Assembly (NCBI GenBank): GCA_964387625.1 | Contig: CAYLWN010000001.1 | Location: 35,560 to 99,559, forward strand | Direction of reading: 5' to 3' | DNA from: an uncultured Gammaproteobacteria bacterium | GTDB lineage: Bacteria; Patescibacteriota; Microgenomatia; UBA10105 | DNA length: 64,000 nt | Shown: one piece after another, positions 1 through 64,000 of the stretch | How the letters are laid out: every line of letters begins with the position of its first letter | How positions within the stretch are numbered: the stretch's first letter is position 1 | Program-made: the position numbers and the translations under genes | The notes under the pieces: generated by a model | The model's database searches: none | What the model was told of the DNA's origin: nothing | Seen by the model: only the letters and a program-made list of their open reading frames with translations

Positions 1-566
1 GATCAGTTGATAATACTTATAAGATAGCAAAAAAAATACATGTTAAAGTGTTAAAGCATTTGTTAAATCGGGGTTTGGGAGCGGCTCTTGCAACTGGTTT
101 TGAGTATGCAAAAAAACATAAATATGAAATAGTGGTGACATTTGATGCAGATGGTCAGCATAAAGCCTCTGATATTAAGAGGATAATTGTGCCTATTATT
201 GAAGGAAAAGGAGATGTGGTTATCGGAAGTAGAGTTTTGGAGTATAGACAGATGCCTATTTTAAGAAGATTGATAAATTTATTGTCAAATTTAGCAACTT
301 ATATCTTGTTTGGAATATGGACCACAGATTCACAATCGGGCTTAAGAGCATTTAGCTCAAAAGCTTTAAAACTGATAAAATTAAAGTCTGAAAGAATGGA
401 AGTTTCATCAGAAATTTTTAAAGAAATTGGCAGGAATAAATTGCGATTGAAAGAAATACCAATAAAACCAATTTATACCCAATATTCGTTAAATAAAGGA
501 CAGCGGATATCAAATGCTACAAATGTAATTTGGAAGCTGTTCATAAATAAATTTTCTAATATATGA
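1..566 (+). CDS. GT2 polyprenyl-phosphate sugar synthase (DPM1/GtrB/ArnC-like), 5'-truncated at the window edge
   Basis: The frame of ORF 48..566 stays open back to base 3. The C-terminal region contains a DADGQH block and a VIGSR..Y block typical of dolichol/undecaprenyl-phosphate hexose synthases. The TGA stop overlaps the next start (ATGA at 563). Confidence 0.6.
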   Translation, partial: SVDNTYKIAKKIHVKVLKHLLNRGLGAALATGFEYAKKHKYEIVVTFDADGQHKASDIKRIIVPIIEGKGDVVIGSRVLEYRQMPILRRLINLLSNLATYILFGIWTTDSQSGLRAFSSKALKLIKLKSERMEVSSEIFKEIGRNKLRLKEIPIKPIYTQYSLNKGQRISNATNVIWKLFINKFSNI

Positions 567-913
567 GTATACAAATAATTCTCAGTTTATTTTTAGTTTT
601 TGCTATTAGCAGGGTAGTGTTACAAGTAAAATCGGCAAAAATCACCTGGGGTTCATTTTTATTCTGGTGCGGATTATTCATTTTTGCATTGTTCGGAGTT
701 TTGGATCCTAGAATAACCACATATGTAGCTAATATTTTGGGTATTGGTAGAGGAGCGGACGTGGTAATTTATATTTCAATAGTATTAATTTTTTATATGC
801 TTTTTAGGTTATCTATTGCAATAGAAGATACCCGCAGGGAGATATCAAATTTGGTCAGAAAAATTGCTCTTCAAGATGATAAAAATTCGGATACAGATAA
901 AACAAGTAAATAA
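563..913 (+). CDS. small DUF2304-like membrane protein (partner of DPM1-like GT2)
   Basis: 116 aa with three hydrophobic helices and a charged tail. ATG start overlaps the upstream stop. Small membrane proteins of this kind commonly follow DPM1-like GT2 genes. Confidence 0.4.
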   Translation: MSIQIILSLFLVFAISRVVLQVKSAKITWGSFLFWCGLFIFALFGVLDPRITTYVANILGIGRGADVVIYISIVLIFYMLFRLSIAIEDTRREISNLVRKIALQDDKNSDTDKTSK

Positions 914-918
914 TTCAA

Positions 919-2046
919 ATGAAAATACTCTTCATAAGCGAATATTTTCCCACTGATCAATATTTGGATGTTCATGGAGGAATGGAAATGAGAACTTATT
1001 ATGTTGCCAAGCTATTATCTTACAAACATCAAGTTTGGGTTATTACTTCAAGATTAGAAAGTAAATCAAAAAATAAACAAATAAATGGGATTAATGTCAT
1101 ATATGCAGGCATAACAAGATCATATAGCTATATAGGGAGCATTGGTGCAAGAATTATTTTTTCTATCAGCGCTATTTATCTTGGACTATTTACTGAATTT
1201 GATTTAGTTGAGGGAAGCGGATTATTAGGTTGGTTTCCGGCATATATTTTAGGAATTTTAAAGAAAAAGAAAAAAGTCATTATAGTTGCTGATGTTTCAG
1301 AAAACTATTTAACAGGATTTTTAAAGTATATGATTTCAAGGTTTGAAAAATTTATTTTTAAGGTGTCGTGGAATAAGATTATTTGCATCAGTAACACGAT
1401 AAAAAATTATTTGACTATATATGGAATTCAGGAAAAATCTATTGAAACAATTTATTGTGGTATAGACGATAAAATCTCAAATCTTTCAAAAAAAACAAAC
1501 GAGAAATTTAACATAGTTTGTGTTTCCAGACTTGTTCCTTACAAAAGAGTACTTGATCTAGTTAAAGCAGTTCATTTACTTTCACAAAAATACCCACAGA
1601 TTAAATTGGAAATAATTGGTGATGGAGAAGAATATAAAAACATTTATGATTATATAAATAAATATAAACTGAAAAATAATATAAGATTATTAGGTTTTAT
1701 AAAAAAGCATCAAGAGGTGATGGATTATATAAAAAGGGCTTATATTTTTTGTTTACCTTCTATTGTTGAAGGTTTTGGTATTGTAACCATAGAGAGTTTA
1801 GCTCAAGGAGTGCCTGTAATTTTGGCTGATTTGCCAATTCATCACGAAATAACCGAGAATAAGGGGGTAATATTTTTTGATCCTAAAAATTATATTGATT
1901 TAGCAGATAAATTAGAAAATGTTTGGGAAGATGAGATTCTTTATAAGAAGTTACGTACACAAGGACACGAAGTGTCTAAACAATATACTTGGCAAAAAAC
2001 TGCTAATAAAACCGGAAAATTATATGAATATTTGTGTTCTAATTGA
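919..2046 (+). CDS. GT4 family glycosyltransferase
   Basis: C-terminal EGFGIVTIESLAQGVPVI motif, the E-x7-E-like GT-B signature of Glycos_transf_1. ATG at 919. Confidence 0.7.
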   Translation: MKILFISEYFPTDQYLDVHGGMEMRTYYVAKLLSYKHQVWVITSRLESKSKNKQINGINVIYAGITRSYSYIGSIGARIIFSISAIYLGLFTEFDLVEGSGLLGWFPAYILGILKKKKKVIIVADVSENYLTGFLKYMISRFEKFIFKVSWNKIICISNTIKNYLTIYGIQEKSIETIYCGIDDKISNLSKKTNEKFNIVCVSRLVPYKRVLDLVKAVHLLSQKYPQIKLEIIGDGEEYKNIYDYINKYKLKNNIRLLGFIKKHQEVMDYIKRAYIFCLPSIVEGFGIVTIESLAQGVPVILADLPIHHEITENKGVIFFDPKNYIDLADKLENVWEDEILYKKLRTQGHEVSKQYTWQKTANKTGKLYEYLCSN

Positions 2047-3157
2047 TGCATGGGATCCCATTTGGGGTGGTGGTCAAACACACGTATGGGAAATTTCCAA
2101 ATTGTTAATTGGTAAATATAATCATAATATTGATATTTATACTAGAAAAATTATATCTGAAGATAACAATACTTATGTAAACAATGAACAATATTATAAA
2201 GGAAAATTAAAAATAATCAGGATTGGTCCTTTAACCAAGTTTTTTAATCCTTTGGCAAGAACTTTATGGTTCCTTAGTGTTATGGCTTCGGTGATTAAAA
2301 ATCATAGGCAAAAAAAATATACTCTGATTCATGCGCACGCATATTTATCAGGAATCCCTGGCAAAATATTAAGTAAATTACTGGGTATTCCTGTGGTATT
2401 TACTGTTCATGGCAGTAATTTGCTGGATTTGAATAAGAAGACATTGCTGTATTATTTAGAGAAATTTATATTAACTCAAATAAAATATGATCAGGAAATC
2501 TCTGTTTCAAATTCATTTTTAAAATATGAAAATACTAATTCAAACATTGAAGTGATTCCCAATGGCGTAAACGTACAAGAATTTGATAAAGTAAAGAAAG
2601 CCGTTGATAAAAGCAAATTTTCATATTTATGGGTAGGTAGATATGACAAGGTAAAAGGTTTACCCATTTTAATAGAAGCATTTAATAAATTATTATTATG
2701 TTATAAAGATATTCAACTTATTCTGGTTGGAGACGGACCTGAAAAAAACAAAATTCAATTATTGGTTAATAAATTTAAAATAATTGATTTTATTAAGTTT
2801 ATTCCAAAAACTAAACATGAGGATCTCATAAAGATATACAAACAGTCGGATGTTTTTGTTTTGCCTTCATTGACAGAAGGTCAGCCAATTACTATTTTGG
2901 AGGCTTGGGCTGCTAAATTACCTGTGATTGCTTCAAAAGTAGGCGATAACGTAAAATTGATTGAAAATGAAGTCAATGGAATTTTAGTAAATCCAAATAA
3001 TATTGAAGATCTGTACCAAGCGATGCTAAATATATATAGATTTAATAAACGGGAACTTTTGGGAAATAAGGGACACGAGTTAGTTTTAAAAAAATATACT
3101 TGGATAAAGAATGTTATAAAATTAGAACGAATATATAAACAATTGTTCTTATATTAA
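2024..3157 (+). CDS. GT4 family glycosyltransferase
   Basis: TEGQPITILEAWAAKLPVIASKVGD motif. I chose the in-frame ATG at 2024 (MNICVLIDAWDPIWGGGQTH, a typical GT4 N-terminus) over the track start at 1919, which lies inside the conserved C-terminus of the upstream GT4. Confidence 0.65.
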   Translation: MNICVLIDAWDPIWGGGQTHVWEISKLLIGKYNHNIDIYTRKIISEDNNTYVNNEQYYKGKLKIIRIGPLTKFFNPLARTLWFLSVMASVIKNHRQKKYTLIHAHAYLSGIPGKILSKLLGIPVVFTVHGSNLLDLNKKTLLYYLEKFILTQIKYDQEISVSNSFLKYENTNSNIEVIPNGVNVQEFDKVKKAVDKSKFSYLWVGRYDKVKGLPILIEAFNKLLLCYKDIQLILVGDGPEKNKIQLLVNKFKIIDFIKFIPKTKHEDLIKIYKQSDVFVLPSLTEGQPITILEAWAAKLPVIASKVGDNVKLIENEVNGILVNPNNIEDLYQAMLNIYRFNKRELLGNKGHELVLKKYTWIKNVIKLERIYKQLFLY

Positions 3158-3164
3158 TATCAAC

Positions 3165-4646
3165 ATGTTTAAAATTATTAAACACAATATAGTAATTATT
3201 TTAATATTAATTACTGCAGCGGGTTTGTTGAGTATAAATATTAATAAAAAATTTATCGGTATCCATGATTGGAATGGAGTCTGGTATGGAACGATAGCCA
3301 AGAATAATTTAAAACTTGGCCTATTACATACAAAATTAGGATCAGTTAAAGGTACAGGGGACACTCAACTCAGTGCAGGATCTTATTTTACACATTATCC
3401 GGTACTTTTCCCTTTGATTTTGACAGCAGGTTATTATTTAATGGGCGTATCTGAAGCATCCCTAAGAATTACAGTATCGGCGTTTTCATTATTATCGGTA
3501 TTATTTATTTATTTGATTACCAAAAGAATTTTTGATAAAAAAACTGCAATTTATTCCGCAATTTTTACAATTATAACGCCATTATTTATCTATTATGGAA
3601 AAATGCCGGTTCATGAACCTGTGCTGTTGTGTTTGGTCTTAGGCACTGTCTATTTTTATATTAAATGGTTTGACAGTCAAAAAAATAAGGATTTTTTGGG
3701 AATGTCTGTATTTTTGGTCATCAGCCTATTGATCACATGGCCGGCTTATTTTGTACCATTTTTACTATTATGTCATTATTATCTATTTCATAAACAAAAA
3801 AAACATCTAAAATTGTTATTACTGTTGATATTAATTGAAATATCAGCTTTTTTACTTCATTTACTGCATGTTTATATATTAACCGGATCTTTTTTTGGCG
3901 GAGGATTGATAGAAATATTTTTATCCAGGATAAGCTCTGATTCTACAACACAATTGTATTCATTAAATATTACAAAATATCTCACCACAGAAATAAGATA
4001 CTTTTCTTTATATTTTACGCGCATTCTTTTATTTTTTAGCGGTGTATGGTTTTTTACACAAATATATTATATTTTAAGGTTTAAAAAAATATCATATAAA
4101 AATAGTATTATCTGGTTATTTATGATATTTGGAAGTTTATATTTAGTAATTTTCAAAGAAGCTTCATTTTTACATGACTATTTGATTTATTACTTACTGC
4201 CTTTTTTTGTCATTTCTTCTGCAATCATATTTATAAAGTTAATTAATTTTATTACTAATAAGTATTTAAAATACATTGTTATTGTTTTAGCAATTGTTAT
4301 TATTGGTTCTGACAAATATAGTTATTTAGTTGCGTTAATTAAAAGTAATCAAAGCGAAAAAGCATATACTATTGGCAATTTTATCAATAACAATGCATCA
4401 GCTAACGATAAGGTGTTTATTGCGTCCAATGTTTATAGACAATTCTATGGACCTTTTATAACTTACTATTCCAATTATTCTATAATTAATTATGCGGAGT
4501 CATTGGATTTAACTACTGCAAAAAAATATAATTTGATAGTCAGAATTAAATCCCACGATGCCTTGGACCCAAACAGTAAAATTATACTAGCAACAAATTT
4601 CAAACCTAATGAAGATGATAATTTTATTTATTATTTTCCTCAATAA
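3165..4646 (+). CDS. GT-C fold glycosyltransferase (ArnT/PMT, GT39/GT83-like), polytopic membrane protein
   Basis: About 11 predicted TM helices. The first loop carries an acidic motif (IGIHDWNG) and there is a C-terminal soluble domain. Confidence 0.5.
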   Translation: MFKIIKHNIVIILILITAAGLLSININKKFIGIHDWNGVWYGTIAKNNLKLGLLHTKLGSVKGTGDTQLSAGSYFTHYPVLFPLILTAGYYLMGVSEASLRITVSAFSLLSVLFIYLITKRIFDKKTAIYSAIFTIITPLFIYYGKMPVHEPVLLCLVLGTVYFYIKWFDSQKNKDFLGMSVFLVISLLITWPAYFVPFLLLCHYYLFHKQKKHLKLLLLLILIEISAFLLHLLHVYILTGSFFGGGLIEIFLSRISSDSTTQLYSLNITKYLTTEIRYFSLYFTRILLFFSGVWFFTQIYYILRFKKISYKNSIIWLFMIFGSLYLVIFKEASFLHDYLIYYLLPFFVISSAIIFIKLINFITNKYLKYIVIVLAIVIIGSDKYSYLVALIKSNQSEKAYTIGNFINNNASANDKVFIASNVYRQFYGPFITYYSNYSIINYAESLDLTTAKKYNLIVRIKSHDALDPNSKIILATNFKPNEDDNFIYYFPQ

Positions 4647-4649
4647 TTC

Positions 4650-5429
4650 ATGAAAAAAATTGATGTTATCATGCCTGCAAGAAATGCTAGTAAATATTTA
4701 AGGTGTGCAATTGACAGCATATTAAATCAAACTTATGAAAATTTCAGACTTATCATTGTTGATGATGCATCAACAGATAATACTGTAAAAATAATCAAAT
4801 CATATTTGGATAATAGAATATTTTTAATTAAGAATAGATCTCAAATGGGAGTTGCAAAAAGCCTAAATATTGCCCTTAATTATGTAAATTCAGAATATAT
4901 AGCTCGGATGGATGCTGACGATGTTGCTAAATCAAATCGTCTTCAAACACAGTTAGATTACCTGATAAATCATAAAGACGTTGGTGTTGTTGCAAGTGCA
5001 GCTGATCTAATTAATGAAAACGGAAAAATTTGTGGTATTAAACAATATTCATCAAATGAGGTAGATACTTGTAACCAATTAATAAATAGAAATGTAATAA
5101 TTCATCCTACTGTGATGTTTCGGACGCAACTCATAAATAAATACGGTTTATACGATGAAAATTTAAACGGAGCAGAAGATTATGATTTGTGGTTAAGGTT
5201 GGGAAAACACACAAAAATAATTAATTTGCCTCAAAAATTACTAAAATACAGAATACACACAGATAATGTTTCAAATTATGCAATAAAAAAAGTTGAAAAA
5301 GCCACAATAAAAGCTCAAATTAAAGCCTTAATTAAATATAATTATAATCTTGTATTAATTTTATATATAATAAGAAACATTATTTCATATTTAATACCTG
5401 CTTCAATAAAAAAAGCATCTTTTAATTAA
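4650..5429 (+). CDS. GT2 family glycosyltransferase
   Basis: VIMPARN...IVDDASTDNT and RMDADD motifs (GT-A DxD). Confidence 0.7.
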   Translation: MKKIDVIMPARNASKYLRCAIDSILNQTYENFRLIIVDDASTDNTVKIIKSYLDNRIFLIKNRSQMGVAKSLNIALNYVNSEYIARMDADDVAKSNRLQTQLDYLINHKDVGVVASAADLINENGKICGIKQYSSNEVDTCNQLINRNVIIHPTVMFRTQLINKYGLYDENLNGAEDYDLWLRLGKHTKIINLPQKLLKYRIHTDNVSNYAIKKVEKATIKAQIKALIKYNYNLVLILYIIRNIISYLIPASIKKASFN

Positions 5430-5461
5430 TTAAAAGATAGCCTATTTTTTTACTTTTTAGA

Positions 5462-6721
5462 ATGAAAAAAACAACTCCTACACAACTAAGAATTTTGATG
5501 TTGACTGAATATTTTTATCCATTTGATCGGGGAGGCAGTGAATGGAGTGTTTATCATTTATCTAAGTCTTTGCTTGATTTAGGATCAGAAGTTGCAGTTT
5601 TTACGCCTAATTATGGTGAAAAATCCTATGCTGTCAAAGATAAGATTAAAATTTACCGTTTTCCTTTTTTAATTTACTTAAAAAGAAAAAATGCACCCAT
5701 AACCCCTTTTTGGCACTCAAACATATTATGGTTTGTTGTTTCATTTGTCTATTTGTTCATAACAATACTTAAGTTTAAACCTACTCATATTCATATACAG
5801 GGAAAATATTTTATTCCTCAAGCTGTGATTGCAGGAAAAATTATACGCTTACCCGTAATTGTAACTTTAAGAGATTATATAGTTTTATGTCCTTATGCTT
5901 TTTGTATAAACAGGAAAAATAAATATTTATCCTGTTCTTACGGTGATTTAATAAATAAAGATCTAAATTTATTTCAAAAAAATTATCTAAGTAGTAAAAA
6001 TTTAATTAGCTATTTTATAAGTTTTATAGCTGCAATCAGAGGCTATTTGGTGTCAGCAATTTTAAGATTTTTTTTAAGTCAAGATACATATAAAATTGCC
6101 ATTAGTAAAAAAGTCGCATTAATATATAAACTAAACAACATTCACGTAAATAAAGTAATTTATAATTCGATATCTTCCGTTAAAGCATTTCCTTCTAAAA
6201 CTAAGAATTATTTAGTTTATGCAGGCAGATTAACAAAAGGTAAAGGGATTGATTCATTTACTAAAGCATATTTCAGTCTAAGTAAAACAATATTGCTACC
6301 AAAATTGTTAGTTATTGGAGATGGCCCATTAAAGACGCTACTTAAAGAGTATAAGCTAAAAAATATCAGCCTTTTGGGGCATTTAAGACAAGAAGAGGTG
6401 CTTAAGGTTTTTAGGTCGGCTAAGGCTGTTGTAGTGCCTTCAATTTGGGAAGAACCGTTTGGACGGGTAGCTCTCGAAGCTATTATTTGTCAAATTCCTG
6501 TATTAGCCAGTAACAGGGGTGCATTGCCAGAAATTGTCATAAATAACCGTTATGGAAAAATTATTGAACCATCAATAAATAATTTTAAAAAAGAGTTAGT
6601 AAAATTTCTGAAAAATAGAAATATATATAAAAAATATTTACTAACGGACAAAAAATTAATATTAGATAAATTCGCGTATAATCCGATCACTGCTCATTTA
6701 GCTGTATATAAATCATTATGA
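5462..6721 (+). CDS. GT4 family glycosyltransferase
   Basis: EEPFGRVALEAIICQIPVLASNRGALPEIV motif. Confidence 0.65.
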   Translation: MKKTTPTQLRILMLTEYFYPFDRGGSEWSVYHLSKSLLDLGSEVAVFTPNYGEKSYAVKDKIKIYRFPFLIYLKRKNAPITPFWHSNILWFVVSFVYLFITILKFKPTHIHIQGKYFIPQAVIAGKIIRLPVIVTLRDYIVLCPYAFCINRKNKYLSCSYGDLINKDLNLFQKNYLSSKNLISYFISFIAAIRGYLVSAILRFFLSQDTYKIAISKKVALIYKLNNIHVNKVIYNSISSVKAFPSKTKNYLVYAGRLTKGKGIDSFTKAYFSLSKTILLPKLLVIGDGPLKTLLKEYKLKNISLLGHLRQEEVLKVFRSAKAVVVPSIWEEPFGRVALEAIICQIPVLASNRGALPEIVINNRYGKIIEPSINNFKKELVKFLKNRNIYKKYLLTDKKLILDKFAYNPITAHLAVYKSL

Positions 6722-7791
6722 TTTTGAGCGTATTCTTAGCAATTGGCGAAAGTTGGGAAGATTTCCAAAAAAAAGGACAGGATAAACTGCTTATAAAAAA
6801 TAACTTTTACCAATATTCTCAAAATTTTGAAAAAGTTTTTATTTTTTCATACGGAAAAAAAAGTAAAAAACTTCTCAAAAACGTTTTCTTATTAGGTAAT
6901 AAATATAGAATTCACAGATTTGTTTACTCTTTTATTTTTCCTATAATTTACAAAAAGGAAATAAAACAAAGTCGGATAATCAGAGGAATGCAAATAACTA
7001 GCGCCATAGCTGGAAGCGTTAGTAAAATTCTATATAAAAAAAAGGTGATTATTAACTATGGTTATGATTATGGAAACGTGGCAAAGATAGAAAAAAAATA
7101 TTTACACGCGTTATTATTTAAGTTAATGGATAATATTATTTTTAATTTTGTTGACGGTGTGATTGTTACGACAAGACAATTAAAGAAAAAAATTTCTATC
7201 TTAACCGATGTTCCTTTATATTTGATACCTAATAGTATTAATACAAAAATATTTAAACCTATGCGAAGAAAAAAAAGTATTGATATATTATATATTGGTA
7301 GATTAGAAAAACAAAAAAATTTGAAACTAATTATAGATGCAGCTTCTTTATTAAAAAAGAAAATAAGCACAGTGTTTATAGGAGATGGAAAACAAAGAAA
7401 TCTTTTAATAACACACGCGAAGATTAATAAAGTTAATTTAAAAATATTATCTTCTAAACCTCATAATTTACTAAATAATTTTTATAACAAAACAAAAATT
7501 TTTATTTTACCTTCACTTGAAGAAGGACACCCAAAAGCGTTACTTGAAGCAATGAGTTGCGGAGTAGCTGTTATTGGAACCAACGTAACTGGAATAAAGA
7601 ATTTGATTATAAATAACAAAAACGGAATATTATCAAAATTGGATTCTTATGAATTGAGTAAAAAAATTGAACTTTTATTAAAAAATTCAAAACTAAGACA
7701 AAAACTATCTTCAAATGCACGACAATATATAATATCTAATTATAATAGTATCAGCACCTGGAAAAAGGAAATCCTGCTTTTGAAACAATAA
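6718..7791 (+). CDS. GT4 family glycosyltransferase
   Basis: EEGHPKALLEAMSCGVAVIGTNVTGIKNLI motif. ATGA overlap with the upstream gene. Confidence 0.65.
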   Translation: MILSVFLAIGESWEDFQKKGQDKLLIKNNFYQYSQNFEKVFIFSYGKKSKKLLKNVFLLGNKYRIHRFVYSFIFPIIYKKEIKQSRIIRGMQITSAIAGSVSKILYKKKVIINYGYDYGNVAKIEKKYLHALLFKLMDNIIFNFVDGVIVTTRQLKKKISILTDVPLYLIPNSINTKIFKPMRRKKSIDILYIGRLEKQKNLKLIIDAASLLKKKISTVFIGDGKQRNLLITHAKINKVNLKILSSKPHNLLNNFYNKTKIFILPSLEEGHPKALLEAMSCGVAVIGTNVTGIKNLIINNKNGILSKLDSYELSKKIELLLKNSKLRQKLSSNARQYIISNYNSISTWKKEILLLKQ

Positions 7792-7793
7792 TC

Positions 7794-9002
7794 ATGCACA
7801 TTTTATTTGTATGTTCAGAATTTCCTATAGAGAATAGAGCTACCGGTGGTTTCGGAAGTTATGTTGATAAAATTAGTCAGGGATTAGTAAGTTTAGGACA
7901 TAAAGTCACTATAGTTTGTATAGGCGAAAATCCTAAATTTGTAAATGATAAAAAAAGAAATATATGGCTTATTAAGCCAGTTTTAGACGATTTATTATTA
8001 TATTTTTTAAATTCCTCAAGTAGATTTTTAAATCGATTAATAAAATTTATAAGGTACCCTTTAGGATTTAGTTTAGCAGTATATTTAACTATTCAGAAAA
8101 TAAACAAAGCAACTCCTATAGATATTATCGAAGGTGGTGATTTTGGAGCAGAAATGTTCTTTTATTTATTGCTCCGGTCTGCAAAAAATCCTAAAACAGT
8201 AATTAAGCTTCATACGCCAAGTTTTATAATCCGTAAGACAAATGATGAAAAACTAAATAACTTTTATAAAGTAATGGAATTTTTGGAATCCTTCTGTTTA
8301 AAAAAAACAGATGCACTTAATTCTCCAACTAAAGCATTAGCCGAATTTGTTTGTAGATATTTGCATATAAAAGTAACTAAAATCATTCCTTATCCTGTAA
8401 TTCCCATAAAAATGGACGCAAGAATAAAAAGAGATAAGAATCTGGTTTTATATATAGGTAAATTTCAGAAAAAAAAGGGGGTGTTCGTTTTGGTAGATGC
8501 GATTCCAAAAATTATTAAATTATTTCCAAAAGTTAAATTTATACTTATAGGCCCCGACAGTATGACAAACAATAAATCAACAAAAGAGATGTTACAAGAA
8601 AATCTCAAAAAAGGCCATTGTTTAAATAACGTAACTTTTATTGAAAATATCAGCCAAAACGAGCTATATAAATACTATCAAAAAGCGATAATAACAGTAG
8701 TTCCATCAATTTGGGAAAATTTTCCAAACGTTATTTTGGAAGCGATGTTGCTTAAATCTTTAGTTGTTTCTACAAAAGTAGGGGGAATACTGGAAATAAT
8801 TCAACATAAGCAAACTGGTATTATGGTAGAACCCGGAGACAGCAAAGATTTAGCAAAATCAATTATAAAAATTATCAAAAGAAAAAAACAGATAAATAGA
8901 ATGGTTCAATTAGCAAAAAAAGATATTCAAAATAAATATTCATTAATAAAAATTGCACAAAAGACTATTTCTTTTTATGGGAAGATAATGCAAGTGCAAT
9001 AA
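7794..9002 (+). CDS. GT4 family glycosyltransferase
   Basis: WENFPNVILEAMLLKSLVVSTKVGGILEII motif. Confidence 0.65.
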   Translation: MHILFVCSEFPIENRATGGFGSYVDKISQGLVSLGHKVTIVCIGENPKFVNDKKRNIWLIKPVLDDLLLYFLNSSSRFLNRLIKFIRYPLGFSLAVYLTIQKINKATPIDIIEGGDFGAEMFFYLLLRSAKNPKTVIKLHTPSFIIRKTNDEKLNNFYKVMEFLESFCLKKTDALNSPTKALAEFVCRYLHIKVTKIIPYPVIPIKMDARIKRDKNLVLYIGKFQKKKGVFVLVDAIPKIIKLFPKVKFILIGPDSMTNNKSTKEMLQENLKKGHCLNNVTFIENISQNELYKYYQKAIITVVPSIWENFPNVILEAMLLKSLVVSTKVGGILEIIQHKQTGIMVEPGDSKDLAKSIIKIIKRKKQINRMVQLAKKDIQNKYSLIKIAQKTISFYGKIMQVQ

Positions 9003-10215
9003 AAGGGACAATTGGCTCAGTCCATCTTTCTATTAAAATAATAATTATCAATCCCCAAATTTGATATCTTGGAATAAGTATAAATATTAATACTATTTTC
9101 ACTAATTGAGGTAAAACGCCTGCAATAATTTGCGGTTTCTTACGTTTTTGATACATGACCATATCATAAACCACCCATGAAAATGGAAGAGGAATAAGGG
9201 CTAAGCTTAATACCTGTCCGTAAACAATAGCATCTTGGTATTTTGAACCGAAGAAAAAATTTATCAAAATCGGCGTTAATAAAAATAAAAATAAACTCAA
9301 AAAAATACCCAATATAAAAAATTTCCACCAATGAGTTTTTAAGGTATTAAGATGTTCTTTGTTTGATTGTGATGCTAATTTGGCAGTTATTGGTTTATAA
9401 AATACTTGAAAATTTTTCTGCACTGATGTTAAAAATTTGGAAGCTACAGCGTAAATTGCCAATGCTTCAACATTAATAAAATTACCAAGAATAATACTAC
9501 CCAAATTACCGGTTATCCAGGGAATAATAGATAAAATAGTTAAAAATGAACCATAACGAAAAAGCTCCTTATCCTGAGTGTTATTTTTTACTAAACGCAG
9601 ACAGTAATAGAATCCGATTATTGCAGGAATAATTAATGCCATCATATAACTAAATATTAATAATGGTGTTTTAGGAAAATAAAATATGGAAACTGATAAT
9701 AAAACTAAAAAAAATAATGAGGCTAAAGAAGATACAATTGATAAAACAGAAAAATTCCGTTTACCTGTTAAAAAAGCCGGATAAATTGAAAATGGATTTA
9801 AGAAAGGAAAAAGCAAAGCAGCAATCAAGAGACCTGTACTGATCTGATTTTGTTGTTGAAGAAAATGATATCCAGATATGGCCAGAAGTATAGGAATACC
9901 CAATAATGAAAATTTAAATTTTGAATTTATGGCAAATATTAATGAACCGTCAAATTTTTTACTTACTGATTGAGTTAATGCAAGATCTAACCCGGGTAAA
10001 CTAAGAAAAGTTAACATACCTAAATATGAAAGTATTAAATTGTATTCTCCAAAAGTGGTTTTTGAAAGGAAATGACCAAAAAAGTAACTGACAATTAACC
10101 CGCATGTTACACCGATTATTTGTTGTAATGTTGCCCAAAGGCTACTTTTAGTAAAATAAGTAATATCTAATTTTAATAAGCTTAGAAAAAATCTGGGAAA
10201 GGCATTTTTTTGCAT
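8965..10215 (-). CDS. Wzx-like oligosaccharide flippase (MOP/polysaccharide biosynthesis protein family)
   Basis: 416 aa, about 12 TM helices, topology and length typical of Wzx/RfbX. ATG at 10215. Its 3' end overlaps the convergent GT4 gene by 38 nt. Confidence 0.5.
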   Translation of the reverse strand: MQKNAFPRFFLSLLKLDITYFTKSSLWATLQQIIGVTCGLIVSYFFGHFLSKTTFGEYNLILSYLGMLTFLSLPGLDLALTQSVSKKFDGSLIFAINSKFKFSLLGIPILLAISGYHFLQQQNQISTGLLIAALLFPFLNPFSIYPAFLTGKRNFSVLSIVSSLASLFFLVLLSVSIFYFPKTPLLIFSYMMALIIPAIIGFYYCLRLVKNNTQDKELFRYGSFLTILSIIPWITGNLGSIILGNFINVEALAIYAVASKFLTSVQKNFQVFYKPITAKLASQSNKEHLNTLKTHWWKFFILGIFLSLFLFLLTPILINFFFGSKYQDAIVYGQVLSLALIPLPFSWVVYDMVMYQKRKKPQIIAGVLPQLVKIVLIFILIPRYQIWGLIIIILIERWTEPIVPFIALALSSHKKK

Positions 10216-10221
10216 AATTAA

Positions 10222-11199
10222 TCATTTTATTATTGAAAACATTTCATTAAAACGCATAATATATGTGTGATCTTTACGGGTTTTAAGCCAACCATTTTTT
10301 GCAATTCTCTCTCTTTCTTTGTCACGTTTAAGATAATAAATTGCCTTTTGTCTTAGTTCTTTTTTATTTCTGAAAAAAACCATTTCTTGATCTTCAATGA
10401 ATAATTTAGCTAATGCTGGGCAATATTCGCTTAAAATAAATGTACCAACACCGGTTGCTTCAAAATTTCTTAAGTTAGCAGTGTTGATAGGTATACCCTT
10501 TTCTCCCGTTAAAACATTAATAACAATTTTTGCTTGTCTAAAAATATTCTGCATCCTATTTACAGGTAAGTAATTTCGATAATAAGGGGCCATAATGGTA
10601 TGTTTCCAATGCGGATAACCCCAAAGATTAAAATTTAAATCGCAAATTTCAGAAAAATAATTTATTCTCTTTTGAGTCCTGTGTCCAGCAAAAACAATAT
10701 CATAAATTTTGGGTGTTTGAATAATTTTAATATCTGCTTGACCAGCCACTGGTAAATAATATGTTTTTCTTCCTGTTTGATTTAATTTTGTAGTAAGCAT
10801 TGTACAAACAGAAAAAAAATATTTATAGGTTTTTGCTGTTTTTATAAGATTTTGCCACAACACAAGATTATCAGGATACCAGTTTATAGTTATTATTCCC
10901 AAGGAATTAATTTGTTCAATAGTCTTTGGGTAAAACACTTCCCCTTTAACCGTAAAAAAATAATTAGGTTTCAATATTTTAATTTTTTTTATCAATTGAT
11001 GATTTATTCGATTGTTCCTTAATATTTTAAATCTCTTGGAATTGAGTAAGTTTGAGATTATTCCCAGCATACGAGACATTACGTCAGGTTTAAGATAATC
11101 AAATGTAAAGACATCCATTCCAAGTTTTGTTAATGCGTGTTTAATAGGTATAAAAAACGAAGAATTTCTTGGAGAAACGAATAAAATTTTGTTTTTCAT
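10222..11199 (-). CDS. CgeB-family (DUF3880/Glyco_trans_1_2) glycosyltransferase
   Basis: The C-terminal block NLRNFEATGVGTFILSEY...EMVFF..KKEL..K..YYLK...ERERIAKNGW...DHTYIMRF matches the conserved CgeB-like signature. Confidence 0.5.
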   Translation of the reverse strand: MKNKILFVSPRNSSFFIPIKHALTKLGMDVFTFDYLKPDVMSRMLGIISNLLNSKRFKILRNNRINHQLIKKIKILKPNYFFTVKGEVFYPKTIEQINSLGIITINWYPDNLVLWQNLIKTAKTYKYFFSVCTMLTTKLNQTGRKTYYLPVAGQADIKIIQTPKIYDIVFAGHRTQKRINYFSEICDLNFNLWGYPHWKHTIMAPYYRNYLPVNRMQNIFRQAKIVINVLTGEKGIPINTANLRNFEATGVGTFILSEYCPALAKLFIEDQEMVFFRNKKELRQKAIYYLKRDKERERIAKNGWLKTRKDHTYIMRFNEMFSIIK

Positions 11200-11273
11200 A
11201 AAATCTGATTATAACTTATAATTATATCAATATATTATTGACTAAAAGCATAAGACTGTGATACAAATAAACA

Positions 11274-11657
11274 ATGAAAATTATATCAAAATTCCCAGTG
11301 TATAAGGATAATCGTGGTCAAATAGTTAATATATTCGATTTTACTAAAAATAACAAAATTAAGTCGTCATTAATAATTACATCTAAAAAAGACGCTATTA
11401 GAGCTAATCATTACCATAAAACAGATAGTCATTATATATATTTAATATCCGGAAAATTTGAATATTATGAAAAAAAATTAAAAAATAATAGTAAGATTAA
11501 ATCAATAACTATAAACAAAGGTGATTCAATTAATACTGAAACCGGCATAATACATGCAATGAAATTTCTTGAAGATTCAATTATGTTAGTTTTAACTACT
11601 GAAGATAGAGATCAGAAAAAATACGAAAAGGACATAGTAAGAATTAAATTAATTTAA
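11274..11657 (+). CDS. WxcM/FdtA-like cupin (putative NDP-sugar 3,4-ketoisomerase)
   Basis: 127 aa beta-rich protein. The N-terminus reads 'DNRGQIVNIFD...ANHYHKTDSHY', with His pairs like the FdtA/QdtA cupin family. Confidence 0.4.
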   Translation: MKIISKFPVYKDNRGQIVNIFDFTKNNKIKSSLIITSKKDAIRANHYHKTDSHYIYLISGKFEYYEKKLKNNSKIKSITINKGDSINTETGIIHAMKFLEDSIMLVLTTEDRDQKKYEKDIVRIKLI

Positions 11658-12892
11658 ATGATTCTTGGTTTAGGAACTGGAAGAATAAATTTACCCCATT
11701 TACGAAAATTTTTATGATTTTTCATTATTGATTCTGCAAAATTCCAAGCAAGAATAAATAAATAATCAGGTTTGTCTTTATATAATTTTTCCGACTTAAC
11801 TATAGGAATTCTGGTTCCCGGAGTATATAATCCCTGTTTATAAATACTATCTTCAATAATATACTCAATAATTTTATTATTTATTCCAAAATAATTTAAA
11901 AGTGTATTCCCTTTTGCGGGTGCTCCGTATCCGGCAATTCTTTTTCCTTTAGATATTAGCGTATTAAGAACATTTAGAAGAGTAATTTTGTTATTTTCTA
12001 TTCTTTTAGAAAAATTAAGATAAGTGTTTAAAGAATTTAATTTTAGTCTTTTTTCCTCTTTCAGTAATTTAATAACTGAGGATTGAACTTTATATTTACT
12101 TTCATTTAATGCAACAAAAACTCTTAAAGATCCTCCGTGTGAATTAACTCTTTCAGCTCGGAATATTTTCATGTTAAATCTATTAAATAAAATTTGTAAA
12201 GGTACAACAGATAAATACGATAAATGTTCATGATATACAGTGTCAAATAAATTGTTTTGTAAAAAATCAATCAAATAAGGAGCTTCAATTATAAACACAC
12301 CATTTTTGTTTAAAATAATTTTGACTCCGTTGATAATTTCATCTAAATCATGAATATGAGCAAAAACATTTGTTGCGCAGACAATATCAGCTGACCCATA
12401 TTTGTTAAATATTTTTTTTGCTAGTTTTATATTAAAAAATTCTGGTAAAGTTGTTATTTTTTGATCAATGGCTGTTTTGGCAACATTTTTTGCGGGTTCA
12501 ACGCCTAAAACACGCATATTTAGTTTTTTTAGCGGTTTAAGTAAAATTCCGTCATTGCTACCGATATCTATACATAATGAATTATTTTTTAGATGTAAAG
12601 TTTTAGTTACATGATCGGCAAAATCTTGAAAGTGTTTTATAAAAACAGAGGAAGTTGATGAATAGTAAACATAATCTTTAAATAATATTTTTGGAGATAC
12701 TACATATCGAAGCTGTAACAAATAACACTTTTGACAAAAACACACGATTAATGGGTAAAAAGTTTCTTTTTTATTAAGATTTTTCTCATTTATAAATGCA
12801 TTTGCTAGGGGAGTAGGTCCAAAATTAAACACGTCTTTTAAATTGTTGTTTTTGCATATTCTGCAAATTTCAATTTTAGTTATAGTTTTCAT
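11654..12892 (-). CDS. NDP-hexose C-methyltransferase family protein (TylCIII/TcaB9-like; Zn-ribbon + SAM MT + C-terminal domain)
   Basis: N-terminal CRIC...CQKC zinc ribbon, SAM motif I 'CIDIGSNDG', a conserved 'DTVYHEHLSY' block, and a C-terminal 'AGYGAPAKGNTLLNY...YTPGT.IPI' block. Paralog of 28702..29937. Confidence 0.6.
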   Translation of the reverse strand: MKTITKIEICRICKNNNLKDVFNFGPTPLANAFINEKNLNKKETFYPLIVCFCQKCYLLQLRYVVSPKILFKDYVYYSSTSSVFIKHFQDFADHVTKTLHLKNNSLCIDIGSNDGILLKPLKKLNMRVLGVEPAKNVAKTAIDQKITTLPEFFNIKLAKKIFNKYGSADIVCATNVFAHIHDLDEIINGVKIILNKNGVFIIEAPYLIDFLQNNLFDTVYHEHLSYLSVVPLQILFNRFNMKIFRAERVNSHGGSLRVFVALNESKYKVQSSVIKLLKEEKRLKLNSLNTYLNFSKRIENNKITLLNVLNTLISKGKRIAGYGAPAKGNTLLNYFGINNKIIEYIIEDSIYKQGLYTPGTRIPIVKSEKLYKDKPDYLFILAWNFAESIMKNHKNFRKWGKFILPVPKPRII

Positions 12893-12940
12893 TAAAACTT
12901 AGAATTAATTGATAAATTTTGTTACAATAGCGTTCATTAT

Positions 12941-14008
12941 ATGAATAATCCAACAATCAATCAAGATTTAATAGAAATAAGTAAATCTCTTAAAGATGAA
13001 GTAAAAAAACTTAAAAATAAAACGATTTTGATTTCAGGAGGATCAGGTTTTATCGGTAATTATATTGTTAGATTCATTTTATATTTAAACAAAAAATACC
13101 CAAACTTTAAATGCAGAGTTATTTCTATAGACAATTATATAACCGGATCTAAGAATAATTTAAATAAATTTTCCAATAACGGTTTAAAGTTAATTGAACA
13201 TGATATAAGAAATCCTTTAAAAATAAGCGAGCCTATTGATTATATTATTCATGCCGCAGGCGTAGCCTCACCAATTTATTATAAAAAATTCCCAATAGAA
13301 ACAATTGAAACAACGATATACGGAGCAAAAAATCTTCTTGAGTTAGCCAGAATAAAAAAAATAAAAGGGTTTTTATTTTTTAGTTCAAGTGAAATATATG
13401 GTGATCCGGATCCTTCATCAATACCTACGCCGGAAACATATCGGGGAAACGTGTCTTGCACGGGTTCCAGGGCTTGTTATGACGAGTCCAAGCGATTAGG
13501 GGAAACCCTTTGTTTAGCATATCACGAAGTGCATAAAATTCCGATTAAAATTGTCAGACCATTTAATGTATTTGGTCCAGGTATGAAATTAAATGATTAT
13601 CGCGTCATTCCTATGTTCTTTAGTAGAGCGTTAACAAATAAGCATTTACCCGTACATGATAATGGAAATCAAACTCGAACTTTTTGTTATATCACTGACG
13701 CAATAATTGCTATATATAAAGTATTACTAATGGGTAAAAATGGCGAAATATACAACATTGGAAATGATACTAATGAAATAAATATGATGAGTTTAGCTAA
13801 TATTGTTTCTCAATTATTTAAGAAAAAGCCTGAAGTTCGATCGGTGCCTTATCCTTATAAATATCCATCTGATGAGCCTCGAAGAAGATTACCTGATTTA
13901 ACTAAAATAAAAACATTACTGAATTATCAACCTAGTGTTGATTTAATAACAGGTTTAAAACGAACTAAAAAATGGTATAAGGAAATGAATTTAGCTAAAC
14001 TATTTTAA
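12941..14008 (+). CDS. UDP-glucuronate decarboxylase (UDP-xylose synthase, UXS/ArnA-C-like SDR)
   Basis: GGSGFIGN Rossmann motif. The block 'SSSEIYGDP....PE.Y.G.V...G.RACYDESKRLGETLC.AY' closely parallels the UXS 'RACYDEGKRVAETMCYAY' active-site region. An 'FNVFGPGM' block is also present. Confidence 0.65.
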   Translation: MNNPTINQDLIEISKSLKDEVKKLKNKTILISGGSGFIGNYIVRFILYLNKKYPNFKCRVISIDNYITGSKNNLNKFSNNGLKLIEHDIRNPLKISEPIDYIIHAAGVASPIYYKKFPIETIETTIYGAKNLLELARIKKIKGFLFFSSSEIYGDPDPSSIPTPETYRGNVSCTGSRACYDESKRLGETLCLAYHEVHKIPIKIVRPFNVFGPGMKLNDYRVIPMFFSRALTNKHLPVHDNGNQTRTFCYITDAIIAIYKVLLMGKNGEIYNIGNDTNEINMMSLANIVSQLFKKKPEVRSVPYPYKYPSDEPRRRLPDLTKIKTLLNYQPSVDLITGLKRTKKWYKEMNLAKLF

Positions 14009-14072
14009 CATTACCAATCTAACTAGAGTAATAGAAATTAGTAAAATAATTTTTGGGTCAGAATATGAATTT

Positions 14073-14100
14073 AGAGCTAAATTTTGAACAGCTTTTTTTA
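14073..14100 (+). terminator. candidate weak intrinsic terminator downstream of the UXS gene
   Basis: agagct (14073-78) pairs with agcttt (14090-95) to give an AU-rich stem of 4-6 bp, followed directly by a T7 run (14093-14099). It sits about 65 nt after the stop, in a 161 bp convergent intergenic region. Confidence 0.2.
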
Positions 14101-14169
14101 TATATATAGTAATTATTATTGTCCATTTTTACTAAATTTTATTAAAAAATATTTTAGCATAATTCTGAT

Positions 14170-15822
14170 TTATTTTACTTGAATAATGTCAATAATAGGT
14201 CCTAGTCTTTCAATTCTTACGGTCTCTAGCGTATTTGCTGAACCATGAATTAAATTAACAATATTATTGGTATCGTTTGATTTCATGGGAGAAAATCTTT
14301 TTATTAATATATATTTTTGTTTATCTAGTTTATTTATAAGAGATGAATTATAGGACCAGTAATAGTTAAATATATATTTAATATCATTGTTATAGACATA
14401 TTTATTTATATCGTTCACATTATTAACATCAATAACTTTTTCAAAATAAATAATATTTCGTAAATTATCAGAAGATATTGAAGAGTTTATTAGACTTTTT
14501 AATTTTTGATATGAACCTGGTTTATTTTTTTGTATTAAGTTAATTGCTTCCATATTTGGTACGAATGGACTAAAACGAATGGATGTTGAGGCTACTTTAA
14601 TATCTTTAGAAATATTCTGGTTAATCCAAGAAGATGCTTGTATAAACGTAGGAGTTTGTAAATATCTAGATAGCCAAAAACACGAGGGTAAAATGGCTAA
14701 GATTATTATTATTGAGTAAATTATTTTTACTAAAATACCTGATCTATTGATTAAATTCAATCGATATATAAAATACCCAGTGAATATTGGGAAGATAATT
14801 AATACTGGCAACATGTACCTTAAAGATTGGTAAAAAGTTATCGAAATAAATAAAAAATATACAATTGAATAAAAAGCTATAGAAATTAATAATTTTGGTA
14901 AGTATTTAAAAAACCAAATTATACATAAAAAGGTTAGCAATATAACAGGTTCAGTAAATAAAAATTCTTTTAGGTAAAAAATAATATATTTAAAAAATCC
15001 ATCTTGGAAATTACCAAAAAGAATATTTGTAAATTCAGTAGACGCGTATTTATAACTCATTAATCTTGTAAAAAGTATGAATGACAATATAGGCAATAAA
15101 ATGATTAATAAATATTCAAAATAATTATGACCCAATTTTCTAATTCTCCAAAATCTAAAAAACCAGATGATAAATATTAATCCTAAACCATAAACTGCTG
15201 AAAAATGAAAACCGATAGCAAAAGATAAGAAGAAAACAGCAATTAAAGCATCAAAAATTCTATACTTATTTATTTGATATTTGATAAGCCAATAAATAGC
15301 TAGAGAATAGAAAAACAATGACAACATCCATGGTTTTGCCGTATGAGACATTTGAATTTGAGTAATTGAAAATGTAGAAAAAAATAATACCCATAAATAA
15401 ATATTATTTTGTTTAGGAAAAATCAATTGAGTTATTTTAAAAATTACATATACTGTACATGTACCGAATAATGCAGATATAATTCTAGGAATAAACATAA
15501 AATAACCTTCATGTGTCACCAAAAACAACATAAATTGTTCGATAGTGGATACTTGATGTAATATCAGCTTATAAATATAGGCTAAAATAAAAAATGGCAG
15601 CATTATATGGGATCCAAGCGGCGGATATTGCGAACTAGTTACTAGGCTTTTATTAGCTAACATTTGCCATGCAGCAAGGTAATTTGGTACTTCATCCGGA
15701 ATTACATATAATACAGGAGAACCAAAATTTGGATTAACGACACGGATTACAAATCCCACTAATAATATGATTGGAACAAAATATTTTTTTAAATTTGAAA
15801 GTTTTATTATGTTTGTTGGCAT
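14170..15822 (-). CDS. GT-C fold glycosyltransferase (ArnT/PMT-like), polytopic membrane protein
   Basis: 550 aa, 12 or more TM helices. The first loop carries 'VIPDEVPNYLAAW', a DE motif like PMT/ArnT. C-terminal soluble domain. Confidence 0.5.
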   Translation of the reverse strand: MPTNIIKLSNLKKYFVPIILLVGFVIRVVNPNFGSPVLYVIPDEVPNYLAAWQMLANKSLVTSSQYPPLGSHIMLPFFILAYIYKLILHQVSTIEQFMLFLVTHEGYFMFIPRIISALFGTCTVYVIFKITQLIFPKQNNIYLWVLFFSTFSITQIQMSHTAKPWMLSLFFYSLAIYWLIKYQINKYRIFDALIAVFFLSFAIGFHFSAVYGLGLIFIIWFFRFWRIRKLGHNYFEYLLIILLPILSFILFTRLMSYKYASTEFTNILFGNFQDGFFKYIIFYLKEFLFTEPVILLTFLCIIWFFKYLPKLLISIAFYSIVYFLFISITFYQSLRYMLPVLIIFPIFTGYFIYRLNLINRSGILVKIIYSIIIILAILPSCFWLSRYLQTPTFIQASSWINQNISKDIKVASTSIRFSPFVPNMEAINLIQKNKPGSYQKLKSLINSSISSDNLRNIIYFEKVIDVNNVNDINKYVYNNDIKYIFNYYWSYNSSLINKLDKQKYILIKRFSPMKSNDTNNIVNLIHGSANTLETVRIERLGPIIDIIQVK

Positions 15823-15885
15823 TAGTTTTTCTATAAAAAAACAAATATTCTATTAATTAGACCATTATAACAATAAATTTTAAGA

Positions 15886-17049
15886 ATGAAAAATTTATTA
15901 AAGCCTATTAGCTATAACAAACAATCAATTGATACTCTAGACATTAAATCTGTTATTAAGGTTTTAAAATCCGATTTTTTGACACAAGGACCTTTGATTG
16001 AAAAATTTGAAAACGAACTGACAAAATATTGCAAAGTAAAATATGCAGTAGTTTTCTCTTCAGGTACTTCAGCTTTGCATGGAGCATGTTATGCAGCGGG
16101 AATCAAAAAAGGGGATGAAGTGATAACAACTCCTATGACATTTGCTGCTTCAGTAAATTGTGTGATGTATTGTGGTGGTATACCTGTATTTGCTGATATT
16201 AAGCCAGAAATTCCATTAATTGATCCAAACGAAATATTAAAAAAAATTACTAAAAAAACTAAAGCCATAATTCCGGTTGATTATTCAGGAATGCCAGCAG
16301 ACTATGATGAAATTAGTGAAATTGCCAAAAAACATAATTTGATAGTTATTGCTGATGCGTGTCATTCATTAGGAGCTACATATAAAGGAAGCAAGGCTGG
16401 TTCGTTAGCTGACATGTCTATTTTTAGTTTTCATCCGGTAAAATCTATAACTACAGGAGAAGGAGGAGCTGTATTAACAAATAATTATAAATTTTATCAG
16501 AGACTAATATTGTTTCGGACGCATGGCATTACCAAAGATCCTAAACTATTTATTAACAAAAACGAAGGTCCTTGGTATTATGAAATGCAGGATTTAGGCT
16601 TTAATTACCGATTAACGGATATTCAAGCAGCGCTAGGCTTATCTCAATTAGTCAAATTATCTAAATTTATCAAGGTACGTCAAAAAATTGCTGGTTTTTA
16701 TCAACGACAACTAAAAAACATTAGCAATATAAAATTTTTAACAGTTCCCAAAAATAGAACGTCATCTTGGCATTTATTTCCAATACAAATTAGAAACATT
16801 TCATTTTTTCAAAAAACACTATTGGTAAAAATGCTGCATAAAGCCAATATCAAAGTACAAGTTCATTACATACCAGTTCATTTGCAACCGTATTATACAA
16901 AGAAGTTTGGATATAAAAAAGGAGATTTTCCAATTTCTGAAAAATTCTATCAAGAGGAAATTTCAATACCGATTTATCCAAATCTTACAAAAAATGAACT
17001 TAATTATGTACTAATGAATTTACTACTAAATAGTAATAAAATGAATTAG
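15886..17049 (+). CDS. pseC: DegT/PseC-like PLP-dependent UDP-4-keto-6-deoxy-sugar aminotransferase
   Basis: The N-terminus 'QSIDTLDIKSVIKVLKSDFLTQGP' matches the PseC signature. Also 'FSFHPVKSITTGEGG', with the PLP lysine, and 'GFNYRLTDIQAALG'. Confidence 0.65.
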   Translation: MKNLLKPISYNKQSIDTLDIKSVIKVLKSDFLTQGPLIEKFENELTKYCKVKYAVVFSSGTSALHGACYAAGIKKGDEVITTPMTFAASVNCVMYCGGIPVFADIKPEIPLIDPNEILKKITKKTKAIIPVDYSGMPADYDEISEIAKKHNLIVIADACHSLGATYKGSKAGSLADMSIFSFHPVKSITTGEGGAVLTNNYKFYQRLILFRTHGITKDPKLFINKNEGPWYYEMQDLGFNYRLTDIQAALGLSQLVKLSKFIKVRQKIAGFYQRQLKNISNIKFLTVPKNRTSSWHLFPIQIRNISFFQKTLLVKMLHKANIKVQVHYIPVHLQPYYTKKFGYKKGDFPISEKFYQEEISIPIYPNLTKNELNYVLMNLLLNSNKMN

Positions 17050-17473
17050 ATCTGAAGATCGAAAAATTGTTCTTTTGAAATATTTTTAAAGAAATTATAT
17101 TGTTTTTCTTTATTTTTGCTTTTATTGGTATTTTTCTAGTTTTAACCAGCTTTAGGGTTTTTTGAAGAAAGTAGCTTCCATAACCCTGATTTAAAAAACG
17201 TTTATCAATTCCTATAGATAAATAATAAATGTTTCTCGCTAAGTTGTATCTACAATATCCAATAATTATATTTTCTGAATATTTTAAATTGACTTCAAGT
17301 AAAAATATGTAATTATTAGAATTGTCTAAGAATTTTTTATACCACTTTATGTGTTGAGAGAATTGAATTAACTCCGTATTGATAGATTTATTTCTTACGT
17401 GTTTTTGATTTCTGATTAACAATAAACTCTTTGCGTCAGAAAGTTTTGCTTTTCTAATAGACAAATTATTCAT
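17000..17473 (-). CDS. GNAT family N-acetyltransferase (PseH-like candidate)
   Basis: The 'NQGYGSYFLQKTLK' acetyl-CoA motif A is present. I set the start at the first ATG (17473), which forms an ATGA overlap with the stop of the upstream synthase gene. The track start at 17491 is TTG. The 3' end overlaps convergent pseC by 50 nt. Confidence 0.5.
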   Translation of the reverse strand: MNNLSIRKAKLSDAKSLLLIRNQKHVRNKSINTELIQFSQHIKWYKKFLDNSNNYIFLLEVNLKYSENIIIGYCRYNLARNIYYLSIGIDKRFLNQGYGSYFLQKTLKLVKTRKIPIKAKIKKNNIISLKIFQKNNFSIFRSNSFYYYLVVNSLVHN

Positions 17474-18525
17474 TCTTGAATCATTTTCCAACTTAAAGGT
17501 GACCCTTTTTCAATATTTTGTTTTGCAGCTTTTCCAATAATCTGATCTAGATATACAGGCGATATTCCATATCCTGGTCTAATGCACTTAATATTTTTAT
17601 AAGTAATACGTTCTCCTTTTTTTATATCTTTTACAGCAAACAACGAACGTTTAAAAATGATATTTTCAGATTCTTGTTTATCAGGTTTATATGTAATTTT
17701 TCCCATAGCTTTTTCTACATCACGAATAGTTATTACCAATTGTTTCATTTCCTTAGGTTCGAGAGAAAAAGTTGAATCATATCCATCATCTTTTCTGGAT
17801 AAAGTAATATGTTTTTCAATTATTTTTGCTCCCATTGCAACAGCAGTGATTGAAGCAGTTAATCCTAAACTATGATCAGATAATCCGGTAATTACTTTAA
17901 ATTTATGTTGAATATCTTGCATAGTTCTTATGTTCATTTGATTTAAAGTGGCAGGATATGAGCTGATACAATGTAATACTGCAATATTTTTTGATCCTGC
18001 AGTTTTAAGCGTTTTAATGGCTAATTTAATATCTTCAAGCGACGCTAATCCTCTAGAAATAATTACCGGTTTTTTAGTTTTGCCAATACGTTTTAATAGT
18101 TCTAAATCTATATTTTCAAATGACGCAATTTTATATAATGAAACATTCATTTTTTCTAAAAAATCTACCGCAGAATTATCAAATGGGGTAGAAAAACAAA
18201 TCAAACCTTTTTTTTCTGCATAAGATTTTAGCTTGGGTTGCCATTCCCAAGGTGTGTATGTTTTTTGATATAAAGTATAAAGGGTAGTACCTTTCCATTT
18301 TCCGGAAGTTATTTTAAACCATTTTTTATTGCTGTTTATTGTTAATGTTTTGGGAGTATATGTTTGTAATTTTATTGCGTCAACACCAGATTTTGCTGCC
18401 TCATCTACAATTTTATAAGCTTGATCGATATCTTGATTGTGGTTTCCTGACATTTCAGCAACTATAAAACACGGTGAGTTTTCACCAATTGTTTTTTTTC
18501 CGATTTTGAAGTTAATATTATTCAT
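17470..18525 (-). CDS. NeuB/PseI/LegI-family nonulosonic acid synthase (TIM barrel + C-terminal SAF domain)
   Basis: 'GENSPCFIVAEMSGNHNQDIDQAYKIVDEAAKSGVDAIKLQTYT' is the canonical N-terminus of sialic/pseudaminic acid synthases. The C-terminal 'RPGYGISP' block is an SAF domain. Confidence 0.75.
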   Translation of the reverse strand: MNNINFKIGKKTIGENSPCFIVAEMSGNHNQDIDQAYKIVDEAAKSGVDAIKLQTYTPKTLTINSNKKWFKITSGKWKGTTLYTLYQKTYTPWEWQPKLKSYAEKKGLICFSTPFDNSAVDFLEKMNVSLYKIASFENIDLELLKRIGKTKKPVIISRGLASLEDIKLAIKTLKTAGSKNIAVLHCISSYPATLNQMNIRTMQDIQHKFKVITGLSDHSLGLTASITAVAMGAKIIEKHITLSRKDDGYDSTFSLEPKEMKQLVITIRDVEKAMGKITYKPDKQESENIIFKRSLFAVKDIKKGERITYKNIKCIRPGYGISPVYLDQIIGKAAKQNIEKGSPLSWKMIQE

Positions 18526-19657
18526 TCTGTTTTTCCCAGATATTATCTTTTAACCAGTTTCCTTTTTTATCTTTATTCCATACTAAAGAGTTTCTGAATG
18601 AATTTGCAATTTTCCAAAAATCTTTTTCGCTCATGTTGACATATTTAAGCCAATAATTTAAATCCTTAGGTATTATATGGTCATATTTTTTTACCATTTC
18701 TATGCCTTGTTTGCGAGTCATATATCCCATTTTAATATCTTTTGAAGCATGATCAGATGCTCTACCATATCCGAATTTTATATATTTTAAATAGTCATGA
18801 AGACCGTTTTCATAACGGTCATCCAGATTGGAAAAATTTCTATAGGTTCTGTCAAACGGTTTTTTTCTTGGTTTCCAACCGTATTTTTTTTGTATAAGTT
18901 TTGCATGCTGATTAGGATCCCATTTAAAAAAGTTTCCTATATAAAGACCTTTCACTCCTACTTTTAGAATTTCCTCATCAGCCGGATATTTTGCCCATAA
19001 AAGATCTTTTTCAGTAAGTTTTTCTTGAGAATCTGTAATTAAGTCATACCATTCAAAGCCTCTTAAGGAATGCTCATGCCTGCTTCTGTTGCTAAATTCA
19101 ACAAAATCTTCAGGTTCATACATACCTGAAATATCCCAGGCAATTTCTCCCCAAATAATCAATGGAATATTAAATTTGACTGCAATTTGAATTGGATAAG
19201 TTGAGATACCGCAGTGCGCATGCCAATTCATATCTCCCATTTTTCTAAAACATAGGCGGTTTAATTTTTTTAATACTTCCACACTGGGACCAAATACGAG
19301 ATGATCTGCATCAAATTTGTGACGCATTTGATCGCGGTTATAATCACCTTCAGGTAAATAATTATTACCGTGATATGTAACCAAAAGAGGTTTTAATCCA
19401 TATTCTTTAACAATTGTGTGTGTTTGAAAATAACTATCTTTACCGCCACTAACAGGAATTACACAATCATAATTTGACTTATTATTTTTTGTTGTTTGCG
19501 TTATGATCTGTAAAAACTTTTTTTTCCTTATTTTCCAAAACTCGTTTGTTAATTTCTTAAATTTTTCAAATGTCCGACAACTTGAACATACGCCATTTTC
19601 ATCGATATATAAATTGACAGCAACTTCAGGATAGACACATTTTTTACAATATCGCAT
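18518..19657 (-). CDS. N-acetyl sugar amidotransferase (PP-loop ATPase; PseA/WbuX family)
   Basis: N-terminal Cys-rich ribbon (CKKCVYPE...CSSC) and a PP-loop 'SGGKDS' motif. About 380 aa, as in WbuX/PseA. A GGAGG Shine-Dalgarno lies 4 nt upstream of the ATG. Confidence 0.65.
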   Translation of the reverse strand: MRYCKKCVYPEVAVNLYIDENGVCSSCRTFEKFKKLTNEFWKIRKKKFLQIITQTTKNNKSNYDCVIPVSGGKDSYFQTHTIVKEYGLKPLLVTYHGNNYLPEGDYNRDQMRHKFDADHLVFGPSVEVLKKLNRLCFRKMGDMNWHAHCGISTYPIQIAVKFNIPLIIWGEIAWDISGMYEPEDFVEFSNRSRHEHSLRGFEWYDLITDSQEKLTEKDLLWAKYPADEEILKVGVKGLYIGNFFKWDPNQHAKLIQKKYGWKPRKKPFDRTYRNFSNLDDRYENGLHDYLKYIKFGYGRASDHASKDIKMGYMTRKQGIEMVKKYDHIIPKDLNYWLKYVNMSEKDFWKIANSFRNSLVWNKDKKGNWLKDNIWEKQNE

Positions 19658-19660
19658 ATA

Positions 19661-19666
19661 CCTCCA
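19661..19666 (-). promoter_or_regulatory. Shine-Dalgarno (GGAGG) for the amidotransferase gene
   Basis: The minus strand reads TGGAGGTATATG, with the ATG at 19657. Confidence 0.5.
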
Positions 19667-19734
19667 ATTATTTAATAAATAAGATGGTTTTAAATTTTAA
19701 GAGGCAGTATATATCTTATCGTTTTAACACAGCT

Positions 19735-20550
19735 CTATTTTTTATCTATTAAAATCAAATCTGGTGATCTAACATTAAAACCATTTTCAAATAAATACTT
19801 TTTTGCCAAATAAACACTTTGATCAGTATATTGGAAAATATTTGCGGCTGCTATTGCATCAACTTTTGTTTTTGTCAAGGCTTCAGCGAAGTGACTCCAC
19901 TCACCAACTCCGCCACAAGCTATAATCGGGATTTTAACGCAATCTGCGACTTCTTTAATTAAGTGTATGTCATAACCATTTTTGACACCGTCTCTATCTA
20001 CAGAATTTAATAGTATTTCTCCGGCGCCAAAATTTTCGACAGTTTTTGCCCAATCAACAGGATTATAGCATGTTGGTTTAAGACCGTATTCAGACATAAC
20101 GATGTATTTATTATTAATTTTTTTTACATCGATTGAAACTACTATGCATTGTGATCCGAATTCATGTGCAGATTCGGATATAAATTTAGGTTTTTTCAAA
20201 GCTATCGTATTGATAGAAATTTTATCTGCCCCCTTCTTAAGTCTGATTTCAATATCGTTTAAATTTTTTATTCCACCTCCGACCGTAATTGGCATCAAGG
20301 CAACCTTAGAGACGTCATTTATAATATCTAAGAAATTATTTCTATTGGGGTTGTGAATATCATTACGTCGTAGGTCATAATTTTTATTTCTAGATATATC
20401 TAAATATATTAACTCGTCAGCAGCCCATTCACTCAATCGTTTGACTGAAGTTACAGGGTTGCCTAAATTTTGGAAACGTTTAAATTGCTTACTTTGAACC
20501 AACCAACCGTTCTTTAATAGAAGTACAGGTACCAAGCGCTTTTTCTTCAT
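19735..20550 (-). CDS. HisF-like cyclase subunit (WbuZ family) of the sugar amidotransferase system
   Basis: The N-terminus 'RLVPVLLLKNGWLVQSKQFKRF...GNPV' matches the HisF (beta/alpha)8 N-terminus. 'ADELIYLDI' and 'GGGI' blocks are also present. Confidence 0.65.
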   Translation of the reverse strand: MKKKRLVPVLLLKNGWLVQSKQFKRFQNLGNPVTSVKRLSEWAADELIYLDISRNKNYDLRRNDIHNPNRNNFLDIINDVSKVALMPITVGGGIKNLNDIEIRLKKGADKISINTIALKKPKFISESAHEFGSQCIVVSIDVKKINNKYIVMSEYGLKPTCYNPVDWAKTVENFGAGEILLNSVDRDGVKNGYDIHLIKEVADCVKIPIIACGGVGEWSHFAEALTKTKVDAIAAANIFQYTDQSVYLAKKYLFENGFNVRSPDLILIDKK

Positions 20551-21161
20551 AAATTTAGGAAATTATATAAAAGCATTTGTCCGGCTTTTTGGCTTTTTTC
20601 TGGATGGAATTGAACACCGTAAATATTATCCATATTAATAATAGCTGCGAAATTATTTCCATAGTTTGTTTGAGCAATCAAATTTTTTTTATTTTTTGGT
20701 TGAAATACAAAACTATGGACAAAATAAAAATCAAGAGTCTTAAATTGTTTAGTTAATGGTGAGGTTTGTATGACTTCTATATTATTCCAACCGATATGAG
20801 GTAATGGAAGGAATCCTGAATCCAATTTTTTTACTTCTCCCGGAATCCACCCTAGTCCAGTAGTGATTTCAAATTCATATCCTTTATTGGCTAGTACCTG
20901 CATTCCAACGCAAATACCTAAAAAAGGTTTTTTATCTGTAAAAACAGCTTTTTCTAAATGAGTCATAGGGATTAACTGATGGATCTTTCGCATTGCCGCT
21001 GCATATGCGCCAACGCCAGGTAAAATCAAATGAGTAGCATTTTCAATATCACGGGTTTGGTTTGAAATAGTAACATTAGGGTTTAATGTTGTTGCTAAAT
21101 TAAATACAGATTTTACATTACCTGATCCATAGTCCAGAATGCAAATACTAATTTTTTTCAT
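20547..21161 (-). CDS. HisH-like glutamine amidotransferase subunit (WbuY family)
   Basis: 'ISICILDYGSGNVKSV', 'LILPGVGAY', 'PFLGICVGMQVL' with the catalytic Cys, and 'HSF'/'QFHPEKS' with the catalytic His. This is the class I GATase triad. Confidence 0.7.
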   Translation of the reverse strand: MKKISICILDYGSGNVKSVFNLATTLNPNVTISNQTRDIENATHLILPGVGAYAAAMRKIHQLIPMTHLEKAVFTDKKPFLGICVGMQVLANKGYEFEITTGLGWIPGEVKKLDSGFLPLPHIGWNNIEVIQTSPLTKQFKTLDFYFVHSFVFQPKNKKNLIAQTNYGNNFAAIINMDNIYGVQFHPEKSQKAGQMLLYNFLNL

Positions 21162-21293
21162 AACAGCTATTTTTATACAGTCTTAGGTATAGGTAATTAT
21201 AAATTTTGGTTTATAAATTCTGAAGTTTTTAAAAACCAATAATTATATTAATAGTATTATCTACGGTGTTAATAATTTATATAAAAACATATT

Positions 21294-22301
21294 TTATCCC
21301 TTTTTTATTCCAGATGCAGAGTAATATTCTCGGGTTTGCATAGCTTGTTCAAGTAATTTACCTGGTGTATAAAACCTATCACCTAAAATTACACGATCCA
21401 ATATCGGCTTATTATTTTTATCTACTAATTTATTTATTATAAGAGAGCCTTCATTACAAGCGACAAATAAGGAATTTGAATTAATTCGGTATATGATACC
21501 AGTTTGAAAAGGATGAAATTTACCGTCAGTTGTAATACAATAACAATCTTTAATCCTGACTAATTTTCCGTTTAAAAATGTCATAGCACCAGGATAAGGA
21601 TCATCAAAGGCGCAAATGAAACTTTCAATATCAAAAAGTGTCCAACTCCAGTCGATGTATGCGTGTTTATTGGTTGCTAGTCTTGGCCAGTAACTGCTGA
21701 AATATTCAGTTTGTGAAATATGTTTAAATTCGTTATTTTTCTCTATTTTTTTAATAAATGACCCAATAAATTTTAGGTATTGATTCGTAGAAAATTTTTG
21801 AAAATCTAAAGAAATACGACAAAAGGCAGGAAATACATATTCTTCGTAATATACGATATCTCCGGTATCTACTCCGTCGTCAATTAAATGAATTAGGTTA
21901 AATCCTTGCCGGTCTTTCCGTAATATTCTCCAGGAGAATCCACCGCCACCTCTGTCCTGAGGAAGTTTACTACCATGTAGATTAATTAATCTAGAATTAA
22001 ATTTTCTAATAAAACTTGATTTAAAAATCCAAGCAGCTCCTATTGAAATACCTAAAGTAGTTGGAGTGATAATTTCATCAATAATTTTATTATTTAAATT
22101 GGATAATGAAATGTAAGGAATTTTATTCTTATTTAATAATGTGGCTAAAGTAATTCCTATATCAGGAAGGATTTCATTAACGTGTCGTGGGCTGGTGACA
22201 ACAGTAATTTTTTTTTCTTGTTTAGTTAGGGTAATTGCCAATTCACCCAATAATTTTCCGCCGCCAAGAAGTAAATAATGGTCAATTTTTCCAAATCGCA
22301 T
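21294..22301 (-). CDS. formyltransferase-fold protein (Fmt/PurN/ArnA-N-like; putative sugar N-formyl/acyl transferase)
   Basis: 'INLHGSKLPQDRGGG' corresponds to the N-x-H...SLLP..RG catalytic loop. 'LIHLIDDGVDTGDIV' corresponds to the H..D.G.DTG.I motif. There is an Fmt-like C-terminal domain. Confidence 0.5.
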   Translation of the reverse strand: MRFGKIDHYLLLGGGKLLGELAITLTKQEKKITVVTSPRHVNEILPDIGITLATLLNKNKIPYISLSNLNNKIIDEIITPTTLGISIGAAWIFKSSFIRKFNSRLINLHGSKLPQDRGGGGFSWRILRKDRQGFNLIHLIDDGVDTGDIVYYEEYVFPAFCRISLDFQKFSTNQYLKFIGSFIKKIEKNNEFKHISQTEYFSSYWPRLATNKHAYIDWSWTLFDIESFICAFDDPYPGAMTFLNGKLVRIKDCYCITTDGKFHPFQTGIIYRINSNSLFVACNEGSLIINKLVDKNNKPILDRVILGDRFYTPGKLLEQAMQTREYYSASGIKKG

Positions 22302-22584
22302 AATTCAACTTTCCCGAACAGAAATTTGTCTGCCTTTAAGATAGGATTTAATCCGTACTATATCATAGTCTTTTAAAAAAAACATTTTTAATAACATTTT
22401 TTACAGTTGTTTTTCTAGCCTTTTTTATAATCTAATTTTGTTTTGTTTCCCAATTTCAGAAGATATTAAGTACTCCAATAATCAAAATAAATAGATTCCT
22501 GGTTATTAAATAAAATACAACATTAACAACGAAGTTGTTGATTAATAAAATTAATTTAGAATTTTTAACGGCGTAAACAATTAA

Positions 22585-23895
22585 TTATGTGAGGCGAAAA
22601 AATCCTTTATGAGCAGAAGTGCTTTTTAGATGGCTTTCGATATTGTTTTCTTTTATATATTTAGATAATAGTGAAAAAGTAGTATCCAAATGTTTAAGAT
22701 AATTATTTATATGGTTAACTTTATGAGCATATGAAACGTAAAATGCATTAGTTACCAAAAAACCCTTTTCAAGCATGATCTGGATCATCAGTGTTTTTAT
22801 TGCCTGACTATTTGGATAATTAAATTCAAAATGACTTAGAGGATAAATACCGCTAATTGTGATATTAATGTGATTTTTGGATGCAATTTTACGCCATCCA
22901 TTCTGAACAAATTTACCAATTTTATTTATATAAGGAATTATTTTTTTTGTTTTAATAAATTTTATAGTTGCTAAAGCAGTTGTTGGTCCACATCTGTCTG
23001 TCCAAAAAGTGCTGCTAATAAACGAGTCCTGAGCTGCATTCATAAAACTAGATTTTCCTATAATAGCTGCCATGGGAAAACCATTGCTAATAGCTTTTCC
23101 TAAAACAGCAATATCCGGATTAATGTCTAATTTCAAATGGGCGCCTCCCAAACTTAATCTGAATCCAGCAGTAACTTCATCAAAAATTAAAGCGACACCA
23201 TATTTTTGGGTCCGAGATCTGATGGTGGTTAGAAAATCCTTATTGGGATAAGTATTTCGAATAGGTTCCATCACTACTGCTGCCAAATCTTTTTTTAGTT
23301 GATCAAATTTTTGAGTGAATTCTAATAAATTATTATAAGTAAACGGTACAGCGGTTCCAAGAAGACTACGAGGAACACCCTTAGATTCAAGACCAGGTAA
23401 TAAATGATCATCAAGAGCTTTGTCGTTATTTAAATTAGCTGCCAAATACCAGTCATGCCAACCATGGTAACCGCAAAAAAGGATTTTGTCTTTACCAGTT
23501 GCAGCACGAGCAATTCTTACTGCAATAGCCATTGCTTCACCACCGGTTCGGCTATAACGCACTTGTTGTGCCCAAGGATGAAGTTTAATAAGTAACTTAG
23601 CCAATTCAACTTCTTCCGGATTATTGAGAGTACACATATTTCCTTTGTTAATTGCATTTAACGCTGCGTTGTCAATCTCTTTATTAGCATATCCAATAAT
23701 ACTCGCGCCTATGCCCATATAGCTCATATCAAAATAATGTCGACCATCTAAATCCCAAACCTCACATCCTTTTGCTCTTGAATAATATGCAGGCCAAAGA
23801 TCCGGTAAAAACATTTCAGGACGTTTGGATAAAAGCTGAGTACCTCCGGGAATAATTTGTTTTGCAATTTTATATAAACGTTGTGATTTGTCCAT
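22585..23895 (-). CDS. class III PLP aminotransferase, glutamate-1-semialdehyde aminomutase-like
   Basis: N-terminal 'IPGGTQLLSKRPEMFLP...P.YYSRAKGCEVWDLDGRHYFD', with a 'YSRTGGEAM' block. 436 aa. Confidence 0.6.
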   Translation of the reverse strand: MDKSQRLYKIAKQIIPGGTQLLSKRPEMFLPDLWPAYYSRAKGCEVWDLDGRHYFDMSYMGIGASIIGYANKEIDNAALNAINKGNMCTLNNPEEVELAKLLIKLHPWAQQVRYSRTGGEAMAIAVRIARAATGKDKILFCGYHGWHDWYLAANLNNDKALDDHLLPGLESKGVPRSLLGTAVPFTYNNLLEFTQKFDQLKKDLAAVVMEPIRNTYPNKDFLTTIRSRTQKYGVALIFDEVTAGFRLSLGGAHLKLDINPDIAVLGKAISNGFPMAAIIGKSSFMNAAQDSFISSTFWTDRCGPTTALATIKFIKTKKIIPYINKIGKFVQNGWRKIASKNHINITISGIYPLSHFEFNYPNSQAIKTLMIQIMLEKGFLVTNAFYVSYAHKVNHINNYLKHLDTTFSLLSKYIKENNIESHLKSTSAHKGFFRLT

Positions 23896-23904
23896 GAATT
23901 AATC

Positions 23905-24675
23905 CTAAATAACAACTTTCTTATCTAATTTAAGAGATTTTTGATAGCCAATATTTCTAGAGATATATTTATTAATATTTTCCAGTTCCGGGTGTTTTTG
24001 AATGAATTTGATTATATCACTTATGCTAAAATACGGTTTTATATTATATAATCCTTGGTAGATTTTTTTAATAAATTTATAATCTTCCGGATAATCAAGT
24101 GTCCACCTTTTGTTTGAAAGGTCGATAGAGTTTTTAAAATCAAAAATTGAGAACAATTTTGGATGTTTATAAATAAAAGACGTGACATGTTCACGTTCAG
24201 ACAATAATTTTGCTTTTTGCCAGGTTTTTTTTAAAGTTAAATAAGTCATAATTTCAATATCTTCACCATCCGGATAAGTAGGAGGCTGACTATTTGTAGA
24301 ATAATCATTTTTTTGTTTTTCATGGCATAATATCATTTGATCTACCAATTGAGGATCAATCAACGGGCAATCCGAAGTTATACGGATGATGTTTTGTAAT
24401 TGGAATAATCTGGCTGCTTGATAATAGCGATCTAAAACATCATTAGTTGATCCACAATAAACATGTGTTTGTAAATTAAAACAAATTTTCAAAATTTCCA
24501 GATCTTTTTTTTCAATTGTGGTTGCAATAATTAAGATAGAAGACTTTTTAACCCTATTAAGTCTTCTAATTATGTGTTCTAAAACAGTTTTTTTACAAAT
24601 TGGTAAAAGTATTTTATTCGGTAAACGAGTAGATCCGCATCTAGCCTGCACAACGATACCGTATTTATGTGACAT
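23905..24675 (-). CDS. CMP-sugar synthetase / cytidylyltransferase (SpsF/NeuA/KdsB family)
   Basis: N-terminal 'GIVVQARCGSTRLPNKIL' matches the SpsF-like 'QAR.GSTRLP.K' signature. Confidence 0.55.
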   Translation of the reverse strand: MSHKYGIVVQARCGSTRLPNKILLPICKKTVLEHIIRRLNRVKKSSILIIATTIEKKDLEILKICFNLQTHVYCGSTNDVLDRYYQAARLFQLQNIIRITSDCPLIDPQLVDQMILCHEKQKNDYSTNSQPPTYPDGEDIEIMTYLTLKKTWQKAKLLSEREHVTSFIYKHPKLFSIFDFKNSIDLSNKRWTLDYPEDYKFIKKIYQGLYNIKPYFSISDIIKFIQKHPELENINKYISRNIGYQKSLKLDKKVVI

Positions 24676-25642
24676 AATGTTTTGTATTTTTTATATTTAA
24701 AGCAATTCTTAATGTTTGTGAAGCTGATATAACTGAATTTAAGGTATTTCGTTTTTGTTTAACACAGTCCAGAAAATATTTGATTTCATCTATATACATT
24801 TGATTTAAATTATAAGATCTAGGTTCTTCAATCAATTGCCATTTCTTGGTGTTGTGGGAATAAATCTTTACTAAATGTTCTGAAAAATTCCATATGATTG
24901 TGCCTTTTTCGCCGATTATTTTACAATTTCGTGAATAATTATGTTGTAAATAGTCAAGGTGAATATTTACAATCGGGCCTGACTCGAATTTTAAAAGGAC
25001 ATCAGCTACGTCTTCAGTGTCAATATCTAATTTAGATACCTTACCATACATAGATATTTGTTTAATTATTTTTCCAAAAAACCAAATTGCATAATCGAGT
25101 TCATGAATTCCATCAAGAATAATACCGCCTCCCATTATTTTTTGCGCAGAATATGTTTTTCGATAATTGTTTTTTCTCCATTCGGGTAAGTACGAACCTG
25201 ATTCAATATGTGCTGCGTATAATTTACCAATTATTTTCTTTGAGATTAACTCTTTAATCTTACGTATTGCCCAGTAATAACGCATATTACATCCAACCAT
25301 AGTTGTTAAATTTTTATCATCTATTATTGTTAATAATCTTTTTATACTCTTTAAATTGTTTGATAAAGGTTTTTCAATAAAAATGTGGCAACCCATATGA
25401 GCAGCTTTAATAGCATATGATATATGTGTATAAGTTGGAGTATTTATAAAAACTATGTTAGGTAATTGTTGCCAAATACTGTTTATCTTGTTGCAAAAAA
25501 CAACAGAAGGCAGTATTTTTTTAGCCTTAAAAATTTGTCCCTTGGAAGTATCAAAAATAATTACATCCCGATATCCAAGTTTTGATAAATTATTCAAATG
25601 TCGTAAACCTATTGAGCCTACACCAATTAGCGCTATTTTCAT
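24665..25642 (-). CDS. Gfo/Idh/MocA family NAD(P)-dependent oxidoreductase
   Basis: N-terminal 'KIALIGVGSIGLRH' Rossmann motif and an 'EKPL' block typical of the family. Confidence 0.6.
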   Translation of the reverse strand: MKIALIGVGSIGLRHLNNLSKLGYRDVIIFDTSKGQIFKAKKILPSVVFCNKINSIWQQLPNIVFINTPTYTHISYAIKAAHMGCHIFIEKPLSNNLKSIKRLLTIIDDKNLTTMVGCNMRYYWAIRKIKELISKKIIGKLYAAHIESGSYLPEWRKNNYRKTYSAQKIMGGGIILDGIHELDYAIWFFGKIIKQISMYGKVSKLDIDTEDVADVLLKFESGPIVNIHLDYLQHNYSRNCKIIGEKGTIIWNFSEHLVKIYSHNTKKWQLIEEPRSYNLNQMYIDEIKYFLDCVKQKRNTLNSVISASQTLRIALNIKNTKHYVT

Positions 25643-25774
25643 ATTTTTCTGGTTATTAGTTAAATAACTAAAAAGTATATATTGAGTAAAAATTTATATA
25701 TTAAAATTAACTAATAAAAAAATAACTATTGTATAGAACTTGAGATTAGGCCTATTGTATGCTACATTCATACC

Positions 25775-26764
25775 ATGTTTAACTGGTCAAAACAAGTAAT
25801 TCTATTAACAGGAGGTACTGGTTCGTTTGGACAAGCATTCACTAAAACTGTATTAAAACTACATCCACCAAAAAGTTTACGGATTTATAGTCGGGATGAA
25901 TATAAACAATTCGAAATGGAAAAAATAATTTCTCATCCGCATGTAAGATATTTAATTGGTGATGTAAGAGATAAAGATAGATTACAAAGAGCTATGGATG
26001 GCGTAACCCTTGTTATTCATGCAGCCGCGATGAAACAAATAGAGGCTTGTGAATACAATCCCACTGAAGCAATTAAAACCAATATAAACGGAAGTATGAA
26101 TGTAATAGAAACCGCTTTAAATGCAAATGTGGAAAAAGTAATGGGCATAATTACAGATAAAGCTGTATCTCCTGTTAATTTATATGGAGCTACTAAATTG
26201 TGTATGGAAAAACTTATGATACAAGGAAATGTTTATACAGGTAAAAATAAAACTACTATCAGTTGTGTTAGATATGGAAACGTTGCGGGAAGCAGAGGGA
26301 GCGTAATTCCGGTTTTCATAAAACAAAAAGAAAACGGAAAATTCACCGTAACTCATAAAGACATGACTAGGTTTTGGATTACTTTAGAAGAAGCAGTGGC
26401 ATTTGTTATATCATCTATTGAAAAAATGAAAGGTGGGGAAGTATTTATTCCCAAAATGCCAAGTTTTAAAATTATAGATTTAGTTAAAGCAATAGATTCT
26501 AAAGTAAAAATACAATATATAGGAGTTAGATCCGGAGAAAAAATTCATGAGGATTTGGTATCGCAACACGAATCAAGAAATATTGCAGAGTTTAAAAATT
26601 ATTATATTCTATCACCTGATTTTGAATTTTGGAATGATAATAAAAAAACAAATAATAATGGAAATAATAAGGTTATTGTTAATTTTTCCTATAATAGTGG
26701 TAATAATAAATTTTTTCTTACAGTTAAGCAACTAGAAAAACAAATAAGTAATCTTCTTGTATGA
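25775..26764 (+). CDS. pseB: UDP-GlcNAc inverting 4,6-dehydratase PseB (FlaA1 family)
   Basis: Near-collinear match to the remembered PseB/FlaA1 sequence: 'ILLTGGTGSFGQAF...YSRDEYKQFEME...RYLIGDVRDKDRL..AM.GV..VIHAAAMKQIEACEYNPTEAIKTNINGS.NVIE.AL...VEKV..I.TDKA.SPVNLYGATKLC.EKL....N.....KT..S.VRYGNV.GSRGSVIP.F...K......T...MTRFWITL'. Confidence 0.8.
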   Translation: MFNWSKQVILLTGGTGSFGQAFTKTVLKLHPPKSLRIYSRDEYKQFEMEKIISHPHVRYLIGDVRDKDRLQRAMDGVTLVIHAAAMKQIEACEYNPTEAIKTNINGSMNVIETALNANVEKVMGIITDKAVSPVNLYGATKLCMEKLMIQGNVYTGKNKTTISCVRYGNVAGSRGSVIPVFIKQKENGKFTVTHKDMTRFWITLEEAVAFVISSIEKMKGGEVFIPKMPSFKIIDLVKAIDSKVKIQYIGVRSGEKIHEDLVSQHESRNIAEFKNYYILSPDFEFWNDNKKTNNNGNNKVIVNFSYNSGNNKFFLTVKQLEKQISNLLV

Positions 26765-28647
26765 ATACAACGGTAATACTCACCTCTTCTGATTCAGAAG
26801 TTAAATTTGCAATTTCATACCAAAAATCAAATGCTGATAAAAAAGTAATTATTTTAACACCAACTTTAACAGGACAAAAACTATTACGTAATTTAGGATT
26901 AAATTATTTTGATTATTTTAAATATGGTCACGTGAGCCATTCAGATTATTATCAAAAATATTTTTGGAATTTTGAAATTAAAGTAACTTATTTGGTACAA
27001 AAAGTTTTAAAAAATCTTGTAGCAAGATTTCCAGATTTTAAAAAATGGATTTTACCAAATCAGGATTGGTTAGAATTAGTTTATTTAGAAGTATTGGATA
27101 CTTATCAATACTGGCTTTCAATTAATAAATTATTACCCGGATCCCATTATTTGAAATTTTATTATCATAATAAAATACGTACTGACATATATTATCCCTA
27201 TCAAAGTCAAATGCAAATATTATCAATGTTCGTTCCCAAACATAGAATAACTATTATTGATAAACATAATTTTTTAGAAAAAATTATTAAAATATTTATA
27301 AATCTCTACATTTATATTCAGATTATTCCCAACTTATTGATTAATGTTAATACAATAATACACCGATTAATTACTAATTATTTAACTGATAAAAAATTAT
27401 ATAAAACAGATATTTTGATATATTCTGCAGGTAGAAATCTTCTTTATTATGAAAGTTTAATCAAATTACTAAATAAAGAAAAAATATACAAAGGAATTCA
27501 AATTCTTACTGGTTTTCAAACTATCGAAGATGAAGTTGTATTGAATAATACAGGTTTTAAATATATTTCTGCAAATAATGTTATTCCTAACGAATTTAAC
27601 AAGAAAAAGGATAATCTTAAAAAGAAGTTAATAAGTCGCCTTAAGAATATATATACCAGCTATGATTACTCAACCTGTTTAAGTGGTTTTCCAAAATTAG
27701 TTGAAGAAATTTTAATATCAAAGACAAAAGAAGTATTAATTACAAATATTTCAAAAATTATTTCTCAAACAGATATAGCTGAATATTCAATCAAGATGAT
27801 AAAACCACGACTATTGATTACAACTCACGATCCAGGTCCTACTGCATTGCCATTTGTGTTAGCGGCAAAAAAAATGAAAATAAAATCATTATTATTAATG
27901 CATGGATGGCAAAATACACTTATTGGGAATAGATATTATAGTGATTATATTGTTGTTTGGGGAAAATATATAGCTAAATGGTATAAAAAAAGATTAAGGT
28001 ATAATCCAAAAAAAATATTAGCAATAGGATATCCTGCTTTAGATAAATATTTTAAAAATAAGCAGGCTTTTTGGAAAAAAAGACAAATTCTTCCTACGTT
28101 CAAACAAAAAACCAATTTGGGATTGTTATTAACAATGTATTTACCAAACACAGCATTATTATCAAAATTTCTTACTGAACTATTTTGTGAATTAAGAAAC
28201 AATCACAATTTTATTATTAACATCAGACTTCATCCAGGGCAACCCTCTGATGGATTTAAAACACTGGCAAAAGAATTTGGTATAAACGCTAGATTTGGTC
28301 AATCTGTGACTCTTGATAATTTTATTAAAAATAATGATTTTTTGTTGGTTTGGGATACCACCGCAATTATTTGGTGTATGATTTATGGTAAACCATTGTT
28401 TTATTGTGCTCCCAATTGGGGTTTGGGTATAACGCCGATAAATAAATTTGGCGGAGCTTGGTTGGTTAATAGTCCTTCTGATTTATTGATTAAAATTGAA
28501 AATTATATAAAAAATCCAAAAATTATATATAAGTTACATAAAAAGCAAAAAATTTTTTTAAAAAATATAATGGGAATAATTGATGGATCTTCATCAAAAA
28601 GACATAAAAATTTAATTCTAAATTTACTAAAAAGATCTAAATATTAA
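26761..28647 (+). CDS. large hypothetical protein (628 aa), candidate GT-B-like glycosyltransferase; function unknown
   Basis: ATGA-coupled to pseB. No family recognised by eye. The C-terminal half contains 'IINIRLHPGQ', a possible HP motif like CMP-sugar-dependent GT-B enzymes and KpsC/KpsS-like transferases. Confidence 0.35.
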   Translation: MNTTVILTSSDSEVKFAISYQKSNADKKVIILTPTLTGQKLLRNLGLNYFDYFKYGHVSHSDYYQKYFWNFEIKVTYLVQKVLKNLVARFPDFKKWILPNQDWLELVYLEVLDTYQYWLSINKLLPGSHYLKFYYHNKIRTDIYYPYQSQMQILSMFVPKHRITIIDKHNFLEKIIKIFINLYIYIQIIPNLLINVNTIIHRLITNYLTDKKLYKTDILIYSAGRNLLYYESLIKLLNKEKIYKGIQILTGFQTIEDEVVLNNTGFKYISANNVIPNEFNKKKDNLKKKLISRLKNIYTSYDYSTCLSGFPKLVEEILISKTKEVLITNISKIISQTDIAEYSIKMIKPRLLITTHDPGPTALPFVLAAKKMKIKSLLLMHGWQNTLIGNRYYSDYIVVWGKYIAKWYKKRLRYNPKKILAIGYPALDKYFKNKQAFWKKRQILPTFKQKTNLGLLLTMYLPNTALLSKFLTELFCELRNNHNFIINIRLHPGQPSDGFKTLAKEFGINARFGQSVTLDNFIKNNDFLLVWDTTAIIWCMIYGKPLFYCAPNWGLGITPINKFGGAWLVNSPSDLLIKIENYIKNPKIIYKLHKKQKIFLKNIMGIIDGSSSKRHKNLILNLLKRSKY

Positions 28648-28701
28648 TTTTTTTAAAACTTTTCGATAAATAAAAGTGAATATAACTTTAGGATCTTTTC
28701 A

Positions 28702-29937
28702 TTAAATAATCTTTATTTTGGGAACAGGAATGATGAATTTACCGCCATTTTTGCTGTATTTAACTTGTTTGTTTATAATTTCTTTTACAAAATTCCAGGC
28801 TAAAATTAACACATAATCTGGTTGACGGTTAATGATTTCTATTTCAGGATAAATAGGAATATGTGTGCCTGGAGTATAAAGACCTTGTTTATATGATGTT
28901 GAGTCTACTATGAAATCAATTAATTTATTATCAATTTTGCTGTAGTTTAATAATATGTTGCCCTTTGCTGCTGCGCCATATCCGGCAATTGTTTTTCCCT
29001 GTATTTTTAATTTTTTTAATGTTTTTTTTAGTAATTTACATAATTGTTTTACATTTTTTGCAAACTTAATATAAGTTTTTGCATCATACAAGCCAACTTT
29101 TATTTCTTGCTGAAACAGTTTATTTATTTGATTATTTATTTTATATACTGATGATTTTTTAGCTAAAAATATTCTTAAAGAACCTCCATCAATTGACGTG
29201 CGTTGAACATCAATAAGTTTAAGATTGGATCGTTTGATTAGATAAATTAATGGCTTAATTGAAAAGTATGATAGATGTTCATGGTAAATCGTATCGAATT
29301 GATTTTTCCGTATTAAGTCCAATAAATAAGGAAACTCACAGATAAAAACTCCATTATCTGATAATAATTGTTCCACAGAAAGCAATAAGTCTGGTAAATC
29401 ACTGATATGTGCTACCACATTGGTAGCTGTAATAATATCTGCTGAACCATATTTGGATTTAATTTTTTTGGACAACTTAATAGATATGTAATCGTTAATT
29501 GTTTCAATACCTTTAAGAACTGCAATTTTAGCTAAATTTTCAGCCGGATCAATGCCAAGTGTACGGTATCCCAATCCCTTAAAATATGAAAGCATGCTGC
29601 CATCATTGCTTCCAATGTCAATTATCAGAGAATTTGATTTTAATTTAAATTTTTTTTGAGCTTGTAAAGCTATAGTTTCAAAATTGTTCATTCTGGTTTT
29701 TGAAGATGATGGAATATAAACATAATTTTTAAACATTTCCTCCGGATTTACTATTTCCGTAAGTTGTACTAGACCGCAAATATTACAATAACCAGCAGTG
29801 AGTGGATAGAATTTTTCTGATTTTTTTAACTGTTCTTTGGTTAAAAAGCCATTTGGTAAAGGAATTGAGCCAAAAGCAAAAAATTTGGTTATTTTTCTAC
29901 TATTACAAATACGACATTTCGTAATTTTTTTAATCAT
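28702..29937 (-). CDS. NDP-hexose C-methyltransferase family protein (second TylCIII/TcaB9-like paralog)
   Basis: Same architecture as 11654..12892: CRIC...CNIC Zn ribbon, 'IIDIGSNDG', 'DTIYHEHLSY', 'AGYGAAAKGNILLNY', 'YTPGTHIPI'. About 50% identity to the first copy by eye. Confidence 0.6.
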   Translation of the reverse strand: MIKKITKCRICNSRKITKFFAFGSIPLPNGFLTKEQLKKSEKFYPLTAGYCNICGLVQLTEIVNPEEMFKNYVYIPSSSKTRMNNFETIALQAQKKFKLKSNSLIIDIGSNDGSMLSYFKGLGYRTLGIDPAENLAKIAVLKGIETINDYISIKLSKKIKSKYGSADIITATNVVAHISDLPDLLLSVEQLLSDNGVFICEFPYLLDLIRKNQFDTIYHEHLSYFSIKPLIYLIKRSNLKLIDVQRTSIDGGSLRIFLAKKSSVYKINNQINKLFQQEIKVGLYDAKTYIKFAKNVKQLCKLLKKTLKKLKIQGKTIAGYGAAAKGNILLNYSKIDNKLIDFIVDSTSYKQGLYTPGTHIPIYPEIEIINRQPDYVLILAWNFVKEIINKQVKYSKNGGKFIIPVPKIKII

Positions 29938-29975
29938 ATATAAGTGTAGTGAATTTTATAGTGAAAATACTGTTT

Positions 29976-31523
29976 TTACAAGATTGAATATATATATAAT
30001 GTTTCTGAATTAGGACCAGTCATTTGTCCGAATTCATCAAATATTTTAAATAATTTATAATTTTCTAATATTACATTCATTATTTCATTTCTTTCAAAAT
30101 CATTTTTTCCAAAATAATATTTTGATTTATTGATTAATATAATAAATTTAATTTGTTTGTTAGCTATTATATTTTTTAACATTTCATGACTAGTTAAATG
30201 CCATTTTTCAGATTGGTATGAATCGATAATTGATATTGATCCCGGTCCTTCATTCATAGTTAATGGTACATTGCGGTTTATTGCAGCGACAACAGGCATA
30301 TGCATGGTTAGAATTAAATCGTTAGAATTACTATTATCTTCCAAATATGAAGATATTTTATGTAAAACAGAATGTGGGGTAACTAGCATATTACTTAATG
30401 ATATTTTTATAAATTTATGATGGGGGAAGATTGCATATGAGGTAAATATAAGTAAAACTATAAATATTACAAAATATTGCTTCATTTTTTTATTAGTAAA
30501 TTGTTTAACCGTAAAAAAGCCAGCTAAGAAAGAGAGAAATGGAATAGAAGGATAGATGTAAGATGAATCTGCGGGATGATGAATAACTCCTGTAACAAAA
30601 TAAGAAAGACAAATAAAAATAATTAATAAAATATATCCGGATTTCTCATTTTTTAAAAATATTTTTTTAAAATTAAAAAATATTCCAGTAATTATTAATG
30701 CTAAATAAATTCCATAATCACGGGCAGTTAGTGTAATAAAGCTTGTCAATTGTCCTAAGGTTATTGAGTCATTGTCATAAACATATAATAATAATTTATT
30801 AGCAAAAAAAGGCCAAAAAATTCCATATAAAGTATTTTCCCAGCTCAGTAAAAAGTATGGAGTATATATCAAAACTCCAAAGATAATAATAGCAAATGAA
30901 ATAATAAATTTAAATTTTGCAGCATAGTTTCTATAAATAATTAAGTAAAGCCAAACTAGAATTAATACAATCAGTGCTTGGGATCTTACTAAAACTGCAA
31001 GAACTGAAAAAAAGCATGCAATAATATCAAACATAAACCTTCTTTTTTTAAATGACTTAGTTAGCATAAATAAAGAAATGCTTGTAAAAAAAGTCGCATG
31101 TTGTTCAGAAAATGGTACATTAGAAAAATAAATGTATAGAGGGCATCCTAGACCGAGTAATAATGCGGTTAAAATGATTAAATTACGATTTCCAAAGTTA
31201 CTACAGATCTTGAGTATAATTACGAAAACAGATAATGCAATAATTAATCCATAAAACCGCTGCTGTAGTATTGAAGGAGAAAGGAAGAATGACGGTATTT
31301 GATTCAATAAATCGGTCAATAAGCTGTTCCATCCATTATAATTAATAAAAGGTATTAGTCCGGATCGTGCCAATTTACTGTTATATAATAAAATACCATC
31401 TTCGTTTCCAATATATCCATAGTAAATAGTAATTAATCTGAGTAAAATTGACATTAAAACAATGGAAAAAAGTAATAAATTCTTTTTGAAAATATTAAAT
31501 ATACTTCTGATCTTTTTATGCAT
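29976..31523 (-). CDS. GT-C-like polytopic membrane protein (ArnT/PMT-like candidate)
   Basis: 515 aa with many TM helices. The first loop carries 'GYIGNEDGILLYN', an acidic ED motif. C-terminal soluble domain. Confidence 0.4.
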   Translation of the reverse strand: MHKKIRSIFNIFKKNLLLFSIVLMSILLRLITIYYGYIGNEDGILLYNSKLARSGLIPFINYNGWNSLLTDLLNQIPSFFLSPSILQQRFYGLIIALSVFVIILKICSNFGNRNLIILTALLLGLGCPLYIYFSNVPFSEQHATFFTSISLFMLTKSFKKRRFMFDIIACFFSVLAVLVRSQALIVLILVWLYLIIYRNYAAKFKFIISFAIIIFGVLIYTPYFLLSWENTLYGIFWPFFANKLLLYVYDNDSITLGQLTSFITLTARDYGIYLALIITGIFFNFKKIFLKNEKSGYILLIIFICLSYFVTGVIHHPADSSYIYPSIPFLSFLAGFFTVKQFTNKKMKQYFVIFIVLLIFTSYAIFPHHKFIKISLSNMLVTPHSVLHKISSYLEDNSNSNDLILTMHMPVVAAINRNVPLTMNEGPGSISIIDSYQSEKWHLTSHEMLKNIIANKQIKFIILINKSKYYFGKNDFERNEIMNVILENYKLFKIFDEFGQMTGPNSETLYIYSIL

Positions 31524-31533
31524 GTTAGATTAA

Positions 31534-33012
31534 TTATTTTAGTTCGAAAATTACAAATTTTGAATTACTGATAATTGTTTTATACTTATTTTTTAGATAA
31601 TTTAAAAATTCAGGATTTTGCAGAAATTCTGATTCATCAGAAACAACGTATAAAGAAGCTCCCCATTTAATCAAATTTTCAAATTTATCAATTGCACATG
31701 AATTTGTACAACTTGGTTCATTTATATCAAAAGTAGCTCCCCACATATCAGGTCTCAAAGAATAGTAGGTTAATGAAGCATTATTATATGAAGATGTGAT
31801 TATTTTGGAATTTGATTTCGCAATATTTTTTACATTATTAGCGGTTTCTAAAACATATTTATGATTTAGTGAGGAAGCATAAGTTCTAAGTAAATAAGGT
31901 TTTCCAGTAAAAATCATTAAAGTTATGATAATTACGATAGTATAGAATTTTCTTAATTTTATAGTATTTTTTAAATATGTACTTAAATAATCGACTGTGA
32001 TACCTGCAAGTACTGTTAAAGGAAACAAAATTGGTACCTGGTAATACCAATAGTTAATGTTACGGCTAAATAAGAAAACAAAAATTAATAAACCGAACAA
32101 CCATGAAAAGATAAAATTAAATTTTACCTTAGTTTTTATGAAAAAAGCGGTTAATGCAAGCATAAAAACCGGTAAAGTAATGACTTGTTCAATAAAATCA
32201 TAAAAAATATTAATATACCAGTTTAAGTTAAATATTTTATCTAATGCTATCCAGTAATTTGCATTTAATACGAAAGCTGATTGCAGGTTCGGATAAAGTA
32301 AATATACAGATTTAATATGTGTTAACCATAGGAGTATTGGAATACCTGAAATACAATATAAAATTATAAATTTATTTTTAACAAAATTTTTACCGAATTT
32401 TTCATACGCTAAATAAATCATTGGAACCCCAAAATGGAAAAATTGAACTTTTACTAACAAAGTTAACATAAATAATATAATAGAATAAAAATAATCAGAT
32501 ATTTTTCTATAACTTATCCAACAAGAGAAAAAATATAAGCTGCCCATTCCTAAAAATAATCCGAATTGATCAGGTTGGTAGCTTCTGCTTAAAATTATTT
32601 CTTGCGGTGATATTAAATATGCAAATATTAATGCCCATACTGCAACAGTGTTGTTAAAATATTTTCTAATTAGTAAGAAAAAAAATATTGCTAATCCAAT
32701 AGATGAGAAAACAGATATTAATTTGCCCCAAACTTCATTAATTGTTCCAAATATAACATACGGAATAGCAGCTAAAACATTATAGATAGGAAATTCGCAT
32801 AAATAATATCCGGGTTCATCTGCCCAAAGTTTAGTTTTTGTATACAAGACATTAAAATTATCAAGATATAAATTACGAGTAACTTCAGCCGTATGAATTT
32901 CCCGATGTGGTTTAGCGTCTAGTAGGGGCAGATTAATTTTATACAATCTTGGAAATAATCCAATGCATATAATTACCAAAGGTAATAGTTTAAATAATAG
33001 AGATCTATTCAT
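31534..33012 (-). CDS. GT-C-like polytopic membrane protein (ArnT/PMT-like candidate)
   Basis: 492 aa, about 12 TM helices and a C-terminal soluble domain. TAATG overlap with the RmlD-like gene. Confidence 0.4.
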   Translation of the reverse strand: MNRSLLFKLLPLVIICIGLFPRLYKINLPLLDAKPHREIHTAEVTRNLYLDNFNVLYTKTKLWADEPGYYLCEFPIYNVLAAIPYVIFGTINEVWGKLISVFSSIGLAIFFFLLIRKYFNNTVAVWALIFAYLISPQEIILSRSYQPDQFGLFLGMGSLYFFSCWISYRKISDYFYSIILFMLTLLVKVQFFHFGVPMIYLAYEKFGKNFVKNKFIILYCISGIPILLWLTHIKSVYLLYPNLQSAFVLNANYWIALDKIFNLNWYINIFYDFIEQVITLPVFMLALTAFFIKTKVKFNFIFSWLFGLLIFVFLFSRNINYWYYQVPILFPLTVLAGITVDYLSTYLKNTIKLRKFYTIVIIITLMIFTGKPYLLRTYASSLNHKYVLETANNVKNIAKSNSKIITSSYNNASLTYYSLRPDMWGATFDINEPSCTNSCAIDKFENLIKWGASLYVVSDESEFLQNPEFLNYLKNKYKTIISNSKFVIFELK

Positions 33013-33890
33013 TATTTCATCGCTTTCTTCATCTTTAATAAACCTGCTTTTACAGTTATGGGATTAATTTTAAGTAAATTTTCCATTTTTTGAGTTGATA
33101 GGCATGTGTTTCTGGGTCTTGGGGCAAGACCTTTAAAAAATTTACTTTTAACAGGTATAACTAAATTTTTATTGAAATAAAATATTTTTATCAATTCAAT
33201 TGCGAATTCATATCTACTTAATGTGTCTTTACCTCCTATATGGATGATATTTCCGTAGAGTTGTTTATTTATTGATTTCCAAACAGCCTTTGCTGCTTGA
33301 CCGACCCATAAATGATTATTATAAACGTCGCTAACCATATAGGTTTTTTGGTTATCTTTAAATCTTTTTAATAACCATGTGGCTGGATTCTCTCGCTCAA
33401 GAGGATCATTCCAACCATACATATTTGATAGTCTGATAATCATTGAGTGAATCATATATTTTTTGACAATTTCTTCTCCTTCAGCTTTAGTTTTGCCATA
33501 ATAATTTATTGGATTAACAGGATCAGTTTCTGAATATGGAGGGTGTTTACCATCAAATACCCCATTAGAGGAGAAATAGATAAATTTTGACTTTATTTTT
33601 ATAGCTGGTTCCAACAAGTTCTGGGTACCTAAAAAATTAATTTTATAAGTTTCTGTTTTATTTTTCTCGCAGTAATCGGTATTAACCAAAGCTGCTGTAT
33701 GGATGATTAAGTCAGGATGAAGCTTTTCTATTAATTCCTTACAGTTTTTTTTATTTGTAATATCCAAATATATATTTTGTTTGTTCGTAAAAATCTTATG
33801 ATATGTTGGATAAATTAGGTAATTAGATGGAGCAGTTTTTAACAATTCTTTTCCTAATAAGCCCGTAGGACCTGTCAGTAATATTTTCAT
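33012..33890 (-). CDS. dTDP-4-dehydrorhamnose reductase-like NDP-sugar reductase (RmlD family)
   Basis: 'KILLTGPTGLLG', 'IIHTAA', and 'FSSNGVFDGKHPPYSETD', which matches the RmlD 'STDYVFDG...Y.E.D' block. 'YGKTK' supplies the YxxxK. Confidence 0.55.
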   Translation of the reverse strand: MKILLTGPTGLLGKELLKTAPSNYLIYPTYHKIFTNKQNIYLDITNKKNCKELIEKLHPDLIIHTAALVNTDYCEKNKTETYKINFLGTQNLLEPAIKIKSKFIYFSSNGVFDGKHPPYSETDPVNPINYYGKTKAEGEEIVKKYMIHSMIIRLSNMYGWNDPLERENPATWLLKRFKDNQKTYMVSDVYNNHLWVGQAAKAVWKSINKQLYGNIIHIGGKDTLSRYEFAIELIKIFYFNKNLVIPVKSKFFKGLAPRPRNTCLSTQKMENLLKINPITVKAGLLKMKKAMK

Positions 33891-33897
33891 AGTAATT

Positions 33898-34989
33898 TTA
33901 ATTGTATATTATCTTTTTAAATACTTGTTCTAATTTATTAGCATACATGTTTATATTGTATTTACTTTTTATTATTTTTCTGGCATTTCTGCCTATTTTT
34001 TCCCTTAGTGATTGAGATTTATTTAATTTATTAATTGCTAGTATTGCACTGTTAAAATCATATGGAGGTATCACGACGCAATGTTTGTAATTTATAAACT
34101 GATATTCGCCGACTCCTGATGTTTTTGTAAATATTACAGGTTTTTCGCAACTCATGCATCTAAATGCTGTACTTTGTCCGGAAAAATAATGATTTGTTTT
34201 TGTTAAAAGTAAAACAAATTTAGATTGCCAGACTCTTTTTCTTAATGTTTCATAATTAACGTTATATTCAAATATTACATTATTTAACGTCGTAGTTTTT
34301 ATTAAACCCTTGTGAGTAATAACTCTAAATTTTTCATTTGGAAAGTATTTCACTACTTGAAAAAAAAGATCCCAATTTCTGTATATATCAGCACCAATTG
34401 TTAATATTTCATTAGTAGATTTTATTGATTTTTTATAAAAAAATTGAGTATCAATCCCAAAGGGGATAAAAGAAAAACGGTTAATTGGAATTCTCAACAT
34501 CTTAGATAGTAATTTACATTCACTAAAACTACCTCCCGACACTATATGATCTATTTGATTAATTATATTTCTTATAATAAATAATGAAATTGGATTGTTT
34601 GACTTTATTAAACCATCATACATGCCAATCGTATTTAAGATAATTTTAGGTTTTATAAATCCTAATTTTTTCAATAGAGCTATTGGTAATCCATAAGTGT
34701 CTACAGTAGCAAAAATACAATCTGCAATGTTTAATTTTGGAATTAATAATAAAGTTGGAATTATTGAAAAGCCACTTTTATAAAATAAGGATACAAACAA
34801 ATTTAAGTAATATTGAAAAAATAATAGAAATTTATGTTTAAATACTTCATCAGTATAAATTAAGTTAAACTTTTTTATTTTTGTTAATCCATAATATAAA
34901 TCATGAGGGTTTTTATTATACTTGGTTAAATGTAAGTTTTTAGTAATTGGTCTGCGAAAAACATAAAAAAACGATTTTTTAGGCCTCAT
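33898..34989 (-). CDS. GT-B (GT4-like) glycosyltransferase
   Basis: 363 aa with two Rossmann-like halves. The C-terminus reads 'EKIGRNARKIIKSKYNINMYANKLEQVF', typical of Glycos_transf_1. The E-x7-E motif is degenerate. Confidence 0.45.
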   Translation of the reverse strand: MRPKKSFFYVFRRPITKNLHLTKYNKNPHDLYYGLTKIKKFNLIYTDEVFKHKFLLFFQYYLNLFVSLFYKSGFSIIPTLLLIPKLNIADCIFATVDTYGLPIALLKKLGFIKPKIILNTIGMYDGLIKSNNPISLFIIRNIINQIDHIVSGGSFSECKLLSKMLRIPINRFSFIPFGIDTQFFYKKSIKSTNEILTIGADIYRNWDLFFQVVKYFPNEKFRVITHKGLIKTTTLNNVIFEYNVNYETLRKRVWQSKFVLLLTKTNHYFSGQSTAFRCMSCEKPVIFTKTSGVGEYQFINYKHCVVIPPYDFNSAILAINKLNKSQSLREKIGRNARKIIKSKYNINMYANKLEQVFKKIIYN

Positions 34990-35028
34990 AACAGCTATTA
35001 TATCTAAATATGAGATAATATCGAATAA

Positions 35029-36447
35029 ATGAAAGTGTATCCAATTATTTTATGTTTTTTATTATCACTTTTTGCCACTTTAATTATTCCTAGACAATAC
35101 GACTCAGAGGACATGGTTTTGCATCTACCTTTTATTAAAGTCATTAACGATAATTCCTTATATAAAAATGATTATTTAATATCTTCTAGTAATCCTCAAA
35201 ATAATATCACTATTTATTATCAAGTAATTGCAAAAATTGTTTCCATAACTAAACTGACATACGATGATTTATTTTCGATATTACGATATGTGTATTATTT
35301 TTTATGTTTCTATTTTTTTATAAAAATTTCACAATTGCTGTTTAATTCTTTGGATGTAGGATTTTTTATTGGCTTGTTAAGCTTGTTAAGAATCCCGGTT
35401 GGGGGAACAGCGATACAAATACTGGAAACTGAAGCATTGCCAAGAGCTTTAAGCGTTTCATTTGGTTTATGGATTTTATATAGTTTTTTTCACAAAAAAT
35501 ATTTTGTAGCAATTTTAATATTTATAATATCATTTTTAATACATCCCACATCAGCCTTTTTCTTTATTTCCATTTTATTTGTTTATCAATTATGTAAGTA
35601 TTTACATAAATTTAAAAAAATTAAAGTACCTTTAATAATGCTTTCTACATTAATATTAGCAATATTACTTATAGTAGTTAGTCCAATACGTCAAGACTGG
35701 TTAAACATTATTAGTTTAAGAAACAGTTATGCATTTTTAAATCTTTGGAATATTAATAATTTTATCTATTTAGTGATGTTAAATATACCGCTTTTTGTAA
35801 GCCTATTAATAAATGCAACTAAAAACCAAAAATTTCAAATTTTATCAAAAACTGTAATTTTAACTGCATTAATATTTACAGGCATACATGTCATATTTGT
35901 TGTAATAAAACCTGTATCTTTAATAATTAATCTGCAATTATTAAGAATTTGGATATTTCCGTCAATTTTATCTCTATTTGTGGTTTCGTATATTGTCATA
36001 AACAAATTTAATAAATTTCCAAAAATTTTAATTATGAGCATATTATTGGTTTTTATTATATGGAGGAATCTAGTATTACCATCGGTAAAAAGTAAGACTT
36101 CATGGATAGATATACAACAGTGGGTGGGTGGCAATAGTCAGCAAAATTGCGTTTTTTTGGTTCCTTTTTACAATTCCGGTTTTCGAGTTTATTCAAACAG
36201 ATCAATAATAGGAGAATATAAAGACGGAGCTTTGAGTTTTTATTCAAAAGAATTTGCATTGGATTGGAATAATCGGTTGCATGATTTAGGTTATTGGGAA
36301 ATTAATACTAACGATGAAATTATAAAATTACAATCTAAATATAAATTTGATTATTTAGTAAGCGGTACTTTTGTATCAAATAAATTTACTAGGGTTTACA
36401 AAAATAACGAATATAAAGTTTATCAAATTACTAAAGACTGTAATTAA
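35029..36447 (+). CDS. polytopic membrane protein (GT-C or Wzy/polymerase-like candidate)
   Basis: 472 aa, 12 or more TM helices. The first loop reads 'RQYDSEDMVLHLPF' and there is a C-terminal soluble tail. No family recognised. Confidence 0.35.
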   Translation: MKVYPIILCFLLSLFATLIIPRQYDSEDMVLHLPFIKVINDNSLYKNDYLISSSNPQNNITIYYQVIAKIVSITKLTYDDLFSILRYVYYFLCFYFFIKISQLLFNSLDVGFFIGLLSLLRIPVGGTAIQILETEALPRALSVSFGLWILYSFFHKKYFVAILIFIISFLIHPTSAFFFISILFVYQLCKYLHKFKKIKVPLIMLSTLILAILLIVVSPIRQDWLNIISLRNSYAFLNLWNINNFIYLVMLNIPLFVSLLINATKNQKFQILSKTVILTALIFTGIHVIFVVIKPVSLIINLQLLRIWIFPSILSLFVVSYIVINKFNKFPKILIMSILLVFIIWRNLVLPSVKSKTSWIDIQQWVGGNSQQNCVFLVPFYNSGFRVYSNRSIIGEYKDGALSFYSKEFALDWNNRLHDLGYWEINTNDEIIKLQSKYKFDYLVSGTFVSNKFTRVYKNNEYKVYQITKDCN

Positions 36448-36449
36448 AT

Positions 36450-37499
36450 ATGAATATATGTTTTTTTGGATCTTATGATCCCAATTATTCACGAAACAGT
36501 ATATTGATTAATGGTTTAAATCAAAATAACGTTAAAGTATTTCAATGCAGATCAACTTATGGAAGTGTATTTTTACGTTATCCAGACTTAATCCGAAAAT
36601 ATTGGAAGATAAGAAACGAAATAAATGTTATTTATGTTGCGTTTGTGGGTCAGTTGAATATGCCACTGGCTTGGATTTTAGCAAGATTAACTGGTAAAAA
36701 ATTAGTATTTGATATGTTTTATTCAATGTATGATACATATGTTTATGATAGGCAAAGTGCAAAACCAAACAGTATTCAAGCAAAATTATATTTTTCAATT
36801 GATAAAATGGCTACAATTTTGGCTGATGAGGTGATAACCGATACCAAATCTTCAGGAAATTATTACAAAAAATTATTCAATATTAATCCAAACAAGTTAC
36901 ATCATGTTTATGTGGGAGCTGAAGAGATTTTTATCAAGCGAAAACATAAAGATAAGAAAAAATTAATAGTTGAATTTCACGGAATGTTTACTAGACTTAC
37001 AGGAGCCAAATATTTTATAGAAGCAGCAAAAATATTGGAAAATAATAAAAAATTGGAATTTTGGTTAATCGGTGATAGTCAAATATATAAAAAACCATTG
37101 CAATTACTAATAAAGTTAAAACCTAAAAATCTAATATATTTTCCTAAAATGCCTGTAAGGGAATTAGCTAAACATGTTTCACAAGCAGACGTTTCAATAA
37201 GTCATTTAGGAACATCAAAAAAAGCACGAATTGTAATTACCAATAAAACTTTTCATAGTTTAGCTTGCGGGATTGCTGTGATCGTTATCAATTCTTCAGG
37301 AAATAGAGAGTTATTGGAAGACAAGAAGAACGTAGTGATGGTTAGATCCGGTAATACGAAAGATTTAGTTGAGCAGATTTTAATTTTGCTTCATAATCCA
37401 AAACTTCGTCAAAATATTGCTGACAATGGTTATAGGATGTTTCAAAAATTTTTAACCAATAAGCAAATAGCCAAAGATTTGTTAATAAAAATTAGTTAG
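36450..37499 (+). CDS. GT-B (GT4-like) glycosyltransferase
   Basis: 349 aa. N-terminal 'MNICFFGSYDPNYSRN' and a Glycos_transf_1-like second half. Confidence 0.45.
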   Translation: MNICFFGSYDPNYSRNSILINGLNQNNVKVFQCRSTYGSVFLRYPDLIRKYWKIRNEINVIYVAFVGQLNMPLAWILARLTGKKLVFDMFYSMYDTYVYDRQSAKPNSIQAKLYFSIDKMATILADEVITDTKSSGNYYKKLFNINPNKLHHVYVGAEEIFIKRKHKDKKKLIVEFHGMFTRLTGAKYFIEAAKILENNKKLEFWLIGDSQIYKKPLQLLIKLKPKNLIYFPKMPVRELAKHVSQADVSISHLGTSKKARIVITNKTFHSLACGIAVIVINSSGNRELLEDKKNVVMVRSGNTKDLVEQILILLHNPKLRQNIADNGYRMFQKFLTNKQIAKDLLIKIS

Positions 37500-37504
37500 T
37501 TTTA

Positions 37505-39079
37505 TTAATTTGAAATAGATTTGGCAATTATTATATCTCGTTCATCTTTGATTAAATTACCTCTATTATAAGGGAATTCTTCAGGTAACCCGATTATCAA
37601 AGTGTTAGATTTTATTAAATCCTCATTTAAATTAATTTTTCTAAATTCATATTTACCAAAAGAAGCATATCCTATATAAGAATTACGTTTGGTATTTTGA
37701 GATGAGAAAATTACTGTTGGATTTTTCTCTCCATATAATAATATATAAATATATATTTGTTTTATGCTATCAGTAATAATTATTTGATCATATTTACTTT
37801 CTTGTGCTAGAGTATATTGAGCAATTTGTTTAGCTCCGTATTGCCATTGTTGTTTGAATCTTGTAATGCTGTCGTTAAAATAAGCATTAAGAAAATTAAT
37901 AAAACTTATTGTGTAAATTAAGGGAATAACTACTTTTAGTGACAATTTTGAATTATTTAAAGTAATTGATATTAAATGAGTAATACCAAATGCAGTTAAA
38001 AAATCTATTGTAGGAAATAACATAGCGATTCTACCGGCATTTGGAGGTCCTGAAGTTAATGCCCCTGGTAATACCGAAATTATAATCCATCCATAAATAA
38101 ATTTTCGAAATTTTGGAATAAAACTTATTCGATATAATCCAATTATGATAAAGGGAATACTTGTTAAATAAAATAATCCTGTTCCGCATACATTAAAATA
38201 TCTGGTATTACTGGTATCATAAAATAGAACAAAAGGATTAAATTGTTGTACATAATTTAGAATAAATTTAATAATGATATCAATTAATGAAAAATTTGAT
38301 GGATTAAGTCCGATAAATAAATTAATACCGGCAAATCGTGATTGGGAGAATGGTTTAGAAATAATATCTGTAATTAATGGAACTGAAATTAAGATAACAA
38401 TGATCAATGCGCATATAATTTGTTTTAAGGAGATAAATTTTCGAAATATCCAAAATAATAATATTATTAAGAGTGGGGTGGTTAGTCTAGGACTATGATA
38501 TGCGTATACGGATAGTGATAGTATTGAAATTGAAAGAATAAATAATAATTTTGATTTATTACGGATAAATTTAAAAAATAAAGTCAAACCGCATAACTGT
38601 AAAAATAAACCGTATGCAGCATCATGTACAATGCGTGACAGTTGAATGTGCCATGGAGAAATGGATATAAATAGTGTAGATAATAAAGCCAACATACTAA
38701 AAGAAAAATTTTGATTAAGTACTGACGATTTATTTTTAAGTAAAAAAGTTTTTATTAATTCTTTAATAAAAATATAAAATATTATTGTTGTGAATATGCC
38801 CACTAAAGCTGAAGGTAATCTGATGCTAAATTCGTTTAACCCAAATAATGCTATTGCAGGAATAGTTACATAAAAAATAATTGGAGTGACATCCGCTCTG
38901 AAAGAAATAGGAAACTTTTTATTATATTCATCAACTCCATATTTTAAGAGGGTATAAGCATTATACCCAACACCCACTTCATCGCCATGCAAGGAAATGG
39001 GAATTTTTCCAAGTTTAAAAAAAATTAAAAAAACTGTCAGAATAATAATTCCTGTTAAAATCCATATTTTAAACTTCAT
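37505..39079 (-). CDS. GT-C fold glycosyltransferase (ArnT/PMT, GT39/83-like)
   Basis: The N-terminus reads 'KLGKIPISLHGDEVGVGYNAY...' (DE motif in loop 1) and 'IRLPSALVGIFT' (ArnT-like). 524 aa. Confidence 0.6.
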   Translation of the reverse strand: MKFKIWILTGIIILTVFLIFFKLGKIPISLHGDEVGVGYNAYTLLKYGVDEYNKKFPISFRADVTPIIFYVTIPAIALFGLNEFSIRLPSALVGIFTTIIFYIFIKELIKTFLLKNKSSVLNQNFSFSMLALLSTLFISISPWHIQLSRIVHDAAYGLFLQLCGLTLFFKFIRNKSKLLFILSISILSLSVYAYHSPRLTTPLLIILLFWIFRKFISLKQIICALIIVILISVPLITDIISKPFSQSRFAGINLFIGLNPSNFSLIDIIIKFILNYVQQFNPFVLFYDTSNTRYFNVCGTGLFYLTSIPFIIIGLYRISFIPKFRKFIYGWIIISVLPGALTSGPPNAGRIAMLFPTIDFLTAFGITHLISITLNNSKLSLKVVIPLIYTISFINFLNAYFNDSITRFKQQWQYGAKQIAQYTLAQESKYDQIIITDSIKQIYIYILLYGEKNPTVIFSSQNTKRNSYIGYASFGKYEFRKINLNEDLIKSNTLIIGLPEEFPYNRGNLIKDERDIIIAKSISN

Positions 39080-39786
39080 ATTTTTGAAAAACGTAAATTA
39101 ATCACAGTTTTAGTATAGGTTACAAACATGTTAAAAAATTTAGATTTGCTTATTCCATAAGTACGGTTTTTATAAAATACTGGAGTTTCAGTAATTGAAT
39201 ATTTTTTTCTATATATAATATATATTAGACGAATAAAGTAGTCACCAAAACCAAAAAAAATTTTGTATAGCTCAAGTTTTTTCAGGATTGATCTTTTGGT
39301 GATAAAAAATCCGCTGAGATTGTCGCTTATATCATGATTTAGTAAAACACGAATATATAAATTAAAATAATAGCTAAACCATTGGCGGATTCTATTTTCC
39401 ATACCGCCGTTTTTTATATATCTTGACCCTATTACTAAATCAAATTTTTTTGACAACATAAACATTATAGGTATTTCTTTCGGGTTATGATTAAAATCAG
39501 TATCCATTACTAGAATATATTTTCCGCGAGAATGATTGATGCCATATAATATTGCACTGGCCAACCCTTTATTTTTTTTACGGATAAAAACTTTTACTGA
39601 GTGATTGTTTTTAAATTTATTTATTGTTTTTATACCTGTTAAATCCTGACTATCGTCATCCACCATGATGATTTCAGTAGAGATGTTATTTTTTTTGCAA
39701 ATAATAAGTATAGAATTTATAAGTTTTATTATGTTTCCGCTTTCATTGAACGTAGGTAAAATAATAGAAAGATTTTTTGATTTCAT
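39076..39786 (-). CDS. GT2 polyprenyl-phosphate sugar transferase (ArnC/DPM1-like)
   Basis: 'LSIILPTFNESGNI', 'MVDDDSQD', 'VMDTDFNHNP' (DxD), 'IGSRY'. Soluble, 236 aa. Confidence 0.6.
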   Translation of the reverse strand: MKSKNLSIILPTFNESGNIIKLINSILIICKKNNISTEIIMVDDDSQDLTGIKTINKFKNNHSVKVFIRKKNKGLASAILYGINHSRGKYILVMDTDFNHNPKEIPIMFMLSKKFDLVIGSRYIKNGGMENRIRQWFSYYFNLYIRVLLNHDISDNLSGFFITKRSILKKLELYKIFFGFGDYFIRLIYIIYRKKYSITETPVFYKNRTYGISKSKFFNMFVTYTKTVINLRFSKI

Positions 39787-39800
39787 AATATTAGAGGTTT

Positions 39801-40910
39801 TTATTCAGTTGATTTAGAATAAAATTTATTTATAATATGAGTTATATATTTTATTTGAGTGGTTTTAAGATCAATAAATGTGGGAAGATTAATTCCTTGT
39901 TGAAACAACATTTGAGATACAGGAAAATGTTTATTAGATTTATACATAGGAAATTTGGTAATCGGGTAAAAAAACGGTCTGGAATCGATGCTGTTTTGTT
40001 TTAAATATTTAATCAGAGAATTACGTTTAATTTTTCCTCCTGATTTTAGAAGACAGGAAAAAAGCCAACAAACAGATTGGATGTCTTTATTAATTGGTTG
40101 GAATTGAATATTTGGTATTTTTGTAAGTTCCTTACGATATTTTGTGCTTATTTCATTTCTTATTTTAATAAACTTATTCATTTTTTTAAGCTGTGCTATT
40201 CCAATTGCAGCTTGTATATTGGTCATTCGATAGTTATATCCGATAATAGGATGATAATATTTTTTTATCGGTGACATACCGTGATTTTTCAGCAATTTAA
40301 TTTTTTCAGCCAGTTGTTTACTATGTGTAATCAGCATTCCACCTTCACCGGTAGTAATTATTTTATTACCATAAAAACTAAAACAGCCTATATCACCAAA
40401 GGTACCTACATATTTATTGTAATATTTTGCCCCATGAGCCTCAGCAGCATCTTCTACAACATATAATTTATATTTTTTAGCCAAGGACATAATTGGATTC
40501 ATGTCAGCGGGGTATCCGTATAAATGTACCGGCATAATGGCTTTAGTTTTTTTTGTAATAGCTTTTTCAATAAGTTTAGGGTCGATATTCCATGTGTTGG
40601 GATCCACATCTATAAAAATGGGTTTTGCTCCCACATATTTAATAGCATTTGCTGTAGCAACAAATGTTAGAGCTGGTAGAATAACTTCATCACCGGGTCC
40701 TATATTTAAAGCCAAAAGAGCTAAATGAAGAGCGATAGTGCCATTGGAACAACTAATTGCATGTGGTATATGAAAGTACTTTGCGAATTCATTTTCAAAA
40801 GTGTTGATATATTTTCCCGCAGAAGAAATCCATGTACTTTTTATGCAAAAAGTTGCAAGTTTTAATTCTTCTTTTCCTAAACTGGGTTGGGCAACAGGAA
40901 TAAATTTCAT
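39801..40910 (-). CDS. DegT/ArnB/PglE-like PLP-dependent sugar aminotransferase
   Basis: 'IPVAQPSLGKEELK', 'SFYGNKIITTGEGG' with the PLP Lys, 'GYNYRMTNIQAAIG'. Confidence 0.7.
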   Translation of the reverse strand: MKFIPVAQPSLGKEELKLATFCIKSTWISSAGKYINTFENEFAKYFHIPHAISCSNGTIALHLALLALNIGPGDEVILPALTFVATANAIKYVGAKPIFIDVDPNTWNIDPKLIEKAITKKTKAIMPVHLYGYPADMNPIMSLAKKYKLYVVEDAAEAHGAKYYNKYVGTFGDIGCFSFYGNKIITTGEGGMLITHSKQLAEKIKLLKNHGMSPIKKYYHPIIGYNYRMTNIQAAIGIAQLKKMNKFIKIRNEISTKYRKELTKIPNIQFQPINKDIQSVCWLFSCLLKSGGKIKRNSLIKYLKQNSIDSRPFFYPITKFPMYKSNKHFPVSQMLFQQGINLPTFIDLKTTQIKYITHIINKFYSKSTE

Positions 40911-41503
40911 AGTTTCTTAATTTTTAATAAATTATAGCTATATTTGTTCCAAACACGATCATATATAGAAAACGATGCATAAAACTTACCACCGGTTGAT
41001 TTATAAAATTCATTTGCAGGAAAGTTTGATGATAACGTACCTACTTTTAAATGTTTAATATTTATATTAATAAGTTTTTTTTTCAGTTGTGATATTAATT
41101 TATTACCGATTCCCATGCGACGATGATGTTTATCGATTGCCAGAATTAATATTTCAGATGAAATTCCATCAGAGCAATTTCCATAGAAAATTGTTTGCCA
41201 AATATTTATTATAGTTTTTGGAGATATGATAATTTTTTTTAATATAAATGGTAAAAATTTCCAAAATCCTTCAACAAGAGCTTTTTTCATAGTTATTTTT
41301 GTATTGGTAGTTGCTAATATAAAACCAACTAATTCATTTTTGTCATAATATCCTAAATTTATGATCTCGGATTGATTTATTAATTGTGCATGTAAGTTTT
41401 TTAGAAATCTCAGCCCAAATCCGGGAAGAAAATCATTAGTCATTCCTTCATAATGAATCTTAGCAGAAGATATAAGATCACCTTGTTTTAAATTTTTTAT
41501 CAT
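40907..41503 (-). CDS. GNAT family N-acetyltransferase
   Basis: 'LAIDKHHRRMGIGNKLI' is acetyl-CoA-binding motif A (R/Q-x-x-G-x-G/A). Confidence 0.5.
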   Translation of the reverse strand: MIKNLKQGDLISSAKIHYEGMTNDFLPGFGLRFLKNLHAQLINQSEIINLGYYDKNELVGFILATTNTKITMKKALVEGFWKFLPFILKKIIISPKTIINIWQTIFYGNCSDGISSEILILAIDKHHRRMGIGNKLISQLKKKLININIKHLKVGTLSSNFPANEFYKSTGGKFYASFSIYDRVWNKYSYNLLKIKKL

Positions 41504-42456
41504 ATACGATTATTTTTATACCAATTAACAAATTTTTTTATTCCTTGACTAAATTTAGTTTTAGGTTTCCAGCTAATAATTTTTTTAGCTTTATCTATAT
41601 TAGCATAAGTTATTTTTGATTCCGCGCTTATTATTGGTTTATTTATGATAATTAATTTATTTTTAGTATATTTCTCTATATATAATATTAATTTATTTAA
41701 TGTAATAGGGTAAGAATTACCAATATTAAAAATATTAAAAGTCAAAGGTTTTTCAATGCATTTTATAATCGCCTGAACGATATCATCTATGTAGGTAAAA
41801 TCACGTGCAGAATTACCTGGTCCGTATTTAATTACTGGCTTATTGGAATAAGCTGCCTTTGTAAAGATATAAGGAGCCATATCTGGTCTACCATGAGGAC
41901 CATAAACTGAAAAAAATCTTAAAATAACGGTAGGTAGTTTATGTTTTTTATATAGTTTTATAATAATTTTTTCAGCAGTAAGTTTTGATTTAGCATACGG
42001 GGAATTAGGATGCAATTTGCCATTTTCTTTAAAAGGAATTTTAGATATATTTCCATATACACTGCTTGATGAAGAAAAGATAAATTTATTTATATGATTT
42101 TCTATAGATAATTTATATACATTTTTTGTACCATATATGTTGACGTATTCATACAATTTTGGATTGGTAATTGAATTTCTAACTCCAGTAAGAGCTGCTA
42201 AATGAATTACAACTTGGGGTTTATATTTTAGAAATACTTTTTTTAGCTCCAAATAATCGAGAATATCAATTTTTTTAAATTCAAAATTTGGATATTGAGA
42301 AAGAATTTTTAAATTATCTTTTTTGAGTTTTTGAGAATAATTATTGATTATATTATCTATGCCAATTACCAATTTGTATTTTTTGATTAATTCTTGAGAG
42401 GTATGATAACCAATAAATCCCAAAGCTCCGGTGATTAAGATAGTTTGTGGTTTCAT
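41500..42456 (-). CDS. NAD-dependent NDP-sugar epimerase/dehydratase (extended SDR, GalE-like)
   Basis: 'ILITGALGFIGYH', 'FSSSSSVYGN', 'PYAKSKLTAE' (YxxxK). Confidence 0.6.
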   Translation of the reverse strand: MKPQTILITGALGFIGYHTSQELIKKYKLVIGIDNIINNYSQKLKKDNLKILSQYPNFEFKKIDILDYLELKKVFLKYKPQVVIHLAALTGVRNSITNPKLYEYVNIYGTKNVYKLSIENHINKFIFSSSSSVYGNISKIPFKENGKLHPNSPYAKSKLTAEKIIIKLYKKHKLPTVILRFFSVYGPHGRPDMAPYIFTKAAYSNKPVIKYGPGNSARDFTYIDDIVQAIIKCIEKPLTFNIFNIGNSYPITLNKLILYIEKYTKNKLIIINKPIISAESKITYANIDKAKKIISWKPKTKFSQGIKKFVNWYKNNRI

Positions 42457-42554
42457 TTCTTATAGCAGTATGGGGCAAGTTTTAAAACTACAGCAATATA
42501 GATGTCCATGATTTTGTATAATATATCAATTACAACAACCTGTCTAATATTGCT

Positions 42555-43523
42555 ATGATAACTTTTTTTTCCATACCAAAATCAGATAAAAACAATTCTA
42601 ATATCATTCAAAAGAACTCAATCAATAGTTGGCTTAAATTAACAGATGATATTATTCTGTTTGAGGGAAAAAAGGAAATTAATAATTATCAAATCAGTGA
42701 TAATATAAAAATAATTTCTGGTATTAAAGAAAATAAGTATGGAACGCCTATTTTATCTGATGTCTTTAAAAAAGTGTACCAAAAAGCAAAATATCCAATT
42801 TTGGCATATGTAAATACAGATATAATATTATTTCCTGACTTTATCGATACAATAAAACAAATTTATTTTAAGAAATATCTATTGATTTCTAAAAGACAAA
42901 ATATTTTGTTAAAAAAACAAATATCTTTTCAAACTAATTATGTATCAAATTTGACTAAGACATTAAATCAACAAGGGAGAGAAGAACCTATTGGTAATTC
43001 TTCAGAGTTTTTTGTTTTCCCCAAAATCGTTAGGTTTCAAATGCCGAATTTTGCAGTGGGAAGATTATATTGGGACAGCTGGATAATTTATCGGGCCAAG
43101 CTATTAAGAGTTCCGATTATTGATGGGACCAAAACTATTCATTGTTTACATCAAATTCACGATTATGCTCATCATCCAAATGGTAAAGATGGAGTTTGGA
43201 ATGGACCGGAGGCAAATCTAAATTACAGGTTATCAGGTGGTGGAAAAACACGTTTTAAAGTAAATGATGCCGATTGGATAACTACGGAAAATGGAATAAT
43301 TAAGCCAAAAAATTCTATAAGAAGATATATTAGAACAATCAGGATAAAGGGAATAATTTACCCGAAATTAAATATTATTTTCTTTCCTTTATTTTTATTA
43401 TTGAATGTATGTTTTAAATTAATTATTTTAATGAAATTTTTATTATTTAAACGGGGTATTTTAAGTATAATTGATGCAATTAAACATCCGGAGGATATTG
43501 AGTATAAATTTAAAGAATTGTAA
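42555..43523 (+). CDS. hypothetical protein (soluble N-terminal domain and a C-terminal hydrophobic segment)
   Basis: 322 aa. No recognisable motif beyond a 'VNTDIILFPDF' DxD-like block. The C-terminal 'IIFFPLFLLLNVCFKLIILMKFLLF' segment is hydrophobic. Confidence 0.3.
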   Translation: MITFFSIPKSDKNNSNIIQKNSINSWLKLTDDIILFEGKKEINNYQISDNIKIISGIKENKYGTPILSDVFKKVYQKAKYPILAYVNTDIILFPDFIDTIKQIYFKKYLLISKRQNILLKKQISFQTNYVSNLTKTLNQQGREEPIGNSSEFFVFPKIVRFQMPNFAVGRLYWDSWIIYRAKLLRVPIIDGTKTIHCLHQIHDYAHHPNGKDGVWNGPEANLNYRLSGGGKTRFKVNDADWITTENGIIKPKNSIRRYIRTIRIKGIIYPKLNIIFFPLFLLLNVCFKLIILMKFLLFKRGILSIIDAIKHPEDIEYKFKEL

Positions 43524-43526
43524 TTT

Positions 43527-44543
43527 TTATCTTTCGGTGAGCCGGTGTTCAACAGTTTCTCGGACGATATTTCTATCATGAGTAGTAAAGTACCACTCAA
43601 TAGTTTTGTGTAAACCATTAAAAAATTTTACTTTCGGTTTCCAGCCTAGTAATTTATAAGCTAAAGAATTATCAGCGACACGATTTAAAGGCCCAATCGG
43701 CATATTTGGTTTAAATTTTATACGGGGATGAAATTTAGTATATTTACATATTTCCTGCACAGCATCGATAACTTTTATCCTTTCCATGGTTCCTAAATTT
43801 ACTGCCGTACCATCATGGAGTTTTTCAGCTGCCAAAATTGTGCCTTTGACAATATCGCCAACATATGTCCAATTACGTATCTGTTCGCCGTTGCCCCATA
43901 TTTCAAATGGATCTTGTTTGATAAAAGCTTTGGCGATCATGGCTATAACAGCATGATTTTCTAACCCACGTTCACCATAAACTGTAAAGTAACGGCAGGA
44001 AGCAGTTTTGATTCCCCATTCATGATAAAACGCTTTCAATGTCAACTCTCCCATAAGTTTCGCCCAACCGTACATATTGTCTGCATCAAATGGAGGTTTA
44101 ACTAAGTTTTCTTTTAAATAAAGATTTTTTTTAGGATTGGTTTGCAAAAAATTTGGGTAAACACAACCTGAAGAAGCAAAAACGATTTTTTCCACTCCTT
44201 GTTTTATAGCAGTTAAAAACACTGCTCCATCCAAAGTTAAATTGGTGCTGCAAGCTGCTTGATGTAAGTCTACATAACCTCGACCACCATGATCGCATGC
44301 TAAATGAAAGACGACATCAATATTGGAACACGCTTTTTTTGTTACAGCTGAATTCATTAAATCAGCCTGAATAAATTCTATGGCAGAATTTTTTATATGG
44401 CTTTTTAAATTATCTTTTTTTCCGGAGATTAAATTATCAACTACCCGAACCTTTGCTCCTAGTTTCACTAACGCATCGACCAAGTGAGAGCCAATAAAAG
44501 ATGCACCTCCTGTTATCAAGATACGGGTTTTTTTCCAGTTCAT
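43527..44543 (-). CDS. NAD-dependent NDP-sugar epimerase/dehydratase (extended SDR)
   Basis: 'ILITGGASFIGSHLV', 'FASSGCVYP', 'YGWAKLMGE' (YxxxK). ATGA-coupled to the upstream Ugd-like gene, which suggests a uronate 4-epimerase or related function. Confidence 0.55.
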   Translation of the reverse strand: MNWKKTRILITGGASFIGSHLVDALVKLGAKVRVVDNLISGKKDNLKSHIKNSAIEFIQADLMNSAVTKKACSNIDVVFHLACDHGGRGYVDLHQAACSTNLTLDGAVFLTAIKQGVEKIVFASSGCVYPNFLQTNPKKNLYLKENLVKPPFDADNMYGWAKLMGELTLKAFYHEWGIKTASCRYFTVYGERGLENHAVIAMIAKAFIKQDPFEIWGNGEQIRNWTYVGDIVKGTILAAEKLHDGTAVNLGTMERIKVIDAVQEICKYTKFHPRIKFKPNMPIGPLNRVADNSLAYKLLGWKPKVKFFNGLHKTIEWYFTTHDRNIVRETVEHRLTER

Positions 44544-45862
44544 ATTTTATTTAAACCGATTCCAATAGGATAATATTTTATATTATTGATGATATCAACA
44601 GATTTAATAATTCTCCAGCAATCAATAAGTATTGGTTTTCTTTTTTTATTTATTTGAATACTGTTTATTTCTTTAAAAGGAAGTGTTATTACAGATAAAG
44701 GATGATTGTCAATGCATTCCTTTATTGAATTAACATATTTTACTCTATTTCCAAATATTTTTTTAGCATTGTTTTCTGCTTGCGGATCATAAATAGTGAC
44801 GGGCCGTTTGTTTTTTATAAGTAATTGAGCTAATTTTAAACCAAGAGATTCATCAATAACATCAGTATTATTCCTATAAGCTATTCCTATAATTGCGATT
44901 TTATCTTTTGGTTTAACTTTTGAAATTATCAAATTATATATTCTTCTAAATTGATGTGAATTTATTTTGTCAGTAGCATAAGCTAAGGATATTTTTGTTT
45001 TGTAACGATTACCGGTATAAATTAATGCTTTATTATCTCGGGGAAAACAGGGACCACCATAACTTGGACCTCCTTTTAAATACTTATTTCCAATCCGTGA
45101 ATCATTGCCTAAGGCATGTGTTATGGTATCGATATTTGCTCCGGGAATTTTTTCACACAGTTCAGAAAGCATATTTGCATATGATATTTTAGTTGTGATA
45201 AATGTATTTAGGGCAATTTTTGTAATTTCTGCATTAACATGATTCATGGTGATAATTTTAGGATTATTTAAACAAATTTTATTATAAAAATTTGACATTA
45301 TTTTTGAGCTTTTTAAATCAGAAGAGCCAATTAATACGAAGTCGGGATTTAAAAAGTTACTGATTACATTTCCTAATGCTACAAAAGAAGGATTGTAGCA
45401 GATGCCAAAATCTTTACCGGATATCTTTCCCGAAGTTTTTTCTATAATTGGTAAAATGTCTTTTTGTAATGATCCAGGCATAACAGTGCTAACAATTGCA
45501 ACTACATGAAATTCTTTTTTTTGTTTAAGTGAAGCCCCTATTTTTTTTAATGCTGAAATTACAAAACTATTTGTGAAACCACCGCCTGGTAAACTAGGTG
45601 TGGGCACGATTATAAACGAGATGGATGATTTAATTATTGCGTCATTATAATCTAATGTTGCATGGATATTTTTTTTATATTTAATTAAATAATCTTTATA
45701 TAAGGGTTCATTTATGTGTGCTTTGCCTTGATTTACTGATTTTATATTATCATTATTTATATCGACACCTATAATTTTAAATCCTTGTTTGGCACAAGCT
45801 GCAGCGATTGGTGCACCAAGTTTACCTAAACCAAAAATTGATATTGTAGATTTTAAATACAT
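44540..45862 (-). CDS. UDP-glucose/UDP-GlcNAc 6-dehydrogenase family (Ugd/TviB/WecC-like)
   Basis: 'ISIFGLGKLGAPIAAACAKQGFKIIGVDIN' is the N-terminal NAD-binding domain. 'GGPCFPRD' carries the catalytic Cys, matching the GG.C.PKD signature. Confidence 0.65.
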   Translation of the reverse strand: MYLKSTISIFGLGKLGAPIAAACAKQGFKIIGVDINNDNIKSVNQGKAHINEPLYKDYLIKYKKNIHATLDYNDAIIKSSISFIIVPTPSLPGGGFTNSFVISALKKIGASLKQKKEFHVVAIVSTVMPGSLQKDILPIIEKTSGKISGKDFGICYNPSFVALGNVISNFLNPDFVLIGSSDLKSSKIMSNFYNKICLNNPKIITMNHVNAEITKIALNTFITTKISYANMLSELCEKIPGANIDTITHALGNDSRIGNKYLKGGPSYGGPCFPRDNKALIYTGNRYKTKISLAYATDKINSHQFRRIYNLIISKVKPKDKIAIIGIAYRNNTDVIDESLGLKLAQLLIKNKRPVTIYDPQAENNAKKIFGNRVKYVNSIKECIDNHPLSVITLPFKEINSIQINKKRKPILIDCWRIIKSVDIINNIKYYPIGIGLNKI

Positions 45863-45938
45863 TGTAAATTAATTGAAATCTATTAATACATTTTAAGATA
45901 ATACCATATTGTTATAACAATAACTTTAAAAGTTTTTT

Positions 45939-46769
45939 CTAATTTAATGGTATTGCTTTAATTAAAATATGCCAACCAAAATTTTTTTCTAACCATTTAA
46001 AAATTGATTTCGGAATTATTGTCCAATACCAAGTTTTTTGATAAATGTATTTACGGTATTTGTTAATGTTGTATGGAAAAATATGATCAATCCATATATT
46101 CGTGATACGAAAACCTTTTAATAATTCTTTTGCTTGCGGTATTGTATATACATAACTAACAGGAGATCCAATTGCTGCTTCTGAATATTTGCTTATAAGT
46201 TCATTTATCCTCCAGAATGCAGCATTTCCATATTTTAAAATAATCCAGAAAACCTTCCATGAATATTTATGATAAAGCATTATCCGAAGTTCAGTTTTTG
46301 GATACGTATACTTTTTTAATTCTTTTATCACGTTTTTTGGATTAGGCGTGTGATGTATAACTCCAAAAGAATAAATTAAATCATAGGGTTTTATTGGAAC
46401 TGTCTTAGACAGTTGTTCTGCGTTAGCGTGATAGAATTTTATTCTTTTTGTAAGAACAAATATTTGAGAACGTTTTTTGGCAATAGAAATTGATGATTTT
46501 GAAACATCGACCGCAGTTACAAAAGCTCCCGCTCTTGCAAAATTTATCGTATCAGTTCCAATTCCACAACCAATTTCTAATACTTCTTTATTTTTCCATT
46601 TTGCAAACTGAGTAAATTGTGGAATATGCGGTTCAACAAAATATTTCCTTTTTTCTATTTCATTGAAATATTTTTTTGTACCAAATATTGATTTTGAGTG
46701 TTTGATATTACAAGGATGTTTATTCCAAAACTTAGATACAATATTTATAGAAACTGTTTTATAGTTCAT
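45939..46769 (-). CDS. class I SAM-dependent methyltransferase
   Basis: 'VLEIGCGIGTDTINFARAGAFVTAVDVS' is motif I. Confidence 0.55.
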   Translation of the reverse strand: MNYKTVSINIVSKFWNKHPCNIKHSKSIFGTKKYFNEIEKRKYFVEPHIPQFTQFAKWKNKEVLEIGCGIGTDTINFARAGAFVTAVDVSKSSISIAKKRSQIFVLTKRIKFYHANAEQLSKTVPIKPYDLIYSFGVIHHTPNPKNVIKELKKYTYPKTELRIMLYHKYSWKVFWIILKYGNAAFWRINELISKYSEAAIGSPVSYVYTIPQAKELLKGFRITNIWIDHIFPYNINKYRKYIYQKTWYWTIIPKSIFKWLEKNFGWHILIKAIPLN

Positions 46770-47701
46770 TTATTAAATAATAATTTTAATGTAAGCAATG
46801 GAGAATCCATAAAAATATTGATCACTCTTTTGATATTTACTAATGAAGGATAGTGTAAAACACTCTGGATAAGCATTTTGAGTGCTAATAAATTTTTTTC
46901 ATTTATTGCTTGTTGTGCTGTCCAGAAACTTAGTCCACTATATGCTTTATATTTAAGAAAGGGAATCATTTTATATTTAGTATATCTATTTAGAGCTTTA
47001 TCAATCACGATTTTTTTTGCCTTATAAAATCTCATAGCATATCTTTGTGCATGTGAATCATTGTGAGAATATGCTCGATATTTTGATATAACACCAGGAA
47101 TATGTTTCATAGAGAATTTAGAGGCGATTCTGATCCACATTTCAAAATCAGGGCAAGTATCAAGGTTTTTATCAGCATAAAAACCTACTTTTTTAAAATA
47201 TTTTGTTTGTATGAAAGCAGCCTGTGCGGGAGGTACTAGTTCTACACAAAATAGTTTTTTTAAATCATATTGATCTGAAGTTGCGATTTTAATGAGTTTC
47301 CCATTTTTGTCTATGAGGTACACATCTCCATAAATCACTGCATAATCAGGAAAAAGTGAAAAGTTTGTTATAGCCCAAGCACATGCATATGGTAATAATT
47401 CATCATCAGCATTTAAAATTAAAAGGTAATCTCCTTTTGCTTGTTGAATAGCCTTATTTAATCCGTCTGATTGTCCAATATCTTTTTGTGAAGAAATTTT
47501 TATTCTATTAATATATTTTTGTTTTCGATATTTTTTTAAAATTGCCTGAGTATTATCTGTTGATTTTCCGTCATGGATAATATGTTCTACATAGGGATAA
47601 TCTTGATGCAAAACACTTTGAATACATCCGTCTAAAAATTGACCCATATTATAGGTTGGGGTGATGATAGAAATCAGTGGATGATTCTTTGAATAAGTCA
47701 T
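46766..47701 (-). CDS. GT2 family glycosyltransferase
   Basis: 'ISIITPTYNMGQFLDGCIQSVLHQDY', 'HDGKSTDNT', 'LNADDEL'. Paralog of the N-terminal domain of 50195..51826. Confidence 0.65.
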   Translation of the reverse strand: MTYSKNHPLISIITPTYNMGQFLDGCIQSVLHQDYPYVEHIIHDGKSTDNTQAILKKYRKQKYINRIKISSQKDIGQSDGLNKAIQQAKGDYLLILNADDELLPYACAWAITNFSLFPDYAVIYGDVYLIDKNGKLIKIATSDQYDLKKLFCVELVPPAQAAFIQTKYFKKVGFYADKNLDTCPDFEMWIRIASKFSMKHIPGVISKYRAYSHNDSHAQRYAMRFYKAKKIVIDKALNRYTKYKMIPFLKYKAYSGLSFWTAQQAINEKNLLALKMLIQSVLHYPSLVNIKRVINIFMDSPLLTLKLLFNK

Positions 47702-47715
47702 ATTTGTTTATATCT

Positions 47716-48921
47716 CTATATCTTAGTTATAATTAAGGAGCCGCTAAATCCAGAAAAAAATTTTCTGTAATTTTTAATATTTTTAAAATACTCATCAATT
47801 GCATATCTGGCACCAATGCATTGAACATGTCCATAATCCTCAAATAAAATTATTCCTCCCTTTGATAATCTGGGAAAAATTTTTTCGGTTACTAACTTAA
47901 CTGCCCGATAAGAGTCACAATCGACATTTACAAACGAAAAGTGGTTAATTAATAATTTGTCAATCGTATCAAAAAAATCTCCTTTTATTAAAGATACATT
48001 TTTGTATGAAGAAAACATTTTCTTGATACTTATAAAATTTACTTTATGTGTATTACTCCAAAATCTGTCAATACCTAGACGTTCATAAGGAAATTGTTTA
48101 TATGTATCACATAAGAATATTTTTTTATTTATATTTAATCTGCGTACAATCTCACTAATTACTAATCCGGAATGACCTCGATATGTACCAAATTCAGCGA
48201 TTTCACCCTGAACATTTTTAGTTTGTATTAAAGCTTGGTATAAATCTAGTACGTCTTCTAAAGGACATTTAACCTCACATTTTGCTAAGCTATATCTATA
48301 TATATCAAAAACAAGTTTATCATCGAAAACACTAGAAATATAATTTAATGAAGGTGGGTATTGGGTAGGTAGACTCACTTTATAAATTAAATTACGATAT
48401 TTTGTTTTTAAATTTGCTGTTAATATTTTTATCAATTTATATATTGATGAATTGTCATCATAACATAAAACGATATTATCAATTTGATTTTTCTCTTTTT
48501 GATTAAATAACTTTTTTAAAATATATTTTGATAAATCAGATAATGAATTTGATTTTAATGATTGTGCACTAAGTCTTAAAAGTCTAATTGATGCTTTATC
48601 TGATTTGGAGAATGTAGAATATAAATTTGTTATATTTTTACCAGGCCCTATTAAAATGGTAAGTTTATTTGATAAATATTTCTTTATTTCTGATGAAATA
48701 AAAACCAGCCATTGCTGATAAGTAAAACTCGAATTCCATTGATTAATCTTATATTTATCACTCCACAAGTAGAAATATTTATTAGCAGTGTTTTTGATAT
48801 AAGTGATCAAATGTGATTTAATAATTCTCCAATTTAGAAAATCATGTTTAAGTGAATAAATGTTAAATTTTGTTGCTGTTAATTTTAAATAAATTATATA
48901 ATCGATAATATCAGTTAACAT
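47716..48921 (-). CDS. TylF/MycF-family sugar O-methyltransferase domain fused to an N-terminal domain of about 230 aa of unknown function
   Basis: The C-terminal 'GEIAEFGTYRGHSG', 'VDCDSYRA' and 'FEDYG' blocks match the macrocin-O-methyltransferase (Methyltransf_24) metal and SAM motifs. I chose the ATG at 48921, preceded by GGAGA, over the track's GTG at 48942. Confidence 0.45.
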   Translation of the reverse strand: MLTDIIDYIIYLKLTATKFNIYSLKHDFLNWRIIKSHLITYIKNTANKYFYLWSDKYKINQWNSSFTYQQWLVFISSEIKKYLSNKLTILIGPGKNITNLYSTFSKSDKASIRLLRLSAQSLKSNSLSDLSKYILKKLFNQKEKNQIDNIVLCYDDNSSIYKLIKILTANLKTKYRNLIYKVSLPTQYPPSLNYISSVFDDKLVFDIYRYSLAKCEVKCPLEDVLDLYQALIQTKNVQGEIAEFGTYRGHSGLVISEIVRRLNINKKIFLCDTYKQFPYERLGIDRFWSNTHKVNFISIKKMFSSYKNVSLIKGDFFDTIDKLLINHFSFVNVDCDSYRAVKLVTEKIFPRLSKGGIILFEDYGHVQCIGARYAIDEYFKNIKNYRKFFSGFSGSLIITKI

Positions 48922-48974
48922 AAAATAATTTTCTCCGGACACTTAAAAAAATTAAATTAGATAGACGTTATCTT

Positions 48975-50198
48975 ATGAAGAAAAAAATAAAAAAGCAAAT
49001 ATTGATTATAGGTGGAGGATACTGTGGTTGTAGTATTGCCAGAATACTGTCAGACAGAGGATTTGAAGTCAAAATTTTTGAACAAACAAGTCGGATCGGG
49101 GGCATGGCAATTTCATATTATAAAGAGGGCATGGTTTTTGAACTTGGGCCACATGTTATAGCAAATCATGCTTCCAATCAGCTTTCAATGGAGTTTTTAA
49201 AAAAGTATATTAAACTAAATCCGACAGTAATTCATTCAGCAACTTACATTCAAAATAAATATTTAAATTATCCACCGCTTTATCAAGATATTAAACACTT
49301 AAAACAAAACCACAAAATATTTAAAGAACTACTGAATTTACCAAGTAAGCCAGATATTAAAAATTTTGAAACTTACTTGATATCTAAAGTAGGGATATCT
49401 CTATATAAAATATACTTTAAAAGTTTCACCAAAAAATTCTGGAAAATAAATCCCAGATTATTGAGTCATAAATGGGCAAAACTAAGACATCTAGGAAGCA
49501 GTTTATCTGAAAAACAAATGTATTTTAATAACAAATTCTGCAGCTATCCTAAATTGGATTTTAACGAATTATTTGTTAATTTATCAAAAAATATCAATAT
49601 TTTATTCAATCATAAAATAACAAAAATTGATTTTAAAAATTCTACAATTGAGACATCAACGGGACAAAAATTTACAGGAGACCTGATTATTAGTACTATT
49701 AGTATTGATGAATTATTACGATTTAGATTTAATAAATTAGCTTACCGTGGTTATAGTATCAAACCGGTAATAATCCACAAAAGTTATTTTCATCCAATAG
49801 ACAGTAAAACTCACAAGCATTTTGGAATTGTTTATTATCCTGAAAATAATTACACCCATACAAGAATTACGGAATATAAATCATACAATCAAAAACACAA
49901 TACACCGGCGTTTATAAATCGAACCTTAATAACTGTTGAAACACCCTCCAAAATTAAAAAGTATTATCCTATTATGAATGACGAAAATGAAGATATATTT
50001 AAAAAAAATATTAGATTAATATCCGATTATAATCGAGTTGTTAGTTTAGGCAGATTAGGTCTGTATAAATACATGACACTAGACACCACCACGGAACAAA
50101 TATTTAGATTTTTAAAATATTTTGATAAGTGGACAGAAATTTCAAGTAGGGAAAGAGAAGCTGCTTATATGATTATTCGTGGAAGTTGGGATAATTAA
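48975..50198 (+). CDS. glf: UDP-galactopyranose mutase (Glf), FAD-dependent
   Basis: 'ILIIGGGYCGCSIARIL...IGG' FAD motif. 'FTKKFWK' parallels 'YTEKQWG', 'THTRITEYKSY' parallels 'YTRIIEHKHF', and 'YYPIMNDEN..IFKKNI.L....VVSLGRLGLYKYMTLD' parallels the Glf C-terminus. Confidence 0.6.
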   Translation: MKKKIKKQILIIGGGYCGCSIARILSDRGFEVKIFEQTSRIGGMAISYYKEGMVFELGPHVIANHASNQLSMEFLKKYIKLNPTVIHSATYIQNKYLNYPPLYQDIKHLKQNHKIFKELLNLPSKPDIKNFETYLISKVGISLYKIYFKSFTKKFWKINPRLLSHKWAKLRHLGSSLSEKQMYFNNKFCSYPKLDFNELFVNLSKNINILFNHKITKIDFKNSTIETSTGQKFTGDLIISTISIDELLRFRFNKLAYRGYSIKPVIIHKSYFHPIDSKTHKHFGIVYYPENNYTHTRITEYKSYNQKHNTPAFINRTLITVETPSKIKKYYPIMNDENEDIFKKNIRLISDYNRVVSLGRLGLYKYMTLDTTTEQIFRFLKYFDKWTEISSREREAAYMIIRGSWDN

Positions 50199-51826
50199 AT
50201 AAATAAGATATGACTTCTAATAATTAAATAAGTTGAAGCCATATACTGATTGCATATTTTAGCTTGTTTTATAAGTTGTTGATAAATATAATTATAAACA
50301 GTATTTTTAATTTTTAAATATTCAGATAAATATATAGAATTAATGTAAAATTTATCTATAATTAACATTTTTTCAGAAGCAGAACGCAAATAATCAAAAA
50401 ATCCTAATCTGCAATAATTTGACATATTAACGTTGGTAACAGTTTTATTTAGATATTTATAAGGAAAGGTGTCTCCTAATTTTAAAAGTAATTCTAGCAT
50501 ATTGTTAAATTTGACAGTATTATTTATTGATAAATTTTTAACTTTTAAATGCTTTGTTTGTATAAAAGCAGTATAAAAATTTAGATTAAGAATAGACTTT
50601 ATAAAGTATTCTAAATCTAAGGACTGATCATGATATTTATTTGATACTGTTTTTGATTTTATATCATTTATTCCATAAATAACCGCCACATTAGAATGTT
50701 TTAAAAATGTTTTAACTACTAAATGGCATGCTTTTTGATACATTTGATCATTTTGATCAAAGATAACACATATATCTCCGGATATTTTTCTTAGCGCAGC
50801 ATTAATATAATCTATTATATTTTCTGATTGGCATTTTATAATAATCTGCTTAAGTTGAACATTATTTTTAATTATTTTTTTTATATTTTTTATATTTTTG
50901 ACTTGAGTGATAACTATTAGTTCAATATTTGAATAATTTTGATTATTAATGCTTTGTAGACAGGTAATTAGATTATTGGTAATGTTTAATATGGGTAAAA
51001 TAATTGAGATTACAGGTTTTTGGGGTAATGGGTTGTAAATATTTGCATACATTTGTTTTTCCCACAAGTGTAATCCCATATAAGCACATTGTTGGCTATT
51101 CTTTACAGATGGAGATGTTAATTTGTTATTCAATACTTTATTGATTATTTTTTCTTTTTCTTTAACCAATTTGTTTATATTTGAAAATTGTTTACTTCCT
51201 GAATTAGCATGCCATCTATATCTTGCTACATAACCGGGAACATGTTTTATTTTAAATTTTTGTCCTATTCTTATCCACAGTTCAAAATCCATGGCTTTTT
51301 TTATTTTTGGATTATAATATAAACCAACTTGTTCAAAATAACTTTTTTTGATAAATGCAGCTTGTTCGGGGATAACTAATTTTGAACATAGTAATTTCTG
51401 AAAACTATAGTCCGGAGGAATAAACTTATCAATAATTTTATTATTTTCATCAATAACGTATTCATCACCATATATCACTGCATAATTAGGATATTTAATA
51501 AAATTGTCATAAGCCCATTTGCAGGCTGAAGGGTTTAATAGATCATCGCTGTTTAAATTTAACTGAATTTCTCCCTTTGTGTGTTTTAATAAATTATTTA
51601 ATGCAGCTGTATGACCTAGATGTTTTTGTTTAAAATAGCGGATTTTCCCGGGATACTTATTAGCATAATTTTGAATAATTTCTTGACTTTTATCGGTTGA
51701 CCCGTCATCGATAATTAAATGCTCAATGTTAGGATAATTTTGTTTAAGAACACTTTCAATACAGCCCCTGAGAAATTTTTCCATGTTAAAATTAGGAGTA
51801 ATAATCGATATTAACGGGGGTGTCAT
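50195..51826 (-). CDS. two-domain GT2 glycosyltransferase (tandem GT-A domains)
   Basis: The first domain reads 'ISIITPNFNMEKFLRGCIESVLKQNY...DDGSTDKS...LNSDDLL'. The second reads 'ISIILPILN...INNQNYSNIELIV'. 543 aa. Confidence 0.65.
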   Translation of the reverse strand: MTPPLISIITPNFNMEKFLRGCIESVLKQNYPNIEHLIIDDGSTDKSQEIIQNYANKYPGKIRYFKQKHLGHTAALNNLLKHTKGEIQLNLNSDDLLNPSACKWAYDNFIKYPNYAVIYGDEYVIDENNKIIDKFIPPDYSFQKLLCSKLVIPEQAAFIKKSYFEQVGLYYNPKIKKAMDFELWIRIGQKFKIKHVPGYVARYRWHANSGSKQFSNINKLVKEKEKIINKVLNNKLTSPSVKNSQQCAYMGLHLWEKQMYANIYNPLPQKPVISIILPILNITNNLITCLQSINNQNYSNIELIVITQVKNIKNIKKIIKNNVQLKQIIIKCQSENIIDYINAALRKISGDICVIFDQNDQMYQKACHLVVKTFLKHSNVAVIYGINDIKSKTVSNKYHDQSLDLEYFIKSILNLNFYTAFIQTKHLKVKNLSINNTVKFNNMLELLLKLGDTFPYKYLNKTVTNVNMSNYCRLGFFDYLRSASEKMLIIDKFYINSIYLSEYLKIKNTVYNYIYQQLIKQAKICNQYMASTYLIIRSHILFI

Positions 51827-51827
51827 G

Positions 51828-52592
51828 TTAATTATTGTCTAAATAAATTTTTATAATTTTTTCCGCATCTCCTTGTGCTACAATTCTTCCCTTTTTAATT
51901 AGATATACCTTCTTACACAATCTTTTGATGAAATCCATATTGTGACTTATAAAAATAATAGTTCTTTTTTTTTCACTACAAATTTCTTCCATTTTCTTAA
52001 GTGATGCTTCTTGAAATTTATTATCTCCAACGGCAAAAACTTCATCAACTAAAAGAATATCTGGCTCAAGTTGTATGGTGACTGAAAAAGCCAAACGGAT
52101 ATACATACCTGATGAGTAATATTTAACGGGAATATCAATAAATTTTTTTACTCCTGAAAAGTTAACAATTTCAGTAAATTGTTTATCGATTTTTACTTTG
52201 GGAATACCTAAAATAGCTCCTGCTAAATACACGTTTTCTCTACCCGTTAATTCTCCTCTAAACCCGGCACCAACTTCTAATAAGCTACCTATTGTACCCC
52301 GAAGAATAATTTTTCCACTAGTTGGAGTAATAATATTTGCTAAGATTTTTAGTAAAGTAGATTTACCTGCTCCATTAGGCCCAATAACACCGATAGTTTC
52401 ACCTTGATAAATATTGAATGAAATATTTTTTAATGCCCAAAAATTTTCTTTTTGAGGAATAAATTGTACATTTCTAGTTATAACACTTCTTATAAATTTT
52501 TCCATCTCTTCACGAAGACTCAATTTTGGCTGAATTTTCGTCAAAACGTATTTTTTTGACAGTTTTAGACATTCAATAATAGGTTGATTCAT
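51828..52592 (-). CDS. ABC transporter ATP-binding protein, Wzt/TagH-like (polysaccharide export)
   Basis: Walker A 'GPNGAGKSTLLK', signature 'YSSGMYIRLAF', Walker B 'ILLVDEVFAVGD'. No C-terminal carbohydrate-binding extension. Confidence 0.7.
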   Translation of the reverse strand: MNQPIIECLKLSKKYVLTKIQPKLSLREEMEKFIRSVITRNVQFIPQKENFWALKNISFNIYQGETIGVIGPNGAGKSTLLKILANIITPTSGKIILRGTIGSLLEVGAGFRGELTGRENVYLAGAILGIPKVKIDKQFTEIVNFSGVKKFIDIPVKYYSSGMYIRLAFSVTIQLEPDILLVDEVFAVGDNKFQEASLKKMEEICSEKKRTIIFISHNMDFIKRLCKKVYLIKKGRIVAQGDAEKIIKIYLDNN

Positions 52593-53401
52593 ACTATATC
52601 GCTAAAATATTTTTCTAATTTAATAAATATATAGATACCCACAACGAAAAATATTATTGAATATAATCCAATTAATAATAACCCTGGTATATCTATATTG
52701 AACGTATTTATTAATAGTGAATTTCTACTAACTTCTATGAGTCTTGTTAAGGGATTAAAATCAAAAATAGCTCTGTATTTACTTGGAACAAAATTTATAG
52801 GATATAAAATTGGTGTAATTAATAAAAGAATTTGTAAAAAAAAGGGGATTATAAATTTTATATCCCGATAGATAAGATTTAATGCAGAAAAAGCTGAACC
52901 AATTCCAATTGATATTAAAACTGTTAAGAATAAAATGATAGGCATGATGACTATACCTGCTGGATTAAATGAGTATCGATAATAGATTAATAATAAAATT
53001 AGCATTACTAAAGATATAAAAAAATCAACTATATTCACAAAAACTGAAGCAATTGGTAAGATAAGTTTAGGTAAATAAACTTTGGTGATAATGTCTCGAT
53101 TTGCAGATAAACATTCAGTTGCAGAAGTAACAGATTTAGAAAATAAGTTCCAATAAATTAATCCAGTATAAGTCAGTAGTGGATAGGGGATATTACTGAC
53201 AGTTTTTGTCATTTCTCCAAAAACTATATTCAGTATGATCATTGTTAAAAAAGGTTGTAAAATTATCCAAAAAATTCCAATAAAAGTTTGTTTATAACGA
53301 ATTTTTATATCACGCCATGCTAAAAAAAATATCAATTCACGATATTTCCAAAATGTAAATAGATTATAATTTATTGAATTGGGGGATATAACGATCTCCA
53401 T
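52589..53401 (-). CDS. ABC-2 type transporter permease, Wzm/TagG-like
   Basis: 270 aa, 6 TM helices. The N-terminal 'LAWRDIKIRYKQTFIGIFW' block is typical of Wzm/KpsM. ATGA-coupled to the ATPase gene. Confidence 0.6.
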   Translation of the reverse strand: MEIVISPNSINYNLFTFWKYRELIFFLAWRDIKIRYKQTFIGIFWIILQPFLTMIILNIVFGEMTKTVSNIPYPLLTYTGLIYWNLFSKSVTSATECLSANRDIITKVYLPKLILPIASVFVNIVDFFISLVMLILLLIYYRYSFNPAGIVIMPIILFLTVLISIGIGSAFSALNLIYRDIKFIIPFFLQILLLITPILYPINFVPSKYRAIFDFNPLTRLIEVSRNSLLINTFNIDIPGLLLIGLYSIIFFVVGIYIFIKLEKYFSDIV

Positions 53402-53407
53402 ACAAAA

Positions 53408-54604
53408 TTATTTTTTATAGAAGCTTACGATTTTTAAAACAGCATTGATTACGTCAATAATATCTTTATTTGTCATGGCAGGGGATAAAGGGAGAGATAT
53501 TGATCTACTGCCTACAAATTCTGCATTAGGAAAGTCACCTAATTTATATTTATAAGTTTCCCTGTAGTATTTATGTAAGTGCAGTGGCGTAAAGTGTACT
53601 CCACTGCCGATTCCCTCTTTACTTAATGCATTGATAAATGTATCTCTGGAAATTTTCAATTTCTCAATTTTTAGTAAAATTGCATATAAATGTCTGGCGT
53701 GTGTTGTGTTATTTTCTTCCGGGGCAGGCAATATAAGTTCCGGCACATCCTTGAAAGCCTTATTATATATATCCCAATACTTTTGTCTGATTTTAAAATT
53801 TTGTTTAACTTGAGCTAATTGATGAATGCCCAATGATGCTACTAAGTCCATCATATTATATTTATATCCGGGATAAAGTGTTTCATAAGGAGAATATCCA
53901 TCTTTGGAATATCTTTTCCAAGCATCTTTTGATATACCATGTAAACTTCTGATGCGAGCTTCCTGCGCCCAAATGGAGTTATTTGTGGTTAACATACCGC
54001 CTTCACCAGTCATGATATTTTTGGTGACGTAAAATGAAAAAGCTGTGAAATCAGATATAGTGCCAATCTTTTTACTTCTATATATGCTTTCAGCTGCATG
54101 TGCAGCATCTTCTATAACAAAAAGCTGATACTTTTTGGCAATTTGAGAAATTTTATCCATTTGACAAGGTCTGCCGTGTAAATGAACAGGAATTATAGCT
54201 TTGGTTTTTTTAGTAATTTTTTTCTCAATTTGTTTATAATCGATATTCCAGGAATTTATATCAATATCGACAAAAACAGGTTTTGCCTGATGATGGACAA
54301 TGACGTTAGCAGTTGATGCAAATGTAAGAGGTGTGGTAATAACCTCATCGCCTTCCTTTATACCCAACACATCTAAAGCTAAATGCAGTCCTGCAGTACA
54401 GGAATTTAGAGCAACGGCATATTTGCAGCCAATAAATTTTTTAAAATTATCTTCAAATATTTTTGTTTTTGGACCGGTTCCTAACCAACCGGATTTAAGA
54501 GTTTTTACAACTTCATTAATTTCTTTATTGGTTATTTTTGGTTTTCCAAAAACCAGGAAATTTTTTCTTACAGATTTTCCGCCTGCTATTGCTGGTTGAA
54601 TCAT
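53408..54604 (-). CDS. DegT/DnrJ/EryC1/StrS family PLP-dependent sugar aminotransferase
   Basis: 'FLVFGKPKITNKEINEV', 'SFYVTKNIMTGEGG' with the PLP Lys, 'GYKYNMMDLVASLG'. Confidence 0.7.
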   Translation of the reverse strand: MIQPAIAGGKSVRKNFLVFGKPKITNKEINEVVKTLKSGWLGTGPKTKIFEDNFKKFIGCKYAVALNSCTAGLHLALDVLGIKEGDEVITTPLTFASTANVIVHHQAKPVFVDIDINSWNIDYKQIEKKITKKTKAIIPVHLHGRPCQMDKISQIAKKYQLFVIEDAAHAAESIYRSKKIGTISDFTAFSFYVTKNIMTGEGGMLTTNNSIWAQEARIRSLHGISKDAWKRYSKDGYSPYETLYPGYKYNMMDLVASLGIHQLAQVKQNFKIRQKYWDIYNKAFKDVPELILPAPEENNTTHARHLYAILLKIEKLKISRDTFINALSKEGIGSGVHFTPLHLHKYYRETYKYKLGDFPNAEFVGSRSISLPLSPAMTNKDIIDVINAVLKIVSFYKK

Positions 54605-54665
54605 ATGACGAAGTATAACATGTTAAGAAAGTAATTTAAAAAAATATTATTGGTATAATAAGACG

Positions 54666-56723
54666 ATGAAAAAAATTATCAATAAAAATTTTAAAACATT
54701 ATTACCTGTTATAAACGCAATACTAATAGGTTTACAGTGGATGATTGCGGCTTTTCTGATAGTTGGTTTACATCCCAGACCCAGACAGTTGGATTTGTTA
54801 ACTGATTTAGGCAAGTACTGGTATAGACCGGAATATGATTTATTAATTTATATATGCGGTTGTTTTGTTGTTTTATTGTTAATTTTTATTTTTACCCGGA
54901 TAGAGCAAAAACTGCATTTTACGTACAGTTTATTATCATGTGTAATACAATTAATACTAGTTGTGTTTTTTAAAAATTTTATTTTAGACTTCTGGAAACA
55001 ACCTGTTAATTATAACTTAAAAGTTCTGCTGACCATGATCTGGGCATTTATCTTAGTTTTTCCAAGTATGTTAGCTGTATATTTTTCCGTGAAAAATACC
55101 AGATGGAAATTTCCATTCAGCTCGAGACTAAATATGAATCTTATTGACCTGATTTTTCCGCTACTTATCATATTATTAATTTATATTCCGGATATGAAAA
55201 ACCTGTCTGGAAAAATATATTTAAATGATCAATTTTTACATTGGAATTCATTTGCAATCAGACCGGCATTAGGTTTTAGACACGGTTTGACGTTGGGTAA
55301 AGAGATGTTTGTTCAGTACGGTTTGGGATGGCCGGTTGTTATGTCTCTTCTAAATCCTCCCGATTTGACATATAGCAGCATGATCCATGTCGGAATTATT
55401 TATGCAGGAATTTATTATATTGGATTATATATTTTATTGCGTTTATTAACCAGGGATATATTTTGGTCTATCACAGGCACATGTTTGACGCTTTTGTTTC
55501 AATTTTTTACCCGAAATTTTCCTTTACCTTTTTTTTGGGAAACTCCTTCTTCAACAATTCTTAGAATGCCGTTTGACGTTTGGTTTTTTAGCGCTGTTGT
55601 TTTGGCAATAAATTCAGGATTTACGTTTTGGAAAATTGTAGCAGCTATTTTTACCGGTTTAGCAATTTTATTTGAATTTGATACGGGAATTTATCTGGCA
55701 TTTACCTTTGGTTTTTATTTGGTTGTTCCCATAATCAACGCAGTTATAAATAAAAAATATCAAACAGTTAAAAAAGAAATTTATATTTCTTTATTATGTA
55801 TTTTTACAGTTTGCATAATTTTATTTGGTAGCATGGCATTTGTTGTAAAAGTTTCGGTATTAGATATTAAATATTGGTCGGTACTGATTGAAGGAATTAA
55901 GGAGTACGGTGGGGGTATTACTAGTTTACCTCTTGCCACTCTCAGATCGAACAGCTCTTTAATTGTGTTTGAGTTAATTATTGGTATGTATTTATTCGTG
56001 GTAGGTAATTGGTTGATAAAATTTTTGAATAAAAAATCGCATTCAGAAGATATGTTCGTAGCAGGATTAGGTTTTTATGGTTTGGTAATGCTTTTAATCT
56101 TTATTGGCAGATCACATATATTAAATTTAATGTATCCAACTGTGCCGTTTTGGATTTTATTTACCTGGGTAGTAGTAAAGATTTATAAGTTAATGTCTGT
56201 TCACTACAAGCAAATACAATCATATATACCAGCAATATCAGTTATAACTGTAGGAATACTATTATTGACTAATCCGGCTTATCAAAATTACTCCAATATA
56301 TTAAACTCGTATTTTAAAGGAAGTGATAAAAATGAAATATGCTTGTTTCAAGATCATAATGATGTTTGCGGATTGCCGGAAACAGAAAGAAAAACAGCCA
56401 TTGATTTTACAGATATTACTACGAAAATGAAAACATGGCAATCACAAGGAAAAACAGTAGCAGTTTTTGATGACTATGATACAAGATATTATCTTGCTAT
56501 TAATAGTTATCCTAAGTTTAGGTACACGCCATATGATATTTTTACTAAAAAACAACTGGAATATATTAGTCAACAAATTATTAATAAACAACCAGATTAT
56601 ATTCTGATCAGAAAAGACGCTCCAAAAAATGATATTATGACAGAAACACAGGGATTAATAAATAGTTATTATCAGCAGGAGAAAGACTTGAGTATTTTCA
56701 ATGTTTGGCAAAAGAATAATTAG
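54666..56723 (+). CDS. large polytopic membrane protein with C-terminal soluble domain (GT-C-like candidate)
   Basis: 685 aa, about 14 or more TM helices. The first loop carries an acidic stretch 'DLLTDLGKYWYRPEYD'. The C-terminal roughly 150 aa are hydrophilic. Confidence 0.35.
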   Translation: MKKIINKNFKTLLPVINAILIGLQWMIAAFLIVGLHPRPRQLDLLTDLGKYWYRPEYDLLIYICGCFVVLLLIFIFTRIEQKLHFTYSLLSCVIQLILVVFFKNFILDFWKQPVNYNLKVLLTMIWAFILVFPSMLAVYFSVKNTRWKFPFSSRLNMNLIDLIFPLLIILLIYIPDMKNLSGKIYLNDQFLHWNSFAIRPALGFRHGLTLGKEMFVQYGLGWPVVMSLLNPPDLTYSSMIHVGIIYAGIYYIGLYILLRLLTRDIFWSITGTCLTLLFQFFTRNFPLPFFWETPSSTILRMPFDVWFFSAVVLAINSGFTFWKIVAAIFTGLAILFEFDTGIYLAFTFGFYLVVPIINAVINKKYQTVKKEIYISLLCIFTVCIILFGSMAFVVKVSVLDIKYWSVLIEGIKEYGGGITSLPLATLRSNSSLIVFELIIGMYLFVVGNWLIKFLNKKSHSEDMFVAGLGFYGLVMLLIFIGRSHILNLMYPTVPFWILFTWVVVKIYKLMSVHYKQIQSYIPAISVITVGILLLTNPAYQNYSNILNSYFKGSDKNEICLFQDHNDVCGLPETERKTAIDFTDITTKMKTWQSQGKTVAVFDDYDTRYYLAINSYPKFRYTPYDIFTKKQLEYISQQIINKQPDYILIRKDAPKNDIMTETQGLINSYYQQEKDLSIFNVWQKNN

Positions 56724-56766
56724 CAGTTAACGCGAATAAGAGTGGTAGTGATAATCTCATCATCTT

Positions 56767-57972
56767 ATGCCAGTTTTAATATTTTCTATTTTTATATTTA
56801 TTTTGTTTTTTAAAAGTTTATTTGTTTATTTTGTACAGGATGATTTCTATTTTTTAGCTATCACAAGAATTCATACTTTTTCGCAATTTTTTTCATTGTT
56901 TATTCCTGATCCTAATAATGTTTGGTATCGGCCTTTATCTTCACCGGTATTTTTTTATTTATTAAAATTATTGTTTGGTTATAATCCATTTGGATTTCAT
57001 CTGATAGTTTTTGTTACACATGTATTTACCATATGGTTACTTTATTTTTTCATAAAAACGATTTTAAAAAATAATTTAATTGCATTATTATCAGGATTAT
57101 TTTATGGCATTCATCAATTGCATACAGTATCTCTTTCATGGCTCGCAACATACCCATTTATATTAGGGCCGACAATGCTGTTATTAACGTTAATATTTTT
57201 TTATAAACAAAAAATATATTTATCATTACTTTTTTTTATATTCGGATTATTATCTTGGGAAATTATTGTTATCGTACCGATAATTTTAATACTCTTTACA
57301 ATTCTTATAGAAAAGCAAAAAAAGTTTCTCAGAATAACTCCATTTATATGTTTATCAGTGTTATTGGTCATTGTTAGATTAGTTATTTTTAAAACTGAAG
57401 TTAAAACAAATCTTTATAGCATACAATTTTCCTGGGAAATAATAAGTTTGTTTAAATTCTATTTATTGAGACTAGTGGGTTTACCTATGTTGATAACAGA
57501 AATGCCAAATGTAGAAAAAATTATTACTTTATTGCTTTCAGGATTTTTTACAATAATTACAATTTATGGATTCTATTTATCTTATATTAAACGGCATTTA
57601 CAAAAAAGAATTGTGCTATTTTTATTATTACTAATGATTATTGGTATTGGTCCCTTCTTATTTTTACCGAACCATATAGCTCCGCATTATTTATCTGTAG
57701 CTCTTATAGGTTATGCTATTTTATCTGCATACGGTATTTATGAAGTCATACTTAATATAAAACATAAAAAGATAATTTCTACGATAATAATATTGATTTT
57801 TGTAATAAATCAATACATTGGAATAGATTGGACTTATAAAACACATTGGATATTTCAAAGAGCTGTTTTAGCCAAAAAATTAATAGAAAATAATCAATTA
57901 ATTCAAAAAATTGGAACCGAAGAATATTTTTCTTTAGGCGGAGAAAACGGTTATACTGCTTTGCATAAATGA
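56767..57972 (+). CDS. PMT/ArnT-like GT-C membrane glycosyltransferase candidate
   Basis: The N-terminus 'FVYFVQDDFYFLAI' resembles the PMT loop-1 'VVFDEVHF' motif. 401 aa, about 11 TM helices. Confidence 0.4.
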   Translation: MPVLIFSIFIFILFFKSLFVYFVQDDFYFLAITRIHTFSQFFSLFIPDPNNVWYRPLSSPVFFYLLKLLFGYNPFGFHLIVFVTHVFTIWLLYFFIKTILKNNLIALLSGLFYGIHQLHTVSLSWLATYPFILGPTMLLLTLIFFYKQKIYLSLLFFIFGLLSWEIIVIVPIILILFTILIEKQKKFLRITPFICLSVLLVIVRLVIFKTEVKTNLYSIQFSWEIISLFKFYLLRLVGLPMLITEMPNVEKIITLLLSGFFTIITIYGFYLSYIKRHLQKRIVLFLLLLMIIGIGPFLFLPNHIAPHYLSVALIGYAILSAYGIYEVILNIKHKKIISTIIILIFVINQYIGIDWTYKTHWIFQRAVLAKKLIENNQLIQKIGTEEYFSLGGENGYTALHK

Positions 57973-59138
57973 AATCATTGAATATTTTTATAATTAAAAA
58001 TGCATACTTATTTATTTTAATAATTATTGCCACATTAATGTTTTTTCTTGTTTTAGGCAATAAATCTCCCTATTTTTCTTCGGACTCTTATCTTTATAAA
58101 CATTTTTATTATCAGTTTAAAGGGCATTCATTCGATGAATCACGTAATAAAATTCTTAATGAAATTAATGTAACTAATTTTGATGAAGCCACCAAAAATA
58201 TCTTATTAAATGATGAAACATATAGTATAAGTTTAAATTTAGTTAATCGAAGGGTATTTTATCCTTATGTTTCTTTTCTATTAAGTAATTTTATGCAAAA
58301 TGACTATAATAATTTATTAATTCCAGTGTATTTTTCATACATAGGAGTAATTATTATGATTTATGTTTTGATTAAATCTAATAAACCGGTTTTATTTTCT
58401 TTTGGTTCTGCTTTATTATTTTTAAGCTTTTACCCATTTATCTATTGGTCAACATATTTTTTGACTTATACAATTGGGACTTTTTTTTGGATGTTTAACG
58501 TATTTGCAGCTTATAAATATTTGAGGGAAAAATGCAATAAATGGCTAGTTTTATATATTTTTAGTCTGATTTTGTCATTAACTAATCGTGAGACCAGTAT
58601 TTTACTACTGCCTTTTTTAATGTTTGTAAAAATATTTTGTTTATTTAGACCTAATCTTAAACAAACAAAAATACAATTAAATAAGCTATTGTTTTCTACC
58701 ATTTTAATTATTGCAGGCTTTTTCATGTTTATATTTCTATTTAAACAGAAAAATATTATTGACGCTATTGTTTATAACCAAAATAATTTTGGTTTATATA
58801 ACAAACCAAGATCATTAATAGATGTTATATCATTTTGGTTTAATTCAGTAATTTATGTTCATCAGGGTATACTCAATGATTTACTGAAACACAAATATTG
58901 GGGGACAATTTTATTATTAACTTTATTAAATATATTTTTTAGAAAAATAAAGAAAATAGATCAATTGGAAATCATTTTAATCAGTTCCGCCTTTGCATCA
59001 TATTGTGGATTACTGATTTATCCGATATTAAGTTACAGATATTTTTTTCCAATCGTAGCAAGCTTAAGCTATTTTTATTGGGATTTAATCAGTTTTTACT
59101 TAAATAAATTAACGATATTTATCAAAAAAAATAACTAA
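57969..59138 (+). CDS. polytopic membrane protein (GT-C/polymerase-like candidate)
   Basis: 389 aa, multi-TM. ATGA-coupled to the upstream gene. First loop reads 'SPYFSSDSYLYKHFYY'. Confidence 0.35.
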   Translation: MKSLNIFIIKNAYLFILIIIATLMFFLVLGNKSPYFSSDSYLYKHFYYQFKGHSFDESRNKILNEINVTNFDEATKNILLNDETYSISLNLVNRRVFYPYVSFLLSNFMQNDYNNLLIPVYFSYIGVIIMIYVLIKSNKPVLFSFGSALLFLSFYPFIYWSTYFLTYTIGTFFWMFNVFAAYKYLREKCNKWLVLYIFSLILSLTNRETSILLLPFLMFVKIFCLFRPNLKQTKIQLNKLLFSTILIIAGFFMFIFLFKQKNIIDAIVYNQNNFGLYNKPRSLIDVISFWFNSVIYVHQGILNDLLKHKYWGTILLLTLLNIFFRKIKKIDQLEIILISSAFASYCGLLIYPILSYRYFFPIVASLSYFYWDLISFYLNKLTIFIKKNN

Positions 59139-59190
59139 TTAATTTTTTTTGGTTTATTTAAACATCGGACCTTATAAATAATTAAATATA

Positions 59191-60855
59191 ATGTATAAGA
59201 AAATTACCGTTTTCATAATTTGTTTAAGCGTAATTTTACTGTATATGTCTCCATATATAATTTTGGGAGAAAAATCCTATCTACCGATTAACGACAATTT
59301 AGATGGGCCTTTTATAGATTATGTTTTACTGTCAAGAAGCAATAAGATTTTTTCAGGTCTTACTGCGGTTTTGCCTCAAATTGCTAACGGAATATCCAGA
59401 AATGTATTCCCTAGTGAATTTGACTTAACTTTATGGTTTTTTTATTTTTTTCCACCGTTTGCAGCTTATTTTGTTAATCTTTTACTCTATAGAATTTTAG
59501 CATTTTTTGGTATGTTTTTACTGCTTAAAAAGCATATCTTAGATAAGAAAATTAACCAGTTAATATTATTTTCAGTTTCACTGATTTTTGCGCTTTTACC
59601 ATTTTTATCATTTGGCTCGGGTTGTATAGCTTTGTTACCTTTAACTTTTTATATTTTTTTAAATATCAGGAAAAATAAATATTGTTGGTATGATTGGGTG
59701 ATACTGGGATTTATTCCACTGTATTCAAATTTACCTTTAGTTTACACATTTTTTATTTTATTTTTAGGTTTATTATGGTTGTTCGATCTAATTAAATATA
59801 AGAAGATAAATCCGATATTTGTTTATGCATTGATAACATTTTCTGTATTGTTTTTAATTAAAGAATATCGGTTAGTTTATATTACTTTTTTTGATCATAG
59901 TTATATTTCTCATCGGGTAGAATTTGTAATAATAAAAGATTCAATCTCGCAATGTTTACAAAAAACATTGGATATCTTGCATTATGGACAATATCATGCT
60001 CAAAGCAGTGCATTTCCGGTTTTAATAATTTCCTGGATTGTTGCATTTTTACATATTCGAAAAAATAAACTGAAAGCTAATTTTTATTGGACAACTGCAA
60101 TCATATTCTTTTTTGCTCTCTGTTACGGGTTTCGCGATGTCTGGTTTTGGAAAGACATTGGCAGCAAAATTACACTACTGCATGCTTTTGATATCAGTAG
60201 ATTTTTTATGTTGTTGCCCTTATTTTGGTATATAAATTGGGCATATTCATTACAAGTAATATGGCAAATCAAAAAATATGGTCAACAACTAACAGTGTTA
60301 TTAATTGCAATACAATTGATGCTTATTTTTTATAAGAATGAAATAGTGCAAGGATCAATAACATATAAAATAAATTTTAAACAATTCTTTGCAGAAGAAC
60401 TTTTTACTAAAATCAAATCTGATATCGGTGATAAAACAAACAGTTTTCGTATAGTTAGTTTGGGAATTCATCCATCAATAGCATCATATAATGGTTTTTT
60501 TACCTTAGACTTTTACCTTAACAATTATCCACTAAAGTATAAACATGAATTTCGGCAAATAATTTCTGGTGAATTGAAAAAAAACATGGAATTACAGAAA
60601 TTTTTTGATGAATGGGGGAGTCGGTGTTATTTATTTTCTCAAGATCTACCGGTTCATCCTTGGACAAAATCAATATACGAAACAATAAAAATACAAGACT
60701 TAATAATTGATACATACAAATTTAAGAGCATGGGTGGAAAATATTTATTTTCTGCTGCAGAAATTATGCATCCGGAAATTAATAACCTTAAATTTTATAA
60801 AAAATATTCAAATGTAAATTCTGCTTGGGATATTTATGTATATAAATTATTGTAG
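59191..60855 (+). CDS. polytopic membrane protein with C-terminal soluble domain (GT-C-like candidate)
   Basis: 554 aa. First loop reads 'LPINDNLDGPFIDYV'. About 11 TM helices, followed by a roughly 190 aa soluble tail. Confidence 0.35.
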   Translation: MYKKITVFIICLSVILLYMSPYIILGEKSYLPINDNLDGPFIDYVLLSRSNKIFSGLTAVLPQIANGISRNVFPSEFDLTLWFFYFFPPFAAYFVNLLLYRILAFFGMFLLLKKHILDKKINQLILFSVSLIFALLPFLSFGSGCIALLPLTFYIFLNIRKNKYCWYDWVILGFIPLYSNLPLVYTFFILFLGLLWLFDLIKYKKINPIFVYALITFSVLFLIKEYRLVYITFFDHSYISHRVEFVIIKDSISQCLQKTLDILHYGQYHAQSSAFPVLIISWIVAFLHIRKNKLKANFYWTTAIIFFFALCYGFRDVWFWKDIGSKITLLHAFDISRFFMLLPLFWYINWAYSLQVIWQIKKYGQQLTVLLIAIQLMLIFYKNEIVQGSITYKINFKQFFAEELFTKIKSDIGDKTNSFRIVSLGIHPSIASYNGFFTLDFYLNNYPLKYKHEFRQIISGELKKNMELQKFFDEWGSRCYLFSQDLPVHPWTKSIYETIKIQDLIIDTYKFKSMGGKYLFSAAEIMHPEINNLKFYKKYSNVNSAWDIYVYKLL

Positions 60856-60912
60856 GAAAATTATTAAATTTTATGTTATTATCCTAACCAATTAATAAGT
60901 TATATCATTTTT

Positions 60913-61692
60913 ATGCAAGTAATAATTCTTTGTGGTGGTTATGGAACCAGACTTCGGGAAGAAACAGAATTTAAACCGAAACCCATGGTATTTATAGGTA
61001 AAAAGCCGATTATTTGGCATATCATGAAAATATATGCTTATTATGGAATTAATGAATTCATTTTGGCGCTTGGGTACAAAGCTAATAATATTAAAGATTA
61101 TTTTCTTAATCAAAAAGCTTTTACAACTGATTTCATTCTGCATACCAGATCACACAAAACAAAATATTTTCTGGAAAATCGGACAGAAATAGATGATTTT
61201 AAGATAACCTTTGTAGATACTGGTTTAGATACTTTACCTGGAGAAAGGATTCTTCGTTGTGAAAACTATATTAGCAAAAAAGATAAACATTTTATGGTTA
61301 CTTATGGAGATGGCGTTGCAGATATAAATCTTAAAAATTTAATTAATTTTCATAATAAACAAAAAACTATCGGCACCATAATTGGTGTTCATCTCAGATC
61401 AAAATTTGGTTTGATGAATGTAAATACAAAAAATTTGGTTACAAATTTTAACGAAAAACCAGTACTGACTGACTGGGTAAACGGTGGATACATGGTATTT
61501 AACCGAGAAGCTTTTAAATATTTCCGAAACGGGGAATCTGAACATCCGGCTTTAAAACGACTAGCAAAAAAAAGAGAACTGTCGTTTTTTAAGCATACTG
61601 GATTTTGGTTTGCGGTGGACACTATTAAGGAACTGACAGAACTTAATCAAATGTGGACTATTGGAAACTGCCCTTGGAAGGTATGGAAATAG
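60913..61692 (+). CDS. rfbF: glucose-1-phosphate cytidylyltransferase (RfbF/DdhA)
   Basis: 'VIILCGGYGTRLREETEFKPKPMVFIGKKPIIWHIMKIYAYYGINEFILALGYK' is near-collinear with the RfbF N-terminus. Confidence 0.75.
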   Translation: MQVIILCGGYGTRLREETEFKPKPMVFIGKKPIIWHIMKIYAYYGINEFILALGYKANNIKDYFLNQKAFTTDFILHTRSHKTKYFLENRTEIDDFKITFVDTGLDTLPGERILRCENYISKKDKHFMVTYGDGVADINLKNLINFHNKQKTIGTIIGVHLRSKFGLMNVNTKNLVTNFNEKPVLTDWVNGGYMVFNREAFKYFRNGESEHPALKRLAKKRELSFFKHTGFWFAVDTIKELTELNQMWTIGNCPWKVWK

Positions 61693-62642
61693 TAAATAAA
61701 AACATCTTAATAACGGGAGGTGTTGGTTTTATCGGTAGTCATTTAGTTAAAGCCTTAACTGATCAAGGAATTTTTCCAATCGTATTATATCGTTCGATTG
61801 ACCTAAAAAGTTATTTTACTTTACAAAATCTAAATACCAAGACACAATTAATTTATCAAGATATAAACGATTATGCTGGTGTTTATAGAATAATAACAAA
61901 ATATAAAATTAATGTTGTTTTTCATTTAGCAGCTCAGGCTCTGGTTGAATTAGCTTATGATAACCCATTAGATACTTTATTAACAAACATAATTGGAACT
62001 GCCAATATTCTCGAAGTCTGTCGTCAAAAAGGCGATATGGATGCAATAATAGTAGCGTCATCAGACAAAGCATATGGAAAAAAAGGAAATGTTAAATATA
62101 AAGAATCTGATGCATTAGTAGGAAATCATCCTTATGAAACATCGAAAGCCAGCGCAGATCTTATAGCCCAAATGTATATAAAAACTTATAATATGCCAAT
62201 ATCCATAACAAGATTTGGAAATGTATACGGTGAAGGAGATTTGAATTTTTCAAGAATAATTCCTGGAATTATGCAGGCATTAATTAAAAAACAAACGTTA
62301 GATGTTCGTAGTAACGGTAAGTTTATTAGAGATTATATATATGTTGATGATGTTGTTAATGGATACTTATCAATAATAAAAAATTGGAATAAAATTTGTG
62401 GACAATCAATTAATTTTGGTTCAAAAGAAACATTAAGTGTAATGGAAATAGTTCAATTAGTTGAAAAGACCCTCAAATTAAAAATAAAACATAGAATACT
62501 CAATAATTCAAAAAATGAAATAAATTATCAGTCTTTAAATGATAATAAAGCCAGAAAAATACTCAAATGGCGACATAATTATAATCTTAAAAATATGCTA
62601 CCTGAAATTTATTCATGGTATAAAAACAGCTTAACCCAGTAA
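61683..62642 (+). CDS. CDP-glucose 4,6-dehydratase-like extended SDR (RfbG-like)
   Basis: 'ILITGGVGFIGSHLV', 'ASSDKAYG' (RfbG has 'TSDKCY'), 'PYETSKASADL' (YxxxK). I chose the start at ATG 61683 (MEIVNKN), which overlaps the rfbF stop (ATGGAAATAG). Confidence 0.5.
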   Translation: MEIVNKNILITGGVGFIGSHLVKALTDQGIFPIVLYRSIDLKSYFTLQNLNTKTQLIYQDINDYAGVYRIITKYKINVVFHLAAQALVELAYDNPLDTLLTNIIGTANILEVCRQKGDMDAIIVASSDKAYGKKGNVKYKESDALVGNHPYETSKASADLIAQMYIKTYNMPISITRFGNVYGEGDLNFSRIIPGIMQALIKKQTLDVRSNGKFIRDYIYVDDVVNGYLSIIKNWNKICGQSINFGSKETLSVMEIVQLVEKTLKLKIKHRILNNSKNEINYQSLNDNKARKILKWRHNYNLKNMLPEIYSWYKNSLTQ

Positions 62643-62784
62643 TTATTATTTAATTTGAGTTAATATTTTAAGGGAGTGATATTCCACTTCAATAATATCT
62701 TTTTTATAAAGTACTTGTAGCTCTTTTTAAGAAATAATTATGATGTCTTGTAAATATTTATTACGATTAGGAGAATTGTTTTTA

Positions 62785-63960
62785 TCAATGAATCACTTCT
62801 TTTATTCTTCTTATGCCTTCGATTAAGTTATCTTTAGAAGTAGCGTAAGAAATTCGTAAATACCCTTCACCGTATTCTCCAAATGAGGTACCATCTAAAA
62901 GTGCGACTCCGGCTTCCTTTAAAATATAATTAGCCCACCATTTAGAGGATTTGCCTAATTTTTTAATATTAGGAAAAACATAAAAAGCCCCTTGTGGCAT
63001 GCTACAGCTGATACCTGGGATAGAATTCAGTAAATTAACTATCAGTTCTCTGCGAACCGTAAATTCTTTTAACATAGCTTTAAATTCAGTATCTGTGCCT
63101 GTTAATGCGGTTAGAGCGGCTTGTTGGGTAAATGAAGCTGTACAGCCGATAGAATGGGTCAAAAAGCTGTCAACCTTATCAATATTTGCAACTGGTACTG
63201 CCAGATAACCTATCCGCCATCCGGTCATGCTATAAGTTTTAGAAAACCCATCAATCAAAAATGTCCGGTTCTGGACGTCCTTATTAGAGTAAAAACTGTG
63301 ATATTTTTCTAATCCGTACAGAAATCGGGAATATATTTCATCGGTTAAAATCCAACAACCTATATTTTTGATTAAATCAGCAATTTCCGATAAAATTTCC
63401 ACAGGAATTATTCCTCCTGTAGGATTACTAGGAGAATTAAGAATTATCAATTTAGTTTTGGAAGATAATTTTTTTCGGAATAATTTCATGTCGAAACTAA
63501 AGTTATTTTCTTCCAAAAGCGGGATAGGAATCCCAGAACCCCCTAAAAAATTAATCAGTGAAGAATAAGTAGGAAAACCTGGATCCGGATAAATAACTTC
63601 ATCACCATGGTTAATTACCAGAGACATAGCTGTGAAAATGGCATTTTTTGCGCTGGGAGTGACTGCAATTTGCTCGGGATTAATTTCAACATTACGCGAC
63701 CGATTTAAATATTTTGCAATTTCCTGTCTTAAGGATAATATTCCTAAAGGCGGTGTATATTTGGTAAAACCTGCATTTATAGCATGGACACCGGCTTGGC
63801 TAATATTTTTGGGAGTGGAGAAATCTGGTTGGCCGATTTCTAAATGAATAATTTTCTTTCCTTGTTGTTCTAATTGCGTAGCTTTATTTAATACCGAATA
63901 TGCTCCTTCCGGTAACAAAAAACGTGTTTTATTAGTTAATAATGGCGAATTATTTGTCAT
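62785..63960 (-). CDS. class I/II PLP aminotransferase (aspartate/aromatic aminotransferase-like)
   Basis: 'NSPSNPTGG' and 'GFSKTYSMTGWRIGY', the canonical PLP-lysine block of fold-type I aminotransferases. Confidence 0.65.
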   Translation of the reverse strand: MTNNSPLLTNKTRFLLPEGAYSVLNKATQLEQQGKKIIHLEIGQPDFSTPKNISQAGVHAINAGFTKYTPPLGILSLRQEIAKYLNRSRNVEINPEQIAVTPSAKNAIFTAMSLVINHGDEVIYPDPGFPTYSSLINFLGGSGIPIPLLEENNFSFDMKLFRKKLSSKTKLIILNSPSNPTGGIIPVEILSEIADLIKNIGCWILTDEIYSRFLYGLEKYHSFYSNKDVQNRTFLIDGFSKTYSMTGWRIGYLAVPVANIDKVDSFLTHSIGCTASFTQQAALTALTGTDTEFKAMLKEFTVRRELIVNLLNSIPGISCSMPQGAFYVFPNIKKLGKSSKWWANYILKEAGVALLDGTSFGEYGEGYLRISYATSKDNLIEGIRRIKEVIH

Positions 63961-64000
63961 ATGTCTTATTTAACAAATTTGATATATATTCCGGACGGTC

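What the first reader, a model, noticed from the sequence alone, without database searches (positions are those of the whole stretch)
3165..60855. Extreme expansion of GT-C-type membrane glycosyltransferases (about ten) with DPM1/ArnC-like donors and no priming phosphoglycosyltransferase
Ten large polytopic membrane proteins lie within 64 kb: 3165, 14170, 29976, 31534, 35029, 37505, 54666, 56767, 57969 and 59191. Each has an acidic motif (DE, DD, ED, DW or NDxxD) in the first extracytoplasmic loop after TM1, which is the GT-C catalytic hallmark. Several have C-terminal soluble domains. Three soluble DPM1/ArnC-like GT2s (1..566, 4650..5429?, 39076..39786) and a DUF2304-like partner are present. 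I found no WbaP/PglC-type or WecA/MraY-type initiating transferase. This suggests that much of the glycan assembly is extracytoplasmic, from polyprenyl-P monosaccharide donors, perhaps decorating an S-layer, pili or a wall glycopolymer.
Basis: partly seen in the sequence, partly recalled or inferred. Interest (0 to 1): 0.6.

Follow-up and report, generated by a model that had tools for sequence, protein, structure and literature searches.

The report
Giant surface-sugar island, many membrane transferases
A tiny-genome groundwater bacterium (Candidatus Gottesmanbacteria, candidate phyla radiation) carries a surface-sugar gene island of at least 84 kb with about ten very different membrane-embedded (GT-C type) sugar transferases; this is an unusually dense but recognisable example of a known way of decorating cell-surface polymers from outside the membrane.

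Summary
All ten ORFs exist at the stated coordinates and all are polytopic membrane proteins. GT-C identity is strong for seven:
- 3165 and 31534 pass Pfam PMT_2.
- 37505, 29976 and 57969 are tied to PMT_2 through orthologues or profiles.
- 35029 (DUF6798) and 59191 (DUF6044, the YkoS/GtlB family) have confident AlphaFold models whose best PDB matches are all GT-C enzymes.

It is good for 54666, a large family with no Pfam model, and moderate for 14170 and 56767.

Two of the three GT2s are DPM1/ArnC/PpgS-like; one is paired with DUF2304. The GT2 at 4650 is an ordinary GT2. No priming phosphoglycosyltransferase occurs in the window or 10 kb either side.

- The ten proteins are not a recent expansion. 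They are deeply divergent families, and the core arrangement recurs in related genomes.
- At least 13 cytoplasmic glycosyltransferases, a Wzx flippase and an ABC-2 exporter show that much assembly is conventional.
- Absence of a priming enzyme in 84 kb says nothing about the rest of the genome.

Best reading: a very large glycan island combining conventional lipid-linked assembly with several multi-component transmembrane glycosylation systems. This is a new member of a known kind, of moderate interest.

The parts
48..566 (+). 3' part of a 228-aa GT2, a polyprenyl-phosphate sugar synthase-like enzyme (PpgS/DPM1/ArnC/AglJ-like). The gene starts before the window.
   Evidence: Pfam Glycos_transf_2. 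Full-length copy L004:8962-9648: PDB Dol-P-Man synthase 7.7e-14 and ArnC; NCBIfam PpgS 9e-44 and AglJ 2.3e-28.
563..913 (+). DUF2304 small membrane protein, partner of the preceding GT2 (GacJ-type arrangement).
   Evidence: PF10066, 87 bits.
919..3157 (+). Two GT4 (GT-B) cytoplasmic glycosyltransferases. The public gene call starts the second one at about 2024.
   Evidence: Pfam Glycos_transf_1 / Glyco_transf_4; gene calls.
3165..4646 (+). GT-C glycosyltransferase, PMT_2/PMT family, 493 aa.
   Evidence: PMT_2 59.3 bits and PMT 32.9 bits, both above cutoff. Hit by the 29976-family HMM at 7.9e-9.
4650..5429 (+). Ordinary GT2 (EpsE/TuaG-like), not DPM1-like.
   Evidence: PDB best hits chondroitin synthase, GalT1, SpsA; NCBIfam EpsE 7e-37.
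5462..9002 (+). Three GT4 (GT-B) glycosyltransferases.
8965..10215 (-). Wzx-type flippase.
   Evidence: Polysacc_synt 67 bits.
10222..11199 (-). Glyco_trans_1_2 glycosyltransferase.
11274..14008 (.). Sugar-nucleotide tailoring genes: FdtA/cupin-like, C-methyltransferase, epimerase/dehydratase.
14170..15822 (-). Probable GT-C, 550 aa, with PDE motif after TM1 and a 169-aa C-terminal domain.
   Evidence: hhalign to the 29976 family: prob 67%, P=5e-5, 374 columns. Colinear N-terminal alignment with the 37505 family, DE on DE. UniRef name 'RgtA/B/C/D-like'. No Pfam hit and no homologues found.
15886..26764 (.). Pseudaminic-acid derivative pathway: DegT, GNAT, PseI, WbuX amidotransferase, HisF/HisH paralogues, formyltransferase-like, aminotransferase, CMP-transferase, oxidoreductase, PseB-like.
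   Evidence: PseI equivalog 461 bits and WbuX 336 bits.
26761..28647 (+). 628-aa conserved protein, candidate pseudaminic-acid transferase.
   Evidence: C-terminus hits BFO_1060 glycosyltransferase at 1.4e-9. Next to the PseB-like gene in the window and in loci L027-L029; in L026 it runs off the locus end.
28702..29937 (-). C-methyltransferase.
29976..31523 (-). GT-C, 515 aa, a divergent PMT_2 relative.
   Evidence: Family HMM hits 3165 at 7.9e-9. hhalign to the 3165/31534 family: prob 96%, P=1.6e-9. Homologues hit PMT_2 and Glyco_transf_22 weakly.
31534..33012 (-). GT-C, PMT_2 family, 492 aa.
   Evidence: PMT_2 34.3 bits, above cutoff.
33012..34989 (-). RmlD-like reductase and a GT-B glycosyltransferase.
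35029..36447 (+). GT-C fold protein with a DUF6798 C-terminal domain, 472 aa.
   Evidence: AlphaFold2 pLDDT 86.8. Foldseek against PDB: ranks 1-13 all GT-C (STT3, DPY19, ALG12, PglB, ALG9, ALG6, ArnT), best E=2.5e-5.
36450..37499 (+). GT4 glycosyltransferase.
37505..39079 (-). GT-C, PMT_2 family, 524 aa. Overlaps the upstream GT2 by 4 bp.
   Evidence: PMT_2 18.5 bits, below cutoff. Orthologue L028:12513-14054 carries PMT_2 unmarked in the precomputed Pfam. Paralogue L004:187-1152 (PMT_2+PMT) matches at 1.5e-30. Conserved HGDE motif.
39076..39786 (-). DPM1/ArnC-like GT2, 236 aa, catalytic domain only.
   Evidence: PDB Dol-P-Man synthase 2.4e-27, ArnC about 1e-14, GtrB 4.5e-12; NCBIfam ArnC 6.9e-18.
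39801..45862 (.). DegT aminotransferase, GNAT, 4,6-dehydratase (these feed the GT2/GT-C pair); an unknown 322-aa protein; an epimerase; a UDP-sugar dehydrogenase.
45939..54604 (.). ABC-transporter branch: methyltransferase, GT2, TylF-like methyltransferase, UDP-galactopyranose mutase, double GT2, Wzt, Wzm, DegT.
54666..56723 (+). Likely GT-C of a large family with no Pfam model, 685 aa, about 14 or more TMs.
   Evidence: 453 representative homologues. No Pfam or PDB sequence hit. hhalign to the 29976 family: prob 88%, P=2.8e-6, 408 columns. P55-E56-x-D58 after TM1 nearly invariant.
56767..57972 (+). Probable GT-C, 401 aa, resembling TPR-fused membrane transferases but without the TPR.
   Evidence: BLASTP to 37505 at 2e-3; PMT_2 E=6. 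FVQDDF after TM1 is conserved. A distant homologue, L023:4638-6869, has FVNYDD after TM1 and C-terminal TPRs.
57969..59138 (+). GT-C, PMT_2-related, 389 aa.
   Evidence: A 40%-identical homologue, L031:2258-3454 (tblastn 4e-75), passes PMT_2 at 30.9 bits. 57969 itself has only a TMEM260-like hit at E=0.09.
59191..60855 (+). GT-C, DUF6044 = YkoS/GtlB family, 554 aa.
   Evidence: PF19510 545 bits. AlphaFold2 pLDDT 89.9. Foldseek against PDB: ranks 1-18 all GT-C, best E=5.5e-5. D35 and D38 invariant. Literature: PMC8035078, PMC5836110.
60913..63960 (.). Sugar-1-phosphate nucleotidyltransferase, 4,6-dehydratase, aminotransferase.

Best explanation
The window is the middle of a surface-glycan biosynthesis island of at least 84 kb in Candidatus Gottesmanbacteria bacterium GW2011_GWA1_34_13 (candidate phyla radiation). 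It combines two modes of glycan assembly.

(a) Conventional cytoplasmic assembly on a lipid carrier.
- GT4 and GT2 enzymes and a probable pseudaminic-acid transferase build the chains.
- Export is by a Wzx flippase (left arm) and a Wzm/Wzt ABC-2 transporter (right arm, with a galactofuranose mutase and methyltransferases).

(b) Several multi-component transmembrane glycosylation systems.
- Small DPM1/ArnC/PpgS-like GT2s load single, often exotic, sugars onto polyprenyl phosphate. One GT2 is paired with a DUF2304 membrane partner. The other is translationally coupled to a PMT_2 enzyme and preceded by a dehydratase, aminotransferase and acetyltransferase set, like an Arn operon.
- The lipid-linked sugar is flipped.
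- About ten different GT-C enzymes, each with a conserved acidic motif after TM1 and most with their own C-terminal extracytoplasmic domain, transfer it to different positions of a wall glycopolymer or glycoprotein outside the membrane.

Shown: gene content, family or fold assignment, conservation of motifs and of the core gene order. Inferred: the donors, the flipping step, the acceptor (S-layer, pilin or wall polymer) and which GT-C uses which donor.
For: Source and context.

GT-C assignment:
- Pfam PMT_2 for 3165 and 31534.
- 37505 through an orthologue and a paralogue.
- 29976 through an HMM hit at 7.9e-9 and hhalign at 96%.
- 57969 through a 40%-identical homologue that passes PMT_2.
- AlphaFold2 plus Foldseek for 35029 and 59191: the top 13 and top 18 PDB hits are all GT-C.
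- 54666 and 14170 through hhalign links at 88% and 67%. A Wzx control gives P>=0.05 against every family.
- Conserved acidic motifs.

Donor synthases. DUF2304 partner.

Cytoplasmic machinery, Wzx and ABC-2 transporter.

Precedent for GT-A/flippase/GT-C systems, with YkoS listed as the GT-C partner of YkoT and GtlB 49% identical to YkoS: PMC8035078 and PMC5836110.

The core order (29976-like / PseB + 628-aa protein / GT / DUF6798 / GT4 / PMT_2 + 234-aa GT2 / DegT / dehydratase) recurs in four related contigs.
Against: - Only two polyprenyl-phosphate sugar synthase-like GT2s were found in the window for about ten GT-C enzymes.
- No GtrA-type flippase was found.
- Support for 14170 and 56767 is moderate only.
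- The best structural matches of the two models are oligosaccharyltransferases (STT3, PglB). En-bloc transfer from lipid-PP-oligosaccharide is therefore not excluded.
- No acceptor is identified, and there are no expression or biochemical data.
Confidence: 0.65

Rival explanations
1. Several of the ten GT-C proteins are not monosaccharide side-chain transferases. They act on lipid-pyrophosphate-linked oligosaccharides or polymers flipped by Wzx or exported by the ABC transporter. They would be oligosaccharyltransferases, ligases or polymerases that attach or extend whole glycans on S-layer or pilin proteins or on the wall.
For: - The top Foldseek hits of both models are STT3 and PglB.
- The window has a Wzx and an ABC-2 exporter but no Wzy_C, O-antigen-ligase or LCP hit, so some enzyme must take the exported glycan.
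- There are only two donor synthase-like GT2s for ten GT-C enzymes.
- Eight of ten carry their own extracytoplasmic domain.
Against: - Foldseek ranks within the GT-C superfamily at TM about 0.5 and 10-14% identity do not discriminate function. ArnT, ALG and DPY19 enzymes score similarly.
- No STT3 or PglB-type Pfam hit was found.
- The characterised relatives of PMT_2 and YkoS/GtlB families use polyprenyl-P-monosaccharides (PMC8035078).
Confidence: 0.25
2. The array is mainly a strain-variable repertoire for surface diversification (evasion of phages or specificity for a host cell). Modules are gained and lost by horizontal transfer, and only a subset is functional at any time.
For: - The ten families are unrelated to each other.
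- The block 54666-56767-57969 is absent between DegT and DUF6044 in a sister genome.
- One strain-level contig replaces the pseudaminic-acid block with response-regulator genes and truncates the 29976 orthologue.
- Window GC is 27.8%.
- The closest relatives of 54666 and 59191 are in other phyla.
Against: - The core order is conserved across four related contigs at 33-43% identity.
- All ten ORFs are intact.
- No tRNA gene is present, and no transposase or integrase Pfam hit appears in the window.
- This reading concerns evolution and is compatible with the best explanation rather than replacing it.
Confidence: 0.3
3. Some of the candidates (14170, 54666, 56767) are not glycosyltransferases at all. 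They would be other polytopic proteins, such as Wzy-like polymerases, transporters or acyltransferases, that merely look similar in hydropathy and composition.
For: No Pfam or PDB sequence hit for 14170, 54666 and 56767. The hhalign links have low per-residue confidence and 15% identity.
Against: - hhalign P values of 2.8e-6 and 5e-5 over 374-408 columns, while the Wzx control and most other pairs give P>=0.01.
- Conserved acidic motifs directly after TM1.
- A TPR-fused homologue of 56767, as is typical of bacterial GT-C/TPR proteins.
- The two least-expected candidates both turned out to have the GT-C fold.
Confidence: 0.12

Closest known systems
Multi-component transmembrane glycosylation systems of Gram-positive bacteria (CsbB/GtcA/YfhO, GtlA/GtlB, YkoT/YkoS, YkcC/YkcB, Csd pairs of Lactococcus)
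   Same: A GT-A polyprenyl-phosphate sugar synthase works with a polytopic GT-C that has a DxD-like motif in an outer loop. 59191 is a full-length member of the YkoS/GtlB family (PF19510, 545 bits; 36-38% identity to Bacillus proteins). Several of the ten are PMT_2-type, like YkcB, GacL and CsdD.
   Different: - About ten GT-C enzymes in one island, against one to three pairs per genome in the described cases.
- DUF6044 is not next to a GT2 here.
- No GtrA-type flippase gene in the window.
- The organism is a CPR bacterium whose wall polymers are unknown.
GacI/GacJ/GacL of Streptococcus pyogenes, and mycobacterial PpgS (Rv3631) with its GT-C partner
   Same: A short, TM-less GT2 (228 aa, best NCBIfam hit PpgS at 9e-44) is followed by a DUF2304 small membrane protein, and a PMT_2 GT-C lies nearby (3165). 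That GacJ is a DUF2304 protein which stimulates GacI is from my own knowledge.
   Different: The score is below the PpgS equivalog cutoff (149.6 vs 370 bits), so the sugar is unknown. Two GT4 genes lie between the pair and the GT-C.
Arn pathway (ArnB aminotransferase, ArnC GT2, ArnT GT-C) for lipid A modification
   Same: The block 37505-42456 runs in one direction: dehydratase, acetyltransferase, DegT aminotransferase, ArnC/DPMS-like GT2, then a PMT_2-type GT-C overlapping the GT2 by 4 bp.
   Different: - There is no ArnA-type dehydrogenase/formyltransferase, no ArnD deformylase and no ArnE/F flippase.
- The GT2 lacks the C-terminal TM helices of ArnC.
- CPR bacteria are not known to make lipid A (my knowledge), so the acceptor must differ.
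Mycobacterial and corynebacterial cell-wall GT-C sets (EmbA/B/C, AftA-D, PimE, Pmt)
   Same: Many GT-C enzymes per genome, some clustered, build or decorate a wall glycan outside the membrane from polyprenyl-phosphate sugars. AftD and EmbA/B appear among the structural matches.
   Different: None of the ten is an Emb or Aft family member. The proteins are much smaller (389-685 aa), and the genome is far smaller.
Tannerella forsythia general protein O-glycosylation locus with a terminal pseudaminic/legionaminic acid
   Same: A complete Pse branch is present (PseI equivalog), together with a protein whose C-terminus matches the BFO_1060 glycosyltransferase family, plus a Wzx and many GTs.
   Different: The match is weak (37.5 bits against a cutoff of 200). 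No S-layer gene or O-oligosaccharyltransferase was identified here.

Membership tests
GT-C glycosyltransferase superfamily | Polytopic membrane protein (8 or more TM helices) with the N-terminus in the cytoplasm | tested here: met
   The hydropathy scan gives 6-14 strong segments for all ten, which is an underestimate. K/R residues precede TM1 in nine, and in the orthologues of 56767. The two AlphaFold models show 11 or more membrane helices.
GT-C glycosyltransferase superfamily | Conserved acidic (DxD, DE, ExD-like) motif in the first extracytoplasmic loop | tested here: met
   Conserved in the families of 59191 (D35, D38 invariant), 54666 (E56, D58), and 37505, 29976, 56767 and 35029. A motif is present but its conservation is untestable in 14170 and 57969 (too few homologues). 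It is weak in 3165 (HDW) and 31534.
GT-C glycosyltransferase superfamily | GT-C fold shown by structure comparison | tested here: met
   Met for 35029 and 59191 only. Models have pLDDT 86.8 and 89.9. Foldseek against PDB gives ranks 1-13 and 1-18 all GT-C enzymes, with probability 0.80-1.00.
GT-C glycosyltransferase superfamily | Uses a polyprenyl-phosphate-linked sugar donor on the outer face of the membrane | not testable with these tools
   Needs biochemistry or genetics.
Pfam PMT_2 (PF13231) | Score at or above the gathering cutoff of 26.1 bits | tested here: met
   Met by 3165 (59.3) and 31534 (34.3). Not met by 37505 (18.5), 56767 (7.5), or 14170, 29976, 54666 and 57969 (no hit). Indirectly met for 37505 (orthologue) and for 57969 (40%-identical homologue at 30.9 bits). 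Profile links exist for 29976.
DUF6044 / YkoS / GtlB family (PF19510) | Full-length match to the family profile | tested here: met
   59191: 545 bits, profile positions 7-563 of 564. 666 homologues were found, including Bacillus YkoS-named proteins.
Polyprenyl-phosphate glycosyltransferases (DPM1 / ArnC / GtrB / PpgS type GT2) | Closest characterised relatives are polyprenyl-phosphate sugar synthases rather than glycan-extending GT2s | tested here: met
   Met for 39076 (Dol-P-Man synthase 2.4e-27, ArnC, GtrB) and for 48-566 / L004:8962-9648 (Dol-P-Man synthase, ArnC, PpgS 9e-44). All scores are below the equivalog cutoffs, so the sugar specificity is unknown. Not met for 4650.
GacI/GacJ-type two-protein synthase | TM-less GT2 immediately followed by a DUF2304 membrane protein | tested here: met
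   In L004, the GT2 at 8962-9648 and DUF2304 at 9645-9995 overlap by 4 bp; these correspond to window 48-566 and 563-913.
Priming phosphoglycosyltransferases (Bac_transf PF02397, Glycos_transf_4 PF00953, PF13727) | Any ORF in the locus matching these families | tested here: not met
   No hit at E<=1e-3 in the 55 ORFs of 150 aa or more. None is listed for the 10-kb flanks.
Wzy polymerase / O-antigen ligase / EpsG | Pfam match above cutoff, or a Wzy/WaaL-like fold | tested here: not met
   Only 35029 has an EpsG hit, at E=0.041 and 13.5 bits against a cutoff of 30.1. Its model matches GT-C enzymes, and no O-antigen ligase or polymerase appears in the top 50.

The most novel reading that the evidence does not exclude
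Microgenomates-group CPR bacteria build a large part of their surface glycan outside the membrane. A relay of ten or more different GT-C enzymes would act sequentially on one acceptor, analogous to the lumenal ALG steps of eukaryotes or to mycobacterial arabinogalactan assembly. The relay would be fed by very few polyprenyl-phosphate sugar synthases. It would include GT-C families so far unrecognised: the Pfam-less 54666 family, which is widespread in Verrucomicrobiota and Planctomycetota, and DUF6798. This would make the island a major determinant of the episymbiont's surface.
Probability: 0.15. Interest if true: 0.7.

Novelty: new member of a known kind. Interest (0 to 1): 0.42.

Why it matters
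Almost nothing is known about the cell surface of candidate-phyla-radiation bacteria. They have genomes of about 1 Mb, and all cultivated members are episymbionts on other microbes, so their surface matters for that lifestyle. A recent Saccharibacteria paper calls their glycosylation 'unexplored' (PMC11623550).

An island of at least 84 kb devoted entirely to glycan synthesis, with thirteen candidate GT-C enzymes counting the three in the left flank, is a very large investment for such a genome. It points to an elaborately decorated wall polymer or glycoprotein.

The analysis also adds fold-level evidence that DUF6798 proteins are GT-C enzymes. It confirms this for DUF6044 (YkoS/GtlB). It flags a large family without a Pfam model (54666) as a probable GT-C. 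These assignments are useful for annotation beyond this organism.

Tried and rejected
1. Concatenating five proteins into one query for the search for homologous proteins returned nothing and wasted one of three searches.

2. phmmer of all ten (concatenated) against PDB sequences gave no meaningful hit. Profile searches of the 54666 and 56767 families against PDB also gave nothing.

3. hhalign between the DUF6044, DUF6798 and 54666 alignments through protein comparison found nothing. Two of these families have the same fold by structure, so a pairwise profile comparison is not a reliable negative test within GT-C. The links that did appear all run through the 29976 family.

4. The EpsG/Wzy idea for 35029, based on a weak Pfam hit, was rejected by the fold search.

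5. 4650-5429 as a DPM1-like donor synthase was rejected.

6. Recent paralogous expansion was rejected by all-against-all BLASTP and phmmer.

7. Scans for relatives of 14170 (metagenome contigs) and of 57969 (viral contigs) found none.

10. Literature searches for DUF6044, DUF6798, or GT-C in CPR found no paper on these families or on GT-C abundance in CPR.

11. PDB sequence searches for the unknown proteins at 42555 and 26761 were uninformative.

Full report
**What the window is**

The 64-kb window has 27.8% G+C and no tRNA genes. It is packed with 55 ORFs of 150 aa or more. Exact-sequence look-up places all ten candidate proteins in Candidatus Gottesmanbacteria bacterium GW2011_GWA1_34_13, on contig LBPN01000001.1 (134.8 kb). 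This organism belongs to the Microgenomates group of the candidate phyla radiation.

Pfam and NCBIfam scans of every ORF show that nearly all genes have a glycan-biosynthesis assignment. One ORF (42555-43523) remains unassigned. The genes are:
- eight GT-B-type glycosyltransferases;
- five GT2s;
- a Wzx flippase (8965-10215);
- a Wzm/Wzt ABC-2 exporter (51828-53401);
- a pseudaminic-acid branch, with a PseI equivalog at 461 bits, a PseB-like dehydratase, a CMP-transferase, and a WbuX amidotransferase with HisH/HisF paralogues;
- two C-methyltransferases, three DegT aminotransferases, a UDP-galactopyranose mutase and many dehydratases and epimerases.

The island continues for at least 10 kb on both sides. 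The left flank adds three more GT-C-like genes:
- a PMT_2 protein of 527 aa;
- a 549-aa protein with weak YfhO and PTPS_related hits, flanked by two GT2 genes;
- a Mannosyl_trans2 protein of 389 aa.

**Checking the observation**

All ten ORFs are at the stated coordinates, and public gene calls agree. All are polytopic by hydropathy. Each has a TM1 near the N-terminus, preceded by K/R residues in nine of ten. Eight have non-membrane C-terminal tails of 113-169 residues.

An acidic pair within 30 residues after TM1 occurs in eight of ten. It occurs in about 0.3 of comparable 30-mers, so the bare motif is only weakly informative. What carries weight is conservation:
- D35 and D38 are invariant in 50 DUF6044 sequences.
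- E56 and D58 are acidic in 49-50 of 50 sequences of the 54666 family.
- HGDE, [NTD][ED][DE], FVQDD and D27 are kept in the orthologues of 37505, 29976, 56767 and 35029.

**Are they GT-C enzymes?**

- Only 3165 and 31534 pass PMT_2.
- 37505 is sub-threshold.
- 35029 has only a DUF6798 C-terminal domain.
- 59191 is DUF6044.
- The other five have no hit.
- None of the ten hits a PDB sequence.

I used the two structure predictions on the two candidates most likely to be something else.
- 59191 (DUF6044) gave a model with pLDDT 89.9. Its 18 best PDB matches are all GT-C enzymes: STT3, PglB, AftD, DPY19, AglB, ArnT, ALG12, ALG6 and Pmt4. The family contains Bacillus YkoS. The literature lists YkoS as the predicted GT-C partner of the GT2 YkoT. 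YkoS is 49% identical to Listeria GtlB, the lipoteichoic-acid galactosyl GT-C (PMC8035078, PMC5836110).
- 35029 had a weak EpsG (Wzy-like) hit. Its model has pLDDT 86.8, and its 13 best PDB matches are again all GT-C. No O-antigen ligase or polymerase appears in the listed hits.

For the others I collected orthologues from four related contigs, from a 1.84-billion-protein search with 54666 and from contig scans.

| Protein | Evidence |
|---|---|
| 37505 | An orthologue with an unmarked precomputed PMT_2 hit, and a PMT_2+PMT paralogue at 1.5e-30 |
| 29976 | Family HMM hits 3165 at 7.9e-9; hhalign to the PMT_2 group at 96% probability |
| 57969 | A 40%-identical homologue passes PMT_2 at 30.9 bits |
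| 54666 | Large family (453 representatives), no Pfam or PDB sequence match; hhalign to the 29976 family at 88%, P=2.8e-6, 408 columns |
| 14170 | hhalign to the 29976 family at 67%, P=5e-5; N-terminus aligns colinearly with the 37505 family, DE on DE |
| 56767 | Weak links only (BLASTP 2e-3 to 37505); FVQDDF motif; a distant homologue has FVNYDD after TM1 and C-terminal TPR repeats |

The TPR-fused architecture is typical of bacterial TPR-fused GT-C proteins (my knowledge). A Wzx control gave P>=0.05 against every family.

My grading is: strong for seven, good for 54666, moderate for 14170 and 56767.

**Donors and the missing priming enzyme**

- The 236-aa GT2 at 39076 matches Pyrococcus Dol-P-Man synthase (2.4e-27), ArnC and GtrB.
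- The GT2 cut by the window start matches Dol-P-Man synthase, ArnC and PpgS. It is followed by a DUF2304 protein. From my knowledge this is the GacI/GacJ arrangement.
- The GT2 at 4650 is an ordinary EpsE/TuaG-like enzyme.
- The pair 39076/37505 overlaps by 4 bp. It follows a dehydratase, an acetyltransferase and an aminotransferase, forming an Arn-like module that is conserved in related genomes.
- No Bac_transf or Glycos_transf_4 protein occurs in the window or the flanks.
- I could not read the rest of the genome. Initiating transferases commonly lie outside glycan clusters, so this absence is not evidence for an unusual pathway.

**Interpretation**

The ten proteins are not a recent expansion. 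All-against-all comparison finds almost no similarity between them. Their nearest relatives are spread over other phyla.

The core order recurs in four related contigs, with four to five GT-C-like genes per 21 kb. The order is 29976-like, PseB plus a 628-aa protein, GT, DUF6798, GT4, PMT_2 plus a short GT2, DegT, dehydratase. The block 54666-56767-57969 is variable.

The most likely picture is a very large glycan island with two parts. One part is conventional Wzx-dependent and ABC-transporter-dependent assembly. The other is several GT-A/GT-C transmembrane glycosylation systems that add exotic sugars outside the membrane. The acceptor, whether a wall polymer, S-layer or pilin, is unknown.

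A real alternative is that some of these GT-C enzymes transfer whole lipid-PP-linked glycans, since no Wzy, ligase or LCP gene was seen.

**Comparison, novelty and score**

The system works like the multi-component glycosylation systems of Firmicutes, GacI/J/L, PpgS with its GT-C partner, and the Arn pathway. 59191 is a true member of the YkoS/GtlB family, and 3165 and 31534 are true members of PMT_2.

What is unusual is the density (thirteen candidates in 84 kb) in an organism with a very small genome (my knowledge), and the diversity of families. One family has no Pfam model, and one DUF is newly tied to the GT-C fold. I found no paper on this.

I rate it a new member of a known kind. Interest is moderate (0.42).

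Noticed in passing
window 15886-28647: Complete pseudaminic-acid branch: PseI equivalog at 461 bits, PseB-like, CMP-transferase, and a WbuX amidotransferase with HisH/HisF paralogues. The amidotransferase set suggests an acetamidino derivative. The 628-aa protein at 26761-28647 has no Pfam hit, but its C-terminus matches the BFO_1060 glycosyltransferase family (1.4e-9). It sits next to the PseB-like gene in the window and in sister loci L027-L029 (in L026 it runs off the locus end), so it is a candidate pseudaminic-acid transferase.
   Followed up: partly
window 37505-42456 (- strand): Arn-like five-gene module: 4,6-dehydratase, GNAT, DegT aminotransferase, DPMS/ArnC-like GT2, PMT_2 GT-C. The last two overlap by 4 bp. 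It is conserved in L026 and L028.
   Followed up: partly
L004 1-9995 (10 kb left of the window start): Three further GT-C-like genes lie outside the window: a PMT_2 protein of 527 aa; a 549-aa protein with weak YfhO/PTPS_related hits, flanked by two GT2 genes; and a Mannosyl_trans2 protein of 389 aa. The array therefore has about 13 members in 84 kb.
   Followed up: partly
L002 1-2546 (ENA ERZ4902915 NODE_689): In one closely related strain contig, the 29976 orthologue is truncated to 314 aa. It is followed by three response-regulator genes instead of the methyltransferase and pseudaminic-acid block. This indicates strain-level rearrangement at this point.
   Followed up: no
window 54666-56723; loci L005-L024: The 54666 family has 453 representatives at E<=1e-3, no Pfam model and no PDB sequence match. 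It occurs in Verrucomicrobiota, Planctomycetota, Burkholderiaceae and Patescibacteria. In L007, L020, L023 and L024 its neighbours are distant homologues of the 29976, 35029 and 56767 families, which suggests these families tend to travel together.
   Followed up: partly
window 1-64000: Window G+C is 27.8%. The bin name ends in _34_13, which by the naming habit of that data set gives genome GC and coverage (my knowledge). The island may therefore be more AT-rich than the rest of the genome.
   Followed up: no
L003 1-10011 (10 kb right of the window end): The island continues with a 601-aa thiamine-diphosphate enzyme, a split transketolase-like pair, methyltransferases and more GT2s. These may be enzymes for branched-chain sugars.
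   Followed up: no
window 42555-43523 (+): A 322-aa protein with a C-terminal hydrophobic segment has no Pfam, NCBIfam or PDB sequence match. It is conserved at the same position in the sister genome locus L026.
   Followed up: partly
window 45939-53401: ABC-transporter-dependent branch: UDP-galactopyranose mutase, a two-domain GT2 (543 aa) and two methyltransferases. This resembles O-polysaccharide systems with methylated chain ends (the resemblance is from my knowledge).
   Followed up: no
L031 718-3454: The only diverged homologue of 57969 found (40% identity) lies directly after a DUF2142 membrane protein (72 bits), another family of large polytopic proteins.
   Followed up: no

Follow-up and report, generated by a model that had tools for sequence, protein, structure and literature searches.

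Nearly all the methyl-branched sugars that we are aware of occur in antibiotics of actinomycetes or in a small number of LPS structures, and their enzymology has been built entirely on dTDP-4-keto-6-deoxyhexoses. The C-methyltransferases (MTs) of the TylCIII/TcaB9/MtmC family methylate C-3 or C-5 of these sugars, and the classical pathways join the MT to a cupin epimerase and a 4-ketoreductase (TylK/TylC2, EvaD/EvaE, NovW/NovS). To our knowledge, all characterized members of the family use NDP-4-keto-6-deoxyhexoses, a UDP-pentose substrate is without precedent among them, and no SAM-dependent C-methyltransferase acting on a pentose has been described. A TylCIII-type MT has also been proposed for virenose, a methyl-branched envelope sugar of the Coxiella burnetii LPS (PMC3539893). 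Keto-pentoses arise in a different group of systems, in which UXS-family decarboxylases release UDP-4-keto-xylose for downstream tailoring; the tailoring described so far consists of transamination (ArnB, CalS13) and a ThDP-dependent C-acetylation proposed for eurekanate (PMC10338323). Release of the 4-keto sugar is not predictable from active-site structure, and one such enzyme, EvdS6, is able to re-bind and reduce the 4-keto-xylose that it has released (PMC10338323).

The DNA analysed here, referred to below as the window, is a 64-kb stretch (64,000 nucleotides) from an uncultured gammaproteobacterium. A first-pass annotation had placed in it a small cupin gene convergent with a sugar C-methyltransferase gene, within an envelope-glycan locus. 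This layout was confirmed: both ORFs run exactly as described, the motif HYHKTDSH occupies residues 46–53 of the cupin, the two stop codons do overlap by 4 nt, and the Pfam content of the window's genes is that of a surface or envelope-glycan locus (Table 1). Neither ORF is a chance one, the cupin having 61 close homologs and 850 cluster representatives at E<=1e-10 and the MT more than 7,900 homologs at E<=1e-20. L001 and L091, which are syntenic relatives, show the same stop-codon overlap. In the majority of the other genomes cupin and MT run in one direction, so the MT gene of the window has undergone an inversion that is lineage-specific, whereas the gene order itself is conserved. The glycosyltransferase gene divergent from the cupin is alike in position and orientation in L001, L015, L091 and L093, and its product and that of L091 share 53 % identity; whatever sugar the neighbouring genes make, this enzyme is a candidate for its transfer. 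A promoter and terminator scan of 11000..14300 returned 27 sites against 24.9 +/- 5.7 in shuffled sequence, i.e. no enrichment, with a single terminator-like site inside the MT gene, and is uninformative on transcription units. No tRNA genes were found within the 64-kb window.

Table 1. Features of the window relevant to the cupin–MT locus, with the basis or proposed role of each
Feature	Coordinates	Strand	Basis or proposed role
PF13524 glycosyltransferase, divergent from cupin	10222..11199	-	Pfam PF13524, 92 bits
FdtA-like small cupin	11274..11657	+	127 aa; ORF confirmed; proposed nucleotide-sugar 3,4-ketoisomerase or at least enolizing enzyme
TTAA, 4-nt overlap of two convergent stop codons	11654..11657	.	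Palindrome common to both stops
TylCIII/TcaB9/MtmC-family SAM-dependent sugar C-methyltransferase (MT1)	11654..12892	-	412 aa; Pfam, PDB matches, kept residues
UXS-like extended SDR	12941..14008	+	355 aa; proposed UDP-glucuronate oxidative decarboxylase giving 4-keto-pentose
Second C-methyltransferase paralog (MT2)	28702..29937
RmlD-like gene	33012..33890		rmlD best match, 188 bits, below cut-off of 224
Nucleotide-sugar 6-dehydrogenase	44540..45862	-	UDPG_MGDP_dh N-terminal, central and C-terminal domains (Pfam)
RfbF-like gene	60913..61692		Best match glucose-1-phosphate cytidylyltransferase, 258 bits, below cut-off of 300
RfbG-like gene	61653..62642		Best match CDP-glucose 4,6-dehydratase, 206 bits, below cut-off of 278

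To assess gene linkage, the cupin was used to find 80 species-representative loci. In 66 of these an MT is no more than 1.5 kb away from the cupin, and in 50 a 353-aa SDR like that of the window lies within 2 kb; both are near the cupin in 45 loci, of which 32 also carry a GFO/IDH/MocA-family gene (GFO), and the commonest gene order, cupin–MT–SDR–GFO, occurs 21 times. Nine genomes, from DPANN archaea and CPR bacteria, have MT and SDR fused into a single ORF of 760–768 aa (for instance L014 5386..7680), both domain sets of which were confirmed by Pfam. A reverse search from the SDR gave the same picture, since all three homologs, picked independently of the cupin, proved to lie in a complete cassette, and at least 21 of the best 120 MT homologs are on a contig equal in size to that of a best-120 SDR homolog. 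Cupin, MT and SDR form an uncharacterized three-gene cassette, usually with a GFO as fourth gene, that is widespread in uncultured bacteria and archaea, nearly all of its carriers being uncultured, and its product is probably a C-methylated sugar derived from UDP-glucuronic acid (UDP-GlcA), not from a 6-deoxyhexose. Carriers of all its genes include the Desulfovibrio sp. PCE-4 lineage (L074) and Kordiimonas (L044), whereas Ca. Lucifugimonas marina JH545 (L077) has just the MT and the cupin. In a distant subgroup, whose cupins are 33–40 % identical, the partner of MT and cupin is a C-4 aminotransferase of PerA type and the UXS-like SDR is absent; the family thus does not keep to a single chemistry. 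MT homologs found on plasmids (Bacillus cereus group, S. meliloti pSymB, Streptomyces) are accompanied by neither cupin nor UXS-like SDR, and hence are no models for the cassette.

Judged by its sequence, the MT is a member of the TylCIII/TcaB9/MtmC family in architecture, zinc cysteines and catalytic residues, as the first-pass annotation had held. The three Pfam families suggested there for a check all exceed their gathering scores (PF08421 76.8, PF13489 45.4 and PF08484 192.9 bits), and the best characterized matches are MtmC (4rv9; 322 bits, 5.6e-95, residues 6–412, i.e. full length), KijD1 (224 bits, 4.6e-65) and TcaB9 (208 bits, 2.7e-60), with full-length identities to characterized members of 31–39 %. 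In alignment with TcaB9, KijD1 and MtmC, all four cysteines of the zinc ribbon (CxxC...CxxC) are kept. The columns of TcaB9 Tyr76, His181, Tyr222, Glu224 and His225, in what we take to be the active-site numbering of that enzyme (SEQRES index minus 2), are identical in both MT1 and its paralog MT2. NCBIfam gave no usable family for the MT, the best match being UbiG at 33 bits. A neighbour-joining tree of 71 MTs, built without NovU, CloU or TylC3 references, was poorly resolved and placed cassette MTs in at least three groups with actinomycete enzymes between them, and we therefore make no claim that cassette MTs are monophyletic or of C-3 versus C-5 type.

The adjacent SDR, a gene that the first-pass annotation had not included, has human UXS1 (hUXS1) as its best solved relative (191 bits, 37 % identity); all others score 120 bits or less, including dTDP-glucose 4,6-dehydratase at about 98 and ArnA at about 62. 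The GxxGxxG motif, the Ser/Thr-Tyr-Lys triad and the equivalents of hUXS1 Glu120, Asn176 and Arg277 are all kept. Across the cassette, the catalytic or carboxylate-handling hUXS1 residues S119, E120, Y147, K151, N176 and R277 are invariant in 55 of 55 SDRs as well as in the window protein, and the triad position T118 of hUXS1 is Ser in every one of them. As read from its sequence, the SDR lacks the Asp of what is presumably the 'TDE' motif of 4,6-dehydratases. No curated equivalog model was passed. By analogy with the UXS-family enzymes that feed downstream tailoring, we infer that the SDR releases a 4-keto-pentose rather than UDP-xylose; with 37 % identity to hUXS1, it could still yield plain UDP-xylose or take another uronic acid. 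For annotation purposes, the gene should be called neither a dTDP-glucose dehydratase nor a generic epimerase.

Placement of the cupin from its sequence failed, and a fold search and profile–profile alignment were therefore needed. Its Pfam scores are marginal throughout (PF14667 29.5 against a cut-off of 28.7, Cupin_2 24.3, FdtA PF05523 24.2 against 23), with PF14667, the CapF C-terminal/WbuC-type family, ranking above FdtA. Run against PDB sequences, the family profile scores FdtA (20.8 bits), the Cap5F cupin (22.9 bits, E 6e-4) and archaeal RmlC-like chains (20.9) too closely to tell them apart, and NCBIfam has no usable family for the cupin and gave no WbuC match. Oxalate decarboxylase (OxdC), the top match both in phmmer and with the family profile against the PDB, was discarded as motif-1 similarity summed over two domains. 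With an AF2 model (pLDDT 91.6), the top Foldseek matches were FdtA, QdtA, HCAN_0198 and WlaRB (TM 0.75–0.79, with the first three at 0.76–0.79; 2pa7, 4zu7, 7n67, 4mzu, 5tpu); RmlC-type proteins followed closely at about 0.72, and CapF was absent among the best 50 fold matches. Alignment of the cupin family to FdtA/WlaRB with hhalign (probability 84.5 %, E 6.9e-6) paired cupin H46/H48/H94 with FdtA H49/H51/H95, of which His49 and His51 are the catalytic pair, as identified from 2pae and 2pak, the entries of the H49N and H51N mutants. H46 and H48 are invariant in 36 family members and belong to the 11 residues invariant in the family alignment (D12, R14, G15, R43, N45, H46, H48, G60, H94, F98 and R112). 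H46, H48, H/Q53 and H94 also coincide with the classical cupin metal site (OxdC ligands); the same H/H/Q/H pattern occurs in FdtA, which is not known to bind a metal.

Taken on model and sequence evidence, the cupin is a distinct small family that is closest to the FdtA/QdtA 3,4-ketoisomerases in fold, size and catalytic His pair, and not to RmlC. By analogy with these enzymes, we propose that it isomerizes an NDP-4-keto sugar to its 3-keto form. The possibility that it is an RmlC-type 3,5-epimerase was rejected, as there is no PF00908 match at E<=0.01, the protein has 127 aa where about 180–200 aa would be expected and the nearest folds are ketoisomerases; its sequence matches to RmlC are weak and confined to archaeal RmlC-like chains at 16–21 bits. 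The earlier FdtA/WxcM-like label thus holds as regards length, fold, hhalign result, His pair and the missing RmlC domain, and is qualified by a marginal Pfam FdtA score that PF14667 exceeds. The gene should in any case not stay 'hypothetical'.

Further information on the chemistry came from the last gene of the cassette. Among 52 loci with cupin, MT and SDR, 36 have a GFO only, seven a DegT aminotransferase only and nine neither, whilst none has both, a split that fits two alternative last steps (examples are the GFO at L091 5059..6006 and the aminotransferase at L006 4866..5978). The DegT proteins of these loci are two to three times closer to C-3 aminotransferases (QdtB 355, DesV 326, WlaRG 289, WbpE 246 bits) than to C-4 aminotransferases (PerA 153, ArnB 124–139, PseC 114 bits). 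All seven loci have this QdtB-like gene no further than about 1 kb from the cupin, and in five of them it is directly upstream. The DegT-only loci contain no other keto-generating enzyme; the SDR must therefore supply the keto group there, and something must shift it to C-3. They also hold the closest relatives of the window cupin outside its own lineage (48–56 % identity). The window itself has no cassette GFO gene: a search for a remnant in 14009..14169 gave noise only (E>1), and its own GFO/IDH/MocA gene at 24665..25642 is just 24–25 % identical to cassette GFOs. Nor is there a QdtB-like aminotransferase among the genes neighbouring the window cassette, the three DegT-family genes of the window being 33–34 % identical to the QdtB-like DegT.

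The model that we favour, at slightly better than even chances, is that UDP-GlcA is converted to a UDP-4-keto-pentose, which is then ketoisomerized and C-methylated. The SDR would oxidize UDP-GlcA at C-4, decarboxylate it and release UDP-4-keto-xylose, in the manner of ArnA, CalS9, RsU4kpxs and EvdS6. The cupin, presumably acting before the MT, would use its His46/His48 pair to shift the carbonyl, by way of an enediol, from C-4 to C-3, as in FdtA/QdtA, and the MT would deprotonate a carbon beside the carbonyl, the resulting enolate being methylated with SAM. In the relatives, the leftover 3-keto group may then be reduced by the GFO-type enzyme or transaminated by the QdtB-like C-3 aminotransferase, and a neighbouring glycosyltransferase would move the sugar into the envelope glycan. 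As C-3 methylation of a 4-keto-pentose would block later 3,4-ketoisomerization, the model implies methylation at another carbon, either C-5 of the 4-keto sugar (NovU regiochemistry) or C-4 or C-2 of the 3-keto sugar. The genomic context of the MT, namely its UXS-like partner, the fusions and the C-3 aminotransferase, points to a keto-pentose substrate and away from C-3 methylation. The probable source of UDP-GlcA is the nucleotide-sugar 6-dehydrogenase encoded 30 kb away, which scores 296 bits with NCBIfam TIGR03026 (cut-off 190) and has AglM UDP-glucose 6-dehydrogenase as its best equivalog (271 bits, below cut-off). UGDH genes are rarely found inside cassette loci, so co-location lends the supply of UDP-GlcA no support.

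Other arrangements of the same genes were considered. The cupin might instead be an epimerase, possibly metal-dependent and CapF C-terminal-like, in which case the carbonyl would stay at C-4, the MT would act at C-3 or C-5, and C-4 would be reduced by another enzyme or by the SDR re-binding the product with retained NADH. PF14667 is the top Pfam match of the cupin (29.5 bits against 28.7) and the cupin profile matches Cap5F (E=6e-4), but ketoisomerases dominate the fold matches and CapF falls outside the best 50. The agreement of H46, H48, H/Q53 and H94 with the OxdC metal ligands would suit a metal-dependent epimerase, yet it extends to FdtA, which is not known to bind one. The distant subgroup has a C-4 (PerA-like) aminotransferase, whereas the aminotransferase beside the close relatives of the window cupin is of C-3 type. 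An epimerase would also restore the classical trio of MT, cupin epimerase and 4-ketoreductase, and, if the SDR behaved as EvdS6 does with its released 4-keto-xylose, the GFO-less cassette of the window would be self-sufficient. However, C-5 of a 4-keto-pentose is no stereocentre, and C-3 epimerization ahead of enolate methylation at C-3 would be pointless, so an epimerase would be of little use unless methylation occurs at C-5. We consider this reading unlikely.

Equally doubtful, and not supported for this MT, is the hexose route of the first-pass annotation, in which the MT is fed by a 4-keto-6-deoxyhexose and an RmlD-like enzyme finishes the sugar. In its full form, MT1 would C-3-methylate a CDP- or dTDP-4-keto-6-deoxyhexose supplied by the RfbF/RfbG-like pair (60913..62642), the cupin would isomerize the same hexose, the RmlD-like enzyme would reduce it to a 3-C-methyl-6-deoxyhexose, and the SDR would be unrelated or another reductase or epimerase. 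This is the chemistry of the characterized family members, among them the best matches MtmC, KijD1 and TcaB9; nevertheless, within one molecule C-3 methylation is chemically incompatible with the action of a 3,4-ketoisomerase. The RfbF-, RfbG- and RmlD-like genes do exist within the window, with best matches of the right kind that each fall below the model cut-off, and a CDP-glucose-type start could feed either MT. The RfbF/RfbG-like pair is 48 kb and the RmlD-like gene 20 kb away, however, none of them travels with the cupin–MT pair in other genomes, and the RmlD-like gene shares a same-strand gene run with MT2, a paralog that the first-pass annotation did not mention here. Precedents outside the window are the TylCIII homolog proposed for virenose in Coxiella LPS (PMC3539893) and an MT homolog on S. 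meliloti pSymB, which adjoins an RfbF-like nucleotidyltransferase and an SDR and is without cupin or UXS-like gene. In the cassette the conserved partner is instead the adjacent UXS-like SDR, present with cupin and MT in 45 of 80 loci and fused to the MT in nine genomes. The least probable reading, which we regard as very unlikely, makes the SDR an ordinary UDP-xylose synthase and the GFO a C-3 dehydrogenase (cf. GnnA/WlbA) that re-oxidizes UDP-xylose to a 3-keto sugar for the MT, with cupin and reduction following: the SDR does keep the whole UXS residue set, including the residues of the reductive half-reaction, and 7bvj (51 bits), which we take to be a UDP-GlcNAc 3-dehydrogenase, ranks second among the solved relatives of the cassette GFO, but the seven C-3 aminotransferase loci have no GFO, so that the SDR must give the keto group there, the window lacks a cassette GFO, and one more reductase would be required than the cassette encodes.

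Returning to the UDP-GlcA model, a literature search found no pathway that joins a C-methyltransferase with UDP-glucuronate decarboxylase, UDP-4-keto-pentose or 4-keto-xylose; most subscription journals lay outside the search, so absence is unproven. It is conceivable, at chances a little short of even, that cupin–MT–SDR(–GFO/aminotransferase) is an undescribed nucleotide-sugar pathway and its MT the first TylCIII-type C-methyltransferase on a UDP-GlcA-derived keto-pentose. The product would then be a methyl-branched pentose (4-C-methyl or 2-C-methyl, formed at the nucleotide level and including 3-amino variants similar to N-demethyl-garosamine) or else a 6-deoxyhexos-4-ulose formed by decarboxylation and subsequent C-5 methylation, bypassing 4,6-dehydratases. 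The pathway would have spread horizontally among CPR bacteria, DPANN and thaumarchaeal archaea, Elusimicrobia and some Proteobacteria, decorating cell surfaces. Should the model hold, TylCIII-type C-methylation would be extended to pentoses and UDP-sugars, and new biocatalysts for glycodiversification would become available. For the CPR bacteria and DPANN archaea, which spend their lives on the surface of host cells, the cassette would give a first biochemical handle on the surface glycans. The hypothesis is cheap to test, because UDP-GlcA, NAD+ and SAM are sold commercially.

Compared with known systems, the locus resembles that of C. burnetii virenose and other 3-C-methyl surface sugars in that a TylCIII-type MT sits in a surface-polysaccharide locus, although in the virenose model the starting sugar is a GDP- or dTDP-4-keto-6-deoxyhexose and neither an FdtA-like cupin nor a UXS-like partner takes part. 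With the MTs that act at C-3 (TylC3, TcaB9, KijD1, MtmC) and C-5 (NovU, CloU, CouU), the window MT shares the PF08421 zinc ribbon, the SAM domain and PF08484, the four zinc cysteines and the Tyr/His/Tyr-x-Glu-His set at 31–39 % identity, and presumably a common mechanism in which an enolate beside the sugar carbonyl takes a methyl group from SAM. It differs from the TylC3/NovU types in lying in an envelope-glycan locus rather than a secondary-metabolite cluster, and in its partner, which is a UXS-like decarboxylase (fused in nine genomes) and not a 4,6-dehydratase with the 2,3-dehydratase set; its substrate is therefore likely a UDP-keto-pentose and the position methylated likely not C-3. The cupin, like FdtA, QdtA, WlaRA, WlaRB and HCAN_0198, is a single-domain protein of about 130 aa with a DxRG nucleotide-sugar motif and His-x-His (TM 0.75–0.79), and its close relatives adjoin a QdtB-like C-3 aminotransferase. 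At 21–27 % identity to that group, however, it forms a separate family (about 850 cluster representatives at E<=1e-10), and it is linked to a C-methyltransferase and a decarboxylase where the FdtA/QdtA group is linked to RmlA/RmlB, so its substrate is presumably a UDP-4-keto-pentose. Finally, the SDR shares the Ser/Thr-Tyr-Lys triad and the decarboxylase Glu, Asn and Arg with the ArnA C-terminal domain, RsU4kpxs, CalS9, AtmS9 and EvdS6, though the xylose-forming hUXS1 (191 bits) is a much nearer relative in sequence than ArnA (about 62), and the SDR carries a clade-wide Thr-to-Ser change in the triad. In ArnA- and CalS9-type systems a 4-keto-pentose is tailored downstream, as we propose for this cassette; unlike in those systems, the tailoring would fall to a SAM-dependent C-methyltransferase.

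Glycan-biosynthesis genes occupy the window almost end to end, at a G+C content of 24-32 %. The convergent cupin and C-methyltransferase (MT1) ORFs described in the first-pass annotation were both recovered, together with the motif HYHKTDSH (cupin residues 46-53) and the 4-nt overlap, in which the two stop codons coincide in a TTAA palindrome (11654..11657). A Pfam search of MT1 likewise bore out the proposed domains PF08421 (76.8 bits), PF13489 (45.4 bits) and PF08484 (192.9 bits). Identical proteins are present in the CPR genome Candidatus Gottesmanbacteria bacterium GW2011_GWA1_34_13, annotated as 'hypothetical protein UR52_C0001G0078' (cupin) and 'methyltransferase-like protein' (MT1).

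Every cupin-homolog neighbourhood that we read directly contained a trio of cupin, C-methyltransferase (MT) and an SDR protein of ~353 aa, which changes the interpretation of the cupin-MT pair. A linkage scan of one genome per species, with genes labelled by tblastn, found 80 loci, carried by CPR bacteria, Woese-, Nano- and Thaumarchaeota, Elusimicrobia, Proteobacteria, Chloroflexota and others. Of these, 66 had an MT no more than 1.5 kb from the cupin (47 of the 54 with 3 kb or more of sequence on each side) and 50 had an SDR homolog, at least 40 % identical to that of the window, no more than 2 kb away; 45 had both, and 32 had a GFO/IDH/MocA oxidoreductase (GFO) in addition. The commonest order was cupin-MT-SDR-GFO (21 loci). 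Conversely, all three close SDR homologs chosen without regard to the cupin lay in a full cassette, and at least 21 of the best 120 MT homologs lay on a contig equal in length to that of an SDR homolog from the best 120. MT and SDR formed a single ORF of 760-768 aa in nine genomes, from seven DPANN archaea, one Magasanikbacteria and one Parcubacteria (L011, L014, L019, L020, L021, L022, L023, L024 and L040; e.g. L014 5386..7680, L021 5379..7679). MT constitutes residues 1 to ~412 and the UXS-like SDR ~413-763, both domain sets were confirmed by Pfam, and the cupin gene always directly precedes the fusion gene. These fusions weakly suggest that the MT takes the SDR product directly.

The window order is glycosyltransferase (-), cupin (+), MT (-), SDR (+), membrane protein (-), aminotransferase (+), and is syntenic with loci L001, L091 and L093. 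All three share the inverted MT; the cupin-MT convergence therefore reflects an inversion particular to this lineage, within a cassette that is itself conserved. The TTAA overlap recurs in L001 and L091, whilst cupin and MT do not overlap in L093. The 550-aa ORF adjoining the cassette is also kept in synteny and is 42 % identical to its L091 counterpart, which has a weak GT-C (PF03901) match. Loci L013, L034 and L035 carry cupin, SDR and GFO with no nearby MT (e.g. L035 5001..7314); these three genes may therefore form a self-standing unit for pentose epimerisation, the MT being an optional addition. A distant cupin subgroup (33-40 % identity) displays the order MT-cupin-DegT aminotransferase (L082, L084, L085, L087 and L088; e.g. 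L084 3779..6472), L087, which ends at a contig edge, showing cupin-aminotransferase only. Its aminotransferase is perosamine-synthase-like (PerA-like) and of C-4 type (316 bits to 3bn1), no UXS-like SDR was found in these loci, and they probably encode a different C-methyl amino-sugar pathway. The MT-cupin partnership thus predates and exceeds the link to the decarboxylase.

Among solved structures, the closest relative of the window SDR was human UXS1, a UDP-xylose synthase (191 bits; next chain 120), with dTDP-glucose 4,6-dehydratases at ~98 bits or less and ArnA at ~62. Its motifs SSSEIYGDP, CYDESKR and QTR correspond to STSEVYGDP, CYDEGKR and QTR in hUXS1, and its sequence lacks the Asp found in the 'TDE' motif of dehydratases. 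hUXS1 residues S119, E120, Y147, D148, E149, K151, R152, N176 and R277 were invariant across 55 cassette SDRs, and triad Thr118 (EvdS6 Thr126) was Ser in all 55 (loci L001-L088) and in the window SDR. The UXS-family proteins ArnA, CalS9, AtmS9, RsU4kpxs and EvdS6 release UDP-4-keto-xylose for later tailoring, such release is not predictable from the active site, and changing the EvdS6 triad Thr to Ala abolished the reductive half-reaction alone (PMC10338323). The clade-wide Thr-to-Ser change is therefore notable, not decisive.

MT1 aligned end to end with MtmC (4rv9, deposited as 'D-mycarose 3-C-methyltransferase'; 322 bits), KijD1 (5t64; 224 bits) and TcaB9 (3ndi; 208 bits). Aligned with these proteins by MAFFT (31-39 % identity), it kept the four zinc cysteines and the columns matching TcaB9 Tyr76, His181, Tyr222, Glu224 and His225, which we take to be the residues and numbering of the TcaB9 mutagenesis work; a SEQRES offset of 2 held at all five positions. 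By these matches and retained residues, MT1 groups with sugar C-methyltransferases, as first proposed, and not with non-sugar enzymes.

Judged by sequence, placement of the cupin is ambiguous. Pfam gave PF14667 at 29.5 bits (cut-off 28.7), FdtA at 24.2 (cut-off 23) and Cupin_2 at 24.3 (under its cut-off), and the family profile matched oxalate decarboxylase best among solved chains, through motif 1 only, with Cap5F at 22.9 bits, an archaeal RmlC-like chain at 20.9 and FdtA at 20.8. The family is of modest size, with 61 close homologs and, out of 1.84 billion, 850 cluster representatives at E≤1e-10; D12, R14, G15, R43, N45, H46, H48, G60, H94, F98 and R112 are invariant. An AlphaFold model (pLDDT 91.6) had its best fold matches among the 3,4-ketoisomerases FdtA, QdtA, HCAN_0198, FdtD, WlaRA and WlaRB (TM 0.75-0.79), RmlC-type epimerases following close behind (TM ~0.72). 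Using hhalign, the family aligned to FdtA/WlaRB with 84.5 % probability, pairing DxRG with DxRG, H46/H48 with FdtA H49/H51 (the residues changed in the mutant entries 2pae and 2pak), the His or Gln at position 53 with Gln56, and H94 with His95. The Pfam search found no PF00908 match, which with the 127-aa length argues that the cupin is not RmlC, in keeping with the first reading; 'FdtA-like' is therefore the best label, though for a separate family. A metal-dependent epimerase is possible, in that the His/His/His-or-Gln/His positions match a cupin metal site and the top Pfam match, PF14667, is a CapF-type cupin; the ketoisomerases lead the fold matches.

We consider it slightly better than an even chance that the cassette converts UDP-GlcA via UDP-4-keto-xylose through ketoisomerisation and C-methylation. 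The SDR would turn UDP-GlcA into UDP-4-keto-xylose, the cupin would form the 3-keto isomer, the MT with SAM would methylate a carbon adjoining the carbonyl and, in relatives, reduction or transamination at C-3 would follow; the model leaves free the order of the cupin and MT steps and the methylated carbon. Methylation at C-3 would remove the ketoisomerase's proton and leave the cupin idle on a pentose, so methylation at C-5 or C-4/C-2 is predicted. The former, acting on the 4-keto sugar (precedent NovU), would yield a 6-deoxyhexos-4-ulose, and the latter, on the 3-keto sugar, a truly branched pentose.

Of 52 loci in which cupin, MT and SDR occur together, 36 carried only GFO, seven only one DegT type, none both and nine neither, some of these nine lying on incomplete contigs. 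The cassette DegT was 2-3 times closer to C-3 aminotransferases (QdtB 355 bits, DesV 326, 7n63 306, WlaRG 289, WbpE 246) than to C-4 aminotransferases (PerA 153, ArnB 124-139, PseC 114). No other carbonyl-creating enzyme was found in the seven DegT-only loci, so there the SDR would have to give a C-4 keto group requiring a shift to C-3, which would be the reaction of an FdtA-like cupin. Their cupins are the closest to the window cupin outside its own lineage (48-56 % identity). Some members of the GFO family are known sugar C-3 oxidoreductases; the best solved relatives of the cassette GFO are the uncharacterised 3c1a (128 bits) and 7bvj (51 bits). In L091 (5059..6006), L093 (3889..4791) and L001 (8726..9667), the cassette GFO gene separates the SDR gene from that of the 550-aa membrane protein; at this place the window has a 161-bp spacer (14009..14169) with no detectable GFO remnant, and the window's own GFO/IDH/MocA gene is just 24-25 % identical to cassette GFOs. 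For the final step here we can therefore only list candidates: re-reduction by the SDR, of which EvdS6 is capable (PMC10338323), the RmlD-like enzyme or any of the window's three DegT aminotransferases.

The first-pass annotation had combined MT1, the cupin and the RmlD-like and RfbF/RfbG-like genes into a route to a branched or methylated deoxysugar. Such a hexose route is conceivable for MT1, the RfbF/RfbG-like pair and RmlD-like gene also being in the window, but better suits a second C-methyltransferase. This paralog, 47 % identical to MT1 and closest to MtmC (321 bits) among solved structures, has an intact active site (zinc and catalytic residues) and shares a same-strand run with the RmlD-like reductase, a GT-C, a GT1 and an unknown protein of 515 aa. 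The organism may thus make two different C-methyl sugars.

The window also holds a pseudaminic-acid-like nonulosonic acid gene set (15886..26764), in which the additional genes point to a product with an amidino or formyl modification, and further tailoring and export genes (45939..54604). Large ORFs (389-685 aa) in 14170..15822, 26761..28647, 29976..31523, 37505..39079 and 54666..59138 had no Pfam match. Two same-strand GT4 glycosyltransferase ORFs, 919..2046 and 1919..3157, share 128 nt with their listed coordinates; the second probably begins farther downstream.

Coordinates of the cassette and other glycan genes in the window
Feature	Position	Strand	Remark
Cupin	11274..11657	+	127 aa
MT1	11654..12892	-	412 aa
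UXS-like SDR	12941..14008	+	355 aa
PseC	15886..17049		above NCBIfam equivalog cut-off
GNAT	17000..17491		
NeuB-type synthase	17470..18525		
Unknown protein	18518..19657		379 aa
HisF/HisH-like pair	19735..21161		
Formyltransferase-like protein	21294..22301		
Class-III aminotransferase	22585..23895		
CMP-sugar cytidylyltransferase	23905..24675		
GFO/IDH/MocA protein	24665..25642		of nonulosonic acid set
PseB	25775..26764		above NCBIfam equivalog cut-off
Second TylCIII/TcaB9-type C-methyltransferase	28702..29937	-	411 aa; same three Pfam domains as MT1
GT-C	31534..33012		
RmlD-like reductase	33012..33890		
Nucleotide-sugar 6-dehydrogenase	44540..45862	-	
Class-I methyltransferase	45939..46769		
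Protein with TylF-type O-methyltransferase domain	47716..48942		408 aa
UDP-galactopyranose-mutase-like flavoprotein	48975..50198		
ABC-2 (Wzm/Wzt-type) exporter pair	51828..53401		
ArnB/PseC-like aminotransferase	53408..54604		

The MT family is large (>7,900 proteins at E≤1e-20), with members on 169 plasmids, S. meliloti pSymB and plasmids of the Bacillus cereus group among them; we know of no pentose or UDP substrate for it. Members are present in glycan loci of cultured bacteria, and for the virenose of Coxiella LPS the involvement of a TylCIII homolog has been proposed (PMC3539893); a C-methyltransferase within an envelope locus is thus no novelty on its own. For the UDP-4-keto-xylose model, a literature search of incomplete coverage found no paper tying a SAM-dependent C-methyltransferase to a UDP-glucuronate decarboxylase. 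Each single protein belongs to a known family, and the novelty is in the gene combination and the substrate that it implies.

Follow-up and report, generated by a model that had tools for sequence, protein, structure and literature searches.

A long formyltransferase in a pseudaminic-acid-type gene cluster, its conserved aminotransferase neighbourhood and a possible route to tri-amino nonulosonic acids

Gene content of the cluster

The 64-kb window (the whole stretch of DNA analysed here) contains a pseudaminic-acid (Pse) cluster, the genes of which are collected in Table 1. A 335-aa formyltransferase-family product is encoded between a class-III aminotransferase and an amidotransferase triad, in a part of the cluster where all genes lie on the minus strand, and its ATG-to-stop open reading frame spans exactly the tabulated coordinates. 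The preliminary description had proposed a 335-aa reading frame with two formyltransferase motifs at this position, between the triad and a GSA-like aminotransferase; the gene coordinates bear this out, and add the strand, which had been left unstated.

Table 1 Features of the pseudaminic-acid cluster and their best-supporting protein family models
Feature	Coordinates	Strand	Model, score and cutoff
PseC aminotransferase, DegT family	15886..17049	+	TIGR03588, 488.5 bits, cutoff 423.5
GNAT acetyltransferase, weakly PseH-like	17000..17491	-	TIGR03585, 28 bits, below cutoff 93
PseI pseudaminic acid synthase, NeuB family	17470..18525	-	TIGR03586, 461.5 bits, cutoff 340.25
WbuX/PseA-type N-acetyl sugar amidotransferase (amidine synthase)	18518..19657	-	TIGR03573, 336.6 bits, cutoff 203.2
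WbuZ/HisF-like triad subunit	19735..20550	-	TIGR03572 WbuZ, 269.7 bits, just under cutoff 299.7
HisH-type glutamine amidotransferase subunit, amidine-forming triad	20547..21161	-	TIGR01855, 216.4 bits, cutoff 105.4
Formyltransferase-family gene, two-domain, 335 aa	21294..22301	-	
Class-III (GSA-aminomutase-like) PLP aminotransferase, 436 aa	22585..23895	-	
CTP_transf_3 cytidylyltransferase, 256 aa	23905..24675	-	
GFO/IDH/MocA oxidoreductase, 325 aa	24665..25642	-	
PseB inverting UDP-GlcNAc 4,6-dehydratase	25775..26764	+	TIGR03589, 451.9 bits, cutoff 407.75

PseB, PseC and PseI all scored above their NCBIfam equivalog cutoffs, and WbuX, HisH and WbuZ, the three components of an acetamidino (amidine) system, were adjacent to one another; PseA has been named as the amidine synthase of Pse biosynthesis (PMC11040635). 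The GNAT is presumed to be the N-acetyltransferase for the other free amine. The oxidoreductase gene overlaps that of the CTP_transf_3 protein by 11 nt, and the latter, being the sole cytidylyltransferase of the cluster, is presumed to be its CMP-nonulosonate synthetase, the PseF model being absent among its NCBIfam matches. No recognisable homologue of PseG was found in the 64-kb window, so that the core Pse pathway is incompletely accounted for there. No Rfam family or tRNA was found in the window, and the long spacers on either side of the formyltransferase gene showed no promoter or terminator signal above chance. An identical 335-aa protein, with the same neighbours, was present on two other assembled contigs.

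Domains, structure and catalytic residues

Both Pfam domains of the formyltransferase family were matched in the 335-aa protein at levels far beyond chance. Formyl_trans_C (PF02911) was matched above its gathering threshold at residues 212–299 (50.0 bits, E = 3.7e-13, cutoff 21.1), and Formyl_trans_N (PF00551; 31.5 bits, cutoff 26.1) covered the catalytic core alone (residues 92–153), the N-terminal 90 residues being too divergent for the Pfam model. The motifs NLHGSKLPQDRGGG (residues 107–120) and HLIDDGVDTGDI (residues 138–149) correspond in alignments to catalytic motifs of both Fmt and PseJ. In an alignment with 40 diverse homologues (44–55% identity) the triad Asn107/His109/Asp145 and L113-P114 of the (S)xLP motif were invariant, as were an RG-x4-W segment, the DTG loop and the arginines R39, R207, R309 and R324. 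The C-terminal domain is of the Fmt/ArnA type and is followed by a conserved, family-specific tail (GDRFYTP...R324...G331); this tail and invariant motifs of their own mark these proteins as a family of long formyltransferases.

The AF2 model of the protein (pLDDT 91.5, pTM 0.87) gave Fmt (3tqq) and the N-terminal part of ArnA (ArnA-N, 2bln) as its top Foldseek matches (TM 0.72–0.79), followed by FdtF, WlaRD and FDH; over Fmt, ArnA-N, FdtF and WlaRD, E values ranged from 3e-21 to 1e-17 and TM scores from 0.6 to 0.79. The formyltransferase fold with an Fmt-like C-domain that had been proposed at the outset thus agrees with Pfam, model and structural comparison alike, and the two checks suggested with it, superposition (TM 0.7–0.79 on Fmt and ArnA-N) and conservation of the Asn-His-Asp triad, both gave positive results. 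Judged by these residues, N10-formyl-THF would be the donor, and by homology the group transferred would be a formyl.

Distribution and conserved neighbourhood of the long formyltransferases

The long formyltransferases make up a subfamily of approximately 600 representative clusters, unnamed and distinct from PseJ, which extends into DPANN archaea (a Micrarchaeota genome, L001, and Ca. ainarchaeum, P0029). A search of genome contigs with the single 335-aa protein found only two loci. The only genes recovered by tblastn against plasmids, on Sinorhizobium megaplasmids, were 26–28% identical, Fmt-like and outside the family.

Neighbourhood statistics were calculated for a non-redundant set of 32 loci, each flanked by 8 kb or more of sequence. 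A class-III aminotransferase was present in 78% of these loci (84% when DegT + SDR substitutes were counted), NeuB in 72%, an oxidoreductase of the GFO, AKR or SDR type in 66%, another N-acyltransferase in 66%, and a second type of formyltransferase, either short and PseJ-like or ArnA-like (FT2), in 34%. The nearest neighbours of the long formyltransferase were AKR (16), class-III aminotransferase (11), WbuZ (9) and GFO (8). The frequency of NeuB upholds the earlier assignment of the gene to a nonulosonate module. The partner best conserved beside the long formyltransferase is the class-III aminotransferase, along with the oxidoreductase and the cytidylyltransferase, and across many phyla these three genes accompany the formyltransferase in pseudaminic-acid clusters.

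This association takes several forms. The cytidylyltransferase and aminotransferase domains (CTP_transf_3 and Aminotran_3) were joined in one protein in at least 16 other loci, while the place of the window's GFO gene was elsewhere taken by an aldo-keto reductase, adjacent to CTP_transf_3 in three loci (L093, L094, L095). Two aminotransferase contexts picked independently both contained a long formyltransferase. At least five proteins were fusions of the long formyltransferase with a GNAT, and a GNAT of the matching subfamily stood beside it in at least 11 loci; because the GNAT domain of the fusions differs from the window GNAT, this partner is absent from the window. Minimal complete loci comprised two aminotransferases (DegT and class III) and two acyltransferases (GNAT and formyltransferase), for example those of the window, L009, L028, L031, L034 and L053.

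The pattern has exceptions. Among 42 loci whose flanks measured 5 kb or more, ten had no class-III aminotransferase within reach, and in L044 and L054 the long formyltransferase adjoined the triad only. There was no DegT gene within 10 kb in L005 and L006, where the class-III enzyme could therefore be the only aminotransferase. The accounting of amines against acyltransferases is also inexact, since L094 and L095 encode three acyltransferases for two new amines.

Proposed role of the 335-aa protein

We regard the 335-aa protein as very probably a sugar N-formyltransferase of a pseudaminic-acid-type pathway. That its acceptor is an amine derived from the aminotransferase has, in our estimate, somewhat less than an even chance. 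The preliminary description had predicted a sugar carrying acetyl, acetimidoyl and formyl groups; its formyltransferase of the nonulosonate module stands, but it had treated the aminotransferase, the most conserved partner, as a landmark only. A residue with three different N-substituents requires three nitrogens; the third can be supplied by the oxidoreductase, cytidylyltransferase and aminotransferase set.

In the proposed sequence of reactions, PseB, PseC, the GNAT and PseI would build a Pse-type nonulosonate. The oxidoreductase would then oxidise a free hydroxyl, most likely the C8-OH, at the stage of the nonulosonate or the CMP-nonulosonate, and the class-III aminotransferase would turn the resulting ketone into a third amino group, by analogy probably located at C8. 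This new amine would be capped by the 335-aa enzyme with a formyl group from N10-formyl-THF, an order of oxidation, transamination and formylation that would be the same as in ArnA-DH, ArnB and ArnA-FT, and the WbuX/HisH/WbuZ triad would make an acetimidoyl from an N-acetyl group. The predicted product in the CPR host is a CMP-activated 5,7,8-triamino sugar of the Pse type, with acetimidoyl, acetyl and formyl substituents.

More broadly, and still more tentatively, the cassette of oxidoreductase, cytidylyltransferase~class-III aminotransferase and long formyltransferase may be a route to 8-amino (5,7,8-triamino-3,5,7,8,9-pentadeoxy) nonulosonic acids. The CPR host would then make a Pse-type sugar in which acetimidoyl, acetyl and formyl each occupy a nitrogen of their own, and tri-amino sugars would have a wide distribution that includes Patescibacteria, DPANN archaea, Campylobacterota and Legionella. 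Structures have been solved of GSA-like aminotransferases whose substrates are sugar carbonyls, such as the GenB C-6' aminotransferases. Aldo-keto reductases are usually reductases rather than oxidases, which counts against the oxidation step. An 8-amino-3,5,7,8,9-pentadeoxy-manno-nonulosonic acid occurs in Tenacibaculum maritimum (PMC3210612), where the O-antigen paper describes the sugar without a gene assignment. A literature search combining GSA/semialdehyde or triamino with nonulosonate terms found no paper characterising the cassette, the genes of which go unmentioned in the Clostridium Pse paper.

Alternative roles

The main rival to formylation of a third amine is a PseJ-like reaction. 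Here the 335-aa enzyme would formylate the PseC-made C4 amine of UDP-4-amino-4,6-dideoxy-beta-L-AltNAc on the way to Pse5Ac7Fo, which the triad would convert to Pse5Am7Fo; the oxidoreductase and the class-III aminotransferase would be unrelated to this step, and the GNAT would acylate their product or an oxygen. We consider this unlikely, though several observations favour it. The PseJ reaction is established for Pse5Ac7Fo (PMC11040635), the family profile detects the PseJ structures 6ci2 and 6ci4 (E = 3.5e-15), the long formyltransferase comes directly after PseC in seven loci, several loci are without a GNAT (L026, L040, L073), and the window's own GNAT resembles PseH weakly (28 bits against a cutoff of 93). 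However, in the 34% of loci with a second formyltransferase the long enzyme coexists with a short PseJ-like or ArnA-like one, and it also occurs alongside a PseH-like GNAT, sometimes fused to it; because a single polypeptide with two acyltransferases for the same amine makes little sense, the PseJ-like role is disfavoured. Moreover, the genes that the long formyltransferase neighbours most tightly are those of the oxidoreductase and the class-III aminotransferase, not that of PseC. Short and long formyltransferases occurred together in L091, which also encodes PseB, PseC, GNAT, PseG and NeuB, and in four further loci. Since the short enzyme coexists with it in L091, the long formyltransferase belongs to a different orthologous group from PseJ, and the two probably act on different acceptors.

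Transient formylation in the manner of the Arn pathway appears improbable. The formyl group would serve to pull an unfavourable transamination forward and would later be removed and replaced, leaving a mature sugar free of formyl. In the Arn pathway, the logic of which (oxidise, transaminate, formylate) is shared through ArnA and ArnB, ArnD later removes the formyl group. A candidate for such removal is a metallohydrolase-like gene of the M28/DUF4910 type, since the long formyltransferase lies between it and a GNAT in L094 and L095, and a 'putative aminopeptidase' is present in the Legionella Sg6/12 locus. Against this, the window has neither an M28/DUF4910 gene nor a formyltransferase-associated GNAT, and a deformylase role for the hydrolase-like protein is putative only.

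Formylation at N5, once a PIG-L-type deacetylase has taken off the N-acetyl group first present there, is very improbable. The resemblance would be to Ca. Kuenenia, with its legionaminic-type sugars in free-amine and formylated form; deacetylated and formylated CMP-nonulosonates have been described together with a deacetylase/formyltransferase gene pair in a bioRxiv preprint (10.64898/2026.04.20.719630). PIG-L genes were present in 19% of the related loci, but this is far less often than the aminotransferase, and the window contains no PIG-L homologue.

Scarcely any weight, and slightly less again, falls to a formyltransferase scaffold that works as a hydrolase or as an acyltransferase with a donor other than N10-formyl-THF, the latter having been offered as an alternative in the preliminary description. 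The divergence of the N-terminal 90 residues and the invariant motifs and tail peculiar to the family would fit such a change, but the catalytic core for N10-formyl-THF is invariant throughout (Asn-His-Asp triad, (S)xLP, RG-x4-W, DTG loop) and all structural neighbours are 10-formyl-THF enzymes, and we rejected this reading for these reasons.

Finally, that the protein is the organism's housekeeping methionyl-tRNA formyltransferase, the outcome named beforehand as refuting a sugar-modifying role, is hardly credible, and we rejected it. Fmt supplies the best single PDB and NCBIfam matches, and JGI auto-annotation labels the homologues 'methionyl-tRNA formyltransferase', but the protein reaches 69.5 bits with TIGR00460, the equivalog cutoff of which is 201.5 (34–71 bits for the fusion-bearing and L094 homologues), identity to Fmt structures is just 18–20%, the glycan-cluster context is kept in about 80% of loci, and Micrarchaeota and Ca. 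ainarchaeum have orthologues, although archaea initiate translation without fMet. The 64-kb window has no other formyltransferase-like ORF.

Significance

Pseudaminic, legionaminic and other nonulosonic acids decorate flagella, S-layers, capsules and LPS, and their N-substituents decide recognition by antibodies, phages and lectins. In the literature covered here, PseJ (formyl) and PseA (amidine) were the only enzymes named for non-acetyl N-groups on Pse. The long formyltransferase is a third, unnamed enzyme family, tied to a very conserved cytidylyltransferase/aminotransferase/oxidoreductase cassette, and its recurrent JGI label as methionyl-tRNA formyltransferase is hereby corrected. The same cassette was also seen in a flagellin-glycosylation locus of Sulfurimonas, and S. 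autotrophica DSM 16294 is a cultured carrier of the trio.

Should the cassette indeed install and formylate a third amine, genes would be assigned to an 8-amino nonulosonic acid of which so far just the structure is known, and tri-amino sialic-acid-like sugars would extend beyond one fish pathogen. Their distribution could then be predicted from genomes, and the enzymes used in chemoenzymatic synthesis of new Pse derivatives.

Comparison with known systems

Fmt is the best overall match in fold and sequence (3tqq, E = 1.7e-12 by sequence, TM 0.72/0.79), with both N- and C-domains present; the 335-aa protein differs from it in its sub-equivalog score, glycan-cluster context, archaeal orthologues and family-specific invariant residues. 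PseJ of Anoxybacillus (6ci2, 6ci4) belongs to the same superfamily and acts in the Pse pathway, and its core aligns, but it is a single domain of ~190–220 aa (chains of 192 and 217 aa) without an Fmt-type C-domain, and its similarity to the 335-aa protein extends over only about 115 residues of the core. Likewise, the window formyltransferase and the short one of L091 were 41% identical over 76 aa of the core only. The sugar formyltransferases WlaRD, FdtF, QdtF and VioF share the triad and the N-domain fold (TM 0.57–0.62, query-normalised) and also act on amino sugars made by aminotransferases, but they have other C-terminal architectures, dTDP-hexose substrates and about 20% identity.

At the level of gene sets, the O-antigen locus of L. 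pneumophila Sg6/Sg12 (Lp6_762-775) comprises CapD/PseB, DegT, AKR, WbuX, HisH, HisF, a cytidylyltransferase, a 'GSA aminomutase', PseG, GNAT and NeuB (PMC3694923). The cassette is the same as here, except that an acetyltransferase (Lp6_766) stands where the window has its formyltransferase; that study leaves the locus functionally uncharacterised. In an A. baumannii prophage, EpaA (SBS22546.1), a fusion of CTP_transf_3 and AKR, acts with EpaB to convert Pse5Ac7Ac to its 8-epimer, as verified by NMR (PMC12053666). EpaA and the cassette, compared by domain set, both pair CTP_transf_3 with an oxidoreductase within a Pse locus (the AKR fusion in EpaA, AKR or GFO in the cassette); the cassette differs in having a class-III aminotransferase and a formyltransferase instead of the SDR EpaB, with amination rather than epimerisation as the predicted outcome. 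A tblastn search of a phage collection with the AKR and the cytidylyltransferase gave no EpaA-like match.

ArnA is set apart by 17–18% identity, by a score of 52.9 bits with NF005998 against a cutoff of 777, by its fused dehydrogenase, which the 335-aa protein lacks, by the extra conserved C-terminal tail of the latter, and by the UDP-Ara4N rather than nonulosonate pathway. Nevertheless, ArnA-N has the same two-domain fold (TM 0.70–0.78) and the same catalytic triad, and the predicted scheme follows the logic of ArnA and ArnB, in which a keto sugar is formed by an oxidoreductase and converted to an amine by an aminotransferase, the amine then being capped by a formyltransferase.

A two-domain formyltransferase subfamily distinct from Fmt

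The long formyltransferase (long FT; 335 aa) begins at an ATG preceded by a ribosome-binding-like GGGAAAG and lies on the minus strand; the open reading frame and both motifs quoted in the preliminary description (NLHGSKLPQDRGGG, residues 107–120; HLIDDGVDTGDI, residues 138–149) were confirmed at their exact coordinates. An identical protein with the same neighbours was present on two independently assembled contigs. Pfam recognised Formyl_trans_C (50 bits) and, over the catalytic core only (residues 92–153), Formyl_trans_N (31.5 bits). The best matches in a PDB sequence search were C. burnetii Fmt (1.7e-12), WlaRD (1.5e-9) and PseJ (8e-9), and a profile of 40 homologues matched Fmt (2e-18) and PseJ (3.5e-15). 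An AlphaFold model built from the same alignment (pLDDT 91.5, pTM 0.87) was superposed over both domains on Fmt and ArnA-N (TM 0.70–0.79, 17–20% identity), followed by other sugar N-formyltransferases and FDH, which together with the Formyl_trans_C match bears out the Fmt-like C-terminal domain proposed earlier.

The 40 aligned sequences were 44–55% identical to long FT, with named members from Clostridia, Verrucomicrobia and Ca. ainarchaeum. The catalytic triad (N107, H109, D145), whose conservation had been left to be checked, was invariant, as were L113, P114 and a family-specific set of residues (G120, S123, W124, Q197, Y204, P206, R207, W218, A231-F232-D233, F262-H263 and Q266); Fmt lacks any equivalent of the family's C-terminal tail (G307, R309, T312, R324, G331). 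Long FT fell short of cutoff with both the Fmt equivalog (69.5 of the 201.5 bits required) and the ArnA model (52.9 of 777). When 1.84 billion representatives were searched with the profile, 603 clusters matched at E ≤ 1e-30, corresponding to the long FT family, and 17,848 at E ≤ 1e-3, corresponding to the superfamily; orthologues occurred in one Micrarchaeota genome and in Ca. ainarchaeum. Judged by homology, long FT is a bona fide formyl-THF transferase superfamily member with intact catalytic machinery, and it forms a separate, unnamed subfamily.

The pseudaminic acid cluster in the window

Gene order placed long FT between the WbuX/HisH/WbuZ amidine-forming set and the class-III (GSA-aminomutase-like) aminotransferase (AT3), as previously described. 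The core pseudaminic acid (Pse) pathway was only partly covered by recognisable genes, since no PseG homologue was found in the window, the PseH-like GNAT fell below cutoff and no PseF model was among the NCBIfam matches of the cytidylyltransferase. No second formyltransferase, tRNA gene or Rfam match was found within the 64 kb, which had a GC content of 27.8%. A protein of Candidatus Gottesmanbacteria bacterium GW2011_GWA1_34_13 matched the window AT3 at 100% identity, which places the window in a CPR bacterium.

Features of the window and, where a locus number (L) is given, of collected related loci
Feature	Position	Strand	Remark
GFO/IDH/MocA oxidoreductase (GFO)	24665–25642	−	First in minus-strand order
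CTP_transf_3 cytidylyltransferase (CTP3)	23905–24675	−	11-nt overlap with oxidoreductase gene
AT3	22585–23895	−	Precedes long FT
Long FT	21294–22301	−	Between AT3 and HisH
HisH	20547–21161	−	Above NCBIfam cutoff
WbuZ/HisF-like	19735–20550	−	Between HisH and WbuX
WbuX	18518–19657	−	Above NCBIfam cutoff
PseI	17470–18525	−	Above NCBIfam cutoff
GNAT	17000–17491	−	Weakly PseH-like, 28 bits (cutoff 93)
PseC	15886–17049	+ (divergent)	Above NCBIfam cutoff
PseB	25775–26764	+ (divergent)	Above NCBIfam cutoff
Spacer	21162–21293		132 nt, GC 18%
Spacer	22302–22584		283 nt, GC 23%
628-aa ORF	26761–28647	+	4-nt overlap with pseB end
Sugar C-methyltransferases	11654–12892; 28702–29937	−; −	Paralogous; Methyltransf_13 + Methyltransf_14
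FdtA-like cupin	11274–11657
Epimerase/dehydratase	12941–14008
Membrane-protein-like ORFs	14170–15822; 29976–31523; 31534–33012; 35029–36447
Further DegT-family aminotransferases	39801–40910; 53408–54604
CTP3–AT3 fusions	L089 11098–13152; L090 1–854; L034 7803–9935; L001 12930–15056		CTP3 N-terminal, AT3 C-terminal, about 680–710 aa; at least 12 more loci
GNAT genes directly following long FT (examples)	L044 11036–11623; L086 5889–6449
310-aa ArnA/Fmt-like formyltransferase	L006 14392–15324; L090 2894–3826		Beside NeuB/PseG
194-aa PseJ-like formyltransferase	L091 1348–1932		Single domain
M28/DUF4910/DUF2172 aminopeptidase-like gene	L094 15427–16719; L095 15458–16759		Directly downstream of formyltransferase

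The AT-rich spacers flanking long FT were unusually long, neighbouring genes overlapping or almost abutting; a promoter and terminator scan of both gave no signal above chance. Long FT may be transcribed separately from its neighbours or have been inserted as a cassette. The 628-aa ORF had no Pfam match and, at its C-terminus, a weak one to the NCBIfam 'BFO_1060 family glycosyltransferase' (37.5 bits, cutoff 200), making it a candidate nonulosonate transferase or stand-in for the missing PseG. The two methyltransferase genes flank the Pse cluster, the cupin and epimerase/dehydratase genes lying beside the first. Several large ORFs resembled multi-pass membrane proteins by sequence; the two that were run against Pfam gave no match. 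The annotated part of the window looks like mostly glycan biosynthesis.

Conserved neighbourhood across related loci

Ninety-five related loci were gathered and their ORFs scored by phmmer. In a non-redundant set of 32 loci, each with 8 kb or more of flanking sequence, 88% had a Pse core gene within reach, and NeuB/PseI, whose co-occurrence had been proposed as a check, was found in 72%. AT3 was within reach in 78% (84% with the DegT+SDR pair of L008 and L092 included), CTP3 in 69%, an oxidoreductase (GFO, AKR or SDR) and another N-acyltransferase in 66% each, the amidine-forming set in 44% and a second, different formyltransferase in 34%. The commonest immediate neighbours were AKR (16), AT3 (11), WbuZ (9) and GFO (8). 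By these counts and shares the amidine-forming set is an optional neighbour, and the core partner of long FT is the oxidoreductase/cytidylyltransferase/aminotransferase set. AT3 was not within reach in 10 of 42 loci, and no DegT gene lay within 10 kb in L005 and L006.

The partner AT3 was 60–67% identical across phyla, far better conserved than long FT, and also more abundant. It occurred without long FT in the flagellin-glycosylation locus of Sulfurimonas autotrophica (L093, CP002205, 1995–13382), ordered PseB-PseC-...-short FT-like-PIG-L-GNAT-NeuB-AKR-CTP3-AT3-Maf-flagellin, a compact locus that carries the AKR-CTP3-AT3 trio and lies between fliD and the Maf/flagellin pair; this species offers a cultured, experimentally tractable carrier of the trio. 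Two further AT3 contexts (L094, L095), picked by contig extent alone, both contained long FT and three acyltransferases each, in the order PseB-PseC-AKR-CTP3-AT3-WbuX-HisH-HisF-GNAT-FT-M28/DUF4910-GNAT-NeuB. The M28/DUF4910-type product could be a putative amidohydrolase or deformylase; a 'putative aminopeptidase' is also present in the Legionella Sg6/12 locus (PMC3694923).

Two kinds of gene fusion sharpened the tie of long FT to its partners. CTP3 and AT3 were joined into a single chain at 16 or more loci, a widespread and apparently undescribed arrangement, and at least five proteins of the long FT family ended in a fused GNAT domain (P0255, P0314, P0345, P0359 and P0396; 525–546 aa). The same GNAT subfamily (Acetyltransf_3), weakly PseH-like (up to 48.8 bits) and absent from the window, adjoined long FT as a separate gene in at least 11 loci and was the sole GNAT in the otherwise complete Pse sets of L053 and L091. 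Some loci encoded two or three different formyltransferases, the 310-aa type (242 bits to PRK06988, 189 bits to fmt) and the 194-aa type sharing clusters with long FT.

Long FT is very probably a sugar N-formyltransferase of a Pse-type pathway. The preliminary assignment of a formyltransferase to a nonulosonate module held for fold, catalytic triad and Pse cluster, formyl transfer itself being predicted from sequence; AT3 proved a core partner rather than a mere landmark.

Proposed pathway and acceptor amine

A Pse-type nonulosonate would be built by PseB, PseC, a GNAT and PseI. A free hydroxyl, most plausibly at C8, might then be oxidised by GFO (AKR elsewhere) at the nonulosonate or CMP-nonulosonate stage, the ketone converted to an amine by AT3, and a formyl group transferred from N10-formyl-THF to the new amine by long FT; the WbuX set would turn N-acetyl into acetimidoyl. 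The first and last steps correspond to equivalog-level matches and the middle three are inferred, in an order parallel to that of ArnA-DH, ArnB and ArnA-FT. AKRs are usually reductases, a caveat on the oxidation step. These steps would supply three nitrogens for the three N-substituents predicted in the preliminary description. By analogy, C8 is most plausibly the site of the third amine, and an AT3-derived amine is our leading, if tentative, choice of acceptor. Caveats on this choice are the 10 of 42 loci with AT3 out of reach, the lack of a nearby DegT gene in L005 and L006, and the three acyltransferases of L094 and L095.

Somewhat unlikely, although it comes first to mind, is a PseJ-like role, with long FT formylating the PseC-derived amine in place of PseH or PseJ; it agrees less well with the data. 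Long FT does come directly after PseC in seven loci, a caveat on the AT3-derived acceptor; however, L091 carries, beside long FT, both a short PseJ-like formyltransferase and PseB, PseC, GNAT, PseG and NeuB, a third of loci hold two formyltransferase types, and the FT–GNAT fusions unite two acyltransferases in a single polypeptide. The smallest complete loci (the window, L009, L028, L031, L034 and L053) likewise match two aminotransferases (DegT and class III) with two acyltransferases (GNAT and long FT). ArnA-style transient formylation is improbable, and formylation of N5 after deacetylation decidedly more so. The non-formyl donor suggested earlier has nothing in its favour, the catalytic machinery being intact, and deserves slightly less credence still. 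Identity with housekeeping Fmt, the refuting case named in the preliminary description, was rejected as next to impossible, given the sub-cutoff score, separate subfamily and archaeal orthologues.

Comparison with known systems

Published precedents provide the rationale for the proposed pathway. EpaA, a fusion of CTP_transf_3 and aldo-keto reductase, acts with the SDR EpaB to convert Pse5Ac7Ac to its 8-epimer, as verified by NMR (PMC12053666), so that a cytidylyltransferase/oxidoreductase pair acting at Pse C8 is established. The O-antigen of Tenacibaculum maritimum contains 5,7-diacylamido-8-amino-3,5,7,8,9-pentadeoxy-manno-nonulosonic acid (PMC3210612), and the genomics paper on this O-antigen did not assign genes for the 8-amino group. 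The L. pneumophila Sg6/Sg12 O-antigen locus has the same cassette, but with an acetyltransferase at the position held by the formyltransferase in the window (PMC3694923). GSA-like aminotransferases acting on sugar carbonyls have solved structures, e.g. GenB C-6′ aminotransferases, and PseA has been termed an amidine synthase (PMC11040635). It is conceivable, though we hold it with some doubt, that the oxidoreductase/CTP3/AT3/FT cassette is widespread and represents the as yet unassigned pathway to 8-amino nonulosonic acids.

A formyltransferase gene in a nonulosonate cluster is not new in kind, given PseJ (PMC11040635), HrrPV6_1050 in Halorubrum, a Ca. Kuenenia gene, Geobacillus fmt1-3 and Alteromonas. 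What is new is the two-domain long FT subfamily, which lacks a curated model and is routinely mislabelled Fmt, and its tight, fusion-supported tie to an uncharacterised cytidylyltransferase/aminotransferase/oxidoreductase cassette.
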